Origin: a virus
Taxonomy: Duplodnaviria; Caudoviricetes
Strand: one strand, 5' to 3'
IMG/VR virus record: IMGVR_UViG_3300017971_003303
Location: 1-62,886 of that record
Length of the DNA stretch: 62,886 bases
A model generated the notes under the pieces. It had not been told where the DNA came from. It made no database searches and saw only the letters and a program-made list of their open reading frames with translations. Of this stretch, positions 1-62,886 are shown piece after piece. The position numbers were made by a program, and so were the translations under genes. Within the stretch, counting starts at the first letter, position 1. Each line of letters begins with the position of its first letter.

Positions 1-877
1 CTTCTCAGTGGCAGGTGTACCCTTACTTCAAGTTCTGGCTGACCAATTAGGTAAAACTACAGTAGAGATACAAGAAATGATTAGTAAGGGGGAGATATCA
101 TCAAATATTGTTAATAAAGCTTTTGAAAGTATGGCTTCCGAAGGTGGGAAATTTGCTAATTTGATGGATAAACAATCAAAAACAGTTCAAGGTAGATTTT
201 CTAACTTAAAAGATACTGTTACCTTATTAATGAGAGAAATAGGACAATCATTACTTCCTGTTGTTGGTAGATTGGTTGATGTATTTTTAGACGATGTATT
301 ACCAGCAATAGAACCACTTATACCTTTAATTGGTGATGCACTAGTTGGTGTATTAGAAGAATTAATACCACATTTGCCTGATATCATTGAAGGTTTTACA
401 AAAATAGTTAAATTGGGTTTAAAATTATTTCAGGTATTATCTCCATTAATAGGACCAATACTAGATATAACGTTAGCATTATTGGATTTTATAGATTTAG
501 TATTAACACCAATAACTCCAGCACTAAAAATTCTAGTAGATTTACTTAGAGATGTATGGAAGTTCTTAGAGCCAATTGCCATTGGTTTGACAAAGATATC
601 TGGTTCACTTATTGGTAGTATACTAGGAGAAACATCAAGAATAGGGTCTAGTGCTCTTAGAGATATCTTTGGAGGATTAAAAGAAACTTTTGTCGGTGAT
701 GCAATTATAAGACCTAACGGAGAGATTATAAGAACACATCCTAAAGATACTTTAGTAGCTACTAGAGGAGGAATGGGTATGGTTATCAATATTACAGGAC
801 CTATTTATGGGACTGACCCAGACGATATAGCAGAAGCACTACAAAATAAATTAAATAATATGATAATTAGTACATAA
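1..877 (+). CDS. Tape measure protein, C-terminal part (continues from 62386-62886 across the window ends)
   Basis: FSVAGVPLLQVLADQLG...GGKFANLMDKQSKTVQGRFSNLKD continues the tape-measure domain begun at the right end; followed by amphipathic Leu/Pro-rich repeats. Confidence 0.9.
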   Translation, partial: FSVAGVPLLQVLADQLGKTTVEIQEMISKGEISSNIVNKAFESMASEGGKFANLMDKQSKTVQGRFSNLKDTVTLLMREIGQSLLPVVGRLVDVFLDDVLPAIEPLIPLIGDALVGVLEELIPHLPDIIEGFTKIVKLGLKLFQVLSPLIGPILDITLALLDFIDLVLTPITPALKILVDLLRDVWKFLEPIAIGLTKISGSLIGSILGETSRIGSSALRDIFGGLKETFVGDAIIRPNGEIIRTHPKDTLVATRGGMGMVINITGPIYGTDPDDIAEALQNKLNNMIIST

Positions 878-3800
878 TGGAAATCAAAACAAAAGTAAAT
901 TTAGGCGTATTGATTATAATTATACTTTTAAGTGGATATGTATACATAACAATGGACCACTTAAAAATTAGAATAGATAACGATAAATCAACATTTTATG
1001 TCAAGGATGGAAGGTGGTTAGTTAGTGGTAGAGAAATTAATAGTTTATTTGATGGTACAACTAAATTAAATAGGAGAGTTACTAATATAACTATAAATAC
1101 CACTTTTAATTACATAACTAATAAGACTAAGGTAGTTAGGATTACACCATATATTAGAGGACCAGTTATTATAGATACATATGAATTTTATGGTAATAAT
1201 ACTATTCCTGACTTATTTCCAGTTTCACATACAGTAGAAATTATTAATGGAAGTGGATTTTTTTATAAATATGAAGTAAGGGATTTAGATTACGATGGAA
1301 GTACTTTTAAATTAAATGGAAAACAAACATCTATGAATTTCGGAAAGAATATGAAAGTTACTTGGTGGAAAGATTATAGACTTGGTTGGATATATGAATC
1401 TGGAAGTATGTACGTTAAATCTGAAAAAATACAAGATGATTACATGAAATTTGATGTAAGGTTATTTGACCCTATACTTAGTAAAATATATGATAAGGAG
1501 AATCAAACAATAATATTTAAAGATAAATTTGGTGTTGAATTTGATAGAGTAACATTAATAACTAAGGCAGACAATAAATTAATAATACCAGGAATTAATA
1601 GGACAGTAGCTATAATGAAATTTAATAGCATGAAGGAAGCGATAGATGGAGTATCACATGTATATTTCTACGATAAGAATATGACATTAATACATAGACC
1701 TTTTTATTTTCAATACAAAACTTCAGACTATAAACTCGTTAACAATACTAAACTTAAATGTGATGAAATTTTTAATACTACTCTTGGAATAAATCAATTT
1801 GTAAAGTGCGAGAGAATAGTGACTGGATATGAATTAAAAGAAGTTAATGTAACATGGCATGATATTGGAAAAAAAGTGGATTTAGGAATAGAAAATATTA
1901 CCATTAGAGTTATAACTAATGTATATCCAGGTGATGACCATATAGAATGGATACCTGTGATACATGGTGAAATCATAACTGAGTGGGGTACATTTTCTGA
2001 TGGATTAAGAGTAGGATTAATTCATGTGTATAAATATAGTGAGGGTAGTGGAACTATAATGAACGATAGCATTGGTGGTACTAATATAACAGTAGTCGAT
2101 TCCTGGATTGCTTCAGGTATTAATGGTTCTAGTTATAATTGTTCTAAAGGTAATAGTGTTGGAAAAGATACTACAATAAATCCAGGAACTGAACATGGAA
2201 CAAATGAAGCATTCACAATGAGTTGGTGGTTTATTCCAGATGGGCAAATTTCTAATGACTGGTTTTTCCATATAAATTCTGATAATAGTAATGGTAAATT
2301 TAATTTATATACAAAAAGTACTACTGAATGGTGGCTTAGTTCATGGGACTCATTAGGACAAGAGTATGACTCTTGGAGTAATCATGGAACGTCACAACAA
2401 GTACATACGTTAGTTGGTAATAGTTCTGGATTTCAGTTATATGTAGACGGAGAGTTGAATATGAGTTTACCTATGACTGCTTGGCAATGGGATGTAGATA
2501 CTATATTAATATGGAGACAAGCTTCAGCAGGATATGATGCAGAAAGATTTACATTTGATGAATTTTATATATGGAACAGGTCATTAACAGGAACAGAAGT
2601 AAGTGATTTGAGTGATGCATTTTGGACTCCAGAAGAAGCTGCACCACCAGCTGGTGATTCTCCAATAGTATCTTTAAATACTCCAGTAGAAGGTTATAAT
2701 TCTACTGGTTCTGTTACATTTAATTGTTCAGCAGTTGATTCAGGAGTTTTAAATATAACTCTTTTTATAGATGGTGTTGCTGTTCATACAGTTACTAATT
2801 CATCTGCAAGTCAGAATCTTACTTTACAAAATACAACGGTTTTTAGTTCAGATGCATCTAAAAACTGGACTTGTAAAGGAGCAAATACAAATGGTAAAAA
2901 TACTACTATTACAAGAAATTTTACAATAGATGTTACTTCACCATTAGTTAGTATTTCTAATCCTACTACAGGAAATAAGACCACAAATATAAGTTCAATA
3001 AATTATACTGCATCAGATACTCATATAGATAAATGTTGGTATTCTTTAGATGATGGTGATACGAATTCTAGTGGTGTTAGTGTTGGTACAAACTTTACTA
3101 CTCTAACTAGTACAGAAGGTTCAAATAATTGGACTGTTTGGTGTAATGATACATTTGGAAATGAAAATTCAAGTTCAATTTATTTTTGGAAGGATACAGT
3201 ATATCCGTTAATTAGTATAGATTCTCCAAGTAATAACACTAATACTACAAATACAGGTCTAGATGTAACTTTTACTCAAACAGAAAATAATACAAATATA
3301 TGTTGGTGGACAAATGATTCTGGTTCAACAAATTATACTTTATCTAGTTGTGAAGATATTACTACTGAGACATGGAGTCAAGGAACTACAAGAGTTATAA
3401 TATATGTAAATGATACAAGTAATAATGTTAATAGTACTAGAGTAACGTTTACTGTTGATAATTTAGGACCATTAATAACAATAGGATATCCGTTAGAAAT
3501 AAATTATACTTCTGTAACTACATTAAATTATACTGTTACTGATGCTGTAATAGGTGCTAGTAGTTGTTGGTATTCTAATAATTCTGGAGATACAAACTAC
3601 TCTATCGTTAGTGCTGGCACTAATTGGTCTGGAATGAATACTACTGAATGTAGCAATACATGGATAGTTTATTGTAATGATTCTCTAGGAAATGAAAATA
3701 GTACTAGTACTACATTTCTAGTAGATACTACTGCACCTACATTTGATAATGCCAGAAATATATCTAATAATGCTAATACATCACTTTCAGAATCTTACTC

Positions 3801-4365
3801 AGCTACTGATGTATGTACATATGTTGGAACATATACATTAAATGATACTTCTAGATTTAATATTAGTTCTGCAGGTTTAATAATTAATGTGACTAATATA
3901 TCTACTGCAGAGTTATATTGGTTAAATGTGAGTGTAAATGATAGTTTAAATAATCTTAATTCACAAATATTTTATATAAATATTACGAAAGTAACTGTTA
4001 GTAATGCGAGTCTAAATTCTTCACTAAATACTGGTATTACTAGCATTACATTTAGACCTAATGCAAGTATTGTAAATGGCGTAGCGGCTACTGGTCAGAA
4101 TAGTAGTCATAGTTTGTTTATAGTTCATAATAATCATACTCAAGTATTTAACATAGATATGAGAGTTAATGTCACAAATACAGCAATCACTCTAAAATGT
4201 AATGACGATAATAGTTATGATACATCAACAGCATTAACTACTTCGTATCAGACAATAAATGGAAGTTTAGATATCGGTAATACTACATATATCTGGTGTT
4301 GGGCAGATTATAATAATCCTACAGCACCTTGGTACCCTGCTATCGGGATTTTGGGGAGAATATAA
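877..4365 (+). CDS. Large membrane-anchored/secreted protein with a LamG/concanavalin-like domain and Ig-like repeats (adhesin or surface-layer-like)
   Basis: N-terminal hydrophobic segment LGVLIIIILLSGYVYI; LamG-like FTMSWWF...LYVDG...FDEFYIWNRSL; repeats ending CNDxxGNEN/xDTxxP; >60 N-x-S/T sequons by manual count. Confidence 0.75.
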   Translation: MEIKTKVNLGVLIIIILLSGYVYITMDHLKIRIDNDKSTFYVKDGRWLVSGREINSLFDGTTKLNRRVTNITINTTFNYITNKTKVVRITPYIRGPVIIDTYEFYGNNTIPDLFPVSHTVEIINGSGFFYKYEVRDLDYDGSTFKLNGKQTSMNFGKNMKVTWWKDYRLGWIYESGSMYVKSEKIQDDYMKFDVRLFDPILSKIYDKENQTIIFKDKFGVEFDRVTLITKADNKLIIPGINRTVAIMKFNSMKEAIDGVSHVYFYDKNMTLIHRPFYFQYKTSDYKLVNNTKLKCDEIFNTTLGINQFVKCERIVTGYELKEVNVTWHDIGKKVDLGIENITIRVITNVYPGDDHIEWIPVIHGEIITEWGTFSDGLRVGLIHVYKYSEGSGTIMNDSIGGTNITVVDSWIASGINGSSYNCSKGNSVGKDTTINPGTEHGTNEAFTMSWWFIPDGQISNDWFFHINSDNSNGKFNLYTKSTTEWWLSSWDSLGQEYDSWSNHGTSQQVHTLVGNSSGFQLYVDGELNMSLPMTAWQWDVDTILIWRQASAGYDAERFTFDEFYIWNRSLTGTEVSDLSDAFWTPEEAAPPAGDSPIVSLNTPVEGYNSTGSVTFNCSAVDSGVLNITLFIDGVAVHTVTNSSASQNLTLQNTTVFSSDASKNWTCKGANTNGKNTTITRNFTIDVTSPLVSISNPTTGNKTTNISSINYTASDTHIDKCWYSLDDGDTNSSGVSVGTNFTTLTSTEGSNNWTVWCNDTFGNENSSSIYFWKDTVYPLISIDSPSNNTNTTNTGLDVTFTQTENNTNICWWTNDSGSTNYTLSSCEDITTETWSQGTTRVIIYVNDTSNNVNSTRVTFTVDNLGPLITIGYPLEINYTSVTTLNYTVTDAVIGASSCWYSNNSGDTNYSIVSAGTNWSGMNTTECSNTWIVYCNDSLGNENSTSTTFLVDTTAPTFDNARNISNNANTSLSESYSATDVCTYVGTYTLNDTSRFNISSAGLIINVTNISTAELYWLNVSVNDSLNNLNSQIFYINITKVTVSNASLNSSLNTGITSITFRPNASIVNGVAATGQNSSHSLFIVHNNHTQVFNIDMRVNVTNTAITLKCNDDNSYDTSTALTTSYQTINGSLDIGNTTYIWCWADYNNPTAPWYPAIGILGRI

Positions 4366-4366
4366 C

Positions 4367-5911
4367 ATGACAGAATACTATCCAATATTTTATATATATA
4401 AAACAGGTGTTCAAACAAAAGTAGAAATAGAGGATATAGACTATGATGATATAATTAGTATGGAAGTAGAAAAAAATATCGGTGACTTTAATTCGTCGTC
4501 ATCATTTTCAATTTCATTTAATAATTATGGTGGTAGGTACAGTGATACATTTAGTATAGGAGATGAGGTTATAATATATGCAGATAGGAATATTTATCCT
4601 TCCTATACAGTATTATTAAAAGGAACAATAGAGGATATTGATTTTTCTGGTCAGGAAAATAAGGAACAATTAGTAATAAGTGGTAGGGACTATAGTTCAT
4701 TATTACAAGACATCATTGTTGAACCTAGAGTATTTAAAAGTACTGAAGTTAGCGCAATAGTAACAGCTATTGTACAACAAAATATTAGTTCGGAACTACT
4801 AACTATAAATAATGTAAATACAACTACTACAACTATAGAAAAAATATCATTTCAAAATGTAAGTGTGTTTGATGCGTTAAAGAAATTAGGAGAGGCAAGT
4901 GGATATTACTTCTACGTAGATAGTGATATTGATTTACATTTTGAACAAAAAGACACTACTTCGTCTGGATTGACATTCAATAATACAAATATAAAGAAAG
5001 CTAAATTTAAAACAAGTGATAGTGAAATATTTAATAGGATAACTTTTTACGGAGATAGAATATTGGCAGGTCAGGAAGATATATTTACATCTACAGGTGG
5101 TAGTTCATATACATTAACATATAAACCCCATAATTTAACAGTTTATTTAAGTGGAACAAACAATACTATTTATCAACCAGCAGGTGTTCTAAATATTGGT
5201 AACCCAGCAGAGGAAGATATAAAGTATTTAGTTGATTTTCAAGGACAAAAGTTTGTAATGACAAGTGGCACAATAGCTGGTGATAACATAGCTCCAACAG
5301 GAAGTGTTCTAATAGCTAGATACGAAAAAAGTGTTCCAATAATAAAAATAAAGGCTGACTTTGATAGTCAAGCCTCGTATGGTTTGAAAAAGAAAGTAAT
5401 TATAGATAAGTCAGTTAAATCTCCAGAAGAAGCTAATAATAGAGCACAAACTTATTTGGATGAACATAAAGACCCAAAAATTCAAGGAAATATAGTTGTT
5501 AGAGGTGTTTTAGATGTCACTCCTGGTCAAACTTGTGTTGTTAATATTCCGTTTCAAGGTATTAGTTCACAAACATACACAATAATTAGTGCTAAATATT
5601 CTTTTAATAAATACAATACTTTAAATGATGAGGTATTAACATTAACTCTAAATAAAAGAATAAAAACACTCACAGATACATTAAAGGAACAAATTACTAG
5701 ATTAAAGAGTATTGAAATTGGTGATTTAGATGTAGGAATAGTACAAACTGATTTAACTTTAGGTAGTGTTGGTGTAAGTGGAACATACACAGCCATTAAA
5801 AGGAGTATTGGTTCTGCTTTCTATTTTCATGTTCCAAATCATAATATATTAAATAGTACAAGTTCTCTTTTAGGAGATATGAGAGCTGGGAGTACTGTTA
5901 CAACTGGATAA
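4367..5911 (+). CDS. Tail tip/baseplate hub protein
   Basis: Hub-like motifs ISGRDY, LGEASGYYFYVD..LHF, NRITFYG, SYGLKKKVI.D; lies downstream of the tape measure gene. Confidence 0.7.
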   Translation: MTEYYPIFYIYKTGVQTKVEIEDIDYDDIISMEVEKNIGDFNSSSSFSISFNNYGGRYSDTFSIGDEVIIYADRNIYPSYTVLLKGTIEDIDFSGQENKEQLVISGRDYSSLLQDIIVEPRVFKSTEVSAIVTAIVQQNISSELLTINNVNTTTTTIEKISFQNVSVFDALKKLGEASGYYFYVDSDIDLHFEQKDTTSSGLTFNNTNIKKAKFKTSDSEIFNRITFYGDRILAGQEDIFTSTGGSSYTLTYKPHNLTVYLSGTNNTIYQPAGVLNIGNPAEEDIKYLVDFQGQKFVMTSGTIAGDNIAPTGSVLIARYEKSVPIIKIKADFDSQASYGLKKKVIIDKSVKSPEEANNRAQTYLDEHKDPKIQGNIVVRGVLDVTPGQTCVVNIPFQGISSQTYTIISAKYSFNKYNTLNDEVLTLTLNKRIKTLTDTLKEQITRLKSIEIGDLDVGIVQTDLTLGSVGVSGTYTAIKRSIGSAFYFHVPNHNILNSTSSLLGDMRAGSTVTTG

Positions 5912-5920
5912 GGAGGAAAA

Positions 5921-6271
5921 ATGGGAATAACAACAGCTGGTTTAAGTGTAATTGCTGCTAATATGGCAGGTAGTTCATTACCTACAGCATGTGCCATAGG
6001 TATAAGTGGACTAACTTTTGCTAGTGGAAATACTGTATTAGGTAGTGAATGGGATAGAAATAGTTACTCATCTGCAGACTTAACTACATCTGAACAAATT
6101 ACATTTGTGTCAGATTTTTCACCAATAGAAACTAGTGGATTAGTATTGAAGGAACATGGTATGATGACTATTGGTAGTCAGATGTTGAATAGAGAAGTGC
6201 TTACAGGGAGTTTAGTATTTACTGGTGAAGAGGAATTACAAGTTCAACAAACATTTAAATTTTATATATAA
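5921..6271 (+). CDS. Putative tail/baseplate-associated protein
   Basis: ITTAGL...AIG...L.SE..R...LKEHG pattern like tail-fibre/baseplate N-terminal domains; GGAGG RBS. Confidence 0.5.
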   Translation: MGITTAGLSVIAANMAGSSLPTACAIGISGLTFASGNTVLGSEWDRNSYSSADLTTSEQITFVSDFSPIETSGLVLKEHGMMTIGSQMLNREVLTGSLVFTGEEELQVQQTFKFYI

Positions 6272-6292
6272 ATAATGAAAGGAGGATAAGAT

Positions 6293-6979
6293 ATGGCAAA
6301 TTTATTTAGTCAATATGCAAGTGGTGCACAATTAACTGCTGGTACTATATCAGGCAGTGCTAGTGGTGTAAGTGGATTGAATCCTATTGTAGATAGATTA
6401 AACTCTATTACTAGTAGTGATAATTTAGTTACAGGAAGTATGATTAGTGGTACATCAAGTCATTATTTTGGAGATGTTACTATTAGTGGTACAACATCGA
6501 CTTTTGTGGGTAGTAATATTACTAGTAATATTAGTGGAGTTAATATAGTCATATATGCTTCTGGCGGTAATGTTGTTGAAACAGATATTAATAGTGATTC
6601 ATTTGAATCAACAACACTACAATTATTTACAGTAAGTGACTTTATAGACTATAGTAATGGTAGCACTTATTTAGTAGTTAGTGGTACAGAATCTGTCTTT
6701 AGTGTATGTGACCTGACATATTATACATCCGGTGCAGGTGTTGCAGGAAAAAATGGATTTGATTATAGACTAACAAGAGATAATGAAGATGCTAATAGTG
6801 TTACACATAATGTAGTTATAGGTTCAATGGCTCAAGCAACACCAAAGGGTTCAGCTTCAATTAACTGGATTGATACTCCTGGCGCAGGTGGACATACATA
6901 TGAACTACAAATTCAACCCACACTTGGTTCTATAGTAATAAAGGAAGTATCTATGAGTAGTATAAGATTAAAAGTTTAA
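6293..6979 (+). CDS. Putative tail fibre/minor virion protein, Ser-Gly rich
   Basis: About 10 SG dipeptides; C-terminal WIDTPGAGGHTYELQ beta-sandwich motif; GGAGG RBS. Confidence 0.55.
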   Translation: MANLFSQYASGAQLTAGTISGSASGVSGLNPIVDRLNSITSSDNLVTGSMISGTSSHYFGDVTISGTTSTFVGSNITSNISGVNIVIYASGGNVVETDINSDSFESTTLQLFTVSDFIDYSNGSTYLVVSGTESVFSVCDLTYYTSGAGVAGKNGFDYRLTRDNEDANSVTHNVVIGSMAQATPKGSASINWIDTPGAGGHTYELQIQPTLGSIVIKEVSMSSIRLKV

Positions 6980-7072
6980 AAATATGGTAACCATAAAATT
7001 TAAATACTATAGATATTTTATAATATTATGAAATACTTGAAAGTACTTTTAAATATTTTTGAAAGGAGGTAA

Positions 7073-7693
7073 ATGAAGATGGAAAAAAGTTTTGTAAATA
7101 CTAATACCTTTAAATTACTATCATGGATAACTTTGTTAGGAGTTCTATCTCTTTTAGTTGTTTCATTACCTTTTGTTAGTACAAATGGTTTAACTAAGGA
7201 AGATGTTAGAGCAGTAGTTGTAGACGAATTGACACAAAATCAACCTACATGTGATTTTCCTACAGCAGAAGAAATAGCTAATTTAGTAAATGTTCCTATA
7301 ACTGATAATCAAAAAGTCGACGATATTTATGATGAAATCTTTAAAGTAGATAAGGAAGAGTCCATAGCTGAGGATTTGGCTCTTGATGAATTAAATACAA
7401 AAGATTTTAAGAGAGAAGTTGCTAGGAAATTAGTACATGAAGGAGAAGATGTTGAGGATTATCATGACATAGATAGAATAGTAGTTAAGGATAGTGAAGT
7501 TGATGTTGTGGGTACTGACGGTACTGTAACATTAGAGTTAAAAGTATACTATGTTTTAGATGGAGATGAAGAGGAAACAGCAAGAGCAAGGTTAAAAGCT
7601 GAATTTGAAGTAGTTGATTTAGATGAGGATGATAACTATGAGGATGCTGAAGTAGATGACTATGAACTAGAAGTAGTAAAAGTCTATGAATAG
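7073..7693 (+). CDS. Membrane-anchored acidic protein
   Basis: N-terminal transmembrane helix, very Asp/Glu-rich body, GGAGGT RBS. Confidence 0.6.
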   Translation: MKMEKSFVNTNTFKLLSWITLLGVLSLLVVSLPFVSTNGLTKEDVRAVVVDELTQNQPTCDFPTAEEIANLVNVPITDNQKVDDIYDEIFKVDKEESIAEDLALDELNTKDFKREVARKLVHEGEDVEDYHDIDRIVVKDSEVDVVGTDGTVTLELKVYYVLDGDEEETARARLKAEFEVVDLDEDDNYEDAEVDDYELEVVKVYE

Positions 7694-7703
7694 ATTTAGT
7701 TAA

Positions 7704-7725
7704 TTTTTTATTTTTTTAATTTTTT
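7704..7725 (+). terminator. Archaeal-type oligo-T terminator
   Basis: TTTTTTATTTTTTTAATTTTTT shortly after the stop codon, with no hairpin. Confidence 0.6.
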
Positions 7726-7759
7726 GGGTATAGAATAGTTAAATATAATGGAGGTAAAA

Positions 7760-7969
7760 ATGGTTACAAAAAATAAACCATGGTATATGAGTAAGACCAA
7801 ATGGGGTGCTTTGTTAGTTGGTGTAGGTGTAGTTTTGGGAACAGCAGGAAAAATTGTTAATGGCAGTTTAGACCTAAATCCTGGAATTCTAACACTATTA
7901 ACAGAAATTGGTGTTGTGTTGGGTGTTTTTGGTATTAGAGATTTACCATTGTTGAATAGTAAGAAATAG
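7760..7969 (+). CDS. Holin-like two-TM protein
   Basis: KPWYMSKTKW motif plus two hydrophobic helices; last gene of the tail module; GGAGGT before ATG 7760. Confidence 0.55.
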   Translation: MVTKNKPWYMSKTKWGALLVGVGVVLGTAGKIVNGSLDLNPGILTLLTEIGVVLGVFGIRDLPLLNSKK

Positions 7970-7977
7970 AGAAATTT

Positions 7978-9168
7978 TTATTTTATTTTTTTTAATATTT
8001 CTAGAGCTTTTTTAGCAGTATTGTTCCAAGTCCAATCTTTAACATCTGTTAAAGATTGTATACCTTTTAATTTTACTTCATTTCTATGTTCAAAACAATA
8101 CCTCATAATCTTTTTTAATTCTTCTACATTAGGAGTTGCCCACTCACATTCTTCGTAAAGAGTATCTGATGTAACAGGTTTTAATGTATATGGTATTTTC
8201 CAACTATTTCCTTCATTCATATAATCTACTTGTCCGCCAAAGTTTGTTTGTATAGTTGGTAAACCACAAGCCATAGCCTCTAATCCAGGGATATTAAAAG
8301 CATCAGCTAATTGTGCACATACATAAACATTTGTAGAGTTATATAAATTACATAAATTATTAGTATCCATGTCTTGTGCTAAAATAGTCACTTTTGATAA
8401 TGTATTAGGTAATTGTAATTTATTCATTTCAGTAAGAATATTATTAGGATGTAAGTATGCAGGATTTGTCTTTAAAATTAGTTCTACATTTTCACCTTCA
8501 TTAAATTCCTCCTTAAATGCTTTTAGAACATATCCAACACCTCCTCTATCATCATATCCACCTCTCCAACCTTTAACACATATAAATTTAAAAGTTTCAT
8601 TATTTTTAGGAGATTTTTTATCTAGAAATACAGATTGTCTTTTGTCAAAATTAGTATCTTTATTTAATGAATAAAATTTTGATAAGTCTACGCCATGTGG
8701 TACAATTTTTATTTTTCCTCTTATAGAGTAAATTAAATCACAATACTCCTTAGAATATTTGGTTTTATCATTTAAACAATCATTCATTGTAGTATATATA
8801 GCCATTCTTGTATGTTTACTAGGAACCCATATCTGACTAACTTTTTTATCCGCCAAATAAGGTATCCAATATTCAGGAATTCTTGTTCCTTCCCAAACTA
8901 AAAATCCAACAAAATGTTTTGAGTTATAAGAATTATAAGCTAACTTCCAAAAAGGTGGTGTTAATATTCCTATTGTTACATCTGGCTTCCTATAACCTTT
9001 TTGTATCATATTTAACTCTGCATCATTAACTTGTCTCATCCAATCAGAAGGTAGTTGTGATTCTAACTTTATATTATCATTGTATTTATACAGAGCATTA
9101 GTAAATTGTCTAGTATGACTAGCATAGCCAGTTGTTCCGAAAATGTTTCCTACTATATTTATTTTCAT
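7978..9168 (-). CDS. Glycosyltransferase, GT4 (GT-B fold)
   Basis: TGYASHTR, VPHGVD, DAFNIPGLEAMACGLPTI. Confidence 0.9.
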   Translation of the reverse strand: MKINIVGNIFGTTGYASHTRQFTNALYKYNDNIKLESQLPSDWMRQVNDAELNMIQKGYRKPDVTIGILTPPFWKLAYNSYNSKHFVGFLVWEGTRIPEYWIPYLADKKVSQIWVPSKHTRMAIYTTMNDCLNDKTKYSKEYCDLIYSIRGKIKIVPHGVDLSKFYSLNKDTNFDKRQSVFLDKKSPKNNETFKFICVKGWRGGYDDRGGVGYVLKAFKEEFNEGENVELILKTNPAYLHPNNILTEMNKLQLPNTLSKVTILAQDMDTNNLCNLYNSTNVYVCAQLADAFNIPGLEAMACGLPTIQTNFGGQVDYMNEGNSWKIPYTLKPVTSDTLYEECEWATPNVEELKKIMRYCFEHRNEVKLKGIQSLTDVKDWTWNNTAKKALEILKKIK

Positions 9169-9275
9169 TATCTTTTTTTAGGTTGTCCAATAGGTCCTTT
9201 TCCTTTTCCATATCCTTTTCCTTTTCCACTACCTTTACTTCTTATTTTAGACCCTGGACATGTTTTATTTGTCAT
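9168..9275 (-). CDS. 35-aa Gly/Lys-rich peptide MTNKTCPGSKIRSKGSGKGKGYGKGKGPIGQPKKR (not in ORF track)
   Basis: Manual translation; GGAGGT RBS; ATGA overlap with the upstream gene and TAATG overlap with the downstream gene. Confidence 0.7.
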   Translation of the reverse strand: MTNKTCPGSKIRSKGSGKGKGYGKGKGPIGQPKKR

Positions 9276-10111
9276 TTTAGTACCTCCTTATTATATTTTT
9301 TTAAAAAATCTCCAGTTTCTTTAAATCTTTTTTTACACCACTTCAAAAATGTTTCATTATCAATTTGTACACATTGTGAGTAATCTGGTCTTCTATTCCC
9401 ACCACTAGGTGTTTGGAGATGATATGCTATTGCCCCAGTATGTACTGCTAATTTATATCCTTTGAGAATTGCACTTAGTGAAAAAAATCCTTCCTCTCTA
9501 AATGCAACAGTAGTTAGATTATCAGGATATTTGATTTCCTTATTTATTTTAGATTTATATAGACAATTTGTTCTAAATTGATGTGTAGGTATTAATTTTG
9601 ATTCATTATAACAATATCCACATTCGTCATTTTGTTTTATTATATTTCCATCCTTATCAAATTCATGTAAATTCATTACTGGACCTAGTCTTTTTATTTG
9701 TCTTATAATTCTAGGATTGGATAATATAGGTATAAGTCCTGTAATCATATCATAACCTTTATTTATTCCTTCTAGTAATTTCTCTATATATGTTGGTTCC
9801 AAAATTACGTCATCATCTAATCTTAATGTTAATGGATTATCGAAATCGTCATCCTCAATACATTTGTTTCTAGCATAACAACATCCAAAGCTTTGGTCAA
9901 TTCTAACTATTTTAACTATATGATTTTCTAACTTTAATCTATTTACTAATGACATAAGAGGTTGACATTGTATTATTAAACCCCCACTAGCATCGTCAAT
10001 TATTATTATATCAAAATTTTGGTATGTTTGTGTTCTTAAACTTTGTAATAGTAGACATAGTTCTGTCCATCTATCACGTGTTGCAATATGTATTGTTATT
10101 CTATTATCCAT
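9272..10111 (-). CDS. Glycosyltransferase, GT2 (GT-A fold)
   Basis: ITIHIATRDR, QTYQNFDIIIIDDAS, ARN, LDDD (DxD). Confidence 0.9.
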   Translation of the reverse strand: MDNRITIHIATRDRWTELCLLLQSLRTQTYQNFDIIIIDDASGGLIIQCQPLMSLVNRLKLENHIVKIVRIDQSFGCCYARNKCIEDDDFDNPLTLRLDDDVILEPTYIEKLLEGINKGYDMITGLIPILSNPRIIRQIKRLGPVMNLHEFDKDGNIIKQNDECGYCYNESKLIPTHQFRTNCLYKSKINKEIKYPDNLTTVAFREEGFFSLSAILKGYKLAVHTGAIAYHLQTPSGGNRRPDYSQCVQIDNETFLKWCKKRFKETGDFLKKYNKEVLK

Positions 10112-10982
10112 TATAAAATTGTCTCCCTTTATCTATATACTTTTTCCAAGCAGATGTATTTTTTTTATAAAAATCTACCATTATATCTATACCATCAATT
10201 ATACTAACTTTTGGTTTAAACCCTTTATTTTGTATATCTGTTATATCTACATTTACATTCTGTGGTTGTGCCTTTTCTTCTGGTAATACTTTTATTTTTG
10301 ATTTTGATTTTGTCTTTTGTATGATGTAATTAGCTAACGCTATAAGTTTTACTTCTTCATCACCACTAATGTTATAAATTTTATTCCATTCTCCTTTCAT
10401 ACTTAATATTACTCCATCTACAAAATCGTCAATGTATGTGAAATCAAGTGTTTTTTCATCATCACCGTACAATCTTATGTCCTCATTTTTGAATGAAGCA
10501 CATAACCAGTTATTTATTAATCTAGATGTTTCATCAAACATAGGACCGTAAACTGTTGATGGTCTAATAATAATATATTTTAATCCATAACAATTAGCAT
10601 AAGCTTTTGTTAGTTCCTCAGTATATATCTTACTAGCTACATATGGATTCCTTTCTTTACTGAGAACTCTTGATGTTGATGCAACAATTATTTTTGGTAT
10701 TTTGTTTCTTTTACAAAATTCTAGTACAGCTAGTATACCATCAACATTATTTTTATGAGGTAAAAAAGGATTACTAATTGCCTCATTAATTTTACATTGT
10801 GCTGCAAAATGAAAAAATACATCTATTTTGTCCTTTATTTTATACTCCTTAAACATTAAATCGGATATATCAAAACCTTCCCTTTTATCTATTGCCATTA
10901 CACATTTATGACCTTCTTTGTCTAGTCTTTCTTTTAGGAATGTACCTATTAAACCCTTATTTCCTGTTATTGCGTAATTCAT
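10104..10982 (-). CDS. NAD-dependent nucleotide-sugar epimerase/dehydratase (extended SDR)
   Basis: TGNKGLIG, HFAA, YVASK catalytic motif, RPSTVYGP, DFTYIDD. Confidence 0.9.
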   Translation of the reverse strand: MNYAITGNKGLIGTFLKERLDKEGHKCVMAIDKREGFDISDLMFKEYKIKDKIDVFFHFAAQCKINEAISNPFLPHKNNVDGILAVLEFCKRNKIPKIIVASTSRVLSKERNPYVASKIYTEELTKAYANCYGLKYIIIRPSTVYGPMFDETSRLINNWLCASFKNEDIRLYGDDEKTLDFTYIDDFVDGVILSMKGEWNKIYNISGDEEVKLIALANYIIQKTKSKSKIKVLPEEKAQPQNVNVDITDIQNKGFKPKVSIIDGIDIMVDFYKKNTSAWKKYIDKGRQFYNG

Positions 10983-11362
10983 TTTAAATCTGATGCATGT
11001 ATTTTATATTTAAGTGGTATTATCATTATTTTTCCTCCATAACTCTCTACGTATTTTTTTTCTTGTTGATTTATAGTGTTCATATTATAATCTCCTCCTT
11101 TGACATAGATATCTGGTTTTAATTCTATTATTTTTTTTAGATGGTTTTCCGAAATTATGACTTTATCTACATAACTTATACTCTCTATAATTTCTTTTCT
11201 TTGTTGTTGTGTGAATACAGGTTTCCTCTTTTTTTCTCTTATAAATTGTTTATCAGATGTTATGCTTACTATGAGATATCCTAATTTTTTTGCTTCCTTT
11301 AAATATTGAATATGTCCAGGATGTATTATATCAAAACATCCACAAGTAAATACACTCTTCAT
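10979..11362 (-). CDS. hldC: Heptose-1-phosphate nucleotidyltransferase-like (HldC / RfaE domain II; cytidylyltransferase superfamily)
   Basis: GCFDIIHPGH, KPDIYVKGGDY; adjacent to an HldA-type kinase. Confidence 0.75.
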   Translation of the reverse strand: MKSVFTCGCFDIIHPGHIQYLKEAKKLGYLIVSITSDKQFIREKKRKPVFTQQQRKEIIESISYVDKVIISENHLKKIIELKPDIYVKGGDYNMNTINQQEKKYVESYGGKIMIIPLKYKIHASDLK

Positions 11363-12201
11363 GGTCCTAGTTCCTCCCCACTAACTTGATACTGACCTCT
11401 ATGTGCACAAACTATTCCAGCAGCTTTATTTGCGTAAGGTATAGACTCATCCAAACTATATCCTTTACTTAACATAAGAGTTAATACACTAACAACCATA
11501 TCTCCTGCTCCTAAGACATCATAAACTTCTATTGCATTTGTCGGGAAATGCTTAGAATAGTTACGTCTAAATAATGTCATACCATTCCTACCTTGAGTAA
11601 CTATCACATTTTCAGACATTAATAATAGTGATTGTGCTATCTTTTCTAATTCACTTTCACCTGTTAAATTAATTGCTTCTTTTATTGTTGGCGTTAAAAT
11701 ATAGGAACCAGTATAATCTAATTTTTTTGGGTCAACAATAAGTGGTACATCTAACTTTAAAAGCCCTTCAAAAAATCTTTGTGTTATATCTCCTTTAGCA
11801 TAGTCCGAAACTACAATAAATTTTGGTGCTAATTCTCTAATATCACTTAACATGTTATCTATATATTCGTTTTTGTGTATAACTTCATCGTCTAGTCTTA
11901 ATATACCATTTACTCTAGTCTTATGTGTTGTTTTTGGTCTTTCATATAAAAATGCAGGAACTCTATTACTGTCAAGTAATTGTCTTACGATATCACCAGC
12001 ATTATCATTACCAATTGTACCAAATAAACATACATCCCCTCCGAGTGTTTTTATATTATTTGCTACATTAGCAGAAGCACCTAATTGATTTACTGTTTCT
12101 TCTATTCCAATAACAGGCACTTCCTCATTACCAATTTTAGTATACGGACCATTAACTTGTGTATCCAAAATTATATCTCCAACTACTACAATATTACTCA
12201 T
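11359..12201 (-). CDS. hldA: Heptose-7-phosphate kinase (HldA / RfaE domain I, PfkB family)
   Basis: VVGDIILD, ANVANNI, KTR, RLD.E, SDYAKG, VDPK, DVLGAGD. Confidence 0.88.
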   Translation of the reverse strand: MSNIVVVGDIILDTQVNGPYTKIGNEEVPVIGIEETVNQLGASANVANNIKTLGGDVCLFGTIGNDNAGDIVRQLLDSNRVPAFLYERPKTTHKTRVNGILRLDDEVIHKNEYIDNMLSDIRELAPKFIVVSDYAKGDITQRFFEGLLKLDVPLIVDPKKLDYTGSYILTPTIKEAINLTGESELEKIAQSLLLMSENVIVTQGRNGMTLFRRNYSKHFPTNAIEVYDVLGAGDMVVSVLTLMLSKGYSLDESIPYANKAAGIVCAHRGQYQVSGEELGP

Positions 12202-12731
12202 TTTAAAATCATATAAGCTATATTTACATTCTTTACAGTGTAAATTTCCTTACCCCTTTCAATTAATTCATTAATATATTTCTTTACATATGGACTATCA
12301 ATATAATCATGCCATACTATAACTTTTGGATTTAATTTAAATGCAAACTCAGTATCACCTTTAACATCATCATAAAAGTGTTCACCATCAATAAATACTA
12401 AATCGTAATTCTCATTATCTTGTATAATGTAATTCCTACTATTACATATCTTTATTTTAGCATTGGTTTTCCTACAATAGACACCTGTAGTTTTATCTTC
12501 ATTAAAATCATTGGTATCTTTGTCTATACTTTTTATATTAGTTATATTAGGATGTAACCACATTAACAATGTAGCATAACCTAGCCAAGTTCCTATTTCA
12601 AAAACAGACTTTAATTTATATTTGTTTATAAGTTCTATTAAAACTATATGTTCAGGTTTTTTACTAGTCCATTCATCTTTTGGATGTGGATACTTTTGAT
12701 AGAACCATTCAACGTATTTTTTGGATTTCAT
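12198..12731 (-). CDS. Class I SAM methyltransferase (Methyltransf_24-like)
   Basis: FEIGTWLGY, DLVFIDGEH, VWHDY. Confidence 0.85.
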   Translation of the reverse strand: MKSKKYVEWFYQKYPHPKDEWTSKKPEHIVLIELINKYKLKSVFEIGTWLGYATLLMWLHPNITNIKSIDKDTNDFNEDKTTGVYCRKTNAKIKICNSRNYIIQDNENYDLVFIDGEHFYDDVKGDTEFAFKLNPKVIVWHDYIDSPYVKKYINELIERGKEIYTVKNVNIAYMILK

Positions 12732-13203
12732 TTTTGGGAGCTTTCTTTAAGTACATAAATACTGGTCTTTTATGTTTAAACATATTCCTTGTCATTCGTA
12801 AAGTTTCTTTAATTGACTCTGGTTTTAGTAATTCAATTTTGAGTGCCTTACATAGTAAATCTAAATTACTAGTTACATGTGTTGGTCCTAAATCTGGATA
12901 ATCACCATAACTAACTAATTTAACATTTTGTTTTTGTTGCATAATGTTTAATTTAATAGATTCATAGGGTCTTTCTAAAAGAAATGGTGTAATTGTATAA
13001 ACTATTGGTATAAATCCTTCTTGAGCCATACCAGCAGCCATACCAATTGTCGCTTGTTCCGCAATACCAGTATTTATTAAATGGTCTGGTGTTTCTTCTT
13101 TTAACGTATTAAAAACGCCAAAACCTATATCTGCACATAAGACATAAATCCTAGGATTTTTTTTAATCAATTCAACCATTAATTTTCCAAACGAATATCT
13201 CAT
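12709..13203 (-). CDS. Transketolase, pyrimidine-binding subunit (split enzyme)
   Basis: INTGIAEQATIGMAAGMA, RPYESIK, GPTH. Confidence 0.9.
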   Translation of the reverse strand: MRYSFGKLMVELIKKNPRIYVLCADIGFGVFNTLKEETPDHLINTGIAEQATIGMAAGMAQEGFIPIVYTITPFLLERPYESIKLNIMQQKQNVKLVSYGDYPDLGPTHVTSNLDLLCKALKIELLKPESIKETLRMTRNMFKHKRPVFMYLKKAPKNEIQKIR

Positions 13204-13928
13204 TTTAAATATTTTAATGCCTCCTCCATTACTTCTGGTCTTTCATGTAAGTAAATTACATGATATGTAGGATTTTTATGTAGGAATGGAATACCATAAC
13301 CTTTAATAGTATCAAAAATAACTACATTTAAACCTTTTTTTAATTTTTTCATTTTTGAAAGTCCTTTTATTGTATGTCCATTAGCTCTAGTTACATTATA
13401 TCCAAATGCTTCAAACTTTTTTTTCATTGTTTTATAGTCTTCATTCATTATTTTTTTAATAGAGTCTATCGCTTGATACTTGTTCCAATCCACCAAAATT
13501 ATCAAATTATCTATATTAAACTTATTTGCTATATTAAGACATTCCCAAATCATTCCCTCTTGCAATTCACCATCGCCAATTAAACAATAAACTTTAGTAT
13601 TGTCCTTTTTTAAATATTTTCTTGCATATGCTCTTCCTAAAGCTATAGATAATCCATGACCTAAAGAACCACCAGTAGCCATTATTCCTTGTTTCTCATT
13701 GTACTCAATATGAATTGTCCATGGTGGTTTTATTCCCTTAGTTTCTAAAACTACATGTAATGCAGGTGCACCATGACCTTTACTCATTATAAAAATGTCG
13801 TCCTCCTTCTTAACATTATCATATAAATATTTAACTATATCTACACAAGACATACTACTTCCATAATGCCCATGTTTTCTTTTAAATCCTTCAGTAATAA
13901 TTCTCCTTCTTAAATTTTTATTTAGCAT
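13200..13928 (-). CDS. Transketolase, N-terminal ThDP-binding subunit
   Basis: GHYGSSMS, SKGHG, GSLGHGL, GDGELQEG, TIKGYG. Confidence 0.92.
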   Translation of the reverse strand: MLNKNLRRRIITEGFKRKHGHYGSSMSCVDIVKYLYDNVKKEDDIFIMSKGHGAPALHVVLETKGIKPPWTIHIEYNEKQGIMATGGSLGHGLSIALGRAYARKYLKKDNTKVYCLIGDGELQEGMIWECLNIANKFNIDNLIILVDWNKYQAIDSIKKIMNEDYKTMKKKFEAFGYNVTRANGHTIKGLSKMKKLKKGLNVVIFDTIKGYGIPFLHKNPTYHVIYLHERPEVMEEALKYLK

Positions 13929-13952
13929 TTTGTCCTCCTTTCATTGATAGTT

Positions 13953-15032
13953 TCATATAAAATTAACTCCACTAGGTTTATGTATATAATCCCATATAAA
14001 TTCGTTTATTTTATCATGTCTACAACAACCAGCACATTCTTTATGTACATTAAAATTATTAATCATTCTATCAACAATTTTCCAATATCTATCACTTTTT
14101 AATATTTCACCTAAACTTTGTTCGTTCAAATCTCCATAACAAAATTCTTCATTTCCAAATAAATAACCACATGGGTAACATTTACCATTACCACTAACTT
14201 GAAATAATAATGGTACATCTACACATCTATCATATGGTCTACGTTTACCTATTTTCATAAATTCCCATTTTACTACTATTGACGTATCATTAGTTGACAT
14301 TGATTCACACTTTTTTAGTACTTCAATTATTTCTGGTTTTTCATAGTCATTAACATCAAAAGATACATCACAAACGCTATTATCATCAGGTAAACTACAT
14401 TGCTTTATTAGAAAATAATCTACACCTAAATTAATTGCCAACTTACTTTCTTCAATCATTTCTTTGTCCATTAATCCCGGAACATAAACTGCTTGTAATC
14501 CTATATCACAAGTATATCCTTTTTTCCTCTTGATTTCTACTGCTCTTCTTATATTTTTAACTACTATATCAAACGCAGGTATTCTGTGTATTTTTCTATA
14601 ACCCTCACTAGTTCCTGCTGACAAATTAAATCTCATCCAAGTACAATTTCTCAATACGCAATCTATTTTTTCATCTGTATTTAATAGTACTCCATTAGTT
14701 GAAAAGGCCATATCCAATCCACCTTTTTTTCCTAAATTCATTGCATCGTAAATATGTGGATTTAATGTTGGTTCACCATCGCCTATAATTTCTATTGCCT
14801 TTACACCTAGCTTAGGAGCATCTTTAAATAATTTTAATAGCGGTTTTCTATCTATACTTGAACGTTGGTCTTTACCTTGAAATGTTCCATAACAATAAAT
14901 ACAATTAGCATTACACATTTTAGTGGCACCAATATTAATCAATAATGGTGCAACCTTTTTTCCTTTATCATAGTAATCTATAACTCTATCCATATGCCAA
15001 AGTATCTTAGTACTATCCATTAATCTTTTCAT
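13953..15032 (-). CDS. Radical SAM protein with SPASM/twitch domain
   Basis: CNANCIYC, GDGEPTL, C-terminal C...GKCYPC...GDL...CAGC; start placed at ATG 15032. Confidence 0.88.
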   Translation of the reverse strand: MKRLMDSTKILWHMDRVIDYYDKGKKVAPLLINIGATKMCNANCIYCYGTFQGKDQRSSIDRKPLLKLFKDAPKLGVKAIEIIGDGEPTLNPHIYDAMNLGKKGGLDMAFSTNGVLLNTDEKIDCVLRNCTWMRFNLSAGTSEGYRKIHRIPAFDIVVKNIRRAVEIKRKKGYTCDIGLQAVYVPGLMDKEMIEESKLAINLGVDYFLIKQCSLPDDNSVCDVSFDVNDYEKPEIIEVLKKCESMSTNDTSIVVKWEFMKIGKRRPYDRCVDVPLLFQVSGNGKCYPCGYLFGNEEFCYGDLNEQSLGEILKSDRYWKIVDRMINNFNVHKECAGCCRHDKINEFIWDYIHKPSGVNFI

Positions 15033-15627
15033 TATATAAACCTGTAAACCTCCCTTTAGTGTCACAAAATTTTAACCATTCCTCTAAACTTAAATAATCT
15101 ACAGAACTAACCCATCCCATTTTTTCCGCTCTCCATGGTTTAATTGGCCTAGCATATTCATTACAAGGTATTTTCCATTTTCTCCCATACTCTAATTCCA
15201 AGTATTTTTCAACTGGTTTAGGAACTTTAAATTCTTTACCTTTAAATTCTACTACATCAAATTCTTTTATGAATGGTTCAATATCCTCTGTAAATTGGAA
15301 CCAAACATCTAATAGAATACCATACTTATAAAAATGATGGTTAAGTTCCCATCCTGGATTTTTAAAATATGGTCCAGCTTTAAATCCATTTTTCATTAAA
15401 GCATCAAATAATTTTATTAAATTGTCTCTACTCGTTTTTACACCTATATCTAAATCTATTATCTTACCATTATCCCCAAATTTTTCTGTGTTACCATCCC
15501 TATAAATTGTTAAACATGTACCAAATACTAAAAAGAATTCTATATCTAATTTGTCACAAATTTCCTTAAACTCAAATAAGGATGTATAATCCAAATTTTC
15601 TACTTGTGGTTTTAGTTTTGGTTTCAT
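15013..15627 (-). CDS. LicD-family nucleotidyl/phosphotransferase
   Basis: FFLVFGTCL..YRD, DLDIG, LDVW, YLELEYG..WKIP. Confidence 0.8.
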   Translation of the reverse strand: MKPKLKPQVENLDYTSLFEFKEICDKLDIEFFLVFGTCLTIYRDGNTEKFGDNGKIIDLDIGVKTSRDNLIKLFDALMKNGFKAGPYFKNPGWELNHHFYKYGILLDVWFQFTEDIEPFIKEFDVVEFKGKEFKVPKPVEKYLELEYGRKWKIPCNEYARPIKPWRAEKMGWVSSVDYLSLEEWLKFCDTKGRFTGLYNEKING

Positions 15628-16364
15628 TTTTTGCCTGTTATAATACTAATTTTTAAATCTATAAAGCAATCGTTATCTGTAACAACCATATTGTAGTCTT
15701 TCTTGAAATAATCTTTTGCATTGACATGTAAATTATAAATTCTGTCTTTTTCTTTTTGTGACAAAACATGATTTTTTAACCATTTCTTTATACTAAATTT
15801 TTTTATAGTTATATTTTTAACTTTTATATTTTTAAATCCACTTCTTTTCATAAGTTTTACTAAATCATCATCGTAACAAACAACTCTATCCAATTTATTT
15901 TTAAAGATATTTTTAAAATCTGATTTTACTCTTTTTGAAGGTGGGACTCCTTCAACTATAATTATTGTACCACCTTTCTTAAGTGTTTTATAGCATATAT
16001 CCATTGCCTTTTGTTGTTTTGATACAATGTAATGGAAAACATATCTACATGTAATTTTATCAAAACTATTTTCAATAAATATGTCATTAAGTATATCATT
16101 ATTTATATATAAAATATTATTCATTGGTTTACATTTAAAAATCATATCACTAGATTTATCAATACCTACAACTTGTTTCACTTTGTTGGCTACAAGATTC
16201 GATATTATTCCTGTACCAGAACCTACATCCAAAACAATGTCATTTTTATTAAATTTTCCAATACTCAGAATTGATTTTAAAACTGATTTATTCTTTGTTC
16301 TTTGTTTATCATCATAATTTTCCGCTCTACTCTTCCAATAGTTTTTAGATGTTTTAATTGTCAT
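15624..16364 (-). CDS. Class I SAM methyltransferase
   Basis: VLDVGSGTG, GIDKS, FD.ITCRYVFH, LKKGG. Confidence 0.9.
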   Translation of the reverse strand: MTIKTSKNYWKSRAENYDDKQRTKNKSVLKSILSIGKFNKNDIVLDVGSGTGIISNLVANKVKQVVGIDKSSDMIFKCKPMNNILYINNDILNDIFIENSFDKITCRYVFHYIVSKQQKAMDICYKTLKKGGTIIIVEGVPPSKRVKSDFKNIFKNKLDRVVCYDDDLVKLMKRSGFKNIKVKNITIKKFSIKKWLKNHVLSQKEKDRIYNLHVNAKDYFKKDYNMVVTDNDCFIDLKISIITGKK

Positions 16365-17076
16365 GTTTCATAGCCTCTTTAATTTTATTAATATCTATAT
16401 TCTTTTGTGTTTGTTCATAAATTATAGTTGACATTTGACCATGTTTTACTTCTTCATCACTATAAATGAATTTATGATTTTCATCACTATCAAAATAACC
16501 CCAATTAACTGACCTATGGTCTATAACATTACCTTCAATGTAAAAAAATAATCCAATACCTTCTCCCACAGCTATAAAATAAGGTTCTAAACTATACTGT
16601 CTTAGTCTTGGATATACATAATAACCTAATGTACGAACAATTTTTCCGGATACCACTTCTGCATTAGGATAGCTTCTACCATCAATCCCTTTACAATAAG
16701 ATATTCCCCAACCATTATTTTTGTCTAATGGGTCCAACATTAACTTGTCCCAACCCTTAATTAAATAATAATGGTCATCGTTTATATTTTGATAATAAGG
16801 TATATTAGGATATACATTTGTTGATATATAATTTAAAGCGTCTACCATAAAAAACTTATCATCTCCATAAATGACATTTCTTCCTTTTAACACTTTTTTA
16901 TACTCTTTTAAATATGGGTCGCCAGTCCAAACATAGAAAATAATTTCTGTTCCATCCGATTTTGTCTTGTCAAATGATTCTAATAACTCTACTACTTTAT
17001 GAGGTCTTTTTCTAGTACAGCATATCGAAAGTAATTTAGCTTCCTTTACTTTGTTATCATTAACTTGTATTTCCAT
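16354..17076 (-). CDS. Putative glycosyltransferase (GT-A fold)
   Basis: TRKRP, NDD motif followed by GWD; within the glycan cluster. Confidence 0.6.
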   Translation of the reverse strand: MEIQVNDNKVKEAKLLSICCTRKRPHKVVELLESFDKTKSDGTEIIFYVWTGDPYLKEYKKVLKGRNVIYGDDKFFMVDALNYISTNVYPNIPYYQNINDDHYYLIKGWDKLMLDPLDKNNGWGISYCKGIDGRSYPNAEVVSGKIVRTLGYYVYPRLRQYSLEPYFIAVGEGIGLFFYIEGNVIDHRSVNWGYFDSDENHKFIYSDEEVKHGQMSTIIYEQTQKNIDINKIKEAMKHDN

Positions 17077-18058
17077 TTTTATTATAATAATTTAATATGT
17101 CTTTCTTTATTTTTTCCAAGTTATTTTCTTTTGCATTATACAATCTCCATAGTGATTTGTCTTTTGTAATAGCATTAAAAAACCATGTTCTTTCCCACCT
17201 TGGATGATTACAAATAGTTAACTTATCCTTTTGTTGCTGGTATAATTTTATAGATGTAAAACCACTATCATTACCTAACATAACTTTACATTTATCTATT
17301 AAGTAAGCCATTTCCTCAAAGTATAAAATATTGTCCCCCATTAAATTGATAAATTTTCCTTTGTAACTTCCATCATCAACCCCCATTAATATAGGTTTTA
17401 TGTCATTGGAATTACAAAATTCTATTATGTCATTAAAGAAATTATCACCTTCTTTATGTGCATCTCCTTCTTCTTTCTTCCTCACATGTATTAATACATG
17501 TTTTTTATTAGTTTTTAATATGTCATCTATGAACTCTCTTATTATTCTAGTAGGTTTAAATACAAAAGTATTTCTATCATTACTAACTCTTACATACTTA
17601 TTTTTATCCCAGTCCCACATTAATATACATTCAGTACATAGAGCATCTATGAATAATGTTTTTTCGTCTACATTTTGTCCTACAAATTTTCTTAGTAGTG
17701 GGGGCCTCCAAAACATAAATTCATCTAAAAATTTATTTGCTTCTTCCTGACTCAACTCTTCTGTTGTATCGTCAAATATTTCTCCATTTTTATCTAACCA
17801 AAAGTCTCTATTAAGTGATGGTGATATTTCTATGACATTTGGAGTTAATTTTCTTATCATATCTAATGACATCCTCTCTATTGTATGAGGATAATTCCTA
17901 AAATAATATACACTATCAGTAAACACTATAGTATTGAATTTTGAAATTTTGTATTCCTCCTGTATTTTCTTAGTAGCACAAATTGCAGGCCAAACATCAC
18001 CAAGTCCACCCCTAATGTATACTACCATCTTATCTATTTTATTTTTATCCAAATCCAT
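17060..18058 (-). CDS. GT9-like glycosyltransferase (ADP-heptose heptosyltransferase family)
   Basis: N-terminal RGGLGD and C-terminal LIDKCKVMLGNDSG, both GT9-type signatures. Confidence 0.7.
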   Translation of the reverse strand: MDLDKNKIDKMVVYIRGGLGDVWPAICATKKIQEEYKISKFNTIVFTDSVYYFRNYPHTIERMSLDMIRKLTPNVIEISPSLNRDFWLDKNGEIFDDTTEELSQEEANKFLDEFMFWRPPLLRKFVGQNVDEKTLFIDALCTECILMWDWDKNKYVRVSNDRNTFVFKPTRIIREFIDDILKTNKKHVLIHVRKKEEGDAHKEGDNFFNDIIEFCNSNDIKPILMGVDDGSYKGKFINLMGDNILYFEEMAYLIDKCKVMLGNDSGFTSIKLYQQQKDKLTICNHPRWERTWFFNAITKDKSLWRLYNAKENNLEKIKKDILNYYNKNGNTS

Positions 18059-18740
18059 TCATTCCCTCCCATTTTTTTATTACTATTTTACTCTCATCTT
18101 CCTCTAACCATGTTGTTTCTTGTTCTGCTAAATCTTTAAAGCCTAATGTTTTATACAATTTTCTTTTTTCTTGTCTCAATTTTTTTGTCATATGACCGTA
18201 ATGATGTATTGGTACAAAATATATGTCTCCTGATTTACAATTATGAGGTATGGACGACCCATGAATATCCATTTCATTAAATTTAAAATGTGAAAGTACT
18301 TTATATATTTTATGGACTAATCTAGCATGTTTTAAATTTCCATCCATGTCTTTTACCATTACATAGTGATTTTTATCTCCTCTCATTTCAAATAATGGAC
18401 AACCAATACTTTCGTCCCTCCAATTTAATAGGATACTTAAAAATTCGTTCTTATTTATTTCTGGTACATGTTCATCTATATCTAAATTCCATATCCATTG
18501 ACAATTTTCCTCCCTTGCCATTTGTAATATTTTTTGATAATCTCTACTTTGATTTCTAGGAAGGTTTTGTACAAGATACCTTTTAGTATACTTATGATTA
18601 ATCAATTTTTGTCTTACTTCTTCATCTGCTCCATTATCCACAACAAATACGTCATTTACAGGTAATATCTCTAAGTTACTTAACCATTCATCTATAAATT
18701 GTTTTCCTCCTTTGACTACTAATCCTATTCCTATTTTCAT
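18045..18740 (-). CDS. Glycosyltransferase, GT2-like
   Basis: VVDNGAD, WIWNLDIDE, IHHYG. Confidence 0.8.
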   Translation of the reverse strand: MKIGIGLVVKGGKQFIDEWLSNLEILPVNDVFVVDNGADEEVRQKLINHKYTKRYLVQNLPRNQSRDYQKILQMAREENCQWIWNLDIDEHVPEINKNEFLSILLNWRDESIGCPLFEMRGDKNHYVMVKDMDGNLKHARLVHKIYKVLSHFKFNEMDIHGSSIPHNCKSGDIYFVPIHHYGHMTKKLRQEKRKLYKTLGFKDLAEQETTWLEEDESKIVIKKWEGMNGFG

Positions 18741-20002
18741 TTTGATTCACCTATTAATATTTGATTGTTGTACATCCAATTACTAGGGCTATCTGTAATT
18801 TTAAAATATTTTGTTAATTTACTTAACCACCAATCTTTACTTCTTTTAATTTTATGTGTAGGGTCTGCATGTAAATTAGGATTACCTTCAAAAGGTATGG
18901 AGAAAATAAAACTATTAGCTTTATTATAAATGGATTTTAAAACATTATCTAATTTGTCCTCATCAACGTGTTCCAATATATCTATACATAAAATTAAATC
19001 CCATGTATCATTATGTATTGTTTTATTATTAAATTTTGTTATGTCACTAACTTCTATATTTATATCATATGGACTATTTTTAGTTGCCCACTCACTTTTA
19101 TCAATACCTAAATACGTACATCCAAAAAATTCTTGAAATACATATCCATAATGTCCCACACCACAACCCAAATCCAAAACAGATTTTGGTTTAAACTTTT
19201 TATACCATTCGTTTACCATTAAAAAATGTTTTGTTTCTATACTTTTCCTATTCATGAAATATATTTCGTCCCTATCAATTCCAAAATTATTCAAAATAAC
19301 ATCAGGAATCTCCAAAATATTAAATTGTTTTTTAGGATACATACCAAAAATATGACCAAAGTACCAGTTCCTTAAATAATCTTTAGTATGCATATTTGAT
19401 TTTTTTGTATGATTTTTATATTTTTTATTTATATTAAAAACATTTGATATATAAGATAAATGCCATATTGTACCTGACTGTATTTGTCCAGATAATTTAT
19501 TACTTTCAGTTGATTGTAGTATTGGATGTTCAACTTCTGGATAAAATAAATCCTCTGTAACTTTGAATAATCTATGTGGGACAAAATGTATATCATGTGT
19601 TGAATCTTCATGTCCTAAGTCACCAATAAAATGTCTCATTCTTACACTCCATAATATTTTGTGTTGATTTTTTGGTACATTATTTATGAACGTTCTTATA
19701 TCGTCTAATTTATCAATAACTTCGTCTGCATCAAGAACTAAACACCACCAACCCAAATAATTCTCTTTAATATAGTCTAAATAAAAGTTTCTTTGTTTAC
19801 CATTCATTCCTAAGTCTTCTTGATTATAATTTTGAAATATCGGTTGTACATTTTGTTCAAAATTTGAAACTATAACATTAGTATCATCAGTACTTCCACC
19901 ATCACAATAAACTATGTCATCAGCATCTTTAACTGATTCTAAAGACATACCAATAAATTTTTCACAATTTTGTCCCATAATAACGACTACGAGTTTTTCC
20001 AT
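18737..20002 (-). CDS. GT2 glycosyltransferase fused to a SAM methyltransferase
   Basis: DGGSTDDT, LVLDADE, VEH; C-terminal VLDLGCGVG, DILEHV, DPTH. Confidence 0.88.
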   Translation of the reverse strand: MEKLVVVIMGQNCEKFIGMSLESVKDADDIVYCDGGSTDDTNVIVSNFEQNVQPIFQNYNQEDLGMNGKQRNFYLDYIKENYLGWWCLVLDADEVIDKLDDIRTFINNVPKNQHKILWSVRMRHFIGDLGHEDSTHDIHFVPHRLFKVTEDLFYPEVEHPILQSTESNKLSGQIQSGTIWHLSYISNVFNINKKYKNHTKKSNMHTKDYLRNWYFGHIFGMYPKKQFNILEIPDVILNNFGIDRDEIYFMNRKSIETKHFLMVNEWYKKFKPKSVLDLGCGVGHYGYVFQEFFGCTYLGIDKSEWATKNSPYDINIEVSDITKFNNKTIHNDTWDLILCIDILEHVDEDKLDNVLKSIYNKANSFIFSIPFEGNPNLHADPTHKIKRSKDWWLSKLTKYFKITDSPSNWMYNNQILIGESK

Positions 20003-21207
20003 TGTTCCTCCGCAATGTTTCTAACATCTTCAATTTGTTGTGCTGACATACCATTGGTTCTATGAAATGCTTTTGGTGGTTTTTTTCCTGCTTCCAAATA
20101 TTTAGTATAGTCTCTATCTAATATTTCAATCCCGAATTCCTGTGGTTGTCTCCAAATAGGTGTTCCTGGGAAAGGTGTCATGATATAAAAATCTGCACTC
20201 GTTAAGCCTTCTTGTTTTAATCCTAATGCAAAATTTATGGTACGAGTAGCATCAGCGAGTGTTTCATTTGGGAGTCCAAACATAAAGAATCCCTTTGATT
20301 TTATTCTATATTTTGTAAGAGTCCTAACAGCATTTAAATTGTCTTGTGTTGTCATTCTTTTACTAACATCATCTAACCTTTCGTCTACACCACTCTCAAT
20401 ACCTAAACTAACCCAGGAACATCCAGCTTGTGATAAATTTCTTACTAAATCATCATCTAACATATTTGCTCTTGTAGTTAATCTAAATCTTATATCTTCA
20501 TCTCCTATTTTATCTAGTAGTCCTAATGTTCTTCGTCTATTAGTAGTAAATGCATCATCCAAAAAGTAAATATCTCTAAAACCATATTCTTTTAATTGTC
20601 TAATATCTCTTGTAACATAGTCATCAGTGTGATATCTAACTCTTCTATTCATATTACCACAAAATATACATCCATTGGCACATCCTCTACTAGTTATAGA
20701 TGTACTAGCTTTTCTTCCATCTTGTCTAAATGTATAATCAGCCATGTTAACAAATTCTCTTCCTGGTATTGCCATCCTTCTCAAATTAGTAGGATTTGGT
20801 GTGACTACTTTATTTGGTAGACCATGTTTAATCATTACAGGGGTAATTTCTTCACCTTCACCTACTACAACAGTATTAAAATAAGGAGATAATGTTTGTG
20901 GCATAGCTGTTGCATGATATCCTCCAGCTATAGTTCTAATACCTCTACTAGCACACATTTGACCAAGTCTTACTGCTTCTGGATAAACAGGTGATGTATA
21001 AACACTCACACCAACATATTCAGGTGTTTTATTATCTAATTCATATACTAATCTTTCCATACTACAATGGTCCATATCTCTTACTCTTACTTTAATACCA
21101 GCTTCTTTTAAACTACTAGCTATTGACAATAAACCTATTGGAGGTCTATCACCTGCATTAGTTAGTATATCTCTACTACTTGGATTTATTAACATTACAT
21201 CTGACAT
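19987..21207 (-). CDS. B12-binding radical SAM enzyme (class B methyltransferase-like)
   Basis: PPIGLLSIAS, GGYHAT, VGEGE, TSRGCANGCIFC, GIESG, PFPGT. Confidence 0.92.
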   Translation of the reverse strand: MSDVMLINPSSRDILTNAGDRPPIGLLSIASSLKEAGIKVRVRDMDHCSMERLVYELDNKTPEYVGVSVYTSPVYPEAVRLGQMCASRGIRTIAGGYHATAMPQTLSPYFNTVVVGEGEEITPVMIKHGLPNKVVTPNPTNLRRMAIPGREFVNMADYTFRQDGRKASTSITSRGCANGCIFCGNMNRRVRYHTDDYVTRDIRQLKEYGFRDIYFLDDAFTTNRRRTLGLLDKIGDEDIRFRLTTRANMLDDDLVRNLSQAGCSWVSLGIESGVDERLDDVSKRMTTQDNLNAVRTLTKYRIKSKGFFMFGLPNETLADATRTINFALGLKQEGLTSADFYIMTPFPGTPIWRQPQEFGIEILDRDYTKYLEAGKKPPKAFHRTNGMSAQQIEDVRNIAEEQWKNS

Positions 21208-22364
21208 TTTTTAATCAACCCATCCCATTGTTTTATAACAGTATTCCATGTATAATTTTTCTTAACCTTTTCAACACCCCTTCTTCCTAATGTTTGTCTT
21301 AATCTTTTATCATTATATAATACTTCTAGAGCTTCTGCTGCTTTGTCTATATCCATAACACCTCTCTCCACATTCCAACTTCCTGTTAAATCTGTCACGA
21401 TAGGAACAGGAATACCACATTGTCCATCGTCCATCAGTAGTTCTTGAGTTGTAGTGAAATCAGTAACTACAGAAGGAATACCAGCACCAGCAGCCTCTAT
21501 AGTTGGTACACCAAATCCTTCGCCTGATGTAGACAAGAAAAATACATCCATAAGATTATATATTTCATTCATATCCTCATAATTAAACCCCTTATAAAAA
21601 CTCATACCACTCCATATTACTCTATTTTGTATGCCCAATCTTTTTACTAGCTCCATGCTATCAAAAACAGCGGCTCCATCATATGGGTCAGAGTGACAAA
21701 ATAAAACTACGTCTTGATGATTTTTAGCAAACTTAGCAAAAGCTTTAAACATTCTATCCGGCATTTTTCTTCCTTGATTTCTATAAACACTTCCTACTAC
21801 AAACTTATCGTGTAAATTCCATTTTTGTTTTATTAATAATCTTTGAGAATTTGTTAATGGTTTGTATACTGAAGTATCAATAGCATGTGGAATATAATGT
21901 GAATTAATATTATATAAATCATGTGCTTGTTTTTGTGCAAATTTACTCATAGCTACTGGTACGTTACATTTTCTTAAAATACCATCACATCTTAATGGTA
22001 AACCCCCTTCACCATCTGAAGGATAGTAAAAAATAGTTTTTGCAGGAGCATAATCTAATTGCATGTACCAAGGATATAACATAAATGTATCTAATAACAC
22101 TCCAAAGAAATCTGGTTTTAATTCTCTTATCCTTGGAACTAGTAAATCCTTTGAGTAAGGTTCTTTTCCTGTGCCCATAGTGGTAAATTTTAGTTCTCTT
22201 CCATCCTCAAACTTAACATAAGGTATATTTTGTCCAACGTAGTTATGACCTTGATAATAACATTCATGTCCTAAATCTGTCAAACCATTTAATATATTAC
22301 TAGAAATTGTTGCAAATCCAGTACAAGTAAACGGGCTATCTGACAACCACATAATTTTTGCCAT
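21195..22364 (-). CDS. Glycosyltransferase, GT4
   Basis: SDSP..TGFA, IPHAID, RNQGRK, EGFGVPTIEAAGAGIP. Confidence 0.92.
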   Translation of the reverse strand: MAKIMWLSDSPFTCTGFATISSNILNGLTDLGHECYYQGHNYVGQNIPYVKFEDGRELKFTTMGTGKEPYSKDLLVPRIRELKPDFFGVLLDTFMLYPWYMQLDYAPAKTIFYYPSDGEGGLPLRCDGILRKCNVPVAMSKFAQKQAHDLYNINSHYIPHAIDTSVYKPLTNSQRLLIKQKWNLHDKFVVGSVYRNQGRKMPDRMFKAFAKFAKNHQDVVLFCHSDPYDGAAVFDSMELVKRLGIQNRVIWSGMSFYKGFNYEDMNEIYNLMDVFFLSTSGEGFGVPTIEAAGAGIPSVVTDFTTTQELLMDDGQCGIPVPIVTDLTGSWNVERGVMDIDKAAEALEVLYNDKRLRQTLGRRGVEKVKKNYTWNTVIKQWDGLIKKCQM

Positions 22365-22600
22365 TATACAATAACTTTTATAGGTTCCTCCTTCTTAATA
22401 TGTCCACATCCACTTTCTAAAATTATAGAAGTACCACTTGTCCTTATACTAAAAAAACAATTGTGATATTCAAAAGCAATTTCTTTAGGAATTGTCATTC
22501 CATAAACATCACCAGTTTTATTATTAGTCACTAATTTCCTTAATTTCCTAAATAATGACGGACTTCTTCTAAAATTAAATACCCTCTCATCTGTAACCAT
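22364..22600 (-). CDS. Putative AbrB/SpoVT-like DNA-binding protein heading the glycan cluster
   Basis: RKL...YGMTIPKEIA swapped-hairpin pattern. Confidence 0.5.
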   Translation of the reverse strand: MVTDERVFNFRRSPSLFRKLRKLVTNNKTGDVYGMTIPKEIAFEYHNCFFSIRTSGTSIILESGCGHIKKEEPIKVIV

Positions 22601-22627
22601 AAGCACTCTTTTTATTAAATTATATAA

Positions 22628-22888
22628 TTATAAGACTTTATAAATCTTTTGTTTTCCATTACTTTTGAGCAATATCAACATATCCATAATTCTTTCTTTG
22701 TCTTCTTGTAATTTTGTAAATGGGTTATGTCCATTAGCATAATTAATATTAAATGCAATAACTCTATTTATACTTTTCAATCTTCTTTCTAATCCTTTCT
22801 GTAGTTTTAACTTTTGTTCACTAGACATTGTTTTTATTCTCTTCCTCAGTTTTTTCAAGGTTAAGTTATTATATGGTCTAATTTTCAT
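22628..22888 (-). CDS. Basic hypothetical protein
   Basis: ATGA overlap with the primase stop. Confidence 0.5.
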   Translation of the reverse strand: MKIRPYNNLTLKKLRKRIKTMSSEQKLKLQKGLERRLKSINRVIAFNINYANGHNPFTKLQEDKERIMDMLILLKSNGKQKIYKVL

Positions 22889-23856
22889 TTATATATATCC
22901 TTTCCGTAAAACTGGCACTTCCCTACACATAATCCATCTTGGATAATTTTTTCACATTTCGGAAATACAATATCATGTCTATCGTATATATATTGTAGCT
23001 GTTTTTCCTCTTTAATACAATGATAAAACTTCCTATCAGATAAACACCTCTTTAGTGTATCTGCCGCTTCCTCTATTAAAAATCCCCTTTCCCTAAGATA
23101 TAAAATAAGTAAGTATCTCTCTTTCCAACCAGCATCAGGTGTATTTATAATTCTCCTTACACAATCAGGACAATTTTCTATTACTCTTTCCTCAATCATA
23201 TTTTTATTAACTTCTAAATCTACACAAAATTTAAAATCTAATCTTGGTTTACTATCAAATTGACTAATATTAAATAATTCTTTTCCAATAAAAATATTTT
23301 TAACAAAATTTTGTCTATTCGCTAATCTCCTAATATAGTGATTTCCTCTTTCCAACTGGTCTTGATTTAAAGGAATACAGAATCTTCCTGCTATTGGATG
23401 GTATGTATTAGGAATCCTGGCAAGTTGTGCAGTATTACCAATAACTTGTGGGTCAACAATCAATTTAAGTTTATCTATAAAATATTTTTGTGCTTGTTTT
23501 ATAGCATGTCTTTTATATTTTAATCTTGCTTGTTTACAATGAACATATAAATGATATCCTCTTCCTGACATAACTACAGAATGTTTTAAATTTTTCTCTT
23601 CACAAAATCTATGCAATTTTATCATGTTGAAATGAGCATCACAACTCTTATCATCAAAATCAAAATATATTTTATCTATTACTGCACTATCATAATCAGG
23701 TTTGAAGTTCTCTTTAATTTTTTTAAACCAATATATTGATGAATATATAGCTTTCTTTTTACCATTATGAACGTTAATATAATTCAAATACTCCTTTAAA
23801 TTATATACTGTCTTACGAGGTGGTCCTACTTCACGAGGGAATCGATTGAATAACAT
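22885..23856 (-). CDS. Archaeo-eukaryotic primase, PriS catalytic domain fused to a PriL-like Fe-S C-terminal domain
   Basis: YFDFD, SGRGYH, RIPNT; C-terminal CPDC...R..L..YL...C...C cluster. Confidence 0.85.
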   Translation of the reverse strand: MLFNRFPREVGPPRKTVYNLKEYLNYINVHNGKKKAIYSSIYWFKKIKENFKPDYDSAVIDKIYFDFDDKSCDAHFNMIKLHRFCEEKNLKHSVVMSGRGYHLYVHCKQARLKYKRHAIKQAQKYFIDKLKLIVDPQVIGNTAQLARIPNTYHPIAGRFCIPLNQDQLERGNHYIRRLANRQNFVKNIFIGKELFNISQFDSKPRLDFKFCVDLEVNKNMIEERVIENCPDCVRRIINTPDAGWKERYLLILYLRERGFLIEEAADTLKRCLSDRKFYHCIKEEKQLQYIYDRHDIVFPKCEKIIQDGLCVGKCQFYGKDIYK

Positions 23857-24562
23857 TTTTATAACTAGGACAATCATCCTTAAACTGACATGTATTACAA
23901 TAACAATTTAACTTAGGTTCACGATTTATTTCCATATCTTTTCTAACTTGTTTTATAGTCTTAAATGTTCTATCTATGTATTTGTTTTTAACTTCTTCAA
24001 AAAATAATTTGTCTTGGTCTACAAAATAAATTCCCCAGTATTTAACTTTATTTTCAGAAAAACATCCTCTGTCAAATAACTCCTTATAGATTGCTAACTC
24101 AAATCTATAGTCGTCAAATTTTTCTGGATAATATCTTCCTGTTTTCCAATCAATAATTATAATTCCATTATCTTTTGGATTCATATAAACAGCATCTATA
24201 AATCCTCTCAATTTTAAGTCATCATCCTCAACTGCCAACTCCTGAAATATTGGTTTAAAGTATTTTGGGTCAAAGTTACCTTTTTCATCAACACACATCT
24301 TAATCCTTTTATTTTCAAAATCTAAGAACTTTGTTATAACACTCATATCTTTTTTAGGTTTTATTTCAGGAATTTTTGTATTTTCTCTAGATATGAGCTG
24401 AATATTTTTGTAGAAGTTTTGTATTTCTTCATGAATCTTTATTCCCCTTTCCTGTGCCTTACTAGGTTTAGATTTAATACCATCTATGTAAATCTTTTTC
24501 CATTTAAAAGGACATTGGAGATATAAATTAATCTGACTTTTGCTTAATCTTCTTTTCACCAT
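23831..24562 (-). CDS. Cas4-like PD-(D/E)XK exonuclease
   Basis: LSKSQINLYLQCP, G..IH, GFIDAV, IIDWKTG, C-terminal CxxCxxxxxC. Confidence 0.88.
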   Translation of the reverse strand: MVKRRLSKSQINLYLQCPFKWKKIYIDGIKSKPSKAQERGIKIHEEIQNFYKNIQLISRENTKIPEIKPKKDMSVITKFLDFENKRIKMCVDEKGNFDPKYFKPIFQELAVEDDDLKLRGFIDAVYMNPKDNGIIIIDWKTGRYYPEKFDDYRFELAIYKELFDRGCFSENKVKYWGIYFVDQDKLFFEEVKNKYIDRTFKTIKQVRKDMEINREPKLNCYCNTCQFKDDCPSYKNVIQSIPS

Positions 24563-26811
24563 AGACCCATTTGTTTAAGAGTATCCTCAAACCTAACCTC
24601 CTTCTTTTTCTTTTTTCCTGGAAGTATCAAATATTTATAATCCCATCCTAAACTCTGATACAAAGGTCCCACTTTCATATCAACTATCCTCATAATCATC
24701 TTGTCGTAATCTATTTGATATCCATCCCACATATAACTTCCTGATTTGAATGCAACTACATTATCATAAGAATTTTTTATAAACACATACTTAATCTTAT
24801 CGCCTTGTTGAATTTGCGCATTATGATGTTTATTTGCATTTCTAGCGGCTCTTACATGGATTGTATTTCCATAACTATCCAAATTTTTACTTATAGATAT
24901 TGGTAAGGCAAAATCCTCAACCTCAAACTTTGTTTTAATTTTTAATTTAAAATCTTCTATATATTTATCAATTTCTTCCTTACTTTTTTCATAGCACAAC
25001 ATTTTTAAAACTTCTCTTATAAATACCCTTCCAACTCTTGGACTATCACTTCTTTTACTTTCAAAACCGACAACTGAAAACTTATCTACATACTCTCCAT
25101 CTTCCCAAATTATCCTTCCTGCATATCTCTTTTTAGCACCTTCACCACATGCTTTCCTCTTAAATAAAACTGTTTTATATACTTTCTCAAATTCTAATTT
25201 AAAAATATTATTTTTATCCTCAACACCTAATTTTTTAAAATATGTTTTGAAGTAATTATTTATATCATTGTTTAAAGATATGAAATCGTTAATAGACTTT
25301 TCTCCCATTTCTATAAAACAACTATCAGTATCACCATAAACAATTTTTAATCCTTTTTCTTCAAACCACTTATGTACTTCTTTTATAATTTTCCTAGCCA
25401 TATAAGTTATTGTTTCAGCAACCTTACCTTTAAACAATCTAAATAAAGGAAAACCTAACACACCATAAAAACTATTTGCTATTGTCTTTAAAGCATATTG
25501 AGTCATCCATAATGTTTTATACTCCCTACTATTTTTATCTAATACTTTCATTTTGTCTTTTACTTCTTTCCTTTCATCCAAAAGAGGTTTAACTATTGAT
25601 GGGATTAGTCCTGGTTCTCTTTTGTAATAAAACTTATCGTCTATATTTAAACATCCTTCCTCTCTCTCTTGTAAATATGTTTCATAAGAGGTATTAAATC
25701 CTATCATGATACTTGGATATAGGCTTTTCATATCCATAACAGCTATGTTTTTATGAATCTTTGGTTCACTATCATGAACAAATCCTCCTTCATACTTTAA
25801 TCTTTTATTTTTTTGTACTGAAGGAAGAATATATTTACCTTTGACTGTACGAAGACATAGACAATCTGCTATTTTTGAATTCATAAATACATCCTCAAAC
25901 TTACAAAAACAAAGTCTTCTTAACTCATCAAAAAAATCAACTATCCTTAATTTTTCATTTAACAATACCATTAATTCAACATCTTTTTTATTATATAATA
26001 AAAATTTTTCAATATCTGTTTTATATAAATCATCTAATTCACCTTTGTATTTTTCTTTTTCTCCTACATTTTCATATTGACTTATATAATCTAAACTCCA
26101 ACTCTCCCTTCCTTGTCCTGCAGTAATCTTTTTGTATCCTTGAAGAAGGTCAAAACAAATTCTTCCAAAAACTTTTGTTGTGTAGTGATTTTTGAATCTA
26201 TGTTTTATTGCATAACATTTTTGTTCTATTCGCCCCAGTTTATTATTGTTTATTCCTAGATTTTGTAATCGGTTGATTATGAATGGAAAGTCAAAACCAT
26301 CACCATTCCAAGCAATAAACATGTCTGGGTCTTTTTCTTTTACATAGTTTATAAAAGCCATTAACATTCTTTTTTCATTATTGTGAGTTTTACCTAAACA
26401 AACTTGCCAATATTTTTTATCAAAACTATCATAACATCCTATACATATGATTGGATTGTTGGCTTTTTCTGGTGATTCATAACCTTTTTCTGTTTTTGCA
26501 ATTTCTATATCTATATAGCAAATTCTAATTTCGTCTTGTTCTATCTTATCAAAATTATCTATTATAAAACGATTTGTATAAACTATATCTGCTTCATGAT
26601 GATTTTCGTAGTTATCTCTAACTTTCTTAACATGTTTTGGGTCCTTAGTGAATACTTTTTTTAGACTTACTCCTGATATTGATTTGTGTTTGCCTTCATA
26701 ATGTTCGTAGTAGAAGTATGGCTTAAAATTAACTTTATTTTCGTGTAGTACTCTTTGTTTGTCTCTACCATAAATATATATTTTGGAACCTATATTTTCT
26801 ATTGTTATCAT
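24556..26811 (-). CDS. polB: Family B DNA polymerase with 3'-5' exonuclease
   Basis: DIE, NGDGFD, YNKKD; DMKSLYPS, KTIANSFYG, YGDTDS. Confidence 0.97.
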   Translation of the reverse strand: MITIENIGSKIYIYGRDKQRVLHENKVNFKPYFYYEHYEGKHKSISGVSLKKVFTKDPKHVKKVRDNYENHHEADIVYTNRFIIDNFDKIEQDEIRICYIDIEIAKTEKGYESPEKANNPIICIGCYDSFDKKYWQVCLGKTHNNEKRMLMAFINYVKEKDPDMFIAWNGDGFDFPFIINRLQNLGINNNKLGRIEQKCYAIKHRFKNHYTTKVFGRICFDLLQGYKKITAGQGRESWSLDYISQYENVGEKEKYKGELDDLYKTDIEKFLLYNKKDVELMVLLNEKLRIVDFFDELRRLCFCKFEDVFMNSKIADCLCLRTVKGKYILPSVQKNKRLKYEGGFVHDSEPKIHKNIAVMDMKSLYPSIMIGFNTSYETYLQEREEGCLNIDDKFYYKREPGLIPSIVKPLLDERKEVKDKMKVLDKNSREYKTLWMTQYALKTIANSFYGVLGFPLFRLFKGKVAETITYMARKIIKEVHKWFEEKGLKIVYGDTDSCFIEMGEKSINDFISLNNDINNYFKTYFKKLGVEDKNNIFKLEFEKVYKTVLFKRKACGEGAKKRYAGRIIWEDGEYVDKFSVVGFESKRSDSPRVGRVFIREVLKMLCYEKSKEEIDKYIEDFKLKIKTKFEVEDFALPISISKNLDSYGNTIHVRAARNANKHHNAQIQQGDKIKYVFIKNSYDNVVAFKSGSYMWDGYQIDYDKMIMRIVDMKVGPLYQSLGWDYKYLILPGKKKKKEVRFEDTLKQMGLW

Positions 26812-27908
26812 ATTAATAACTCTTGTTGTTTAGTTTCATCCTTTTTAAAACTCATTCTATACTTATCACATGTCTTTTCAAATCCCATTTTATCACAATC
26901 GTCAATAAAGTTTAATGCTTCCATCACTCTTTTATTGGGATTTATTGTTTCTTTAACTATTTCTGTATACTTGTCTTTTCTTAATGAGTCTAAAAATATA
27001 TTTGTTTTTAACATACTCCATAAATTATGTGCAATAAACCATCTTCCTACTAATACTTCATTTTGTTTTAATAGTTCATTATAGTCTATTTTTTGACAAA
27101 CAGGACAACAGCAGAATGATTTTGTGAAATGAAAATCCTTTGTTATGGATATAATTTTATCTGAGGATATAGGATTATAACAATTCCATCTACTAGCACC
27201 ATTTAAGGCGTTAGAGGAGTCGAATGTGGTTATACTATTTCTTATTAATATTATCATTCTATTAAAACTACCAATACCTAGGAAGTGAACATAACATCCT
27301 TTATCAATAAAATATTTTTTTGCGTGAGATGAAGAAAGAGCTAAATATAATATATCATCAGTTTTTGCTGCGTATACTATTCCTCCAGGAAATGCTTTAC
27401 TATACTTGTCAAGACCCAGTTTCTCATCAATTATTTTTAAGTTATAATCTAATTGGTCTTTGGATTTACCATGAAGTATATAACAAAATCTCTTATGATA
27501 CTCTGGATAATTGTCTCTTAGGAATCTTGCTTGCATTAAAGCAATATCAAAATTCTTTTCAATTATTTCCTTAATCTTTTCATCAGTATGGTATGTAAAT
27601 TTACTACCTCTTTGCTGTTTAACTGGGGGTGTATCAAATGAAAATATTTTGGTTGCATTTAGGGATATTTGTTTTAATAGTGATTCCTTCCAATCCATTT
27701 TACATTGTCCAGATATCACTTGAAATCCTCCTGAATCTGTAAGTAAAAATGTATCTGGTCTCATCAATGGTTTTAATTTTTCTGGTTCTATTGTTTGAAG
27801 ATTTATAAGTACATTCGGATAATAGAATGGTGAATCGTCTTTCCACCAATGTACATTATCATTAATGGCATACCAAACATTATGTACTGGTATGTATCTA
27901 CTCTTCAT
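26808..27908 (-). CDS. dpdA: TGT-fold guanine transglycosylase (DpdA-like; 7-deazaguanine insertion)
   Basis: TDSGGFQ, VHFLG, FDSS, CxCxxC...HN zinc motif; between queC and polB; start placed at ATG 27908 (ATGA overlap). Confidence 0.8.
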   Translation of the reverse strand: MKSRYIPVHNVWYAINDNVHWWKDDSPFYYPNVLINLQTIEPEKLKPLMRPDTFLLTDSGGFQVISGQCKMDWKESLLKQISLNATKIFSFDTPPVKQQRGSKFTYHTDEKIKEIIEKNFDIALMQARFLRDNYPEYHKRFCYILHGKSKDQLDYNLKIIDEKLGLDKYSKAFPGGIVYAAKTDDILYLALSSSHAKKYFIDKGCYVHFLGIGSFNRMIILIRNSITTFDSSNALNGASRWNCYNPISSDKIISITKDFHFTKSFCCCPVCQKIDYNELLKQNEVLVGRWFIAHNLWSMLKTNIFLDSLRKDKYTEIVKETINPNKRVMEALNFIDDCDKMGFEKTCDKYRMSFKKDETKQQELLI

Positions 27909-28546
27909 TTCTGGGATTTTGGGCTGCATGTTATTTTTGTATAGTCTACATGGGATTCCCAAGCTTTTGAGTTATGAGGAACATTTAGATTACCCCATGT
28001 TAAAACTTCATATAATTTATCATAATCTTTTAGGAAGTCAGGAAATCTTAATAATATATAATCTATACCATACTCTAGTACTCTTTGTAAACTATCGTAG
28101 AAATTTTGTTTTAATTCATTTGGAGTTTGTTGTAATAATTTATGGTCACCAGAAAATCTTTGTTGTCTTTCAGATGTTTTACGTTTACTTTCTACCACCT
28201 CTTCCATATTTCTTGATAGTATTAAAAGTTTATCTCTATTACCTCTTTGGGTATACCAATGTGTTACAAATTCTGGTCTCATTAACAGGAAAGAAAATTT
28301 TTGTACTTCAAATTCTAAATCACTTAATGGTGTAAATTGTCTATCACCTATACTAGCATTAAAGTCAATGAATGGGAATGTAGTATCATTTAAATGTTGT
28401 TGATAACTTTTACAAATATCAGGACTCTCTAGTCCACCATTTATTTCCGAATGCCAGAACTCTGTACCAAAATCATAACCTTGTTCTTTAAGGAATTTTG
28501 ATAACATACTACTTCCTGTTCTTTGAGTACCACATATAACTAACAT
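27905..28546 (-). CDS. Sulfotransferase-fold P-loop protein
   Basis: N-terminal ICGTQRTGSSMLS (5'-PSB-like), LSRN..EVVES (3'-PB-like), LRFPDFL. Confidence 0.7.
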   Translation of the reverse strand: MLVICGTQRTGSSMLSKFLKEQGYDFGTEFWHSEINGGLESPDICKSYQQHLNDTTFPFIDFNASIGDRQFTPLSDLEFEVQKFSFLLMRPEFVTHWYTQRGNRDKLLILSRNMEEVVESKRKTSERQQRFSGDHKLLQQTPNELKQNFYDSLQRVLEYGIDYILLRFPDFLKDYDKLYEVLTWGNLNVPHNSKAWESHVDYTKITCSPKSQK

Positions 28547-29187
28547 TATTCATTTCCCTTAATTTTATTATTATAAATATTAAATGCTTCTATTCTCTCT
28601 TTACAACTTCCACATTTATTACAAGGTTCTTTACCACCTTTATAGCAAGTCCATGTCATCCCATATGGTACTTTTAATTTTATTCCAATGTTAATAATTT
28701 CCCATTTCTTTAATTTGTTAAAAGGACTTAATATTGTTACGTAATTATATGTTCCTTCTGCTGATGCCATTGACATTGATTTTATAAATGATTCTCTACA
28801 ATCAGGATAAATAGTATAATCTCCAGCATGACTTCCAATAAGTACACTATTGGCTTTAATATTTTCTGCATAACCAACAGCATAAGAGAGCATAATTCCA
28901 TTTCTAAAAGGTACTACAGTTGATTTCATACTTTCATCCTCATAGTGTCCTTCTGGTATTTTTTTATCTGAGTCTAGTAAGGATGAATTAAAACAACTAA
29001 AATCTAATTTTATAATTTTATGTTTAATATTGAGATGTGAGCAATTCCATTTAGCAAACTCAAGTTCCTTTTTATGTTTTTGTCCATAGTCAAAACTAAG
29101 AGCTTCTACTTCTTCGTATTGCTCCTTAGCCCAATACAAAAGAGTAGTACTATCTAAACCCCCACTTAAAATTACTATTGCTTTCAT
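28546..29187 (-). CDS. queC: 7-cyano-7-deazaguanine (preQ0) synthase
   Basis: SGGLDS, DYGQKH, VPFRN, YPDCR, TWTCY...C..C..C. Confidence 0.97.
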   Translation of the reverse strand: MKAIVILSGGLDSTTLLYWAKEQYEEVEALSFDYGQKHKKELEFAKWNCSHLNIKHKIIKLDFSCFNSSLLDSDKKIPEGHYEDESMKSTVVPFRNGIMLSYAVGYAENIKANSVLIGSHAGDYTIYPDCRESFIKSMSMASAEGTYNYVTILSPFNKLKKWEIINIGIKLKVPYGMTWTCYKGGKEPCNKCGSCKERIEAFNIYNNKIKGNE

Positions 29188-29768
29188 TTTATTAGATTCA
29201 TAAATTCCTCTTTACATTTATTATTATCGTCTAAAAATATTCCTCTAACTTCTGATGTAGTGAAATCACCATTATCACCTTGTAATTCTGCACAAAAATG
29301 AGTTGCATTAACTACTACTATAACCCCCTTTGGTTTAATATTCTCCATAATCCAATCAGCAACTTGTGCTGTTAGTCTTTCTTGAACCTGGAGTCTAGCC
29401 GCAAAATATTTTATAATTTTATCTATTTTATTCATACCTAACATATGTTTATCTGGTATAATTCCAACCCAACAAGTTCCTGAGAATGGAACTATATGAT
29501 GTTCACAGAAAGATATGAATTTAGTGTTACGAATGACCATTCCTTGAGTTTCATTTTTGAATACTGTTATTGGAATTATATCTATTAAAGGTCTTGTATT
29601 TCTTTCTTTTTCATCCATAACAACTAATTTTTTTTTGTATCCATAAAAAAAGTTGTTATAAAGTCTTGTCACTCTTGTTGGTGTAGCTTTTATGCCTTCT
29701 CTTTCTATGTCTTCGCCTATTTGATATAATATTTCTCTTATTGCTGTTCTTAAATTTTCATTCGTCAT
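29184..29768 (-). CDS. folE: GTP cyclohydrolase I
   Basis: TPTRV, CEHHIVPF, RLQVQERLT, HFC. Confidence 0.95.
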   Translation of the reverse strand: MTNENLRTAIREILYQIGEDIEREGIKATPTRVTRLYNNFFYGYKKKLVVMDEKERNTRPLIDIIPITVFKNETQGMVIRNTKFISFCEHHIVPFSGTCWVGIIPDKHMLGMNKIDKIIKYFAARLQVQERLTAQVADWIMENIKPKGVIVVVNATHFCAELQGDNGDFTTSEVRGIFLDDNNKCKEEFMNLIK

Positions 29769-30468
29769 TCTCCTCTACCCTACAAGCTAACATAAATTCA
29801 AAATCTATGTCATCGTTTTTAGCTCTTATTATTATTGGTTGTGTTTGACTAAATCCGATTCTTATTTCGTCAAAAATATTTTTTATATCTTTTATCATAT
29901 CTATATAAGTTAAATCATACCAACACCAACAACCATCACTTTCTATTTTTTCTGCCTCTAAATTTACATCACCCTGAACCATTTTTGATTTTATATGTAG
30001 AGTTAGTTCACTTCCGCCTATTTTACATATTTCGGAGAAGTCTAATAATTCGGAAACGTTACTAAAGAAATCTGTGGATTTTATTTTCCATTTTGAGGAA
30101 GTTTGTATATCTGGTCTAGGTCTTTCATCTTTACTTCCTACAAAATAGTTTAATTGAAAATCGTTTTTATCTCCACTAATATATAATCTATCGTCTTGGG
30201 CTTTTATGAATAATTCTTTTTTACCTACTTTCTTTATAATTTTATTGAGGAGTTGTAGGTTGAGGGTGTAGGTTATTTCTTTCTTAATATTATATTCCTC
30301 AAACATACTTTTATTTATCTCAAATATTACATAACAATGTTTTGAGAGATGTATGGCTCTTATAAATATGCCTTCTTCCTTAAAAACAATATCTGTCTCT
30401 ATAGTTAGTTTCTCTAATACTTCAACTACATTTTTAAGATATTGTAGTTTCTCTTTCAACTTTAACAT
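29758..30468 (-). CDS. PCNA sliding clamp
   Basis: 236 aa; F.EEGIFIRA, FEEY, C-terminal PIII...FMLACRVE matches the PCNA pattern (LAPR). Confidence 0.85.
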   Translation of the reverse strand: MLKLKEKLQYLKNVVEVLEKLTIETDIVFKEEGIFIRAIHLSKHCYVIFEINKSMFEEYNIKKEITYTLNLQLLNKIIKKVGKKELFIKAQDDRLYISGDKNDFQLNYFVGSKDERPRPDIQTSSKWKIKSTDFFSNVSELLDFSEICKIGGSELTLHIKSKMVQGDVNLEAEKIESDGCWCWYDLTYIDMIKDIKNIFDEIRIGFSQTQPIIIRAKNDDIDFEFMLACRVEENDE

Positions 30469-30472
30469 TTAA

Positions 30473-30775
30473 TTATTTCTTTTGTTTCTTTCTACACTTT
30501 CTACAAACATATTTTGTGTTCTTCCATTTTTCATATCTCTTTCTTCCGGCTTTCTTTTTTACACCACAAACACTACATGTAAGAGTAAGTCCTGATTTTT
30601 TCATAGGTTTCTTTTCTCCGTTTGGCATTTTTACTTTTTCCTCCTTTTCGTAATATTCATCAGCATCAAATTCTTCTAGTTCTTTCATAGTACAATAACT
30701 ACACTTAACTTTCTCAGTATCATCTCCAACATTATCTACTAATATTCCACATTTATGACAATTTAAACTCTTCAT
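30473..30775 (-). CDS. Double zinc-ribbon protein
   Basis: Four CxxC motifs. Confidence 0.6.
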   Translation of the reverse strand: MKSLNCHKCGILVDNVGDDTEKVKCSYCTMKELEEFDADEYYEKEEKVKMPNGEKKPMKKSGLTLTCSVCGVKKKAGRKRYEKWKNTKYVCRKCRKKQKK

Positions 30776-31167
30776 TTTTCCTCCCAAGGATAAACTATCC
30801 ATTTGTCAGTTTCCCAGACGTAGAAGTCTGGTTTAACTCTACTACACGGTTTATAATGAAGTGTAGCTATTTTCATACTAAAAATAAAATTTCTTAAAAT
30901 AGTTCCACCAGTATCACTAACATCGTCTATAAATAAAATATTTGGTATCTTTCTTCCTACTTGAAGAAAATCAGTCTTGTCAGTAGCTATTTTTTTAACA
31001 TTTAGTAGATGTCCTAATCTAGTTGCAATAGGTAAACCACCTCTTGGAATAGTGAATATAACTTCTGGTTTAAATTTTGATTGTTTAATTTGTTTAGCTA
31101 ATTCCTTACAACCTTCGTCAAATTGTTTCCAAGATAAATGTTCCTTTTTCATTATACACTCTCCCAA
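30772..31167 (-). CDS. Type I purine phosphoribosyltransferase (xanthine-guanine PRT-like)
   Basis: IPRGG, ILFIDDVSDTGGT (PRPP loop), WIVYPWE. Confidence 0.9.
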   Translation of the reverse strand: MGECIMKKEHLSWKQFDEGCKELAKQIKQSKFKPEVIFTIPRGGLPIATRLGHLLNVKKIATDKTDFLQVGRKIPNILFIDDVSDTGGTILRNFIFSMKIATLHYKPCSRVKPDFYVWETDKWIVYPWEEK

Positions 31168-31334
31168 ATTCCTTTAGTTAATGCCACTATGAATGTCCAA
31201 ATTATAGCCATTATGATATATATTGTTATCTCAACAGGGTAAATCCATAAGAAATGCCAAAAAGACATAAACCCCTCTCCATTAATAGCTAAAAATACAA
31301 GATTAACTACTAGTAATATTGTTGCTATCATCAT
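31152..31334 (-). CDS. Small membrane protein
   Basis: Two hydrophobic segments; GGAGG RBS. Confidence 0.5.
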   Translation of the reverse strand: MMIATILLVVNLVFLAINGEGFMSFWHFLWIYPVEITIYIIMAIIWTFIVALTKGIWESV

Positions 31335-31428
31335 TTTTTATCTTCCTCCTTTGAATATTGATTTATAAAATTATCATCGACGTCCATTCTTTTTCCTTCT
31401 TGTTCATATTCTTCTAAATTATCATATA

Positions 31429-32043
31429 TCATTTTCTTTTTTTATTACCCCAAACATCTACATGTATTCGAGGAGAGTATTTAATGTTATGTTTAATACA
31501 ATAGTTCCATACAGTTTGTTTTATATCTTCGTCTAATTGTTTTTTGAATGTTGTTAGTGGCATTAGTATTGTTGCTTTGTCTAAGAGGATTGGGTCATAT
31601 CCAACTGTTTGAAGGTCTGTTACTATTTTTATATCCCAATCCCAACCTGCATTATCAACTTGCATTACATAATTTAATATATTTTGTGCCACTCTTGATT
31701 CTTTTGGTGAGAAACAAATGTAACTGAATACTCTTGGTGATTCAGGAAGTATATCACCGTTGGTTTCTAGGTGATGACAGTATTTAGAAGTTTCGGAAAT
31801 TACATCATGAATTTCATCTTCTTGTAACATAGGTTCACCTCCTGTCCAAACTATATAATCCATACCGCTATTTTTTATCTCCTTTATAATCTCTTTTGTT
31901 GTCATCTCTTTTCCTTGTTTATGATATTTTGTATCACAAAAGTCACAATCTCTAGTGCAACCTGACAATCTTATGAATAGAGCTGGTTGTCCTGTATATT
32001 TTCCTTCTCCTTGTATTGATTTAAATATTTCCGATATTTTCAT
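31429..32043 (-). CDS. queE: 7-carboxy-7-deazaguanine synthase (radical SAM)
   Basis: EIFKSIQGEG, CTRDCDFCDT, TGGEP, LETNG, SPK. Confidence 0.96.
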   Translation of the reverse strand: MKISEIFKSIQGEGKYTGQPALFIRLSGCTRDCDFCDTKYHKQGKEMTTKEIIKEIKNSGMDYIVWTGGEPMLQEDEIHDVISETSKYCHHLETNGDILPESPRVFSYICFSPKESRVAQNILNYVMQVDNAGWDWDIKIVTDLQTVGYDPILLDKATILMPLTTFKKQLDEDIKQTVWNYCIKHNIKYSPRIHVDVWGNKKRK

Positions 32044-32148
32044 ATTAATACACCTATAGCAATTCCTATTGCCAATCCTATCATAAATAACATTAACATT
32101 AATAATGTTATACTTATACCTCTATACCTATTAAATTCTTTTGTCATC

Positions 32149-32556
32149 TTATCCTTCTACCTCTGCATAACTTTTTGGTGATTCATATACTCTAACTTTG
32201 AAAGTTAAATCTTTTCTTTTAATCTTTCGTAAAATATCATAAGCTATATGTTCTGCTGTAGGATTTTCATCCATAGGATATATACTTCCTAATCCACAAG
32301 TTTTTATTATTGCATCTGCTAAGTCATGATTTTCAGGACAATTTTTTAGTAGAGTTCTGTGGTCATATTGTGCTTCTAACATTTTTACTTCTCCAAAATC
32401 CCACAAAATTCCTACATCATCTAAACTTGATTTATTCCCTCTAACTTCTAACTCTACATACCACCTATGACCATGTAATCTACTACATGCTCCTTGATGA
32501 CCAACTAATCTATGTGCCGCATCAAATTCAAATTGTGTTTGTAATTTTATTTCCAT
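32149..32556 (-). CDS. queD: 6-carboxy-5,6,7,8-tetrahydropterin synthase
   Basis: FDAAHRL, CSRLHGH, DH, NPTAE, ESPKSYA. Confidence 0.96.
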   Translation of the reverse strand: MEIKLQTQFEFDAAHRLVGHQGACSRLHGHRWYVELEVRGNKSSLDDVGILWDFGEVKMLEAQYDHRTLLKNCPENHDLADAIIKTCGLGSIYPMDENPTAEHIAYDILRKIKRKDLTFKVRVYESPKSYAEVEG

Positions 32557-32738
32557 CCTAATCCAGATACTTGCATATGACCTTTTGAGGCAATTCGTAC
32601 CATATCCCCTTCTTTCGCATCATTTAAAGCTACACCACAAAATACACCATCTACAGCTGTCCTAATATATCTCATATCTTCATCTACATTTTCCTCTTCA
32701 TCTTCATCATATATTGTTTTTAATTTTCCTAATTCCAT
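32547..32738 (-). CDS. Small protein with a capsid-cement-like (DUF2190-type) motif
   Basis: FCGVALNDAKEGDMVRIASKG resembles FVGVALHDVTSGAAVSVATRG of 55703-56146. Confidence 0.4.
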   Translation of the reverse strand: MELGKLKTIYDEDEEENVDEDMRYIRTAVDGVFCGVALNDAKEGDMVRIASKGHMQVSGLGWK

Positions 32739-32749
32739 TTTTGATTATG

Positions 32750-32872
32750 AATCCCCCACTTTATAGTCGTTTTTGGTATTTTCGCCTTCCACGGCAGTTG
32801 ATTATACCAGGATTTGAACCTGGAACATTTACCTTGATTGAGCTATATAATCTAGTCCCACGGTGGGGGTCA
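32750..32872 (-). ncRNA. Structured RNA containing an anticodon-less tRNA-like domain (32799-32852)
   Basis: Minus strand GATTATA-TA-GCTCAATCAAGGTAAATGTT-CCAGG-TTCAAAT-CCTGG-TATAATC-A; enclosing CCCCCAC/GTGGGGG stem. Confidence 0.6.
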
Positions 32873-32898
32873 AATTTCGTTTTTTGTTTTCGTGAGCA

Positions 32899-33351
32899 TT
32901 ATTTTGATTTGGATTCTTGTAATTTTCCAAATCTGTCAAGGCTCTCATTAACCCCTTGTATTAATTCATTTATAGTTGATTTCCTTTCATCACTAGTCGC
33001 CTTAAAGTTCTCTAAATCTTCTTTTGCATCTTCAATTTGTCTATCTATTTCATCTTGTGTATTAGTTATCTTTATATCAAAATCTGTCTTATCTCTTTTT
33101 AGTTGCTCTAAATCTCTTTTATGTTGTAACTCAAAATCTTCTTTTTTTCTCTTTAAATCTGACTCTCTTACAGTTAGATTTAACTCAAAATCTCTTATAT
33201 GTTTTGCTATATCGTCTTTTTTTCTATTCAGACTTGTAACTTTATTTTCTTTCTCAACTACTACATCATTTAAGCCATCTCTTTCCCTTACTAGTTCTCT
33301 TTTTTGTTTCTCTAGGTCAGCAATTACTTCATATCTACTCTTTGTTTCCAT
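32899..33351 (-). CDS. Coiled-coil protein
   Basis: Charged heptad pattern; GGAGG RBS. Confidence 0.6.
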   Translation of the reverse strand: METKSRYEVIADLEKQKRELVRERDGLNDVVVEKENKVTSLNRKKDDIAKHIRDFELNLTVRESDLKRKKEDFELQHKRDLEQLKRDKTDFDIKITNTQDEIDRQIEDAKEDLENFKATSDERKSTINELIQGVNESLDRFGKLQESKSK

Positions 33352-34120
33352 TTTTTCCTCCTTTTAATTTATTAATATGATTTATAAATGTTTTATAGTC
33401 TAGATTAGGAAATACTTTCCCCATAATATCTTTTAAACTTCTACTTTTTTCTATGCTACTATAAAAATTTATATTTCCCATTTTATCAATCTTCTTTGTA
33501 TTATGAATTACATAATCAACCCAAAATCCTGTTGACTTTTGCCATTTGGGTTTTACCATATTTGTGGGTTGTCCTGCACCTGCATATATTTCTCCTTCTC
33601 TTGCTGTTAGTATTATATTGAAATCAGAGTTAACTAGTCTTTGTATTATTCCTAAATACATTTTATTTATAACTCCCCAGTCCCATTGTTGTTTTAATCT
33701 ATCCATAGGGTTTAATTTAAAAACTTTAACTTTTGCATTCTCTTGAGCAAAATCCCATAAATCACTAACACTATCAATTATTACTGTGCCTTTTTGTTCT
33801 TGAGTCATTATATAATTTATAGCTTTTTCTATTTTATTAAAACTCTTACTTCCATCCTCTTCCAAAATATCCAAAACTTTGATGTCTTTTCCTTCAAAAT
33901 TATGAGCTAAGGGAACAACACCGTTTTCAGTATCAAGTATATAAATGGGTTCTGGACAAGTCAAAGCGAAATGAGTTTTACCTGTCGCGTAATCTCCATA
34001 AATTCCTATCTTTAATCCTCTACCTTTTCTAACTTCTTTTAGAGGTTTAAATATTACTTCTTCCTGCTTTTCTTCATCTGTGTTTTTTAATTCATTCCAT
34101 CCCAATTCATTCCATCCCAT
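33335..34120 (-). CDS. AAA_24/Sak4-like P-loop ATPase (putative recombinase)
   Basis: GDYATGKT, ILDTENG, VIIDS, ILTARE; adjacent to SSB. Confidence 0.75.
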   Translation of the reverse strand: MGWNELGWNELKNTDEEKQEEVIFKPLKEVRKGRGLKIGIYGDYATGKTHFALTCPEPIYILDTENGVVPLAHNFEGKDIKVLDILEEDGSKSFNKIEKAINYIMTQEQKGTVIIDSVSDLWDFAQENAKVKVFKLNPMDRLKQQWDWGVINKMYLGIIQRLVNSDFNIILTAREGEIYAGAGQPTNMVKPKWQKSTGFWVDYVIHNTKKIDKMGNINFYSSIEKSRSLKDIMGKVFPNLDYKTFINHINKLKGGKNGNKE

Positions 34121-34136
34121 TTTTTCTCCTTATGAT

Positions 34137-34161
34137 TTTATAAAATAAAAAATAAAAAAAA
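34137..34161 (-). terminator. Oligo-T terminator (minus strand)
   Basis: A-tracts on the + strand just downstream of the acidic peptide. Confidence 0.5.
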
Positions 34162-34174
34162 TTAATTAAATTTG

Positions 34175-34261
34175 CTAATCGTCAAACTCTTCGTCTTCAT
34201 CAGACTCTTCCTCTTCAGGTTCGTCTTCATCTTCTACCATTAACGCTTGTTCTTCTTCCAT
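34175..34261 (-). CDS. 28-aa hyperacidic peptide MEEEQALMVEDEDEPEEEESDEDEEFDD (not in ORF track)
   Basis: ATG 1 nt after the SSB stop; followed by a T-tract terminator. Confidence 0.55.
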   Translation of the reverse strand: MEEEQALMVEDEDEPEEEESDEDEEFDD

Positions 34262-34262
34262 T

Positions 34263-35402
34263 TTACCATTCATCAACTTTTGTTTGAACTTCTTTTGATT
34301 CCTCCTTTTTATCAGATTCTTCATCTTCCTCTTCCGTTACTATATCTTCCTCTGTCATTTCTTTGATAGTTGGTTTAATTTTGTAGTCAGGAATAGCATA
34401 AATCCCATATACATTTAACATCATGTCTCCTGGTTCATCAGTTGGGTTTCCTGCTTCATCTCTCTTTTTACCTTGAGCAGTTCTTCCTATAACTAATACT
34501 TTTGATTGCTCTCCGAAATCTATATCTAGTCTTGGAGGAAGCCAACAAGTAATTCCAGGTGACTCAATATCTAAATTTTCAGCATCCTCAATTACCATCC
34601 TTCTACTACCTGTTGATGTTGGGTCTAATACCAACATACTAACATCACCTTCAACTATACAAAGTCTATTGTAATTTTCAGCATTTGATTGGTGATATTG
34701 TTCCAATTTATCTATATCTACAAATAATGACTTACAATAGGTTTCCAATAACTCTTTTGGTTTAGGTAATTTAACTGATGAATCCTCTTTAAATTCTGTA
34801 AATGACGATGAGTTCAAAGTATAAAGATGGTCTATGTCCTGAGGTGATGTTCTATCTATTGCTCTAAATTTTAGAGATTTAAATAGTGGCATATCCTCAT
34901 TATCAGCAATTTTTCCTGATAACGACATTGAAAAGAATTTTGGTTTATCATCTTTTCCTGTTTTTAAAGCTATTCCATATATATTTCTTAAATAGCTATG
35001 CTCAGGAAGTGGTTTTCCAAAATTAGGATTAGGTCTATCATCACTCCATTTTTCCCTCATATCCAATGGATTTCCATCTTCATCTGTTACACCATTTTGA
35101 ATGGCTATTTGAGGATTTTCATTAAATTGTTTCTTGGCATTTGCTCTCATTCTAGCTACTGTATCTATACAATCACCAATACCAATTATACATCCTTCAA
35201 AACCAACTGCTGGACTTCTGAGTTGTTTCTTGTAGATTGTTACTAATCTTTGTAGTGCTCTTTTCTCCTTATCTTCATCTGAAAAATTAGGATGAACTTT
35301 TTTCTCATCTTCAACTAATTCCGAGTAATCTTTCTTGACTTCATCCTCAGTAATTGAGAGTTTTTCAGTAAACTTCTTTAAAATTTCTTCATTCATTTTC
35401 AC
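34263..35402 (-). CDS. Putative RPA/SSB-like OB-fold ssDNA-binding protein
   Basis: C-terminal OB-like IVEGDV...VLVIGRT...LNVYGIY, acidic tail, next to the Sak4-like ATPase. Confidence 0.6.
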   Translation of the reverse strand: MKMNEEILKKFTEKLSITEDEVKKDYSELVEDEKKVHPNFSDEDKEKRALQRLVTIYKKQLRSPAVGFEGCIIGIGDCIDTVARMRANAKKQFNENPQIAIQNGVTDEDGNPLDMREKWSDDRPNPNFGKPLPEHSYLRNIYGIALKTGKDDKPKFFSMSLSGKIADNEDMPLFKSLKFRAIDRTSPQDIDHLYTLNSSSFTEFKEDSSVKLPKPKELLETYCKSLFVDIDKLEQYHQSNAENYNRLCIVEGDVSMLVLDPTSTGSRRMVIEDAENLDIESPGITCWLPPRLDIDFGEQSKVLVIGRTAQGKKRDEAGNPTDEPGDMMLNVYGIYAIPDYKIKPTIKEMTEEDIVTEEEDEESDKKEESKEVQTKVDEW

Positions 35403-35589
35403 TACCTCCTTTCACTTTGTTAAACTTATCTAGAGTTGTTTGTGAGTCAATTACTTTATATGTTATATCTCCTCTATTATTAACTTTTATTTCATAAGTA
35501 TTGTCTAGAGGGATTTTAAAATATTCAATTAGAGATTTTGGAACTAAAAAGAAATTACTATTCCCTATCTGAACTAATTTAATTTTCAT
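35389..35589 (-). CDS. AbrB/MazE-like DNA-binding protein
   Basis: KLVQIGNSNFFLVPK; first gene of the leftward operon. Confidence 0.7.
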   Translation of the reverse strand: MKIKLVQIGNSNFFLVPKSLIEYFKIPLDNTYEIKVNNRGDITYKVIDSQTTLDKFNKVKGGSENE

Positions 35590-35610
35590 AAAAAATAGAA
35601 ATTATTAGGC

Positions 35611-35719
35611 TTTATAAATATTATTATATTTTAGTATATATTAAATTTTAATTAAATTTTAATTAAATTGATAATATTATACTCTAATATATATTTTATA
35701 CTATATAATAATTTATAAA
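35611..35719. promoter_or_regulatory. Divergent archaeal-type promoters
   Basis: TTTATAAA at 35611-35618 and 35712-35719, each 21-22 nt before the ATG of a divergent gene. Confidence 0.7.
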
Positions 35720-35741
35720 TATTAAATATTTATTAAAAATT

Positions 35742-35885
35742 ATGAAACTAAGAATTTTAAAAAAGGTTGTGAGAGTTGGTCCTGAGTCATTGGGTGTTAT
35801 AATTAATAAAGATATTTGTGAAGAGTTAAAGATAGTTCATGGAGATAAATTAGTGATTGATATTATTAGGAGATGTAAAAAATGA
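35742..35885 (+). CDS. AbrB-like DNA-binding protein (47 aa, not in ORF track)
   Basis: MKLRILKKVVRVGPESLGVIINKDICEELKIVHGDKLVIDI. Confidence 0.7.
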   Translation: MKLRILKKVVRVGPESLGVIINKDICEELKIVHGDKLVIDIIRRCKK

Positions 35886-36028
35886 ATCTGCCTGCTACAA
35901 GGGGTCCTTATTATTGTGATGAATGTGGAGAAGTAATGGATGTTATTAGTGGTAATGTTGATACAGGAGAAAAATGGGTGTTAAGATGTCCAAATTGTAA
36001 TGAAAGAAAAAAGGAGGGGGATAAATGA
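35882..36028 (+). CDS. Zinc-ribbon microprotein (not in ORF track)
   Basis: CDEC...CPNC; ATGA overlaps on both sides. Confidence 0.6.
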   Translation: MNLPATRGPYYCDECGEVMDVISGNVDTGEKWVLRCPNCNERKKEGDK

Positions 36029-36291
36029 AAAAACCACTTATTATTTTGGGTGTAATTTTGATTATAGCATCATTAATTTTAGCTTTTTATTTAACTAGAT
36101 ATGAAAGAGTAGTTGAATTTAAATGTAAGTATTATGAAGATAAGGATAGTTATAATATTTGTACTAAACGAGTGATTGATTTTGATGGAGATATATCTAA
36201 GTTTGGTGACTTATTTATATATTGGTACTTTATTGGTGTTTTAGGTATTTGTTTAGTATGTTTGGGGTTAATATGGGATTTAAAAGATTGA
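36025..36291 (+). CDS. Two-TM membrane protein
   Basis: Hydrophobic N- and C-termini. Confidence 0.55.
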   Translation: MKKPLIILGVILIIASLILAFYLTRYERVVEFKCKYYEDKDSYNICTKRVIDFDGDISKFGDLFIYWYFIGVLGICLVCLGLIWDLKD

Positions 36292-36842
36292 ATTTAGGAA
36301 GTGGAGGAGAATATAAAGAAGGTTGGGTTAATCTAGATGTAGACCCATACTTCAAACCTGACATAATTCATGATTTAGATAATTTTCCATATCCTTTTGC
36401 TGATAGTAGTTTTGATGAAGTAAGGATAGTTAGTGTTTTTGAACATCTGAAAGAACCTGTTAAGGTATTAGAGGAGATATATAGGATTAGTAAGGATAAG
36501 GCTTTGGTTGATATTAGAGTTCCTTATTTTAAACATCCTTGGGTAGCTTGGAGTGATATAACTCATTTAAGAGCTTATTCAGGAATGGCTTTTAATCAGT
36601 TAAAGAATAGAGGGTATAGTAGATTTAATTTTAATTTTAAATTATTAGAAATCAAATATAGAGTTATAATTAATAGGAATTGGTTAAAACCATTTATTTA
36701 TTTTTCAAATTGGCTAATAAATTTAAATCCTACACTTACTGAATATGTTTGGAGTAGATATATTCCAATACAACAAGTAGGTTGGATTTTGGAGGTAAAA
36801 AAGAATGGCAAAAACAAACGAAGAGAAGGAAAGGGAAATTGA
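36273..36842 (+). CDS. Class I SAM methyltransferase (Methyltransf_11-like)
   Basis: RLNLGSG, GWVNLD, HDL..FPYPF, VFEHL, D.TH. Confidence 0.85.
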   Translation: MGFKRLNLGSGGEYKEGWVNLDVDPYFKPDIIHDLDNFPYPFADSSFDEVRIVSVFEHLKEPVKVLEEIYRISKDKALVDIRVPYFKHPWVAWSDITHLRAYSGMAFNQLKNRGYSRFNFNFKLLEIKYRVIINRNWLKPFIYFSNWLINLNPTLTEYVWSRYIPIQQVGWILEVKKNGKNKRREGKGN

Positions 36843-37148
36843 AGAACTGAGTAAAATCAGGGTAGAAGACTTTGAAAGTGTTGATGTTGATGAAAATGGT
36901 GATAAATAATTTAATATTTAAATTTTGTATAATCGTAATTATATGTTTAGTTTATTTTATAATTGTAAAGATACTTCTATGGTTTACGTTAGATAAACAT
37001 TATAATGGTAAGGCTGAGGATGAATTTAAAAGTTTATCTGAATTTGAGAAATTACAGTTAAGGAGATGCGAGTTATTACACGAATATGATATATTAGATG
37101 AATTAAAAGATAAATTTCGGAAAAGAGAATTTCAACAATATTATTAAA

Positions 37149-38486
37149 ATGGATGAAAAAATTTGTGAGAGAGTTAGACAAATGTTCTTTATGAAAAGAC
37201 CTGTTACTGAAATTTGTCATACAATCGCTAATTATTTAATTCATAGGTTTAAATTTAGGACTATTACAGGAAAAAAGAATAAGGAGATTTATGTTTATGA
37301 TGAGGGAATTTTTAAGGAGAGGGGTAAAGAGATTATTGAAAGAGAATGTGAGAGTATTATGGAGAATTTTAGTAAGAATAGTATTGTTAATGAAGTGATT
37401 TCTAAAATAGAGAGAAGTACTATTGTTGATAAATCGTCTATGGGATGTAAAAATGTTAATTTGATTTGTTTGAAAAATGGTGTTTTGGATTTGGAGAAGG
37501 AACAGTTATGTCCTCATAGTCCTGATTTTGGATTTATGAGTAAGTATCCATTAGTCTATAATCCTACTAAAAAATGTGATAAGGTTTTTAGGTTTTTGGA
37601 AGATGTTTTATATCATGAAGATTTGAAGGTTGTTCAGGAGTGGTTTGGATTTTTGTTATGGAGGGATTATTTTGCTAAGAAGGCTGTTATTTGTAGAGGT
37701 GAGAAACATACTGGGAAGACTACTTTTTTGAATTTAATGAAAGAATTTGTTGGGGGAGAGAATATAAGTCAGGTTGATTTACAGAAATTGGCACAGGGTA
37801 GATGGTTTGCAGGAGAGTTGAGATATAAATTTGCTAATATTAAAGATGAGTTGAGTGAAAAGGATGTTGAGGATGTTGAGATTTTTAAGAGTGCTACTGG
37901 TAAAAGTCCATTGAGGGGTGAGAAGAAGTTTGGTGACGAATATCATTTTACTAATTATGCTAAATTGATTTTTGCTACAAATAAGGTTCCTTATATTAAG
38001 ACAAGTGAGTTTGATAAGGCTTATTTTGACAGATGGATTATAATGACTTTTGATAATATTTTTGACGAGAAAAATAAAACTACTGACCCTGATATTTTAA
38101 AAAAGATTTGTACTGATGATGAGTTGAGTGGATTATTGAATTGGGCTATTATTGGATTGAAAAGGCTTAGGAAACAGAGATTTTTTAGTTATCACAAGAC
38201 ACCTGAGGAGATTAGGGTTATTATGCAAAGTGATAGTAGTAGTATTGCTAGATTTACTTTTGAGTGTTGTAAGAAGGTTGTGGGTAATTGGGTTAGTAAG
38301 GAGGATATGTATGAGGATTATTGTAGGTATGTGGATATTAATGATTTGAGGAGAGAAACTAAAGATATGTTTGGAAAGAGGTTTTTAGATTTCTGTTTGT
38401 ATTGTAGTGATAGTAGGGATAGTACTGGTAAGAGATTGGGTTGGAGAGATGTTAAGGTTGAGGATATTAAGATTTTTGGGGTATGA
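37149..38486 (+). CDS. SF3 (D5/P4-type) replicative helicase without primase domain
   Basis: NGVLDL..L.PHSP, Walker A GEKHTGKT, Walker B NIKDE, IFATN; C-terminal winged-helix-like region. Confidence 0.9.
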   Translation: MDEKICERVRQMFFMKRPVTEICHTIANYLIHRFKFRTITGKKNKEIYVYDEGIFKERGKEIIERECESIMENFSKNSIVNEVISKIERSTIVDKSSMGCKNVNLICLKNGVLDLEKEQLCPHSPDFGFMSKYPLVYNPTKKCDKVFRFLEDVLYHEDLKVVQEWFGFLLWRDYFAKKAVICRGEKHTGKTTFLNLMKEFVGGENISQVDLQKLAQGRWFAGELRYKFANIKDELSEKDVEDVEIFKSATGKSPLRGEKKFGDEYHFTNYAKLIFATNKVPYIKTSEFDKAYFDRWIIMTFDNIFDEKNKTTDPDILKKICTDDELSGLLNWAIIGLKRLRKQRFFSYHKTPEEIRVIMQSDSSSIARFTFECCKKVVGNWVSKEDMYEDYCRYVDINDLRRETKDMFGKRFLDFCLYCSDSRDSTGKRLGWRDVKVEDIKIFGV

Positions 38487-38563
38487 TTTTAAGTTGGGTA
38501 ATATATATGTTCTAATATATATGTTTTTGGGAATACCTAAAATTATATAATTGAAAGATGAAG

Positions 38564-38751
38564 AAAATTTCCATAATAGCTTTAATAGGTTTTTTCAATT
38601 TCTTGTTAATGAAATAAGGGTTACATAATAGCTTTAATAGGTATATAAAATATATATATAAATTTTTAAAATATATATATAGATATCAAAAAACCTATTA
38701 AAGGCATTAAGAAACTTTTGATAAAAACCTATTAAAGGTATTATGGAAAAT
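38564..38751. repeat. Putative replication origin: four iterons (two direct, two inverted) around an AT-rich core
   Basis: CATAATAGCTTTAATAGGT at 38572 and 38624; inverted variants at 38693-38711 and 38727-38746; TA-repeat core at 38642-38681. Confidence 0.75.
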
Positions 38752-38931
38752 GGGGGTAAAAATGAGATTTTATGAAAATATTATGAAAAAATTGAAAATA
38801 GAGGTTTCTGAAACCCCTAAATTTAGGGGGTAGAGAGGCTCTACTCTATTATTATACTAGAGTATATATATCTTTATAAAGGTAGATTCATTAATTAAAT
38901 TAAGATAAATTAAATAAAGGAGATAAAGAAA

Positions 38932-39204
38932 ATGGAAACAAAACAAATGAATGAAGAAAGAGAGGTAAAAAAGGATGAAATTATAGTGGCTTTGAATGAG
39001 ATAAGTGATAGGATTTCACAAGTTAAGGATTCAATCTGGCAAGCAAAAATGTTGGCTAGAGAATTAGGTGGTGAGTATGAAAGAGTGATTGGTGGACAAT
39101 TAGAAGGGTACACAGAAGGCAGTATGGACGAGGAACAAAATAGAGTAGATAGATTTTGTAGAGATGTTGAGGAATATGATGATGAAGAAGGAGGTATGAT
39201 GTAA
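38932..39204 (+). CDS. Acidic hypothetical (early) protein
   Basis: AGGAG RBS; TTTATAAA at 38873. Confidence 0.6.
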   Translation: METKQMNEEREVKKDEIIVALNEISDRISQVKDSIWQAKMLARELGGEYERVIGGQLEGYTEGSMDEEQNRVDRFCRDVEEYDDEEGGMM

Positions 39205-39205
39205 A

Positions 39206-40211
39206 ATGATACAGCGAAGATATATTTGGAAAACAATGGGTGAGTTAAAAGTTAAGGTTACTTACAAAAATCACCTATTATATAATAAGGTGGTAGAATC
39301 TCCTAATGGTTGTTACATAGACCATTATAATATGGAGATTAGGGTTAAATATAATCAACCCTATAATGCCATAGAGCAAGGAAAACTACAACATATGGAT
39401 GTAGTTCAGGTAGTAGAAGAAATAAAAGAGGTGGCTGTAAAATGGTAGTGATTTTAGATAAGAAGTTGAGGAAAAAATTAGATAGTGAAAATAAGGATGA
39501 ATTTAGATTTGTCTATGATGAGATTTTGGATTGTTATGTCCCTGAATTGATTACAAATAGGGACAAAGAAGTCGACTGGGATTACTTATATGAAGTACAG
39601 AGAGATGATAAGGATATAAATGAAATGGAGGAAGAAAATGGGATACTATGAACAAGCAGAAGGAATAAATAAAGACTTGAAAGATTTATTTGGAAGTATA
39701 CCTATGAAAGAATTTACAGAAAGACAGAGAGAGATGCTATTAAATATTTTTATTAGATTTGGCCAAGTTTGTAAATTTAGATGTAGGAATAATACTGCTT
39801 ATGATAATTTTGTAAGTCAGTGTTATAAAGATATTGCAGAGGTTAAAAGGGTTAAGGCAGATGAGGATAGTGAATGGGAGACATTAAGAGCTTTTATTGG
39901 AGGTAAAAATGGGAACTGATGAAGCTATGTCTGAACTAAATAGAGTTTTGAGGGAAGCTATGGGATATAGTGGTAAATCAAAAGGTACTAGTTATTGGTA
40001 TTCAGTTGGTTGGGTTGGTAACAAGACCTTTTGCTATACCAAAAGAAGAACTCACTACAAAGGTAAGTTTGGATTTTGGAGTTGGGTAGAAACTCACTTT
40101 AAGAATGGTAAGGTGAAGAGAAGACAGTTTGCCAAGAGTGGTAGTATGATGAAAGCAGAGAAAAGAGCAGAGAAATTGTTAAAAAAGGAGAGAATGAAAA
40201 ATGGAGAATGA
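39206..40211 (+). other. Run of four small overlapping hypothetical ORFs (39206-39448, 39442-39651, ~39638-39919, ~39909-40211)
   Basis: Tightly coupled ORFs with GGAGG/GAGG RBSs; no recognisable family. Confidence 0.55.
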
Positions 40212-40301
40212 TTGGAGAGACGAAGCTAAAGCACAAGATTTAGTTGATTTAGATTTTGATATTATTTGTGCTTTGGAGAGAGATAGAATAGATAAAATTA
40301 G

Positions 40302-40327
40302 AGAGGGCTCTAGATGAGTCCTCTTTT
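40302..40327 (+). terminator. Hairpin plus short T-run upstream of the tRNA
   Basis: AGAGGGCTC-TAGAT-GAGTCCTCT-TTT. Confidence 0.45.
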
Positions 40328-40400
40328 ATCGCAGTGTGGTGTAATGGCAGCACATAGGACTCATGCTCCTAAGGTCTTGTTCGAATCAAGCATCTGCGAT
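40328..40400 (+). tRNA. tRNA with CAT anticodon (Met or Ile2), imperfect acceptor/T stems
   Basis: D arm GTGT-AATGGCA-GCAC, anticodon arm TAGGA-CTCATGC-TCCTA, T arm CTTG-TTCGAAT-CAAG, ends ATCGCAG/CTGCGAT; no encoded CCA. Confidence 0.65.
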
Positions 40401-40416
40401 TTTGGAGGTAAGAAAA

Positions 40417-40578
40417 ATGACTTGTAGACTTTCGCAAATATATACAAAATGTCCTATATGTGGTGGTATTATGAATAAGCGTAGTGGAGGAAAAAAGACA
40501 AAAACATGTAGAAATTGTTTTATAATGTATAGTAGAAAGGAGATTGATGAAATTTTAAATAAAAGGAACGTAAAATAA
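40417..40578 (+). CDS. Zinc-finger microprotein
   Basis: CPIC...CRNC; GGAGGT RBS before ATG 40417. Confidence 0.6.
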   Translation: MTCRLSQIYTKCPICGGIMNKRSGGKKTKTCRNCFIMYSRKEIDEILNKRNVK

Positions 40579-40580
40579 AA

Positions 40581-40727
40581 ATGATAAAGGAAGAAAAATA
40601 TGAATGTGAGATATGTAAGGGAAAATTTGGAATTTATGAGTTGGATTGGATTAGGTTAGATGGTGGTGAGAGGTGGTTAGTTTGTGGAAATTGTGAAGAG
40701 GAGATTAAGGAGGGATGTAAAGAATGA
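40581..40727 (+). CDS. Zinc-finger microprotein (not in ORF track)
   Basis: CEIC...CGNC; ATGA overlap with the next gene. Confidence 0.55.
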   Translation: MIKEEKYECEICKGKFGIYELDWIRLDGGERWLVCGNCEEEIKEGCKE

Positions 40728-41068
40728 GAATGTGGAATGTTAACCCAAAAATAATGTGTAGACAACATTTGTTAGGAGAACATTTAGAGATGCATATGTT
40801 TGCAGGAACTATAATAAAAGGGAAGAATATTGATGGATACATTCAAACAGGATTAGTAGAAGTTGGTAATATTAAAAGAAGGCATGATGAATTAGTTAAG
40901 GAGATGAAGGCTAGAGGATTTAATCATAAAAGTCCTTTAGCAGATTTTGAAGGGACTATTAGTGCTGGAAATGTTAATGTTGAGGAGAATATGAAAGAGT
41001 TGAGGAATAGGTGTAAGGAATGTGGAATGTTACAAATAAATGTAAGGAGGATAAAAGATGGAAAGTAA
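40724..41068 (+). CDS. Pyrimidine-dimer DNA glycosylase / endonuclease V-like protein
   Basis: MRMW.V.P..MCRQHLLGEH.E.H, RHDELVKEMKARGFNH.SP. Confidence 0.8.
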   Translation: MRMWNVNPKIMCRQHLLGEHLEMHMFAGTIIKGKNIDGYIQTGLVEVGNIKRRHDELVKEMKARGFNHKSPLADFEGTISAGNVNVEENMKELRNRCKECGMLQINVRRIKDGK

Positions 41069-41873
41069 TTTTGTACAGCAAGATTTTGAGATAGGGAATT
41101 TGGACTTGGCTGAGGTCAGACCAGTTTTTACTCAGGATAGTGATGGAAAGTATTTTGTCAGTAAGAAACATCAAGGAATTTGGAATGTTAGTAAGAATGA
41201 GCTAGCTTGTGTTGCTAGTAAAGGATATAAGTTAGTTCAACATAGAGATGCAGTGAGAGAGTTAGTAGAAGCCATGAGAAACTTGAATATTAAGTATGAC
41301 ATGGATATTAGGGAAGATGGACATAGGATTTTTGTTGATGTTGATTTTCCTGAGAGTAAGATAGAGATGAAGGAAGTTGGTGAAGAGTTTACTTGTGGTT
41401 TAAGGTTTATTAATTCATATGATAAGACTACTGGTATTTTAGTATTGGCTAGAGTTAAAAGACTGGCTTGTAGTAATGGAATGATGGTTAATAATTTTGT
41501 TCCTAGTATGTCTATAAGTCATACACAGAAGTTAGCAGAGAGAATTGGAGAAGTGATTGGTAAAGGGTTATATGATATAATTCAAGGTAGTAATGTTTTA
41601 AAAAAGTATGTTAGTGAATGTATGAAGGATAGTGTTGAGTGGAAGTTAGTTGAGGAAGTTTTTAAGAATATAGGGTTCAGAAAGAAACACATAAAAGGTA
41701 TTTTAGCGAATTTAGAAAGAAAGAGTGAAGTAACTAGATGGGAATTGTATAATGCTGTTACTGCTTATGCAACTCATGGACAACAAATTAAGCCAAGAGT
41801 TCAAAATTGGTTGTCTAATAAAGCTAAGGTTTTATTAGAGGAAGATACTCAGAAAATTTTAATTAAGAGGTAG
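41058..41873 (+). CDS. DUF932-like protein
   Basis: YKLVQH, INSYD, RLACSNGM, H, W.LYNAVT.YATH. Confidence 0.75.
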   Translation: MESNFVQQDFEIGNLDLAEVRPVFTQDSDGKYFVSKKHQGIWNVSKNELACVASKGYKLVQHRDAVRELVEAMRNLNIKYDMDIREDGHRIFVDVDFPESKIEMKEVGEEFTCGLRFINSYDKTTGILVLARVKRLACSNGMMVNNFVPSMSISHTQKLAERIGEVIGKGLYDIIQGSNVLKKYVSECMKDSVEWKLVEEVFKNIGFRKKHIKGILANLERKSEVTRWELYNAVTAYATHGQQIKPRVQNWLSNKAKVLLEEDTQKILIKR

Positions 41874-41888
41874 TAATACCTCTTTTTT
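41865..41888 (+). terminator. Hairpin plus oligo-T terminator
   Basis: AAGAGGTA-GTAA-TACCTCTT-TTTT. Confidence 0.7.
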
Positions 41889-41935
41889 GTTTTTATAATG
41901 ATGAATAGTAAATTTTATAATGGAGGTAATATAAG

Positions 41936-42163
41936 ATGAAAGAAGAGCAAGAATTTGGAGTTTGTAGATGTAAGATGTGTAAGCATTTGTATACATGTGT
42001 TAGTAGTTTAAGTCCTAAAGGTAGATGGATTTGTTGTAATTGTGGGTATAAATTTAGTGATGAATATTATAGGAAGTGGAAAGTTAGAGAAATGACTTTT
42101 AGTAATAATAAAGTTATTTTGAAAGTGGGAAGTGAGGTTCCTGAGTATTTTGGAGTAGTGTAA
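41936..42163 (+). CDS. Zinc-ribbon protein
   Basis: CKMC...CCNC; GGAGGT RBS. Confidence 0.55.
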   Translation: MKEEQEFGVCRCKMCKHLYTCVSSLSPKGRWICCNCGYKFSDEYYRKWKVREMTFSNNKVILKVGSEVPEYFGVV

Positions 42164-42164
42164 A

Positions 42165-42581
42165 ATGGTATTGGTTAAGGTTGATGATAGAGAGCCAGAT
42201 GTGGTTTTTGAGATTATGAAAGAGTTAGAGATTACTACTGTGAGATGTAGGATGGATGAAGGAGATTATGTTTGGAATGATGTTGTTGTGGAGAGGAAGA
42301 CAATTGACGATTTTTGTGGGAGCATTATTGATGGAAGGTTGAAGAATCAAGTAGAGAAGATGAGGCAGAAGTTTCCATTTATTTATGTTGTGGTTGTTGG
42401 GAATATTGGAGATAGAACGAGTGAGATTCATGAAAATTGTATTTTGGGAATGTTGGCTAGTTTGGCAGTTAAAGGTGTTCAGTTTTTGATGGTAGATAAT
42501 GAGAGACAGTTTTGTTATTTGGTTAAGAGGATATTTGAAAGATATGAGGAGGTAAGAAATGAGAAAAAAGATAATAAATAG
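42165..42581 (+). CDS. ERCC4/XPF-family structure-specific nuclease (possible resolvase)
   Basis: VDDRE, GDY, VERKT..DF..SI.DGRL..Q. Confidence 0.9.
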   Translation: MVLVKVDDREPDVVFEIMKELEITTVRCRMDEGDYVWNDVVVERKTIDDFCGSIIDGRLKNQVEKMRQKFPFIYVVVVGNIGDRTSEIHENCILGMLASLAVKGVQFLMVDNERQFCYLVKRIFERYEEVRNEKKDNK

Positions 42582-43017
42582 ATGTTTGGACATAATTAGG
42601 AGAGTTGTAGCTACTCATAATATTGGTGGTTTGAGTTATGTTGAGGAAGCATTGAGACAAGAATTAGAAAAGAATGAGTTTAGAGCTTTTGCTATTAGGA
42701 AGGCTAAGGAAGATGGCAATAGTTGTTGATATTATTGATTTTACTTGGTCTTTTTGTGGAGCTGGTTTTCATTATTTATGTTTATGGGGCTATTTTGATA
42801 TGAAATATGTTTATTTTATAATGTTGATTTATATACTTATTTTGTGTTTAGTTAATGGTATAAGATTATGTATAGAATAGGCTTATTTCCTATTTTAAGG
42901 GGTTCTAACGAGAGTTTTTTGGTTTTTAATGATATTATATATATTGGATTTTTTGTCGATTAATAATTATATAATTTAATTCATATAATTTTTAAATGTT
43001 AATAATTATTAATTATT

Positions 43018-43170
43018 ATGGGAAAAATAAAAACTGTTGCAGTTACAGAAAAACAAGCTAGGTTTATTGATGACCAAAGTAGATATTTTAACTTATCTAA
43101 GTTTGTTAGGAATGAATTAAATAAATATATAGAGTTTGTAGAGGAATATGACAAAGAGACAACTAACTGA
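43018..43170 (+). CDS. Ribbon-helix-helix DNA-binding protein (50 aa, not in ORF track)
   Basis: KIKTVAVTEKQARFID...NLSKFVRNEL; TTTTTAAA ~22 nt upstream. Confidence 0.7.
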   Translation: MGKIKTVAVTEKQARFIDDQSRYFNLSKFVRNELNKYIEFVEEYDKETTN

Positions 43171-43426
43171 TTTGGAGAAAAATATAGTTAAGAAACAAAT
43201 TAATAGGATTAGGAAGGAAATAGAACATTTATATTGGTTAGAGAGGTATAACGATTTGATGTTGGGTGAAGGTTTAAGGAGAAATTATGAGGAGAAACTT
43301 AGGGAGTTTAAACTACAAAAACACCAATTAGTTTCAGATATACATACTAAAGTTGAAAGTATTAGAGTTTTAGAGGAACAAGTAAAGAATGGTGTTGATG
43401 AAAATAAACCAAGAGGAGTTGAGTGA
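43148..43426 (+). CDS. Coiled-coil hypothetical protein
   Basis: ORF in the late operon. Confidence 0.55.
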   Translation: MTKRQLTDLEKNIVKKQINRIRKEIEHLYWLERYNDLMLGEGLRRNYEEKLREFKLQKHQLVSDIHTKVESIRVLEEQVKNGVDENKPRGVE

Positions 43427-43443
43427 AAGGAGGATATTAAAAA

Positions 43444-43914
43444 ATGGCAGATACAATTGGAATTACAAGACAGCATACGTCAAGTGAACAAAAAGATTAC
43501 ACTGTTGTTGGTAAAAAGACACCAAAAGAGTTATTTTTGAAAGAATTGTCAGAAAAAACGCAAGAATATACTAGGAAACACTTGCCTTTTGATGAGAGAT
43601 GTGCTAGACAAGATTATGAGGATAAAGTAGATAACATTATGAGGGAGTCAGAAAGAAGAAATGGATTTGTTTCTGAACAAGAATTACGTAATGTTAGTTT
43701 AGGAGATTTGGATGTATATGGAGATGAGTCTAGATTTATTGTTGGTGATGTTGATGAAGATATTGAAATGCAAAATATAAATGGAATCAGGACAGCTAGG
43801 ACTATTGGATATACTCAAAAGTTTACATGTAAGAATAGAGGTCATGGTATAAGTGTTTTTGTACCTATTGATGTATGGGAGAAAAGAAATAAAGTCAAGA
43901 AAAAGGAGGAATAG
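43444..43914 (+). CDS. Hypothetical protein
   Basis: GGAGG RBS. Confidence 0.6.
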   Translation: MADTIGITRQHTSSEQKDYTVVGKKTPKELFLKELSEKTQEYTRKHLPFDERCARQDYEDKVDNIMRESERRNGFVSEQELRNVSLGDLDVYGDESRFIVGDVDEDIEMQNINGIRTARTIGYTQKFTCKNRGHGISVFVPIDVWEKRNKVKKKEE

Positions 43915-43931
43915 GATAGGTTTACCAAAGA

Positions 43932-44369
43932 ATGAATCTTAAAGGAACTGTTAAAAATTTAAAGCCTCAGGATATTTCTAAACGTAAGGATTTTTTAGAG
44001 TTATCTGCCAAAGGTGGTGCTACAAAGAGTTGGAAGAAGGATAAATCTGCAAGACTTAGAAGTTTGTTAATGAGGAGTGATGATAAAATTGATGAAAAAG
44101 CACTACAAATGGTATTTGACGAGGAGTTTTCTGCCTATGAAATACAAAAGATAATTTCCAATTACTTGGAGAGAGATTTACCTATTAAATGGAAAATGCA
44201 ATTATTGGATAAAATGACGAAGGTTCATGCTACGTTACATGGAGTAAAGACAAAAAATACTAATGTTAATGTGAATATTGATTTTAATGAAAGATTAAAA
44301 GAGTGGAGGAAAGAATTAGAAATAGCTAAAGATGTGACAATTAGTGACAATAGAGTTGATGGGAGATAA
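43932..44369 (+). CDS. Putative terminase small subunit
   Basis: Helical, KGG motif, C-terminal NVNVNID strand; upstream of TerL. Confidence 0.45.
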   Translation: MNLKGTVKNLKPQDISKRKDFLELSAKGGATKSWKKDKSARLRSLLMRSDDKIDEKALQMVFDEEFSAYEIQKIISNYLERDLPIKWKMQLLDKMTKVHATLHGVKTKNTNVNVNIDFNERLKEWRKELEIAKDVTISDNRVDGR

Positions 44370-44491
44370 TATAAGATATTGTCCTGTACATGGATGTTTA
44401 ATGTTTCCATATTGGTTAAAATATTATTGTTCAAGATGTAGAAAATGGTGGATGGATAATGAAATTGAGGAGACTAGAATAAAGTTGAAAG

Positions 44492-44701
44492 ATGGGAAGG
44501 AGAAAAAGGAGAAGTGATGGATTACATAGTAAAGTTGTAGATTTTGTACCACACAATGATGGTGAAGGTGAACCTGATTATATACCTTATTGTACTTTTA
44601 GAAGACATGTTGGTATTGTTTTAGACAAAGATGTTTGTGAAAAAAGGCAATGTGAATATTATAGAAAATTATATATTTATGGTGTTGGGAGATTAGATTA
44701 A
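44492..44701 (+). CDS. Small Cys/His protein
   Basis: C..H...C...C pattern. Confidence 0.45.
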   Translation: MGRRKRRSDGLHSKVVDFVPHNDGEGEPDYIPYCTFRRHVGIVLDKDVCEKRQCEYYRKLYIYGVGRLD

Positions 44702-44703
44702 AA

Positions 44704-45093
44704 ATGATAACATTTGGTAGAGGTATAGTTAAAAAGGATGATGAAGGAGTATGGGAATATGTTGGTAGTATTCCTGATTATAATGATTGTGAACAAGTTG
44801 TCATTATGCGAAAATCTGATTTGGAGTTAATGATTAATACTGGTGTTGAATTGTTATTAAGCACAGGAATGGATATGGATGAAACAATGGTTAGTCAATT
44901 TCCGGACCAAGTTAGATTTACATATTCAGACACAACGTCACAAAAGTTATTTTTGGATAGGAGAGGATATAGTTTGAATTTAAAAGATATGGTATTTTTT
45001 AGGTATGTTAGTGTAGACCAATCTATTATGGAGGAAGGACCTACACCACCAAATGGTGGACCACATGAGAACGAAAATGGAACGATTGGATGA
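44704..45093 (+). CDS. Hypothetical protein
   Basis: ORF in the late operon. Confidence 0.5.
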   Translation: MITFGRGIVKKDDEGVWEYVGSIPDYNDCEQVVIMRKSDLELMINTGVELLLSTGMDMDETMVSQFPDQVRFTYSDTTSQKLFLDRRGYSLNLKDMVFFRYVSVDQSIMEEGPTPPNGGPHENENGTIG

Positions 45094-45191
45094 TTATTGT
45101 AGATATTGTGGAAGAATTTTAACTGATGAAGAAACAATACTTTGTAAGTATTGTAAAAAAAGATTTGAAATAAATATGGTTGAAGTGGAGT

Positions 45192-46493
45192 ATGGAGCAT
45201 GAAATTAATGAGTTTTGTAAATTCTGGTTTAGAGATGGTTTAAATAAGTTTGGAGTTAAGGAATTTCATAAATACCAAAAAAATTTTTTGTTACAATGTG
45301 TGAAGAATAAAAGAGTTTGTGCATTATGGAGTAGACAAAGTGGTAAGAGTTTGATGATTAGTTTATATTCTTTATATATGTGTTTGGTTAATACGAGTTT
45401 TAGAGTTTTGATGGTGGCACCAACTCAGGAGCAAAGTGCTGAGTTATATTCTAAATTAAGAAAAATTGCTTTAGGAAGTGAGCTTATAAAATCTGAAATA
45501 ATTAGTAGTAGTCAAACTGAAATTAATTTTAGGAATGGTAGTAGAGTAAAAGCTCTACCTTGTGGTCCTGAGGGAGTTACTATTAGGGGTTTGACTGCTG
45601 ATATTATTATAATTGAGGAAGCTGGTTATGTTAAAGATAGTATTGTTAATGAGGTTATTATGCCTATGATTGGAAGTGCACAAAGTTATGGTCAATGTAT
45701 TAAGATTGGAACACCAAAAGGAAAAAATCACTTTTACGAGAGTAGTTATGGAAAGGAAACAAAATATAGTTTGATTCATATACCTTATACTATTCCTTTA
45801 GATGAAGGACAATACTCTAAAGATTTTATTAATGAACAAAAAAATAATTTGACTGAACTTGAATTTAAAACTGAGTATGAGGCTGAGTTTATTGAGGATG
45901 CAGATGCATATTTTAAACAAGATTTGATTGATAGTTGTGTAGAGGATTATGTTTTGGGAGCTTATCATCCTAAGAGTATTTTTACATTGGGTGTTGATTT
46001 TGCTAGGATGGGAGAAGACGAAAGTGTATTTACTGTGGTTGAGGAGAGTATGGAAAAGGATATTAGGGTTAATTTTATAGATTCTACTTTACATAAACCA
46101 ATGACAGATGCTATTGGTAGAATTAAGGTTTTGGATGAAAAATATACGTTTCAGAAAATTTATTTGGATGAGACTGGAATGGGAGCTGGTCCTACTGATA
46201 TGTTGACAGAAGAATTAGGAGAGAGAGTTGAAGGGTTAACTTTTACTGTTAAGAGTAAACAAGATTTATATTCTAATTTGAAGAAACTTATGGAGCAAGG
46301 TAGAATTAAGATTCCTAATAATAGAAAGTTGTTGTACCAATTAGCAGATTTGAGGTATGAGGTTATGAGTAGTGGCGATTTGAAGATACATCATTCGGAG
46401 AGAGGACATGATGACTTTGCAGATTCATTGGCACTTTCTTGTTGGTATTTTAAGGAAATGGATATGGGAGAATATGAACCTTTTATTTTTTAA
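45192..46493 (+). CDS. terL: Terminase large subunit
   Basis: SRQSGKS, IIIEEA, IGTPKG.NHFY, nuclease GVDFAR, DETGMG, HDDFADS. Confidence 0.95.
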   Translation: MEHEINEFCKFWFRDGLNKFGVKEFHKYQKNFLLQCVKNKRVCALWSRQSGKSLMISLYSLYMCLVNTSFRVLMVAPTQEQSAELYSKLRKIALGSELIKSEIISSSQTEINFRNGSRVKALPCGPEGVTIRGLTADIIIIEEAGYVKDSIVNEVIMPMIGSAQSYGQCIKIGTPKGKNHFYESSYGKETKYSLIHIPYTIPLDEGQYSKDFINEQKNNLTELEFKTEYEAEFIEDADAYFKQDLIDSCVEDYVLGAYHPKSIFTLGVDFARMGEDESVFTVVEESMEKDIRVNFIDSTLHKPMTDAIGRIKVLDEKYTFQKIYLDETGMGAGPTDMLTEELGERVEGLTFTVKSKQDLYSNLKKLMEQGRIKIPNNRKLLYQLADLRYEVMSSGDLKIHHSERGHDDFADSLALSCWYFKEMDMGEYEPFIF

Positions 46494-46519
46494 TTATATA
46501 ATTTAAAACTAATGATTTA
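46491..46519 (+). promoter_or_regulatory. 29-bp late-promoter motif, copy 1
   Basis: TAATTATATAATTTAAAACTAATGATTTA, identical at 54450 and 60288. Confidence 0.8.
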
Positions 46520-46544
46520 TTAATTTATTCTAATTAAATTTTTT

Positions 46545-48518
46545 ATGGGTATCTTTGATTTCTGGAAAAAAGGAGAAGTAACGGAGAGTTATGAATATAG
46601 TCCTACACTGATTGTTGACGAACAATCAATGGCTTTGGAACAAACCAATAAACCAGTATTTCGTGGAGAAGTTGAAAAGAAAGAAAGAAATTTTCCTACT
46701 GAATTGGGTGAGGAACATCCATTTGATTTTGCTACATGTGAGGGATTATATAAGAAGTTTGGATTTATAACTGCTGTGATAGATAAGTATATTGATTTTG
46801 TAGTAGGTCCTGGATTTTATGTTGAGTGTGATGATGAAGATGCAAAGAAAATTATTGAGGATTTTATACAGGATGTTAATTTGGATGTATTATTAAGAGC
46901 ATGGTTGAAAGAGAGTTTAGTAAAGGGTAATGGGTTTATGGAAATTGGAGGTAAAAAAGATGAGTCTCCAAAAGGTATGAAAGTTTTAGATAGTAAGTAT
47001 ATGTATATTAAAAGAAATGATAAAGGTGTAGTTGACAAATATAAACAGTATGTTGGTGGATTTAAGAAGTTTGAGTCTGATAAAGTTATATCATTTGAAC
47101 CCTATGAAATTGGACATATTGGTATAAATAAAATTGGTGATTGTCCTTATGGGATTGGAATTATATCACCTGCCTTAACTATGATTAATAATTTACTACA
47201 AAATGAATCAGACTCACATACACTTATAAAGAGGAAAGCTAATAATCCATATGACGTTAAGATGGGAGGTGTTTTTGGTGGAAAATTATACAAACCAAGA
47301 CAAAGTGATGTTGATGCTTTTGGAAAGAAGTTAGAATGGTTACATAATAAACATGAATGGGTTCATGATGGATTAACAGAGATTAAAGCTTTAGACTTCG
47401 GAAATATTGGTGAGAAGTTTGAAAGTATGTTAAATCATGATGTTCAAATGTTATTTTATGCTTTTCAGATTCCACCTACTATTATGGGTATGGAGGGTGT
47501 TCCTGAGGGATTAGCTAAGGTACAAATGGATGGTTTTGAAAGAAGGATTAGTTCTATTCAAGCAGAAGCAGAAAAGGTTTTGGAAAATGACATTTTTAAA
47601 AGAGTATTATTAGCTAATGGATTAGATGTTCATGTTGAGTTTCAATGGGGCAGACCTTCTACTATTGATAAATATGATAGATTAGCTAAATTAACTGAGA
47701 TTATGAAATTGCCTACAGTTTCGGAGAGTATGAGTAAGTTGATTGAACGAGATATGGTTAAGTTATTAGATTATAATGAAAAAGAGTATGAGGAGATGAG
47801 TGAAGAAGAGGAAAGGAGACGTGAAGAGGAACGACCACAACCGATTGTCCCTGGACAGAATGAAAATCCACCACAATTTATTCCTAAAGGAGGTAAACCT
47901 AAAAAAGTTAATATGCCAGTCAAACAAGATATTTGTCCACATCACTTAGATATAAAAGAAGGTCAATATAATACAATACAAGAATGGTTAGGTTTCAACT
48001 ACAAGGATTATTTAAAGAAAATTTTAGAGGTTATTAAAGATGATGATTTTGATTTATTATCAGCTAAGACAACTACTGAAGCTGAAGCAGGAAAATTGAC
48101 TGAAAAACAAATTAATAAGTTAAAAGGAATATTAGAAAAAGGATTTAAAAGTGGTGAGAGTATGAGAAATATGGCTAAGAGAATAGATATAACTCTAGGA
48201 TTACAAGATTTGTATAGGATGAAGGATGGAAAAATTGAATTAGATAGTACAGGTGTACCTAAATTATCCAGGGGTAAGGAGAATAGAAGTATAAATATTG
48301 TTAGAAGCGAAGTTACTAGAATTGCTAATAAGGGAGCTCTAGAGCATTATAAAGAGAATGGTATTAAAAATATTAAGTGGGTAGCAAGTATTGGTAGTAG
48401 AACATGTCCTGAATGTGAATCCTTAAATGGAAGAATATATAAAATAGGAGAACAGCCTGATATACCATTACATCCAATGTGTAGGTGTACAATAGTCCCT
48501 GTTACTGAATTAGGTTAA
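46545..48518 (+). CDS. Portal protein fused to a MuF/SPP1-gp7 domain
   Basis: Portal motifs GNGFMEI, YGIGII, AFQIPP.IMG; C-terminal RSEVTR..N, RTCPEC..LNG, PLHPMCRC. Confidence 0.9.
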   Translation: MGIFDFWKKGEVTESYEYSPTLIVDEQSMALEQTNKPVFRGEVEKKERNFPTELGEEHPFDFATCEGLYKKFGFITAVIDKYIDFVVGPGFYVECDDEDAKKIIEDFIQDVNLDVLLRAWLKESLVKGNGFMEIGGKKDESPKGMKVLDSKYMYIKRNDKGVVDKYKQYVGGFKKFESDKVISFEPYEIGHIGINKIGDCPYGIGIISPALTMINNLLQNESDSHTLIKRKANNPYDVKMGGVFGGKLYKPRQSDVDAFGKKLEWLHNKHEWVHDGLTEIKALDFGNIGEKFESMLNHDVQMLFYAFQIPPTIMGMEGVPEGLAKVQMDGFERRISSIQAEAEKVLENDIFKRVLLANGLDVHVEFQWGRPSTIDKYDRLAKLTEIMKLPTVSESMSKLIERDMVKLLDYNEKEYEEMSEEEERRREEERPQPIVPGQNENPPQFIPKGGKPKKVNMPVKQDICPHHLDIKEGQYNTIQEWLGFNYKDYLKKILEVIKDDDFDLLSAKTTTEAEAGKLTEKQINKLKGILEKGFKSGESMRNMAKRIDITLGLQDLYRMKDGKIELDSTGVPKLSRGKENRSINIVRSEVTRIANKGALEHYKENGIKNIKWVASIGSRTCPECESLNGRIYKIGEQPDIPLHPMCRCTIVPVTELG

Positions 48519-48519
48519 A

Positions 48520-49182
48520 ATGTCACAAATACATGGTAGTGGTGCTGGAAATTTTAATAATACTGCAATTGTTGATAATAGTGTAGATTCATTACAACAA
48601 GGTAGATTGTGGGTAAGTAGTAGTGGTACTAGTAATCAAATTTATGACGGAAGTAATGGTCCTGCAATATTAGATGAAACAACTTATGCTATTGTTAGTA
48701 TACCATATGAACATTATGAAATTCATGAAGGTAATCATTACTTCACAAAAGGATGGACTAATTTAGCTACTTCTGGTGGAAGTATAAGTTTTGGATTTAC
48801 TACACCAAATACTACTAAGTGGGCACATATGAGATTTGATGTTTTTGCAGATAATGTTTGTGAGATGAATGAATACGAATTTGCTACTATATCTGGTGGT
48901 ACATCACAAACTATATATAATAACAATAGAAATTCAAATAACAATAGTGTATGTACTATTACACAAAATCCTAGCATAACTAGTAATGGTTCTTTATTTG
49001 GGAGTGCTAGATTTGGTGTAGCTGGAACTAATCCTACAAAACAAGGTATCACTGGTGGGTTAGGAAGAAATCAAGAAATAATTTTAAGGTCGGGAACAAC
49101 ATATTTATGGATATTTAAAGTTGGAGGTAATAATACAATTTTTAATTGGGATGCTGAATGGTATGAACATGTTAATAAATAA
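48520..49182 (+). CDS. Putative virion protein
   Basis: HYEIHEG motif, Ser/Gly/Asn-rich beta protein ending WYEH. Confidence 0.5.
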   Translation: MSQIHGSGAGNFNNTAIVDNSVDSLQQGRLWVSSSGTSNQIYDGSNGPAILDETTYAIVSIPYEHYEIHEGNHYFTKGWTNLATSGGSISFGFTTPNTTKWAHMRFDVFADNVCEMNEYEFATISGGTSQTIYNNNRNSNNNSVCTITQNPSITSNGSLFGSARFGVAGTNPTKQGITGGLGRNQEIILRSGTTYLWIFKVGGNNTIFNWDAEWYEHVNK

Positions 49183-49183
49183 A

Positions 49184-50466
49184 ATGGCAATACAAAGATA
49201 TAATCCAGGACCAATAAGAAAAGTTTATAAGAATTTGTATTATGATTCAGACTTAAGAAAATATTTTTTTATAGATAAAAACAATAGGAGGGAGGTAGTA
49301 AATCAAGAAGCTTATTTATTAATATATATTATTGAGTTATTACAAAAAAAAATAAAACTATGAAAGAAAGACCAATTTGTGCTAACAAAAATTGTAATAA
49401 GCCAGCGTTAGTTATGATGGCTGATAACTACTATTGTGGTGATTGTATAGCTAAATGGCATAGGAAGAAAGTTGAAATGCTACAAAAAGAATTGGAGGAT
49501 TTAAATGGTGACTAGAATTTGTCCCAAGTGTAATCAAAGATATATTGTTAGTGAAGGTACTGGAGAGATTGATTTTGTTCATGAATGTAATAGTGGTATT
49601 GATGCAGTAGACCAAGAAGATGTTTTGGTTGTTGGTGGATGGGAAGATTATACTGGAAGTTCTACAGATATAAAAAATGTAAACTATCAAGGTAGTGAAA
49701 ATAAATTGTTTGGAACAAGAGCTGATATTGAAGGCGAGGACTTAGAGGATTTGAGTGAAAGAGGCAAAAGTAAGAGTACTCATAGACAAAGACAACATGA
49801 GGAATATATTAAATTGAAAGGAGGTAGTAATTAATATGAGAAAGTTAGACATAATGAATAATATGGAACCAGTTGCGCCTGGTGAATTTTGTAATTGGCA
49901 AGTTATTGGTGGAAAAGTTAAAAGAGTTAAAGATGCTGGAATGGAAATTGTAGATGGTGAAATTAAAGTGAGAGGTCCAGTTGTTGAAAATGCAATTAAA
50001 GAAGTTAATGTAGTTGAGGAGAAAATTGATGTGAAAATTAAGAAGAAGGAGGATAGGAAAGTTGGAAGGAAAAGAAATCCAAAAAATAAGAGAAGGAGTT
50101 AAGGTCACTGTAGAAGATAAAAAGGATAAGAGAGTTAAAGAATTAAATTTTATTTTAAATACATCTCAATCTGGTTATGCTTCATATATCACAAATAATA
50201 TAAATGGAGAATTAGATACATTAATTTTGAATTGTCATGGTAAAGTGAGTATTTCTATAACTTTGAATAAATACCCTAATGTAATATTATTTAAACATGT
50301 TAGTTTAGAGGGGATACATTTTATACCTATTAGATTAAGTGCAATAAGTCCAGACTATAAAGTATTTAATTATTCACAAGAAAAGTGGTGTTTAAATGAT
50401 AAACTGAAATGTGAAATTAAAGGACAAAAGAATAGTCAAGTTGATTTTATTGTGAGGTATACATAA
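49184..50466 (+). other. Run of small ORFs (49184-49363, 49360-~49515 Zn-finger, 49505-49834 Zn-ribbon, 49836-50102, 50062-50466)
   Basis: Coupled ORFs; 50062-50466 loosely resembles 58182-58622. Confidence 0.5.
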
Positions 50467-50768
50467 TGGGAGATGCAATAGTTAGTGGAAGCGGAACTCA
50501 ACATGTATTAGTTGTTGATGAAGAAGGTAGTGGTAGAGTTAATAATACTGTACTTCTTACACAAGCTATAGCTGTGAATGCTAGTAATTTATCGGAATAT
50601 ATTGGTTGGACATATGCTGGTAGTGGTACTGCAACTAGTAGTGCTATTTGGAGAATACAGAAAATAGGATATGATTCAAATAGTATGGTATCTGGAATTG
50701 GTTGGGCAGATGGTTCAATAGAATTTAATAAAGTTTGGGCTAATAGAGCTACATATACATATGGTTAA
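50466..50768 (+). CDS. Putative virion protein
   Basis: YIGW...WRIQKI...WADG...F..VW.NRATYTY pattern seen in tailed-virus structural regions. Confidence 0.5.
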   Translation: MGDAIVSGSGTQHVLVVDEEGSGRVNNTVLLTQAIAVNASNLSEYIGWTYAGSGTATSSAIWRIQKIGYDSNSMVSGIGWADGSIEFNKVWANRATYTYG

Positions 50769-52254
50769 AATGGTAAACAAAAAATTAATTATGCCAGTAA
50801 TTTTTTTATTATTAATTGGAGTTGTGACTGCATATCAATTTAAAACTACTTATAATCCATTTACAGGAAGATTAGATTATCATGTTACAGAAAATTTTTC
50901 TGGATATAATGTTAGTGGAGATTATATTTTTGGTAATGGTAGTATGTTAACAAGCTTGACAGGTGGTGGAGATATTTTAGGTATAAATACTAATGGACCT
51001 TACTTAACTGGTGGTTGTGGTTCTGGTACCTGTAGTTTATTGGTAAATACAACAGTTCTAAATACTACAATTAATAGCTTTGCTAATACTAGTTGGAATC
51101 AAACTAAAGCAAATGCTCTTTATGCAGGAATAGAATGGGACTACAATCAGACTACTGCAACATATAACTTGTATAATATTATTTGGAGTGCTACTTATAA
51201 TTTAACTTATCATAATAAGGTCACTGATAATGAGTCTTGGAATCAAAGTCAAGGTGATTTATTGTATGCAGGTATTGAGTGGGATTATAATCAAACATTA
51301 GCTACCTACAATACATGGAATGATATATGGATAGCTACTTATAACTCTACATACCATAATAAAGTCACAGATAACGAAAGTTGGAATGAGAGTTATGCAG
51401 ATACTCTGTACGCACCAATAGCCACTGGTAATGATAGTTGGAATCAATCTTTAGCTGATACATTATATGCAGATATAAGTGTTACTGGTGATAATGCTTC
51501 TTGGAATGAGTCCTATGGTGATACTTTATATGCACCTATTGGTTCTGGTAATGCTTCTTGGAATCAAAGTTTAGGAGATAGTATTTATGTTCAAAACTCT
51601 GATTTACCACTTGCTAATAAGACAAAACCTTATTGTGGTAATATAACAGGTAATGCATCTGATTTATGTACTCTAACTGATACAACATATACTGCAGGAA
51701 GTAATTTAACATTAAATAGTACTACATTTGATATTCATAAATCTAGTTTTGTTAAGTATCTAAAGACATTTTTTATTGAATTAACTGATAATTTGGACTG
51801 GGGTAATTTGATTAATAAACCTGTTAATCTAGATGAAAACTCTACAAATGATTTGGAAGATTCTGATTTACCATTAGCAAATAGAACAACACCTTATTGT
51901 GGTAATATTACTGGAGCTACTAGTGATTTATGTACTTTAACTGATACAAATACTAATTGTACTAATAAAGGTGGATGTGTTAATGTTAGTTATCTTAATT
52001 ATAGTAATGGAGGTAATTTTAATATCACAGGTAATTTTACTGGTAATGAATTTAGGAATTTATCTGGTAGTATTGAATGGATTACACCTTCACATATATT
52101 TGATGTTGATGATGCAGATATTGAAACAGATTTAAATACATATGTTGATATTGCAGGTGATACAATGACAGGCAATTTAAATGTTAGTGTACATAATGTT
52201 ACTACTGTGAATTGTATTGTATTTCACTCAGGAGGAAAAATATGTACTGCTTAA
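50761..52254 (+). CDS. Signal-peptide-bearing fibre-like repeat glycoprotein
   Basis: KKLIMPVIFLLLIGVVTA signal; six NxSWNxS/T..D.LY repeats; GDTMTGNL fibre motif; ~37 sequons. Confidence 0.7.
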   Translation: MVKMVNKKLIMPVIFLLLIGVVTAYQFKTTYNPFTGRLDYHVTENFSGYNVSGDYIFGNGSMLTSLTGGGDILGINTNGPYLTGGCGSGTCSLLVNTTVLNTTINSFANTSWNQTKANALYAGIEWDYNQTTATYNLYNIIWSATYNLTYHNKVTDNESWNQSQGDLLYAGIEWDYNQTLATYNTWNDIWIATYNSTYHNKVTDNESWNESYADTLYAPIATGNDSWNQSLADTLYADISVTGDNASWNESYGDTLYAPIGSGNASWNQSLGDSIYVQNSDLPLANKTKPYCGNITGNASDLCTLTDTTYTAGSNLTLNSTTFDIHKSSFVKYLKTFFIELTDNLDWGNLINKPVNLDENSTNDLEDSDLPLANRTTPYCGNITGATSDLCTLTDTNTNCTNKGGCVNVSYLNYSNGGNFNITGNFTGNEFRNLSGSIEWITPSHIFDVDDADIETDLNTYVDIAGDTMTGNLNVSVHNVTTVNCIVFHSGGKICTA

Positions 52255-53489
52255 AAAGTTTTATATTGATATCTATAAGTATAATATTATTGACTACATT
52301 TATTAATGCATCACAATCAACTTTATTTTATGATGATGCAGAATGGTCTGCAGATGGTGATTGTGCACAAGGAAGTCCTGGGGCATGGGATTTTTGTGGT
52401 GTTAATAGTGATGGACATATAGTTCGTTCCATATCTGAATTCAATGGTACATATTCTACAAGGGCATATGATTTTGATTCGGAGTATGTGGGTTTATATG
52501 AATCTATTGATTTGTCTAATTGTAATTTTATTTTAGTTGATTTTTATCATGTACAAGATGCTACAGAAACAGGTGATTATTTAGCTTTAAAAATTTATGA
52601 TAGTTCATGGAAAGAGGTACATACATTCTTTGATTTTTGGGGTAAAGGTGATTCAACTCCTTCATCTGAGGATTATGTTAGACAACAGATTTATATTTCA
52701 AGTAGTGATTATACATTTAATTCTTCTAATAGAATTGGTTTAGGATATTCTTGTACTGGTTCCTCAGACTTGATATTTATTGATGATGTTTCAATATATT
52801 GTTTCAATGATACTAATAAATCAACTACTACTAGATTCGCATCAAATACTGGTAGTCTACATAATGATTTTGCAAATCCTAGTTACGCTTATGCTAATGA
52901 TAATACATATGCACAATTTGATTGGTATGAATCACAAGATTATTATAATTTTTCTTTAGGTATACCTTCTGGACAAACCATAGATGGTATTGAAATTTTA
53001 CTTGAACATGATGCAGGTGGTGATTCTTCTGCTGAAGTTTCGTTAACATGGGATGGTGGTGACAGTTATACATCCAATAAGACATTCTCACCAACAACAA
53101 TAGCTACAAATTCTAGACTTGGGAATAGAACAGATACATGGGGACATACATGGACAGGTGATGAATTGAATGATACTAATTTTAAGGTTATTATTGCAGG
53201 TACAGACTCTGATGATATTTATTTGTATAGTATTAAGGCAACTGTTTTTTATCATGCAACAACACCAGTTAGTGATACTTGTGATTGTCCTGATGTAAAT
53301 AATAATTGGAATATTAATATGTCAGATAATTGTGTAATAAGTTCGGATTGTAATTTAGGTACAGGAAAGTTAAATTTTTCAGGTTCAGGTACTTTCACTA
53401 TTAATGCTACAATAAATTCTACTTCATTTGATATATATATAGGTCAAACAGTATATGTTAAGAAGGATGGTACATTATATGTTTCATAA
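52242..53489 (+). CDS. Secreted beta-sandwich (carbohydrate-binding-like) protein
   Basis: Signal peptide KSFILISISIILLTTFINA; IPSGQTIDGIEI...G...DTWG.TWT..ELN..NF domain; Cys-rich C-terminus. Confidence 0.6.
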   Translation: MYCLKSFILISISIILLTTFINASQSTLFYDDAEWSADGDCAQGSPGAWDFCGVNSDGHIVRSISEFNGTYSTRAYDFDSEYVGLYESIDLSNCNFILVDFYHVQDATETGDYLALKIYDSSWKEVHTFFDFWGKGDSTPSSEDYVRQQIYISSSDYTFNSSNRIGLGYSCTGSSDLIFIDDVSIYCFNDTNKSTTTRFASNTGSLHNDFANPSYAYANDNTYAQFDWYESQDYYNFSLGIPSGQTIDGIEILLEHDAGGDSSAEVSLTWDGGDSYTSNKTFSPTTIATNSRLGNRTDTWGHTWTGDELNDTNFKVIIAGTDSDDIYLYSIKATVFYHATTPVSDTCDCPDVNNNWNINMSDNCVISSDCNLGTGKLNFSGSGTFTINATINSTSFDIYIGQTVYVKKDGTLYVS

Positions 53490-53513
53490 AATAATTAAAG
53501 GAGGTAAGTATAA

Positions 53514-53876
53514 ATGGTGAATCAAGCTATCAAAATTAGTAGTGGTATTTTTGTAGCATTAGCTTTGATAATGAGTGGAGCATATATAATAAGTGATGTA
53601 GAGAATACATATTATTGTGAATCAAGAGATTTAGTAGGTTTATGTGACAGAACAACAGCTACAAGATGTTATTTTAATAATACATATAAAGTGTGTTCAG
53701 AAGGATGGAAACCCATAACTGATTATGTAGAAATACAAGATAATGGTGACTACTTTATTGGTGTATATGCTAATGGTGAAGTTTATAGTTGTTTGGTTAC
53801 AGATAATTCAATTAACTCATATTCAAAGTGTACTTCTCAAAGTAATAAGGAAGCTTATTTAGGTGAATTACTTTAA
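53514..53876 (+). CDS. Membrane-anchored Cys-rich protein
   Basis: N-terminal TM; YYCESR...C...TRCY...C..GW. Confidence 0.6.
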   Translation: MVNQAIKISSGIFVALALIMSGAYIISDVENTYYCESRDLVGLCDRTTATRCYFNNTYKVCSEGWKPITDYVEIQDNGDYFIGVYANGEVYSCLVTDNSINSYSKCTSQSNKEAYLGELL

Positions 53877-53900
53877 GTATAAATTTTAATAAGTAGAAAA

Positions 53901-54452
53901 ATGATAAAAAGTATTATAACTTCAAAAACAAGAGATTATTATAGTATGTTACAACATACAATTAATGAACTTGACAAAGATAAATTAGATATTGTAGGGA
54001 ATATTTTATATAAAGCGAAGTTAGAAGGGAGTAGTATTTTTTTAATGGGCAACGGTGGTAGTGCTTCTACTTGTAATCATATGTGTAATGATTTTATGAA
54101 GATTAGTGGTTTGAAAGTATTTTCATTAGTAAATGTTCCTGTAATTACAGCTTACGCTAATGACATAAGTTATGACAGTATTTTTGTTGAACAATTAAAA
54201 ACGGTATTGTCTCCTAGAGATATTGTAATTGGTATTTCTGGTAGTGGTAATAGCGTTAATGTTTTAGAAGGATTACGTTATGCAAATACACATGGAGGGA
54301 TTACAATAGGATTATTAGGATTTGATGGTGGTAAGGCTAAAGATATTGCTAAATACGTTGTTTTAGTTAAATCAAAGGACTATGGAATTATCGAAGATTT
54401 ACATTTAAGTTTTGGACATTATCTTTCTAAAAAAATACTTGATAAAAAATAA
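53901..54452 (+). CDS. gmhA: Sedoheptulose-7-phosphate isomerase (SIS domain)
   Basis: GNGGSA..CNH, ITAYAND..Y..IF..Q, ISGSGNS.NV, GFDGG, EDLH...H. Confidence 0.92.
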   Translation: MIKSIITSKTRDYYSMLQHTINELDKDKLDIVGNILYKAKLEGSSIFLMGNGGSASTCNHMCNDFMKISGLKVFSLVNVPVITAYANDISYDSIFVEQLKTVLSPRDIVIGISGSGNSVNVLEGLRYANTHGGITIGLLGFDGGKAKDIAKYVVLVKSKDYGIIEDLHLSFGHYLSKKILDKK

Positions 54453-54478
54453 TTATATAATTTAAAACTAATGATTTA
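54450..54478 (+). promoter_or_regulatory. 29-bp late-promoter motif, copy 2
   Basis: Identical to 46491-46519. Confidence 0.8.
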
Positions 54479-54516
54479 AAAATAATTTGTGATTTATATA
54501 ATTGGAGAATATAAGA

Positions 54517-55668
54517 ATGCCGGCTAAATTTGATAGAATGGTTGATAAAATTTGGAAGTCTATTTCTGGGAAGAAGAATCCTAAGTCTAATAAAATGTTT
54601 ACAAAATCTGATGCCTATGCTATGGCAACTGCACAATGGAAGAAAATGCATGGAGGAAAAACACCAGAAAGTGTTAAGGATTGGAGATTATTAGAATTTT
54701 ATATGCCTATTAATGAGGCAGTCAGGACTGGAAATGATTTTGTAATTAGAGGTGTAGCTATAAATGAAACTACTACTAGAAATAATGTTAAATATATTGC
54801 ATCAGAATTAGAAAAAGCAGCTCCTAGTTTTAGGAATAAACCGATGCTTATAGACCATGATAATTCTGTAAAAAGTATTGTTGGTAGAACAACAGAAAAT
54901 GTTGTATTTAATCCTGAGAAAAATCATATTGAGTTTGAAGGAAAAGTTATGGACGAAAAATTAAGGGAAATGATTAATGATGGTAGAGTTACTGATGTTA
55001 GTATTGGTGCGAGAGTAAGTGATTTAGTTGAAAATAAAGATGAAGGCAGTGTAACTGCGATTGGTATTGAAGGATTAGAAATTAGTTTTGTTGCTGTACC
55101 TGGAGACCCAGGAGCTAATTTAGGACAAGCTTTGGAACATAGTTTTATATTAAAAGAGGGGATGGAAAATGTTAATTATTTTGAAGATTATGAATTGGAT
55201 ACTGAATTAAATTTGAAAGGAGGTAATGAAATGGTTGAAGAGGAGAAAAAACCTGTTCAGGAAGAAGAAACTGTTAAGGAACCTGAAAATAATGAACCTG
55301 AGGAAAATGCTGCTGAGGAAAAACTTAAAGCTATGGAAAAAGTTTTAGCTGAAAAAGAAAAGAAATTAGCTGAATATCAGAAAAAAGAGTCTGATGCTAA
55401 GGAAAAGGCTAGAATTGATAAAATGGTTGAAGAAAAAATAGCAGAGAAAATGAAAGAAATGACCCCTCCAAAGCTTGTTAAGGAGCAAGAAGAGGAACAA
55501 GAGAAACCAGAACCAGAGGACGAAACTAAAGGTACTGTCGGTGGTGAAGAGACTGAGGATGTTGAAACAGAAAGTCTAGTTATAGAAAAAGCTGATACAG
55601 GAAAAGGTTTCCAAATTTGGAGAGATTACTCAAAAGATACAGGTAAATTTAAAAGGTTATCACGTTAA
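54517..55668 (+). CDS. Prohead protease plus scaffold
   Basis: GVAI...RN..Y, LIDH, VSIG, EISFVAVPGDP; acidic coiled-coil C-terminus. Confidence 0.88.
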   Translation: MPAKFDRMVDKIWKSISGKKNPKSNKMFTKSDAYAMATAQWKKMHGGKTPESVKDWRLLEFYMPINEAVRTGNDFVIRGVAINETTTRNNVKYIASELEKAAPSFRNKPMLIDHDNSVKSIVGRTTENVVFNPEKNHIEFEGKVMDEKLREMINDGRVTDVSIGARVSDLVENKDEGSVTAIGIEGLEISFVAVPGDPGANLGQALEHSFILKEGMENVNYFEDYELDTELNLKGGNEMVEEEKKPVQEEETVKEPENNEPEENAAEEKLKAMEKVLAEKEKKLAEYQKKESDAKEKARIDKMVEEKIAEKMKEMTPPKLVKEQEEEQEKPEPEDETKGTVGGEETEDVETESLVIEKADTGKGFQIWRDYSKDTGKFKRLSR

Positions 55669-55702
55669 ACTTTAATTTATTTGAAAGGAGGTTAAAAAGA
55701 CA

Positions 55703-56146
55703 ATGGCAGTAAATCCATACGGATATGTAAATCTTACTGATGGTGGCGCACCTAGAATTATAACTGGGTACGCTAAGGAAGTTATATCTGGTGGTCAGTT
55801 AGTTGGGGCATCTGGCGCCGCTGGTGTAGTAAGTAGTGGTGCTGATAGTTTCGCTGCAACTGATATTGAGTTTTTTCATACTACTGGTAGTGGAAATTTT
55901 GTGGGTGTTGCTTTGCATGATGTTACTAGTGGTGCAGCTGTAAGTGTAGCTACAAGAGGTATGTTTATACTAGAGGTTAGTGGAGTTAATATTTTAGCTG
56001 GAAATCATGTTGGATGTAATAATGCAGATGAAGTAATTTTTTGCGGAAGTGCAGCTTTGGGATATTCAGCAGCTATTAATAAAATTGGTAGAGCATTAAC
56101 TTGTGGTAGTGAAGCTAATTATGTTGTTGTTGATATTCAAGGATAA
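55703..56146 (+). CDS. Capsid decoration/cement protein
   Basis: GVALHD..SG..VSVATRG, IGRAL; between protease and MCP. Confidence 0.7.
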   Translation: MAVNPYGYVNLTDGGAPRIITGYAKEVISGGQLVGASGAAGVVSSGADSFAATDIEFFHTTGSGNFVGVALHDVTSGAAVSVATRGMFILEVSGVNILAGNHVGCNNADEVIFCGSAALGYSAAINKIGRALTCGSEANYVVVDIQG

Positions 56147-56148
56147 TA

Positions 56149-57015
56149 ATGGCACAGGAACTTAAATATGTAAAAGAATTATTACAAACAGATATAGGTA
56201 CTGAAGGTCAATTGCTTATTCCTAGAAAAATTCACGACACATTAATTGAGGAAGTTGATAAAAACTTAATACCAAGAAGTGAAGCTGCAATTTACCTAGG
56301 TCCAGGAGATGTACCTGGAAGTAGTGTTGATTTTGATTTAGCAACACCTGATACTATGGATGTTAGAGTTGTTGGCGAAGGTGCTGAGTCACCAATAGAC
56401 CAAGCAATTTATACATCTTCAAATTTTAAGCCAGTTAAATATGGTGTAGGTATTAGAATTACTAAAGAAATGTTAGAAGATGGCAAGTGGAATCTTTTAC
56501 AACACAATATAAGGCTTGCAGGGAAAAGGTTTGCTGAGAATGAGACAAACTTAATATTAGCAAATGCATTGGACCAAGCTAATAGTACTGTTACTGGAGG
56601 GGCAGCTATTACAATAGCTAATATCACAAGAGCTATGCAATATTTAGAAGATTCAGACTATACACCTACAACTTTGTTTGTAGGTATGGAAGTTTTGAAT
56701 GACTTAAGAAATATTGATACTTTTGTTGAAGCTAATAAAGTTGGAAATAGAGACATGTTAGAAAGAGGATTTTTAGGAACAATGTACGGACTAAATGTTT
56801 TAAAATTTTCAACAAATGCAGCTCCGTCAACTACATATAGTAAGTATGCGTATGTTACAGACAAAACACAAGCTTACGCTATAGTTGAGAAAAGACCAGT
56901 TACAGTATCTAACTTTGATTTACCAGTTTATGATATGAGTGCAGCTAACATCACACAAAGAATAGTTGTTGGTGAACTCAGAACAAAAGCTATCTGTAAA
57001 ATAACAACTAGTTAA
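56149..57015 (+). CDS. Major capsid protein (HK97 fold)
   Basis: LIP..I...LIE, VGEGAE.P, KYG..IRITKEMLED, G.MYGL.V; followed by a T-tract. Confidence 0.92.
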   Translation: MAQELKYVKELLQTDIGTEGQLLIPRKIHDTLIEEVDKNLIPRSEAAIYLGPGDVPGSSVDFDLATPDTMDVRVVGEGAESPIDQAIYTSSNFKPVKYGVGIRITKEMLEDGKWNLLQHNIRLAGKRFAENETNLILANALDQANSTVTGGAAITIANITRAMQYLEDSDYTPTTLFVGMEVLNDLRNIDTFVEANKVGNRDMLERGFLGTMYGLNVLKFSTNAAPSTTYSKYAYVTDKTQAYAIVEKRPVTVSNFDLPVYDMSAANITQRIVVGELRTKAICKITTS

Positions 57016-57044
57016 TTTTTTATTTTTTTAATTTTTTATTTTTT
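57016..57044 (+). terminator. Oligo-T terminator
   Basis: Repeated T5-T7 tracts after the MCP stop. Confidence 0.65.
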
Positions 57045-57109
57045 ACTAGTTGAAAACAAAAAACTTATAATTAATATAAGGAGGAAAAACAATAAAAGCA
57101 AAAAATAAA

Positions 57110-57706
57110 ATGGCAAGTATGAGAGATGGACTTGGAGGTGAAGAGATATCTCCTAGCGGAGTCGAACTTAGTGGTACTAATGCAACATATGTGCATCCCT
57201 ATTTTTTGGGTAGTGTTACATCTGAGGACCAAATAAGTGGAGCAAATGTATATTCAGATGGAGTAGTACATGGTGAAAATGTTTATGGTGATACTACAGT
57301 TAGTGGAGCCACAGTAAAAGGTACAACAATAAGTGGTACATCAATTAAGTGTACAACATTAAGTGGTACAAACTTTGTTAATAATGAAGGTGAAGTGCAA
57401 TCTACGTTACTTGGTTCTGCTGCGTCATTAGTTTATGGTGCAAAAGTTCAAGCTGGTAGTTTAACTTTAGGTACATCTGCTGGTTCAGCATGGGCTAATT
57501 TTGGTGTAGCATTCACAAATCCACCAATTGTTGTAGCTGGATTAGGTTCTGGAGTTATATCTAGAGCAGCAGCAGGAGCTGGTTCTGCATTAATCTATGT
57601 AAATGATATAAGTGCTGGTAGTGCGCATATCATATGTGAAATAGGTTCAGGAGCAGTAGGTTTCACTGATGGTCCAGTATTAAATTGGATAGCAGTCGGT
57701 GTTTAA
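57110..57706 (+). CDS. Head fibre/decoration-like protein, paralog A
   Basis: SG-rich; VQAGS...FG.AFTNPP.VVA...LNWIAVG C-terminal domain. Confidence 0.6.
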   Translation: MASMRDGLGGEEISPSGVELSGTNATYVHPYFLGSVTSEDQISGANVYSDGVVHGENVYGDTTVSGATVKGTTISGTSIKCTTLSGTNFVNNEGEVQSTLLGSAASLVYGAKVQAGSLTLGTSAGSAWANFGVAFTNPPIVVAGLGSGVISRAAAGAGSALIYVNDISAGSAHIICEIGSGAVGFTDGPVLNWIAVGV

Positions 57707-57751
57707 AATGCTTAATATGTTTAAAAGGAGGTACAAGAAAAGGTAAATAAA

Positions 57752-58126
57752 ATGGCGGTTACAAGAGGATTACCAGATGCACAAGCACTTGGAGGCATAA
57801 AAGATGGCTTAGCAGGTGATAAAGTATGTGCTTTCTTAGGTAGTGAAGCATTAGTTAGTAATGCTGTTCAAGCTGGGAGTATTACATTGAGTACTACAGC
57901 AGGTTCAGGATGGGCTGTTTTTGGTAAACCATATACAAATGCACCAGTAGTAGTTGCATCGATTGGTTCAGGTGTAATAACAGGTGCAGCAGGTGCAGGT
58001 TCTGCATGGATTTGTGTTCAGAACATCAATACTGGAAGTGCAGAGATAATTTGTGGTATTGGTTCAGGAGCAGTAGGTTTCACTGATGGACCCGTTCTAA
58101 ATTGGGTTGCCTTTGGTACTTACTAA
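57752..58126 (+). CDS. Head fibre/decoration-like protein, paralog B
   Basis: C-terminal domain clearly homologous to 57110-57706. Confidence 0.6.
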   Translation: MAVTRGLPDAQALGGIKDGLAGDKVCAFLGSEALVSNAVQAGSITLSTTAGSGWAVFGKPYTNAPVVVASIGSGVITGAAGAGSAWICVQNINTGSAEIICGIGSGAVGFTDGPVLNWVAFGTY

Positions 58127-58181
58127 TTCTTTTAGTAACGCCAATCAGGCAAGTTCAAAAAATCCTTGAACGATAAGTAAA

Positions 58182-58622
58182 ATGGTACGAGATGGAAGGG
58201 TAAAATTTCATTACATTGCAGGTTCACCAGATTTATATGGTAATGCTACTACAGGAAAAGTAGATACATATACTAATACTGCACTTAATGGCAGAATTCA
58301 AAGTGTATACTATGAAGCAGGAAATTGGAATCCTGCTGGAAGTTTAATCATATCTATTTCAGGAACATCTGCCGGAGCTACGACTACAGAAGGTGTTGTA
58401 TTGAATATGACTAGTGGTGCTACTCCGGGACATCATTTAGGTGAAGATTGGATTCTTTTTCCAAGAGCAAGTACTGTAACTACAAATTCTACACCCATAA
58501 TCAATTATTCTGGTCCAAGTCCTGCTTATGCAGAAATACCAGTATACTCAATTTTAAGAGTTCAAGCTGGTGTAGTAGGAACTGGAAGTGCGGCTAGTGG
58601 TCTAACAATAGTTTATATTTGA
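58182..58622 (+). CDS. Putative virion protein
   Basis: Small beta-rich SG/TG protein in the head-neck region. Confidence 0.5.
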   Translation: MVRDGRVKFHYIAGSPDLYGNATTGKVDTYTNTALNGRIQSVYYEAGNWNPAGSLIISISGTSAGATTTEGVVLNMTSGATPGHHLGEDWILFPRASTVTTNSTPIINYSGPSPAYAEIPVYSILRVQAGVVGTGSAASGLTIVYI

Positions 58623-58632
58623 TTTATATAAA

Positions 58633-59013
58633 ATGGGAGACTTAAACAATGTTCAAATAGGTAGTGTAGTTTTAAATATGGTAGAGAATGTTCCATCATA
58701 TATTAGTGGAGCTACTCTATGGAATATTGTTGATAATGAAAGACTATTTGCAGAACAATTTACAGGGGAATCAATAGGGACAAGTATTAATGAAAAATAT
58801 CAACCTTCAATAATTAGTTTATCTATTGCAAGTGTGTTGAGAATGATGGAACTACAAGGCACTGATACTAGCAATATTAAACTAGGAGAGTTTAGTATAA
58901 GTAAAGGAGCAAATAGTTCAAGTATGAGTGTTAGTGATACAGTTAGAGAAGATGGTTTAGTTAAACTAAAAGCATTAGGTACTGATTATAGTTTTTATAA
59001 AGCACTAGGATAA
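58633..59013 (+). CDS. Head-tail adaptor (connector)
   Basis: FAEQFTG, IKLGEFSIS pattern; position after MCP. Confidence 0.65.
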   Translation: MGDLNNVQIGSVVLNMVENVPSYISGATLWNIVDNERLFAEQFTGESIGTSINEKYQPSIISLSIASVLRMMELQGTDTSNIKLGEFSISKGANSSSMSVSDTVREDGLVKLKALGTDYSFYKALG

Positions 59014-59222
59014 TGGTAAAAAATAATGGATATACATTAGCAAGAGAGAATAGGGTAATGATAGAAGATATAAAAGCAGATATAAAGGACATAAAGATAA
59101 ATATGATAAATATCGCAAATCATTATTCTAATAGAGTTCAACCATGGGTGACAGCACTTATATCCACTTTATTATGTATAATTGGTGTAATAGGAGGTGT
59201 ACTTTCAAGTAGTTTAATTTAA
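59013..59222 (+). CDS. Small coiled-coil plus TM protein
   Basis: IEDIKADIKDIK followed by a C-terminal hydrophobic helix. Confidence 0.5.
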   Translation: MVKNNGYTLARENRVMIEDIKADIKDIKINMINIANHYSNRVQPWVTALISTLLCIIGVIGGVLSSSLI

Positions 59223-59224
59223 AA

Positions 59225-59497
59225 ATGGTACAATTAAGATATATAGGTAATCATAGACCAAAAGGTATGATTGTGGATGTAGAGTATTTTGATGTAGTTA
59301 GGCTGATAGAATGTGGTGAATTTGAGTTAGTTTCTAAGGAAGCTAAAATTGTAGAAATACAACAACCTGATGAGACATGGACAGAAATGGAAATATACGA
59401 CTGGTTAAAATCAAATAATATACCAGTTGAATATAAACCAGCTAGTGATAAGAAATCAACTATACTTAAGAAATTAAAGAAAGGAGGATATTTGTAA
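59225..59497 (+). CDS. Hypothetical neck-region protein
   Basis: C-terminal HeH/Rho-N-like WT..EI.DWL..NNI.....K..IL. Confidence 0.45.
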   Translation: MVQLRYIGNHRPKGMIVDVEYFDVVRLIECGEFELVSKEAKIVEIQQPDETWTEMEIYDWLKSNNIPVEYKPASDKKSTILKKLKKGGYL

Positions 59498-59925
59498 TGG
59501 TGGATATTTCTACGGAACTACAAACAGAAGTAGATGGTATTCTAAGTTATGGTGAAAGATTAAGACTTAAATACTATAATACTAGTTATGGAGCTGGTAG
59601 TTATTATGATGATGATGTTACACTAACTCAGTCTGGTTCTGATTTGTGGACATCTGGTTTAATCTTTCCAGTTAAATCTACATCTGATGGTATATTACTA
59701 CAACAAGGTAAAATATTATTAGATGATAAAAAAGTATTTATTAAGGGGTCAGTGCAAACATCTGGTTTAGGTCCAATAAAAATTGGAATGAATGGTAGTC
59801 CACCAACACAAGAATATCAAGTACTTAATCAAGGAGAAATGCAAGAATGGAATTTAGGAGCAAATCCAATATATAAGAAAATTTATGTTAGATATTTAAC
59901 CAATGGGAGTTTTATTGGAGAATGA
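59497..59925 (+). CDS. Putative head-closure protein
   Basis: YGE.L.L...D...T; LLQQGKI...DKKVF; gene order. Confidence 0.55.
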   Translation: MVDISTELQTEVDGILSYGERLRLKYYNTSYGAGSYYDDDVTLTQSGSDLWTSGLIFPVKSTSDGILLQQGKILLDDKKVFIKGSVQTSGLGPIKIGMNGSPPTQEYQVLNQGEMQEWNLGANPIYKKIYVRYLTNGSFIGE

Positions 59926-60290
59926 GTCATGTAAAAATCGAAGTACAAGGTATTAAAGAATTTAAAAGATTTATAAATAAATTATCCAAAGATAAGTTAA
60001 AATCATTTAAAAACTCTATAAAAGAGGCAGGATTCTTTGTAGAAGCAGAAGTTGTTGCTAGTATAGCAGGACAAAGAGCAGAACCAAGAAGTGTTGATAC
60101 AGGGAGATTTATGGGTTCAGTTAAAACAACTTTTCCTAATGATATGATGGCTCAAGTAGCTAGTGACGTTGAATATGCAAAACACTTAGAATATGGTACT
60201 AGTAGAATGTTACCAAGAAAACATTTCCATAATACTGCTACTAGAAATCAAAAGAAAGTAAGTGAATTTGTATTAAAATCCATAAAATAA
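59922..60290 (+). CDS. HK97 gp10-like tail completion protein
   Basis: VDTGR...SV, VEYA.HLEYGTSRM.PR.HF. Confidence 0.9.
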   Translation: MSHVKIEVQGIKEFKRFINKLSKDKLKSFKNSIKEAGFFVEAEVVASIAGQRAEPRSVDTGRFMGSVKTTFPNDMMAQVASDVEYAKHLEYGTSRMLPRKHFHNTATRNQKKVSEFVLKSIK

Positions 60291-60316
60291 TTATATAATT
60301 TAAAACTAATGATTTA
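60288..60316 (+). promoter_or_regulatory. 29-bp late-promoter motif, copy 3
   Basis: Identical to 46491-46519. Confidence 0.8.
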
Positions 60317-60385
60317 AATTATTATAGTGATTTAAATATAATGGATACAAGCGAGTATCTAATAAACCAAGCGAGGTAAAAATAT

Positions 60386-60838
60386 ATGACAATAACATCT
60401 ATAAGTAGTTCTACATTTATAGCCGATACTATAAACTTATTGAGAGATAAACTTACGTCTAATATTACAGACCCAATTAACAGTAGTAGAGTTGGGAATG
60501 ATAAATTCGTACTTACAGAATATCCACAAAGACCAGTTATGTATCCTATTATTACTGTATCAGACATGGGTAGTAGACAAGAATCTAGGTTAGGAATGCA
60601 AAGTGAGGAAACAGCTATTAGAATTGGAATAGAATTAAGAATATGGGCTAGGAATGTTAAGGAGAGAGATGAATTGTTTGATAGTATTTACGATTATTTA
60701 AGAGACAATCAATATACTGGTGATGATATTACAAATGCTAATTTACATGATTTTAGTGTAGATAATATTATTAATGTTAGTGAGAAGGATGTAAAAAGTA
60801 AAATAATGGAGGTTTCATATCTATTTATATGTAGTTGA
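60386..60838 (+). CDS. Tail terminator protein
   Basis: YPIITV, IELRIWA...ERDEL...I...L; precedes the tail tube gene. Confidence 0.7.
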   Translation: MTITSISSSTFIADTINLLRDKLTSNITDPINSSRVGNDKFVLTEYPQRPVMYPIITVSDMGSRQESRLGMQSEETAIRIGIELRIWARNVKERDELFDSIYDYLRDNQYTGDDITNANLHDFSVDNIINVSEKDVKSKIMEVSYLFICS

Positions 60839-60855
60839 AAGGGGGTATAAGAAGT

Positions 60856-61827
60856 ATGGTAAAATTTTTATCTGACCAAAATCAACTTTCGTTTTTATAT
60901 GAGAGTGGTACATATGCTAGTACAAGTGGTACTAGACAATGGATAGGGTTAGTTCAAGAACATACTCCTACTGATAATCCTAATGTAATACAAGTTAGGT
61001 ATCAAGGAAGTACAGACAGAAATGTAGACACATTTGCAGATGGTCAATTGGACCATACAGGAGCATTTACATATTTTCCACAGGATTGGAAATTTATGGG
61101 GTTTGCTATAGGAAGTATTGCTGAAACTGCTGCTGCAGGAAGTCATACTTTTACAGAAACAAATAGTGATAATACAATACAAACAGTAACTAATCAATCA
61201 CTAACATCTTTTACTTTAGAGGATACTAAAAATACAGGTACTGCAGGTAGTAACTTTATAAGAACTTATGGTGGTTGTATGATTGATACATATACTGTAA
61301 CTTGGTCACAAGGTGATATAACTTCTGCTGAAGTTAATTATATAGCACAATCTGAAAGTTTTACATCAGGAGCTATAACAGCAGTAACACCATCAACAAC
61401 AAGTCCGTATATCTTTAGTAATTTTCAGTTACACATACCATCTGGAACCAATATTGATAATGTTACAGAATGTACATTAAGTATAAATAATAATTTGGAA
61501 CCAGGACATTATTTGAATGGTAGTAGACAAGCACAAGAAATGTTACCTGGAAATAGAGACTATGAAGTAAGTGTTACTTTAGTAATGGATGCAGATAATG
61601 CAAAAACATTCTATGACCAGTATTATATGGGTGGAAGTACTTTTAATTTAATGATTAAAGATATATGTTCTGCAGGAAGTCTTTATGTTGTAGGAAGTGG
61701 ATGTAAAGTAATAGACATGGAAACACCTAGTCCAGTAGAAGGTTTACAAGAACAAACTTTAACTATAGTACCACAACATGTGAGTGCAACAGTACATGAT
61801 AGTACAGTAGATTATAACGCTTGGTAG
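60856..61827 (+). CDS. Major tail tube protein
   Basis: ESGTYA, HTFT, SFTLE, R.YGGCMID, LSINNNL, G.RDYEVS. Confidence 0.85.
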   Translation: MVKFLSDQNQLSFLYESGTYASTSGTRQWIGLVQEHTPTDNPNVIQVRYQGSTDRNVDTFADGQLDHTGAFTYFPQDWKFMGFAIGSIAETAAAGSHTFTETNSDNTIQTVTNQSLTSFTLEDTKNTGTAGSNFIRTYGGCMIDTYTVTWSQGDITSAEVNYIAQSESFTSGAITAVTPSTTSPYIFSNFQLHIPSGTNIDNVTECTLSINNNLEPGHYLNGSRQAQEMLPGNRDYEVSVTLVMDADNAKTFYDQYYMGGSTFNLMIKDICSAGSLYVVGSGCKVIDMETPSPVEGLQEQTLTIVPQHVSATVHDSTVDYNAW

Positions 61828-61833
61828 TAGAAA

Positions 61834-62214
61834 ATGGTTTTGGATATAAATGAATTAACCTTCCAAAGAGGAGAAGATGGTAAGTTTATACCACAAGAAG
61901 TAGAGCTAGAATTTTTGGAGAATAAACCAAAAGTTAAAGTGATACCAGTTACTAGAGGAAAGTTACAGGAAATTATGACAAGAGCTAAATCTAGTGATGT
62001 TAAAGAAAGAGTTGAAGCTGATAACGAACTAATAAGAAATGGTTTAGTAGAACCTAAAATAAGTGAAGGTAAGTTGAAGGATTTAAAACCTAATTATATG
62101 ACAGCTATAATTATAGCTATATTGTCAATTAGTTTAGATAAATCACAAAGAGATATAAGGAAAGAGACAGGTAGTTTAATACAAGGACAGGAATTTCAGT
62201 TAAAAAAAAATTAA
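61834..62214 (+). CDS. Tail assembly chaperone (gpG-like)
   Basis: Between tail tube and tape measure genes; ends in an A9 slippery tract. Confidence 0.75.
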   Translation: MVLDINELTFQRGEDGKFIPQEVELEFLENKPKVKVIPVTRGKLQEIMTRAKSSDVKERVEADNELIRNGLVEPKISEGKLKDLKPNYMTAIIIAILSISLDKSQRDIRKETGSLIQGQEFQLKKN

Positions 62215-62384
62215 GTGAGCAAGATTTAGTATTTTGGTTACATGAGAATGGATATAATTTTTTTACTATTCCAAAATTAACATATCCAGAAATAAATGTA
62301 TTAATATCTTCATATAATAGGAAGATGAAAAAGAGAGAACAAGAATACAAAAGGCAACAAAGGAAGGGGAAAAGATTAAGATAA
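62202..62384 (+). other. Programmed -1 frameshift extension (gpGT-like)
   Basis: A-AAA-AAA/T at 62202-62211; -1 frame reads KLSEQDLVFWLHENGYNFFTIPKLTYPEIN... to TAA 62382-62384. Confidence 0.8.
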
Positions 62385-62385
62385 A

Positions 62386-62886
62386 ATGGCTGGTATATTA
62401 GGAGCTATAGGTACAGGAGCTACAATAGCTATTGTAATTAAAGGAGTAGATAAATTTAGTAGTACTTTTGCTAAAGCTAATACTGGTGTAGATTTACTCA
62501 AGAAAACTGCATTATTAGGAGTATCTGCTATGGCGGGTTTTGGTACTGCCTTAACTGCTGTTGGTATTTCTGCTACAAAAATTGCCGGAGATTTTGAACA
62601 AACTCAAGTAGCATTTACTACAATGTTAGGCAGTGCAGAGGAAGCTAATAAATTTCTAAAAGAATTAGCTGATTTTGCTAGAAAAACACCATTTACATTA
62701 CAAGGTGTAGAAAAATCAGCAAAACAATTAATGGCAGTAGGTTTTGAGGCAGAAGATGTGATTCCTACATTAAAGAATGTAGGTGACATAGCTTCTGGAC
62801 TGGGATTAGGTGAAGAAGGACTACAAAGATTGATTTTAAATTTAGGACAAGTTCAAACTCAAGGAAAATTAACTGGTAGAGAGTTA
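62386..62886 (+). CDS. Tape measure protein, N-terminal 167 codons (not in ORF track; open at the window end)
   Basis: MAGILG...FEQTQVAFTTMLGSAEEA...FARKTPF...LGQVQTQGKLTGREL. Confidence 0.92.
   Translation, partial: MAGILGAIGTGATIAIVIKGVDKFSSTFAKANTGVDLLKKTALLGVSAMAGFGTALTAVGISATKIAGDFEQTQVAFTTMLGSAEEANKFLKELADFARKTPFTLQGVEKSAKQLMAVGFEAEDVIPTLKNVGDIASGLGLGEEGLQRLILNLGQVQTQGKLTGREL

Follow-up and report, generated by a model that had tools for sequence, protein, structure and literature searches.

What does the long minus-strand array of glycan genes in this tailed virus make, and is heptose its product? The window, which is the whole 62,886-base record, holds a complete virus genome of 63 kb. 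The operon spans positions 7978-22606 on the minus strand and contains 18 ORFs, of which 17 are enzyme genes and one is a small ORF. It encodes two GT4, four GT2/GT-A-like and one divergent GT9-like GT-B transferase, an HldA-like kinase, an HldC-like nucleotidyltransferase, an extended SDR and a split transketolase-like enzyme. All genes named in the initial annotation were found in their places in the ORF list, but that annotation had omitted the radical SAM enzymes, the methyltransferases, a LicD-like protein and the small ORF. By the ORF coordinates, neighboring genes overlap by 1-53 bases or are separated by gaps of 24 and 103 bases, as expected from its description as tightly coupled. No hydrophobic segment was found in any of the operon's proteins. 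These results confirm that a virus-encoded glycan-building operon occupies about a quarter of the genome (~14.6 kb, 23%). The following ORF stands at its head.

22364-22606, minus strand: small conserved ORF of 80 aa, with homologues at the same place in related loci L002, L003, L008, L016 and L026.

This ORF had no Pfam match and is perhaps a regulator. The operon core was common to at least 27 related viral loci. It comprises a GT4, a B12-radical SAM enzyme, a GT2-methyltransferase, a GT2, the GT9-like GT-B, a radical SAM/SPASM enzyme, a split thiamine-diphosphate (ThDP) enzyme, a methyltransferase, the SDR, a GT2 and a GT4. A complete relative, G001, retains 13 of the 18 ORFs at 39-74% identity and carries a different radical SAM gene at the hldA/hldC site. 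Judged from these comparisons, the core is conserved in relatives and hldA/hldC is an accessory cassette; absences in relatives are weak evidence because most related loci are short fragments.

Seven genes of the operon encode glycosyltransferases.

21195-22364, minus strand: GT4 glycosyltransferase (PF00534 at 3.6e-14), with copies 61-70% identical in six related loci.
18737-20002, minus strand: GT2 fused to a SAM methyltransferase (PF00535 at residues 6-136, Methyltransf_23 at residues 268-369), conserved in 13 loci.
18045-18740, minus strand: GT2-like glycosyltransferase, conserved in 20 of 27 loci and matching PF13704 below cut-off (E 1.7e-4).
17060-18058, minus strand: divergent GT9-like GT-B protein P0001, assigned by fold and sub-threshold PF01075.
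16354-17076, minus strand: viral GT-A/GT2-like protein P0002, assigned by language-model features and predicted structure.
9272-10111, minus strand: GT2 glycosyltransferase (PF00535 at 5e-14).
7978-9168, minus strand: GT4 glycosyltransferase, the last gene of the array (PF00534 at 9.8e-9).

In ORF-by-ORF family and structure checks, the GT4 pair, SDR, kinase, nucleotidyltransferase and transketolase pair matched in Pfam. Three GT2 genes were recognized in this way (18045-18740 weakly). The fourth, P0002, had no Pfam match and was placed by structure and atlas clusters; its nearest clusters were viral "glycosyltransferase" (TM 0.79-0.89), one of them 86% PF00535. P0001 had no Pfam match at E<=0.01. 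The top Foldseek PDB matches of its AF2 model (pLDDT 91.4) were GT9 enzymes, namely 3tov, WaaF (1psw), WaaC and TibC. P0001 therefore resembles the GT9 heptosyltransferases WaaC, WaaF and TibC (PF01075) in its GT-B fold and top matches, but it differs from them in TM-scores of only 0.48-0.53 and in scoring 13.4 bits on PF01075 against the Pfam cut-off of 22. The PF01075 signal was sub-threshold in 23 of 41 family members, weak but recurrent at the GNDSG region, and the family profile reached proteins passing PF01075. The N-terminal G-D and C-terminal N-D-S-G columns were invariant or nearly so. This family counts 45 representatives in 1.84 billion, and no member turned up in the searched phage records or species genomes. 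These results support the GT9-like assignment. Since the gene also occurs in relatives showing no heptose genes, its donor need not be heptose.

Whether the virus activates heptose depends on three genes, listed here with a LicD-like gene that bears on the question.

11359-12201, minus strand: HldA-like (RfaE domain I-like) PfkB sugar-phosphate kinase (TIGR02198, PfkB Pfam, GAGD motif).
10979-11362, minus strand: HldC-like nucleotidyltransferase whose C-terminal motif is degenerate (CTP_transf_like Pfam; TIGR02199).
53901-54452, plus strand: GmhA-like sedoheptulose-7-P isomerase (best family TIGR00441), located at a head-module site prone to insertions.
15013-15627, minus strand: LicD/FKTN-like phosphotransferase P0004 (PF04991 at E 0.0017, below cut-off).

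The kinase scored 212.6 bits on TIGR02198 (rfaE_dom_I; cut-off 345) against 69 for ribokinase, the next kinase kind, and all 16 named proteins among its 66 homologues bore heptose kinase or RfaE names. The nucleotidyltransferase scored 117 bits on TIGR02199 (rfaE_dom_II; cut-off 181.5) against 68 for TagD, and its relatives in sister loci reached 85-168.5 bits on the same model. PDB 5x9q matched it over its full length. The GmhA-like protein scored 87.6 bits on TIGR00441 (cut-off 209). Phosphoheptose isomerases made up 12 of its 15 PDB matches; of the other three, two were DiaA and one was a "putative" isomerase. It keeps the Ser-rich phosphate loop and C-terminal His, with Asp at the position of Glu in the aligned B. 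pseudomallei enzyme. Heptose families were thus the best matches for all three proteins, as initially claimed. The earlier statement that no HAD-type GmhB was present also held, as no GmhB or HAD-IIIA phosphatase matched at E<=1 anywhere in the 62,886-base record. The gmhA gene does lie among head genes, 42 kb from hldA/hldC, but its site is a variable one that receives insertions, flanked by conserved small genes of the head module on one side and the protease/scaffold gene on the other; gmhA was present in 0 of 80 related loci.

The HldC-like C-terminus reads IHASD and confirms the reported loss of the usual STT motif. In the same alignment, all 11 C-terminal domains of HldE and all 6 other viral homologues carry a Ser/Thr triplet (mostly STT, STS, SSS). 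As the protein lacks this triplet and ends four residues later, its activity may be low or directed at a different substrate. We considered an operon that makes no heptose nucleotide, in which the nucleotidyltransferase is a cytidylyltransferase supplying the LicD-like transferase with an activated alditol, glycerol or other phosphate, perhaps derived from a ketose phosphate that the transketolase-like enzyme makes and the SDR reduces, and the PfkB kinase and SIS protein act on other sugars. The atypical motif is consistent with this, as is the presence of P0004, whose nearest atlas clusters carry LicD, which would need a CDP-activated donor, and whose homologue in L003 directly adjoins the HldC-like gene. 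HldC-like genes also occur in five related loci with no visible kinase, and HldC (67.7 bits), ECT (71.2) and TagD (62.5) cannot be told apart by PDB score. However, the NCBIfam heptose models are clearly ahead for both enzymes, the L017 orthologue of the nucleotidyltransferase reaches 168.5 bits, the kinase gene shares 4 bases with the nucleotidyltransferase gene, an arrangement that recalls two-part HldE, and a GmhA-like gene is in the same genome. We consider an operon devoid of heptose nucleotide decidedly improbable. The family matches support a heptose reading for gmhA, hldA and hldC only, each below its curated NCBI cut-off.

The initial annotation derived the heptose precursor from the split transketolase, which brings in the following genes.

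13200-13928, minus strand: transketolase-like ThDP enzyme, PP-domain subunit (Transketolase_N PF00456 at 3.7e-21).
12709-13203, minus strand: Pyr-domain subunit of the transketolase-like ThDP enzyme, lacking the C-terminal transketolase domain (Transket_pyr PF02779 only, 164 aa).
10104-10982, minus strand: extended SDR of NDP-sugar epimerase/reductase type (PF01370 at 2.7e-33).

In that scheme, the transketolase makes sedoheptulose-7-P, which GmhA, HldA, the missing GmhB, HldC and the SDR as HldD convert to ADP-L-glycero-D-manno-heptose for transfer by the GT9. Every gene named for it was present. The PP subunit, which best matched PDB 6yak, the N-terminal chain of a split transketolase, retains the GDG...EG..WE motif, and the Pyr subunit best matched residues 36-193 of 341 in 6yaj. 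The ThDP motif, catalytic Glu context (GIAEQ) and His/Arg/Lys positions are as in true split transketolase, and true transketolases have the same ThDP-binding residues and several of the same substrate contacts. Such a supply could be useful if the host has no pentose-phosphate shunt. However, the enzyme lacks the C-terminal domain, and the pair and the SDR are 66-74% identical (SDR, 66%) in G001, whose operon lacks hldA/hldC. The same slot is transketolase-like in the window, L002, L005, L009 and L026, but holds ALS-like N and M/C halves in L008 and L016 and PDH-E1 alpha/beta-like halves in L017, enzymes that cannot make sedoheptulose-7-P. A slot held by three unrelated enzyme types argues for C2 branching or extension on a sugar and against sedoheptulose-7-P supply.

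A role of the SDR as HldD was not supported either. It scored 37.5 bits on the heptose_epim (HldD) model (cut-off 274.6) against 104 on a dTDP-glucose dehydratase model, its best PDB matches were 4-epimerases, and none of its 33 PDB matches at E<=1e-10 was an HldD structure. Counting against a branching role, no 4,6-dehydratase able to make a keto-sugar acceptor was identified, and this SDR has STS where dehydratases usually carry TDE. We regard the sedoheptulose-7-P supply scheme as unlikely. By its position and by analogy, the "transketolase" is probably a sugar-tailoring enzyme and not a feeder of the heptose pathway.

AviB1/AviB2 resemble PDH E1 alpha/beta. We know of no branching example for transketolase-class enzymes. 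The ThDP enzymes YerE (yersiniose) and AviB1/AviB2 (avilamycin) attach C2 branches to keto-sugars and a reductase acts next. The present operon is similar in placing a ThDP enzyme in a glycan cluster with an NAD(P)H-type SDR nearby, and sister loci fill the slot with an ALS/YerE-type or two-subunit E1-type enzyme. Unlike YerE and AviB1/AviB2, the window enzyme is of the transketolase class.

Further tailoring genes lie in the operon.

19987-21207, minus strand: B12-binding radical SAM enzyme (PF04055 + PF02310).
15624-16364, minus strand: Class I SAM methyltransferase (Methyltransf_11 + Methyltransf_25, about 5e-15).
13953-15065, minus strand: radical SAM/SPASM enzyme (PF04055 + PF13186), conserved in 11 of 27 loci.
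12198-12731, minus strand: Methyltransf_24-type (O-)methyltransferase (PF13578 at 7e-7), with homologues in five loci.

The best NCBIfam types for the B12-binding enzyme were BchE, ladderane, PhpK and AprD4, all below cut-off; it is likely a C-methylase or rearranging enzyme. Two to three methyltransferases stand alone, and one further domain is fused to GT2.

We also examined the virus type. The MCP matched only haloarchaeal tailed viruses among 50,697 phage records, TerL shared 37.8% identity with HGTV-1 and no more than 27% with bacterial phages, and PolB drew its best bit scores from haloarchaeal viruses. A PCNA was present, with a weak archaeo-eukaryotic primase signal. Taken together, TerL, MCP, PolB and PCNA speak for an archaeal tailed virus, in agreement with the initial annotation. 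These matches argue against a bacteriophage of a low-GC Gram-negative host that alters the host surface with ordinary LPS/capsule auxiliary genes. For such a phage speak cyanophages with annotated heptose kinase/nucleotidyltransferase genes, the mixture of archaeal and bacterial MAGs among the nearest named kinase homologues, and a published cave-pool "phage" contig with a similar gene mix (HldE, a "BchE-like" gene and glycosyltransferases), which was interpreted there as LPS genes. We consider a bacteriophage highly improbable. Of the earlier interpretation as a whole, the glycan operon, the heptose-family best matches of gmhA/hldA/hldC, the GT9-like gene and the archaeal type are supported, and the HldD role and sedoheptulose-7-P feeder are not.

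Expression timing and possible acceptors were approached through three features.

22615-22629, minus strand: 15-nt TATA-like element AATTATATAATTTAA, shortly before the first ORF of the operon.
50761-52254, plus strand: candidate acceptor of 497 aa with 37 N-X-S/T sequons and an N-terminal hydrophobic segment.
877-4365, plus strand: fibre-like candidate acceptor of 1162 aa with a LamG/ConA-like domain (PF13385) and 68 sequons.

The TATA-like element occurred in five copies in the window against 0 expected, the four others preceding late/structural gene blocks (42965, 46492, 54451 and 60289). A longer 26-nt form was found too, and G001 has a related 13-mer upstream of its operon, at 28431. We propose that the operon is late-type. 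The 497-aa protein, hydrophobic from residue 4 and with internal repeats, exceeds its shuffles in sequons (12.8 +/- 3.1), as does the 1162-aa protein (27.1 +/- 4.2), whose N-terminus also has a hydrophobic segment; 0 of 300 shuffles reached the observed number in either case. As a lead only, these sequon-rich viral proteins may be glycan acceptors. The initial argument, which took the absence of LPS in Archaea to leave viral protein or the host surface as acceptor, started from too narrow a premise, as a heptose occurs in Thermoplasma N-glycans.

Heptose cassettes have already been annotated in viruses, and calling the heptose part an undescribed system was overstated, given the annotated S-CAM1 cassette and the published cave-pool contig. 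In the cyanomyovirus Synechococcus phage S-CAM1, a nucleotidyltransferase 41% identical over 97 aa lies beside a PfkB kinase 27% identical, with a gene annotated as ADP-heptose 6-epimerase. The IMG/VR virus L031 has an operon of nucleotidyltransferase, unknown gene, SDR, HddA-like kinase and GmhA. Such cassettes either form small clusters of auxiliary genes in phages of bacteria or rely on a GHMP kinase, whereas here the cassette is part of an 18-ORF operon of an archaeal-type virus, together with seven transferases, two radical SAM enzymes and a ThDP enzyme. Chloroviruses, mimiviruses and mycobacteriophages with glycosylated virions have their own sugar-nucleotide enzymes and several transferases, but host domain, enzyme set (radical SAM, ThDP, GT9-like) and heptose branch differ here. 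Glycosyltransferases of archaeal viruses are mentioned in general terms in the literature. As in the Gram-negative GmhA-HldE(HldA+HldC)-GmhB-HldD pathway, the SIS isomerase, PfkB kinase and cytidylyltransferase-fold enzyme best match heptose families, and the adjacent, overlapping kinase and nucleotidyltransferase genes recall two-domain HldE. Unlike that pathway, this virus lacks GmhB and an HldD-like epimerase, scores stay below equivalog cut-offs, the nucleotidyltransferase motif is degenerate, gmhA is distant, and the genes belong to an archaeal-type virus.

With gene content, best family matches, fold and conservation as the observations, we infer each chemical step. GmhA would convert sedoheptulose-7-P to heptose-7-P, and the HldA-like kinase would produce heptose-1,7-bisphosphate. 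A phosphatase from the host or another source, with no gene in the virus, would yield heptose-1-P, from which the nucleotidyltransferase would form NDP-heptose, most likely ADP-heptose; the GT9-like transferase would be its likeliest user. The transketolase-like enzyme, probably with the SDR, may add or move a two-carbon unit on a sugar intermediate to give a branched or extended sugar, and methyltransferases and radical SAM enzymes would then decorate the sugars. We consider it moderately likely that this operon of soluble enzymes assembles and heavily tailors an oligosaccharide, that the HldA-like and HldC-like genes were inserted into a shared core, with gmhA in the head-module cargo hot spot, and that the thiamine enzyme performs a C2 step rather than sedoheptulose-7-P supply.

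The glycan operon comprises 18 minus-strand ORFs in a row, from 22606 down to 7978, with junctions formed by overlaps of 1 to 53 bases or by gaps of 24 or 103 bases. The genes were assigned using Pfam, NCBIfam, a protein atlas, and one structure prediction, and are given here from the first ORF to the last:

22364-22606, minus strand, small ORF
21195-22364, minus strand, GT4
19987-21207, minus strand, B12-binding radical SAM enzyme
18737-20002, minus strand, GT2 fused to a methyltransferase
18045-18740, minus strand, GT2-like protein
17060-18058, minus strand, GT9-like GT-B protein
16354-17076, minus strand, viral GT-A-like protein
15624-16364, minus strand, methyltransferase
15013-15627, minus strand, LicD-like protein
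13953-15065, minus strand, radical SAM/SPASM protein
13200-13928, minus strand, transketolase-like PP subunit
12709-13203, minus strand, transketolase-like Pyr subunit
12198-12731, minus strand, methyltransferase
11359-12201, minus strand, PfkB kinase
10979-11362, minus strand, small nucleotidyltransferase
10104-10982, minus strand, extended SDR
9272-10111, minus strand, GT2
7978-9168, minus strand, GT4

The genes named in the initial annotation were correct, but the two radical SAM enzymes, the methyltransferases, and the LicD-like gene had been left out. The glycan operon encoded by this archaeal-type virus is real and unusually large. A genome-wide scan detected no hydrophobic segment in the operon proteins and no polytopic membrane protein in the genome, which suggests that none of the usual kinds of oligosaccharyltransferase, flippase, or polyprenol-phosphate transferase is encoded by the virus. 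A phosphonate pathway was considered because the nucleotidyltransferase had a Fom1-like PDB match, the B12 radical SAM enzyme gave PhpK-like scores, and a related locus (L008) carries a split TPP_N/TPP_C enzyme. It was dropped, as PEP mutase is absent from the window.

For the IMG/VR record (62,886 bases), CheckV gives a completeness of 100%. Proteins encoded in the operon and the gmhA island were found on three to four contigs, the longest of 63,035 bases, so the layout is independent of any single assembly. Tailed-virus genes in the window encode a large terminase (TerL), a portal fused to a minor head protein, a protease/scaffold, an HK97-type capsid protein (MCP), and a family B polymerase (PolB). 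Among 50,697 phage records, the MCP matched only HGTV-1 and HFTV1, both haloarchaeal tailed viruses. TerL was 37.8% identical to that of Halogranum tailed virus 1 (HGTV-1) versus at most 27% to those of bacterial phages, and the top bit scores of PolB were to the haloarchaeal viruses HVTV-1 and HCTV-5. The window also encodes PCNA. At the level of protein similarity, MCP, TerL, PolB, and PCNA point to an archaeal-type tailed virus. Its G+C content of about 29-31% does not match that of haloarchaea, and the species genomes yielded no relative of the GT9-like family (profile search) or of the capsid (MCP) pair.

The sole Rfam or ARAGORN match in the window was a tRNA-Met (CAT) at 40329-40400 on the plus strand. 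Just upstream of the operon (22885-24562, minus strand) lie a PD-(D/E)XK nuclease and a protein in which a primase small subunit is weakly indicated (E 0.0017); both are kept beside the operon in relatives. A 7-deazaguanine gene set at 26808-32043 on the minus strand, with PCNA among its genes, suggests viral DNA modification:

26808-27962, minus strand, weak TGT/DpdA-like protein
28546-29187, minus strand, QueC
29184-29768, minus strand, GTP cyclohydrolase I
29758-30468, minus strand, PCNA
31429-32043, minus strand, QueE-like radical SAM protein

The place beside the radical SAM/SPASM gene is occupied by ThDP enzymes, and in the window this slot holds the transketolase-like pair. The pair matches PF00456 and PF02779, has PP and Pyr domains with a ThDP motif, and aligns to the split transketolase 6yak/6yaj. 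The Pyr subunit has 164 aa; aligned to the 341-aa 6yaj chain, it ends at position 193, where the C-terminal transketolase domain would start. The best NCBIfam scores were 134 and 50.5 bits, against a cut-off of 488. Across the window and its relatives, the slot was found in three forms:

transketolase-like pair: window, L002, L005, L009, and L026
acetolactate-synthase-like N half and M/C half, followed by a DJ-1/PfpI gene: L008 (10950-12840) and L016 (8707-11005)
PDH E1 alpha-like gene and truncated E1 beta-like gene: L017 (956-4967)

In L017, the split PDH-E1-like enzyme occurs together with a flavodoxin/WrbA-like gene and an additional radical SAM gene. Enzymes of all three classes are split and cut down to their catalytic domains.

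It had been proposed that the transketolase-like pair supplies sedoheptulose 7-phosphate. The pair largely retains the ThDP- and sugar-phosphate-contact residues of true transketolases, so this proposal keeps a low probability. Three unrelated ThDP classes fill the same slot, with acetolactate-synthase-like or PDH-E1-like enzymes in relatives. A role in central metabolism is hard to reconcile with one slot holding three classes that have only ThDP chemistry in common, and the feeder role is not supported. Bacterial split transketolases in the phage collection were found in catabolic surroundings, or on fragments without annotation that had only transketolase genes in common, and were dropped as a guide to function. 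In the literature on YerE/YerF and AviB1/AviB2, ThDP enzymes put two-carbon branches on keto-sugars, and a reductase then acts. YerE- and AviB1/AviB2-type enzymes represent two of the three classes in the slot. Given this precedent and the three-class slot, we prefer by analogy a reading in which the transketolase-like pair may transfer a C2 unit onto a sugar intermediate, possibly in partnership with the conserved SDR.

The GT9-like protein encoded at 17060-18058 (P0001) had no Pfam match at E<=0.01, and PDB sequence searches with the protein and its profile gave chance-level matches only. An AF2 model built from an alignment of 41 sequences (three short homologues were left out) had a pLDDT of 91.4 and a pTM of 0.90. 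As to fold, Foldseek ranks 1-4 were GT9 enzymes (3tov, 1psw, and 2h1h; E 1.8e-9 to 1.3e-5, TM 0.48-0.53), followed by TibC, a protein heptosyltransferase. P0001 scored 13.4 bits on PF01075, under the gathering score of 22. This family was the commonest weak match among the members of the P0001 family (23 of 41, best E 0.001), with the next family at 5 of 41. Searching 1.84 billion representatives, the family profile retrieved just 45 proteins at E<=0.001. One of these, the distant relative P0161, was retrieved at E 1.1e-4 and passes PF01075 at 42.1 bits. When 33 of the 45 were scanned, leaving out 12 short or close ones, four matched PF01075, P0161 being the one above the cut-off. Beyond the window, the family occurred once in IMG/VR and 26 times in metagenome contigs, and it was found neither in the phage records nor in the species genomes searched. 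The GT9 top folds and the profile link to PF01075 proteins bear out the proposed GT9-like nature of this ORF, and we read P0001 as part of a diverged branch of the GT9 superfamily that is so far confined to viruses.

We compared the operon with that of a near-complete relative, IMGVR_UViG_3300033141_004453 (G001; 55,936 bases, 93% complete), which is collinear with the window and has an 82% identical capsid protein. Its operon retains 13 of the 18 ORFs at 39-74% identity and is without the kinase, the nucleotidyltransferase, the LicD-like gene, one methyltransferase, and the GT-A-like gene. The hldA/hldC position holds a different radical SAM gene. Among 27 loci fetched via the GT9-like protein, most of them short, none had the kinase and five had the HldC-like gene. 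Gene content therefore indicates that the heptose genes are an accessory cassette within a conserved operon. gmhA was not found in G001, where the contig ends coincide with the syntenic spot, so its absence there carries no weight. In L008, an HNH endonuclease gene (7652-8053) lies within the glycan operon, between the nucleotidyltransferase and the GT2-methyltransferase.

The best family of the kinase was TIGR02198 (HldA/RfaE domain I) at 212.6 bits, under the equivalog cut-off of 345, with ribokinase at 69. It matched PF00294 (PfkB) at 1.5e-31 and contains the GAGD anion-hole motif (VLGAGD). One of its 66 homologues was 54% identical and the others at most 39%. All 16 named homologues were heptose-7-phosphate kinase or HldE, one of them from a Woesearchaeota MAG, and a single-sequence query found no viral relatives. 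The kinase gene overlaps the nucleotidyltransferase gene by 4 bases. The nucleotidyltransferase scored 117 bits on TIGR02199 (HldC/RfaE domain II), under the cut-off of 181.5, and 68 on the TagD model; PDB scores alone did not separate HldC, ECT, and TagD. Its L017 orthologue reached 168.5 bits on RfaE domain II. An atypical C-terminus had been pointed out for the window protein, and this was confirmed: all 17 other sequences in the alignment (11 HldE domains and 6 viral homologues) have a Ser/Thr triplet (mostly STT, STS, or SSS), which is replaced by IHASD in the window protein, and the latter stops four residues beyond.

GmhA scored 87.6 bits on TIGR00441, under the cut-off of 209.45, and 41.8 on the DiaA model. 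Twelve of its 15 PDB matches were phosphoheptose isomerases; the rest were one 'putative' isomerase and two DiaA proteins. In the alignment to 5ltz, the N-terminal-site His, the SxSGxS loop, and the C-terminal His, which we take to be active-site residues, are kept, and one Glu is changed to Asp. As also noted initially, a HAD-type GmhB is absent: neither GmhB (TIGR00213) nor a HAD-IIIA phosphatase matched at E<=1 in the whole record. The SDR scored 37.5 bits on the HldD model (TIGR02197) against a cut-off of 274.6, and dehydratase and epimerase models matched better. None of its 33 PDB matches at E<=1e-10 was HldD, the best being 4-epimerases. The SDR has the motif STS...YxxxK, and 4,6-dehydratases have TDE in place of STS. 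By these family comparisons, the SDR is not HldD-like, and the proposal of a heptose epimerase is not supported. Of the proposed heptose pathway, it holds that gmhA, hldA, and hldC match heptose families best, but all three are under the equivalog cut-offs. A heptose-nucleotide branch is probably present and incomplete.

The kinase was matched by 35 phage records. Synechococcus phage S-CAM1 has a nucleotidyltransferase, a kinase, and an annotated ADP-heptose 6-epimerase gene grouped together. In an unrelated low-GC IMG/VR virus (L031, 2550-6570), an HldC/TagD-like nucleotidyltransferase, an unknown 354-aa ORF, an SDR, an HddA-like GHMP heptose kinase, and GmhA are contiguous. The literature on Thermoplasma N-glycans describes D-glycero-D-galacto-heptose in them, so heptose is not foreign to archaea.

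gmhA (53901-54452) lies apart from the operon and had been placed among the head genes. Its position is within the head module. gmhA was found by tblastn (E<=1e-5) in none of 80 related loci fetched via the capsid protein, and the protease/scaffold gene in 70. The gap upstream of the protease/scaffold ranged from -144 to 4,407 bases in 37 spanning loci, being below 400 in 21 and at least 879 in 16, and is about 4 kb in the window (50466-54452). Owing to this variable gap and the absence from 80 loci, gmhA is cargo of an insertion hot spot and not a head gene. When the hot spot was compared in loci L036-L115, its cargo in L040, L049, and L077 included sequon-rich ORFs. For the 425-aa ORF beside gmhA, all nine PDB matches were RmlC, but at E 0.07-0.73, and an RmlC-like assignment was rejected. 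It has just four homologues and a poor AF2 model (pLDDT 57.1), and appears rich in beta structure, with a helix at the N-terminus.

The window contains five copies of a 15-mer, AATTATATAATTTAA, versus an expectation of 0, and the four copies on the plus strand stand before blocks of structural genes:

22615-22629, minus strand, just upstream of the operon's first ORF
42965, plus strand, ahead of the block from about 43148
46492, plus strand, ahead of the block from about 46545 (portal)
54451, plus strand, ahead of the block from about 54502 (protease)
60289, plus strand, ahead of the block from about 60386

The fourth copy lies one base past the end of gmhA, and three copies extend into an identical 26-mer. 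A related 13-mer lies ahead of the operon in G001, and the word that recurs most in that genome is a palindromic 13-mer, also related to the 15-mer. The 15-mer resembles archaeal TATA boxes, and the copies are candidate late promoters. If so, the structural genes would be switched on together with both the operon and the gmhA unit.

Three ORFs are rich in N-X-S/T sequons, against a mean density of 1.14 per 100 residues over all window genes; these figures are inflated by internal repeats:

50761-52254, plus strand, 497 aa, three genes upstream of gmhA, 37 sequons (shuffles 12.8 +/- 3.1, reached by 0 of 300)
877-4365, plus strand, 1162 aa, fibre-like with a LamG domain, 68 sequons (shuffles 27.1 +/- 4.2, reached by 0 of 300)
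52212-53489, plus strand, 425 aa, 13 sequons (shuffles 6.6, reached by 1 of 300)

All three have a hydrophobic segment at the N-terminus, and the 497-aa ORF contains five repeats of 19-21 residues with two sequons in each. G001 has no sequon-rich ORF among its ORFs of at least 150 aa, and the other fetched loci have three qualifying ORFs in three loci, each at the same hot spot, and the idea of a family trait was dropped. Because such ORFs are scarce in relatives, the sequon-rich proteins as glycan acceptors are a lead only.

Virus-encoded glycan synthesis is established for giant viruses and some phages; to our knowledge, it is barely described for archaeal viruses. Literature searches on archaeal viruses and heptose found no description of such a pathway, and two surveys of archaeal viruses mentioned glycosyltransferases in general terms only, without the word 'heptose'. 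Taken jointly, the observations allow a reading that we regard as rather unlikely in its entirety: an archaeal tailed virus would make a heptose-containing, multiply methylated, C2-branched glycan, using a virus-specific GT9 branch and a ThDP branching slot, co-expressed with the structural genes. Synthesis would take place in the host cytoplasm, evolution would have filled the branching slot three separate times, and the operon would be driven by the late promoter type used for structural genes. The targets would be the sequon-rich, signal-bearing fibre or surface proteins of the virus, or the host N-glycan, which would be rewritten.

The most original parts are the virus-specific branch of GT9 and the slot for ThDP enzymes. 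The operon offers a compact candidate enzyme set for unusual sugars, among them a heptose nucleotide, sugars with C-methyl groups, and perhaps branched ones; the GT9-like family is a virus-restricted relative of heptosyltransferases, and three ThDP enzyme classes in one pathway slot constitute a natural experiment. Caution is also called for with such metagenome genes, which can be misread as 'LPS' or 'chlorophyll (BchE)' auxiliary genes. In a cave-pool study, a phage contig that encodes glycosyltransferases, HldE, and a 'BchE' was interpreted as carrying LPS and chlorophyll genes, and BchE is the top NCBIfam name of the B12 radical SAM enzyme of the window. If the joint reading is true, it would mean virus-run protein glycosylation in Archaea and a transketolase-class sugar-branching enzyme without a described counterpart.

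Follow-up and report, generated by a model that had tools for sequence, protein, structure and literature searches.

What does a tRNA-like element without an anticodon do in a virus genome, and is it a working RNA or what remains of a gene? An initial annotation had described such an element as an anticodon-less tRNA mimic, embedded in a larger structured RNA next to queD. The window, by which we mean the whole stretch of DNA analysed, is an entire IMG/VR virus record of 62,886 nt and is rated complete. All of the features named in the annotation were found on the minus strand where it had placed them. Three public DNA runs, belonging to three studies, have contigs with the stretch, and two of these runs are possibly the source of the record; the runs listed with the stretch included no RNA run. 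The third run, X3, contained a 434-nt contig over positions 32794-33227 with 0 differences, while positions 32728-32793 lay outside its contigs. An independent run reproduces the module exactly, and an assembly artefact is thereby excluded.

The 54-nt module and its relation to tRNA

The tRNA-derived part of the locus consists of the following features.

32852-32799, minus strand: tRNA-derived module of 54 nt, a tRNA homologue by Rfam tRNA match and fold, reading GATTATA-TA-GCTC-AATCAAGGTAAATGTT-CCAGG-TTCAAAT-CCTGG-TATAATC-A
32852-32846 (GATTATA) and 32806-32800 (TATAATC), minus strand: acceptor stem, 7/7 paired
32845-32824, minus strand: U8-A9, GCTC and loop, with the D-arm start TA GCTC AA..GG at 32845-32832
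32823-32807, minus strand: T arm CCAGG-TTCAAAT-CCTGG, with a perfect stem (5/5)
32799, minus strand: discriminator A

The 3' strand of the D stem and the entire anticodon arm are absent from the module, and no CCA is encoded 3' of its discriminator. With permissive filters on a 3141-nt piece, the Rfam tRNA model RF00005 matched exactly positions 32852-32799 with 33.5 bits against a cut-off of 29 (E = 1.7e-4). The alignment spanned model positions 1-71, with 1 nt in place of 17 anticodon-arm positions, which bears out the description of a tRNA-derived element without an anticodon. Running tRNA finders had been proposed as a check and gave a divided answer: the permissive search with the Rfam tRNA model recognised the module, but across the whole window it was called neither by ARAGORN, including its tmRNA search, nor by the Rfam scan at gathering thresholds. 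ARAGORN and the default Rfam scan both reported a second tRNA in the window, a tRNA(CAT) at 40329-40400. The module has the model score, 7-bp acceptor stem, TTCRANY T loop and discriminator of a tRNA, but the D stem and the anticodon-bearing arm are missing. That ARAGORN and default Rfam make no call would fit an artefact, either an assembly error or a chance resemblance. We consider such an artefact scarcely credible, given the identical X3 contig, an Rfam match above the cut-off at this E value and the homologous full tRNA at the syntenic site described below.

Folded alone, the 54 nt formed a minihelix of acceptor stem and T arm (-10.3 kcal/mol, z = -2.24). With 121-141 nt of surrounding sequence included, the minimum-energy fold retained the outer stem, the T arm and a GCC hairpin and lost the A-U-rich acceptor stem. 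When the module was aligned with 13 full tRNAs that occupy the same slot in related loci (alignment A6), the window row showed a 22-column gap. The full tRNAs in this alignment share a 5' GATNNTA-TAGCTCA and a 3' (A/G)TGTT followed by the T arm. The borders of the deletion are ambiguous, since the retained CAAGGTAA has two possible origins. One is the D-loop, in which case positions 22-43 have been deleted; the other, for which TAAGGATA in the related loci L057 and L069 may be compared, is the anticodon stem's 3' strand, in which case roughly positions 17-37 have been deleted. The G18-G19 contacts with the T loop would survive only if CAAGGTAA is the D-loop.

The differences between the module and the tRNA of the related locus L003 in the acceptor and T stems are paired changes, which shows that these stems were selected during most of the divergence; selection after the deletion does not follow from this. 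The annotation had taken the intact stems to argue against simple decay. This argument is weak, as no close relative was found by which selection after the deletion could be gauged. An exact 24-mer made up of the T arm and the acceptor 3' strand gave 0 matches in viral contigs, and blastn of positions 32300-33400 against 50,697 phage records gave no match.

The scaffold RNA around the module

The module lies inside a scaffold RNA of about 145 nt (32896-32753, minus strand). Read along the minus strand over 32896-32742, the order is ORF stop codon, TG, P1a, L1, P2a, P1b, ACTA, module, ACT, P3, linker and P2b. The parts of the scaffold and its neighbours are as follows.

32899..33351, minus strand: coiled-coil ORF of 150 aa (METKSRYEV...), which precedes the RNA in all relatives
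32891..32896, minus strand: P1a, CTCACG, the 5' strand of helix P1, which pairs with P1b
32870..32890, minus strand: L1, a 21-nt A-rich loop, AAAACAAAAAACGAAATTTGA
32863..32869, minus strand: P2a, CCCCCAC, the 5' strand of the outer helix P2
32857..32862, minus strand: P1b, CGTGGG, the 3' strand of P1, directly abutting P2a
32784..32795, minus strand: P3, the hairpin GCC-GTGGAA-GGC, which ends 24 nt before P2b
32760..32783, minus strand: A-rich 3' linker GAAAATACCAAAAACGACTATAAA, ending ..TATAAA (family consensus ..AAAnTTAAAAG just before P2b)
32753..32759, minus strand: P2b, GTGGGGG, the 3' strand of P2
32742..32752, minus strand: border motif, AT followed by TCATAATCA; a similar motif follows P2b in 44/75 sequences
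32547..32738, minus strand: 63-aa ORF downstream of the RNA and followed by queD
32149-32556: queD, following the 63-aa ORF

Helices P1 and P2 cross, in the order P1a, P2a, P1b, P2b with 0 nt between P2a and P1b, and this crossing gives the topology of an H-type pseudoknot, whose loop 3 contains the insert. The outer stem P2 joins CCCCCAC at 32869-32863 to GTGGGGG at 32759-32753, and CCGTGG occurs twice on the minus strand, at 32863-32858 and 32794-32789. Between P2b and the start of the 63-aa ORF stands ATTCATAATCAAAA, the ATG being 14 nt past P2b. In the window the L1 motif matches just once, where 0.01 matches would be expected. The coiled-coil ORF belonged to no Pfam or PHROG family, and a search of the protein Atlas gave only coiled-coil look-alikes and no function; relatives of the 63-aa ORF were not found in viral contigs.

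An alignment search with the coiled-coil ORF yielded 13 viral loci, 4 genome loci and the best 80 of 165 metagenome relatives, the closest ORF found being 55% identical. In every related locus with enough sequence, the RNA follows this ORF. A complete scaffold was present in 82 of 93 loci, the window included (81 recognised by script, and L015 by hand); the remaining 11 run off the contig or offer no more than 139 nt of downstream sequence. The scaffold was also present in the loci L104-L109. Of 81 loci, 78 have an L1 of 21 nt. P2a and P2b occurred in 20 distinct complementary combinations, among them CCCTCAC with GTGGGGG, and such G.U pairs place the structure on the gene (transcribed) strand.

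Covariation statistics were computed from 75 distinct sequences aligned with MAFFT (alignment A5), across which AAATTT in L1 is invariant. Taking P1 and P2 together, 97.3% of the cells in this alignment were paired, compared with 76.6% in shuffles, and 12 of the 14 pairs changed on both sides (212 cells, 75 sequences), namely 7/7 column pairs in P1 and 5/7 in P2. P2b was located by demanding perfect pairing, which in part predetermines the 100% figure for P2; P1, which was scored at fixed columns, was paired in 94.7% of its cells. The covariation score was 0.599 compared with 0.193 in shuffles, none of 500 shuffles matched any of five measures, and slid controls were 37.5-60.6% paired. The window's own row has 6/7 P1 pairs and 7/7 P2 pairs. 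A GCC...GGC hairpin corresponding to P3 was found in 21 of 75 inserts, compared with 7 in a reversed-sequence control, and ended 15-29 nt before P2b in 17 of its 21 bearers. The covariation check across related viral genomes that had been proposed for the outer stem has therefore come out in its favour, and with the recurring GCC hairpin the annotated embedding in a larger structured RNA is supported.

In some relatives, the encoded CCA end of a tRNA lies inside the GCC...GGC hairpin. A T-run follows P2b in 10 of the 75 sequences, 9 of these having inserts of 67 nt or less, and in 0 of 13 tRNA-bearing inserts.

The scaffold of the window has the crossing, covarying P1 and P2, a 21-nt A-rich L1 ending in AAATTTGA and an A-rich linker before P2b. 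Neither the window nor its relatives gave a scaffold match to any Rfam family (Rfam 15), and the titles and abstract openings listed for the literature on permuted tRNA, DPANN viruses and tRNA-like phage RNAs did not describe this RNA. Several known kinds of element were considered and rejected. A bacterial promoter made of TTGAC in L1 and TATAAT after P2b would have its boxes 120 nt apart, no conserved -10 box was seen on inspection 17 nt past TTGAC in relatives, and the G.U pairs point to a structure on the transcribed strand. The border motif ATTCATAATCA is not a general promoter motif, as it occurs in the window at chance frequency (83 matches against 82.3 expected). A frameshift or readthrough signal does not fit, as P1a follows the stop codon at a variable distance and the sequence downstream is non-coding. 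Nor is the scaffold a host-type tRNA flank, as the L1 motif occurred once in each of two archaeal metagenome-assembled genomes (MAGs) and had no match in a third. For known ribozymes, riboswitches and sRNAs, Rfam gave only tRNA and sub-threshold matches at chance level, and k-turn, C/D box and bulge-helix-bulge readings, judged by eye, failed to fit.

The insert slot in relatives

The AAA_24 protein encoded beside the locus led to three viral contigs at 60% identity. The gene order of the window (AAA_24, coiled-coil ORF homologue, RNA) recurs in L003 and L004, which carry a full 77-nt tRNA-Arg(CCT) at the position of the module, between identical flanks TTTGACCCCCAC ... AAAGTGGGGGATT. In L001, where AAA_24 is equally close, AAA_24 is directly followed by queD, and the ORF, the RNA and the tRNA are absent. 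L009, recovered by an outer-stem scan, has the same flanks and no tRNA. Viral, metagenome and genome collections contained no relatives closer than 55% for the coiled-coil ORF or 60% for AAA_24. The genes downstream of the RNA differ among relatives and include queD only in the window, so the annotated adjacency to queD is true of this genome but does not extend to the family.

The tRNA cargo of the slot is facultative. We compared 76 unique inserts of 39-147 nt, comprising 13 full tRNAs called by ARAGORN, 24 others that have an intact T arm and no cloverleaf called by ARAGORN, and 39 without a T arm, in which there are just one to three hairpins. Of the 37 T-arm-bearing inserts, ARAGORN thus recognises 13 as tRNAs. 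These 13 tRNAs are Ile-GAU (four), Ile-UAU (three), Met-CAU, Gln-UUG, Arg-CCU, Lys-CUU and two with odd loops, and 11 of them start at insert position 6-9, abutting P1b. A deletion leaving only acceptor stem and T arm was present in none of the other 75 unique inserts. The annotation had named a pseudogene or an assembly artefact as what a full tRNA in relatives, a unique deletion and an outer stem without covariation would together indicate. The full tRNA-Arg(CCT) in L003 and L004 and the uniqueness of the deletion among the 76 inserts agree with the first part of this, but the outer stem does covary and there is no artefact.

Phage attP sites often contain the 3' parts of tRNAs. The module could for that reason be the relic of an attachment site, a fragment of a host tRNA gene copied for site-specific integration, and some of the relatives do lie in MAG contigs. 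Such an origin is hardly tenable, since a tyrosine integrase is absent from the virus, the module has both acceptor strands and these pair together, full tRNAs with differing anticodons occupy the same spot in relatives, and the L1 motif is single copy in two of the MAGs and unmatched in the third.

The partial inserts retain tRNA parts in unusual arrangements. In 11 of the 24, an acceptor-like hairpin closed by 3-6 nt immediately follows the T arm. In L023, L060, L068 and L079, TA, a D arm and an anticodon arm come after this hairpin, giving a circularly permuted order with a closed acceptor. After rotation in silico, ARAGORN recognised a tRNA in 5 of 12 such inserts. In L036 and L103, ARAGORN called a full-length tRNA that uses P1b as the 5' strand and P1a as the 3' strand of its acceptor stem. 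By eye, L030 and L031 resemble these two. From our own reading of the sequences, many of the full slot tRNAs have mismatches at 1-72 or 2-71 and some have odd anticodon loops, and L003, L069 and L073 have an A at position 33. Across the family, the slot cargo looks degenerate in various ways, which fits ongoing decay of dispensable cargo.

We favour the explanation, to which we give a probability of about 0.55, that the 54-nt element is a non-decoding remnant of facultative tRNA cargo, tolerated in loop 3 of the scaffold. A virus-encoded tRNA gene would have lost about 20-22 nt internally, comprising the 3' strand of the D stem and the anticodon arm. The parent gene would have belonged to the GATNNTA-TAGCTCA... 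family of tRNAs that occupies the same spot in relatives, with the anticodons GAU, UAU, CAU, CCU, UUG and CUU. What is left lies in loop 3, the variable loop of the conserved H-type pseudoknot, which is made up of P1, L1 and P2, of an A-rich linker and, usually, of a GCC...GGC hairpin before that linker. This remnant would no longer decode, and cleavage at 32852 and 32799 might still take place where the host possesses RNase P. Like a tRNA pseudogene or a truncated viral tRNA, the module comes from a tRNA gene, is matched by RF00005 and is unable to decode. However, it keeps a perfect minihelix and sits in a conserved pseudoknot RNA rather than in plain spacer. Some observations count against a remnant. 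The perfect stems (7/7 and 5/5) at about 30% G+C are one, as a selected minihelix would look alike; the acceptor stem of the module is also better paired than in most of the full slot tRNAs. Another is that many inserts retain a T arm although other arms are gone, so the T arm itself could be what is wanted. The closed acceptor ends in two of the three tRNA topologies, taken up below, count against it too.

Host, known tRNA-like systems and the role of the cargo

The virus has a G+C content of about 29-30%. Its genome encodes a family B DNA polymerase, a portal/MuF protein, a Sak4-like AAA_24 ATPase, a phosphoribosyltransferase, a TGT-like (DpdA-type) protein, QueD, QueE, QueC, GTP cyclohydrolase I, PCNA, a PD-(D/E)XK nuclease and a D5-like primase-helicase. 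In the genome collection, the coiled-coil ORF had 4 matches, 2 in Candidatus Woesearchaeota, 1 in 'Archaeon BMS3Abin17' and 1 in a Paceibacterota bin. PCNA in the virus and the relatives of the coiled-coil ORF in archaeal MAGs point to an archaeal host, and on this sequence evidence the host is probably a DPANN archaeon. Each of the three archaeal MAGs with relatives (0.9-1.3 Mb) contains an archaeal RNase P RNA above the cut-off and a tRNA splicing endonuclease. Minihelices of acceptor stem and T arm are known to be accepted by RNase P and tRNase Z as well as by the CCA-adding enzyme. Together with the RNase P RNA in the candidate hosts, this suggests that a remnant of the kind we favour may still be excised.

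The same hosts bear on whether a disrupted tRNA gene could be completed at the RNA level, as a split, permuted or trans-spliced gene from which a decoding tRNA is still made. Passages of PMC3978253 describe circularly permuted tRNA genes in C. merolae and T. pendens, in algae and one archaeon, with a bulge-helix-bulge junction and an intervening sequence of 1-74 nt. Some relatives of the module likewise have the 3' half before the 5' half, with 3-5 nt between the two. A probable DPANN host (3 of the 4 genome-collection matches are in archaeal MAGs, and the virus encodes PCNA), the splicing endonuclease of those MAGs and the permuted order of these relatives are all in keeping with such completion. 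However, the junction in the permuted relatives lies in the variable region as a plain helix, and on inspection a bulge-helix-bulge was seen neither in their J helices nor at the junction in the window. The window module has the normal order and no intervening piece: its 5' and 3' parts are joined directly in the DNA, with the 1 nt standing for 17 model positions. As the virus genome also contains neither a splicing endonuclease nor an RtcB ligase, we regard completion at the RNA level as very unlikely.

Other tRNA-like RNAs share parts of this architecture. The tRNA-like domain of tmRNA also combines an acceptor stem and T arm and lacks an anticodon arm or D stem. In contrast to tmRNA, the module has no tag reading frame and no pseudoknots between halves, and its 3-70 pair is U-A rather than G.U. 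Neither ARAGORN nor Rfam gave a tmRNA match in the window, and the sole Rfam tmRNA match among relatives was a 17-nt fragment with 15.5 bits. Plant mitochondrial t-elements and mascRNA are acceptor/T-arm mimics within longer transcripts that are cut by RNase P and RNase Z. They differ from the present case in that half of the relatives have no such module and that processing here is only predicted.

YrlA RNA (RF02553), a Y RNA-like tRNA mimic of bacteria and phages, is close in layout to some of the relatives. As described in portions of PMC4201824, it has the order T arm, acceptor-like hairpin, D arm, which L068, L079, L060 and L023 share, and its tRNA-like body likewise lies within a larger RNA. 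The Rfam YrlA model scored L068 at 31.7 and L079 at 30.3 bits, where the cut-off is 69, and had no match in the window. The module differs from YrlA in its normal tRNA order and open acceptor stem, in a probably archaeal host and in the lack of a Ro60/TROVE gene, none being found in the 62.9-kb virus by a search that, as a control, detected TROVE in 2 of 14 reference genomes. The scaffold is also entered through the variable region or the acceptor stem, and not through the anticodon stem as in YrlA. The same portions of the paper report that YrlA with a 7-bp acceptor stem is cut by RNase P and has CCA added (PMC4201824), a precedent for the processing of closed-acceptor mimics.

In a tentative alternative, the minihelix displayed on the pseudoknot scaffold is itself the working part, a selected mimic of the top half of a tRNA. 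It might provide an RNase P or tRNase Z site that splits the coiled-coil mRNA from that of the 63-aa ORF and queD, or it might bind or titrate a host factor that recognises tRNA. The putative roles named in the annotation were an mRNA-processing signal, a decoy against anticodon nucleases and a new class of small RNA. Such a role would be consistent with the perfect acceptor stem, T arm and discriminator, with the 24 other inserts that have a canonical T arm and no ARAGORN cloverleaf, and with the relatives whose bodies run from T arm through acceptor hairpin to D arm, with closed acceptors and YrlA scores of 31.7 and 30.3 bits against 69. The ability of P1 to act as an acceptor stem in L036 and L103, the RNase P RNA of the candidate hosts and the YrlA precedent for cleavage and CCA addition would fit it as well. 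However, a T arm is absent from 39 of 76 inserts, from which it follows that the scaffold needs no tRNA-like part. The architecture of acceptor stem and T arm only is unique among the inserts, the syntenic relative has a full tRNA, no CCA follows the discriminator, and the A-U acceptor stem drops out of the minimum-energy fold in longer context.

In a wider form of this idea, the conserved pseudoknot would be a cap that displays tRNA-shaped modules as mimics, making up a new class of RNA in archaeal viruses of which the module in the window is a working member. The modules may come whole, permuted with a closed acceptor, built on a scaffold helix or as a top half, and a host factor that reads tRNA shape would be captured by the RNA or would process it, for instance RNase P or tRNase Z, the CCA-adding enzyme, a modification enzyme or a tRNA-sensing defence protein. 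The closed acceptor end in two of the three tRNA topologies suggests mimicry over decoding, at least in those relatives. Applied to the family as a whole and to the window, we consider this class doubtful.

Under the remnant explanation that we favour, we infer that the scaffold is the conserved unit and that the conserved function lies in it. The scaffold would then be a cis-acting structured intergenic or 3'-end RNA, or an insulator, that closes the transcript of the upstream gene and hosts tRNA cargo.

A truncated tRNA is on its own of modest interest, but this one exposed an RNA family that is missing from Rfam 15. The surrounding RNA is a genuine and widely distributed family of structured RNAs from probable archaeal viruses, and one that has apparently gone undescribed. 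It is found in more than 80 viral and metagenomic loci, is apparently linked to DPANN, and presents a single slot with three tRNA topologies, most of whose modules escape tRNA finders. Should the tRNA-shaped cargo be functional, tRNA mimicry would here be put to use by archaeal viruses in a new way. Should it be mere cargo, the family would let tRNA gain, permutation and decay be followed in nature at one locus, together with a conserved pseudoknot that is still to be explained.

Permuted tRNA modules and P1 as a possible acceptor stem

In four relatives (L023, L060, L068 and L079), the insert that follows P2a of the pseudoknot scaffold holds a circularly permuted tRNA module, for example at L060:1470-1560. 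The order of parts in these modules is T arm, acceptor hairpin with a 3-5-nt closing loop, D arm and anticodon arm, and they are linked to the scaffold via a short helix at the position of the variable arm. Their anticodons are UUG, UAU, UCG or GAU, and all four modules escape tRNA finders. In the 3' part of the insert of the permuted class (L060, L079 and L028), the TTACAC loop of the P3 hairpin complements a conserved GTGTAG within the next linker, and this pairing may form a second pseudoknot.

A further arrangement was found in L036, L103, L030 and L031, where P1b is followed by TA, D arm, anticodon-like arm and T arm. In these loci the scaffold helix P1 itself seems to serve as the acceptor stem of the tRNA-like body. 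L036 and L103 were accepted by ARAGORN once P1a was moved to the 3' side of the T arm.

tRNAs in and beside the slot

Many tRNAs in the slot, the variable loop 3 of the scaffold, carry mismatches at 1-72 or 2-71; those of L069 and L077 nevertheless encode ACCA. Slot tRNAs with a CCU or CAU anticodon (L003:5289-5365, L069:2356-2432 and the L073 insert) have A at position 33, where U is near-universal in tRNAs. Two ordinary tRNAs lie directly or shortly 3' of the scaffold:

L068:2447-2513, ordinary tRNA, Rfam 54.1 bits
L060:1634-1705, ordinary tRNA, Rfam 64.3 bits

The scaffold region is therefore a tRNA neighbourhood in some relatives. A tRNA-like sequence is also present at L013:2915-3005 (the same contig as L085 and L105), approximately 20 nt 3' of P2b and its T-run. 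It has acceptor, D and T arms and received no ARAGORN call; its anticodon region is too long and may include an intron.

Sequence motifs of and around the RNA

L1 has an invariant 3' end, ATTTGA, which throughout the family (window 32870-32877 and 32812-32818) complements the T-loop TCAAAT; as both hexamers are A/T-rich, the match may be due to chance. A second motif flanks the RNA on both sides, overlapping P1a and recurring 3' of P2b:

window 32742-32752, TCATA-NTCA motif; many loci, L075, L078 and L086 among them, also carry it upstream of P1a

This motif showed no enrichment elsewhere in the window.

Genomic setting

Neither the coiled-coil ORF nor the RNA is present in L001:4001-5200, though the AAA_24 protein of this locus is equally close. 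The two therefore behave as one accessory module.

A contig with the same length of 63,694 nt (L105, from the genome collection, versus L013/L085) occurs in the viral collection, a metagenome and a MAG whose title is Candidatus Paceibacterota bacterium. Archaeal MAGs contain other relatives, and the bacterial bin of L105 is probably a binning error. Downstream of the RNA, the window encodes a complete preQ0 (7-deazaguanine) gene set:

window 26808-32556, minus strand, GTP cyclohydrolase I, QueD, QueE and QueC

The same interval also contains a TGT-like (DpdA-type) gene, a phosphoribosyltransferase and PCNA, and its genes read as the DNA-modification module of a probable archaeal virus.
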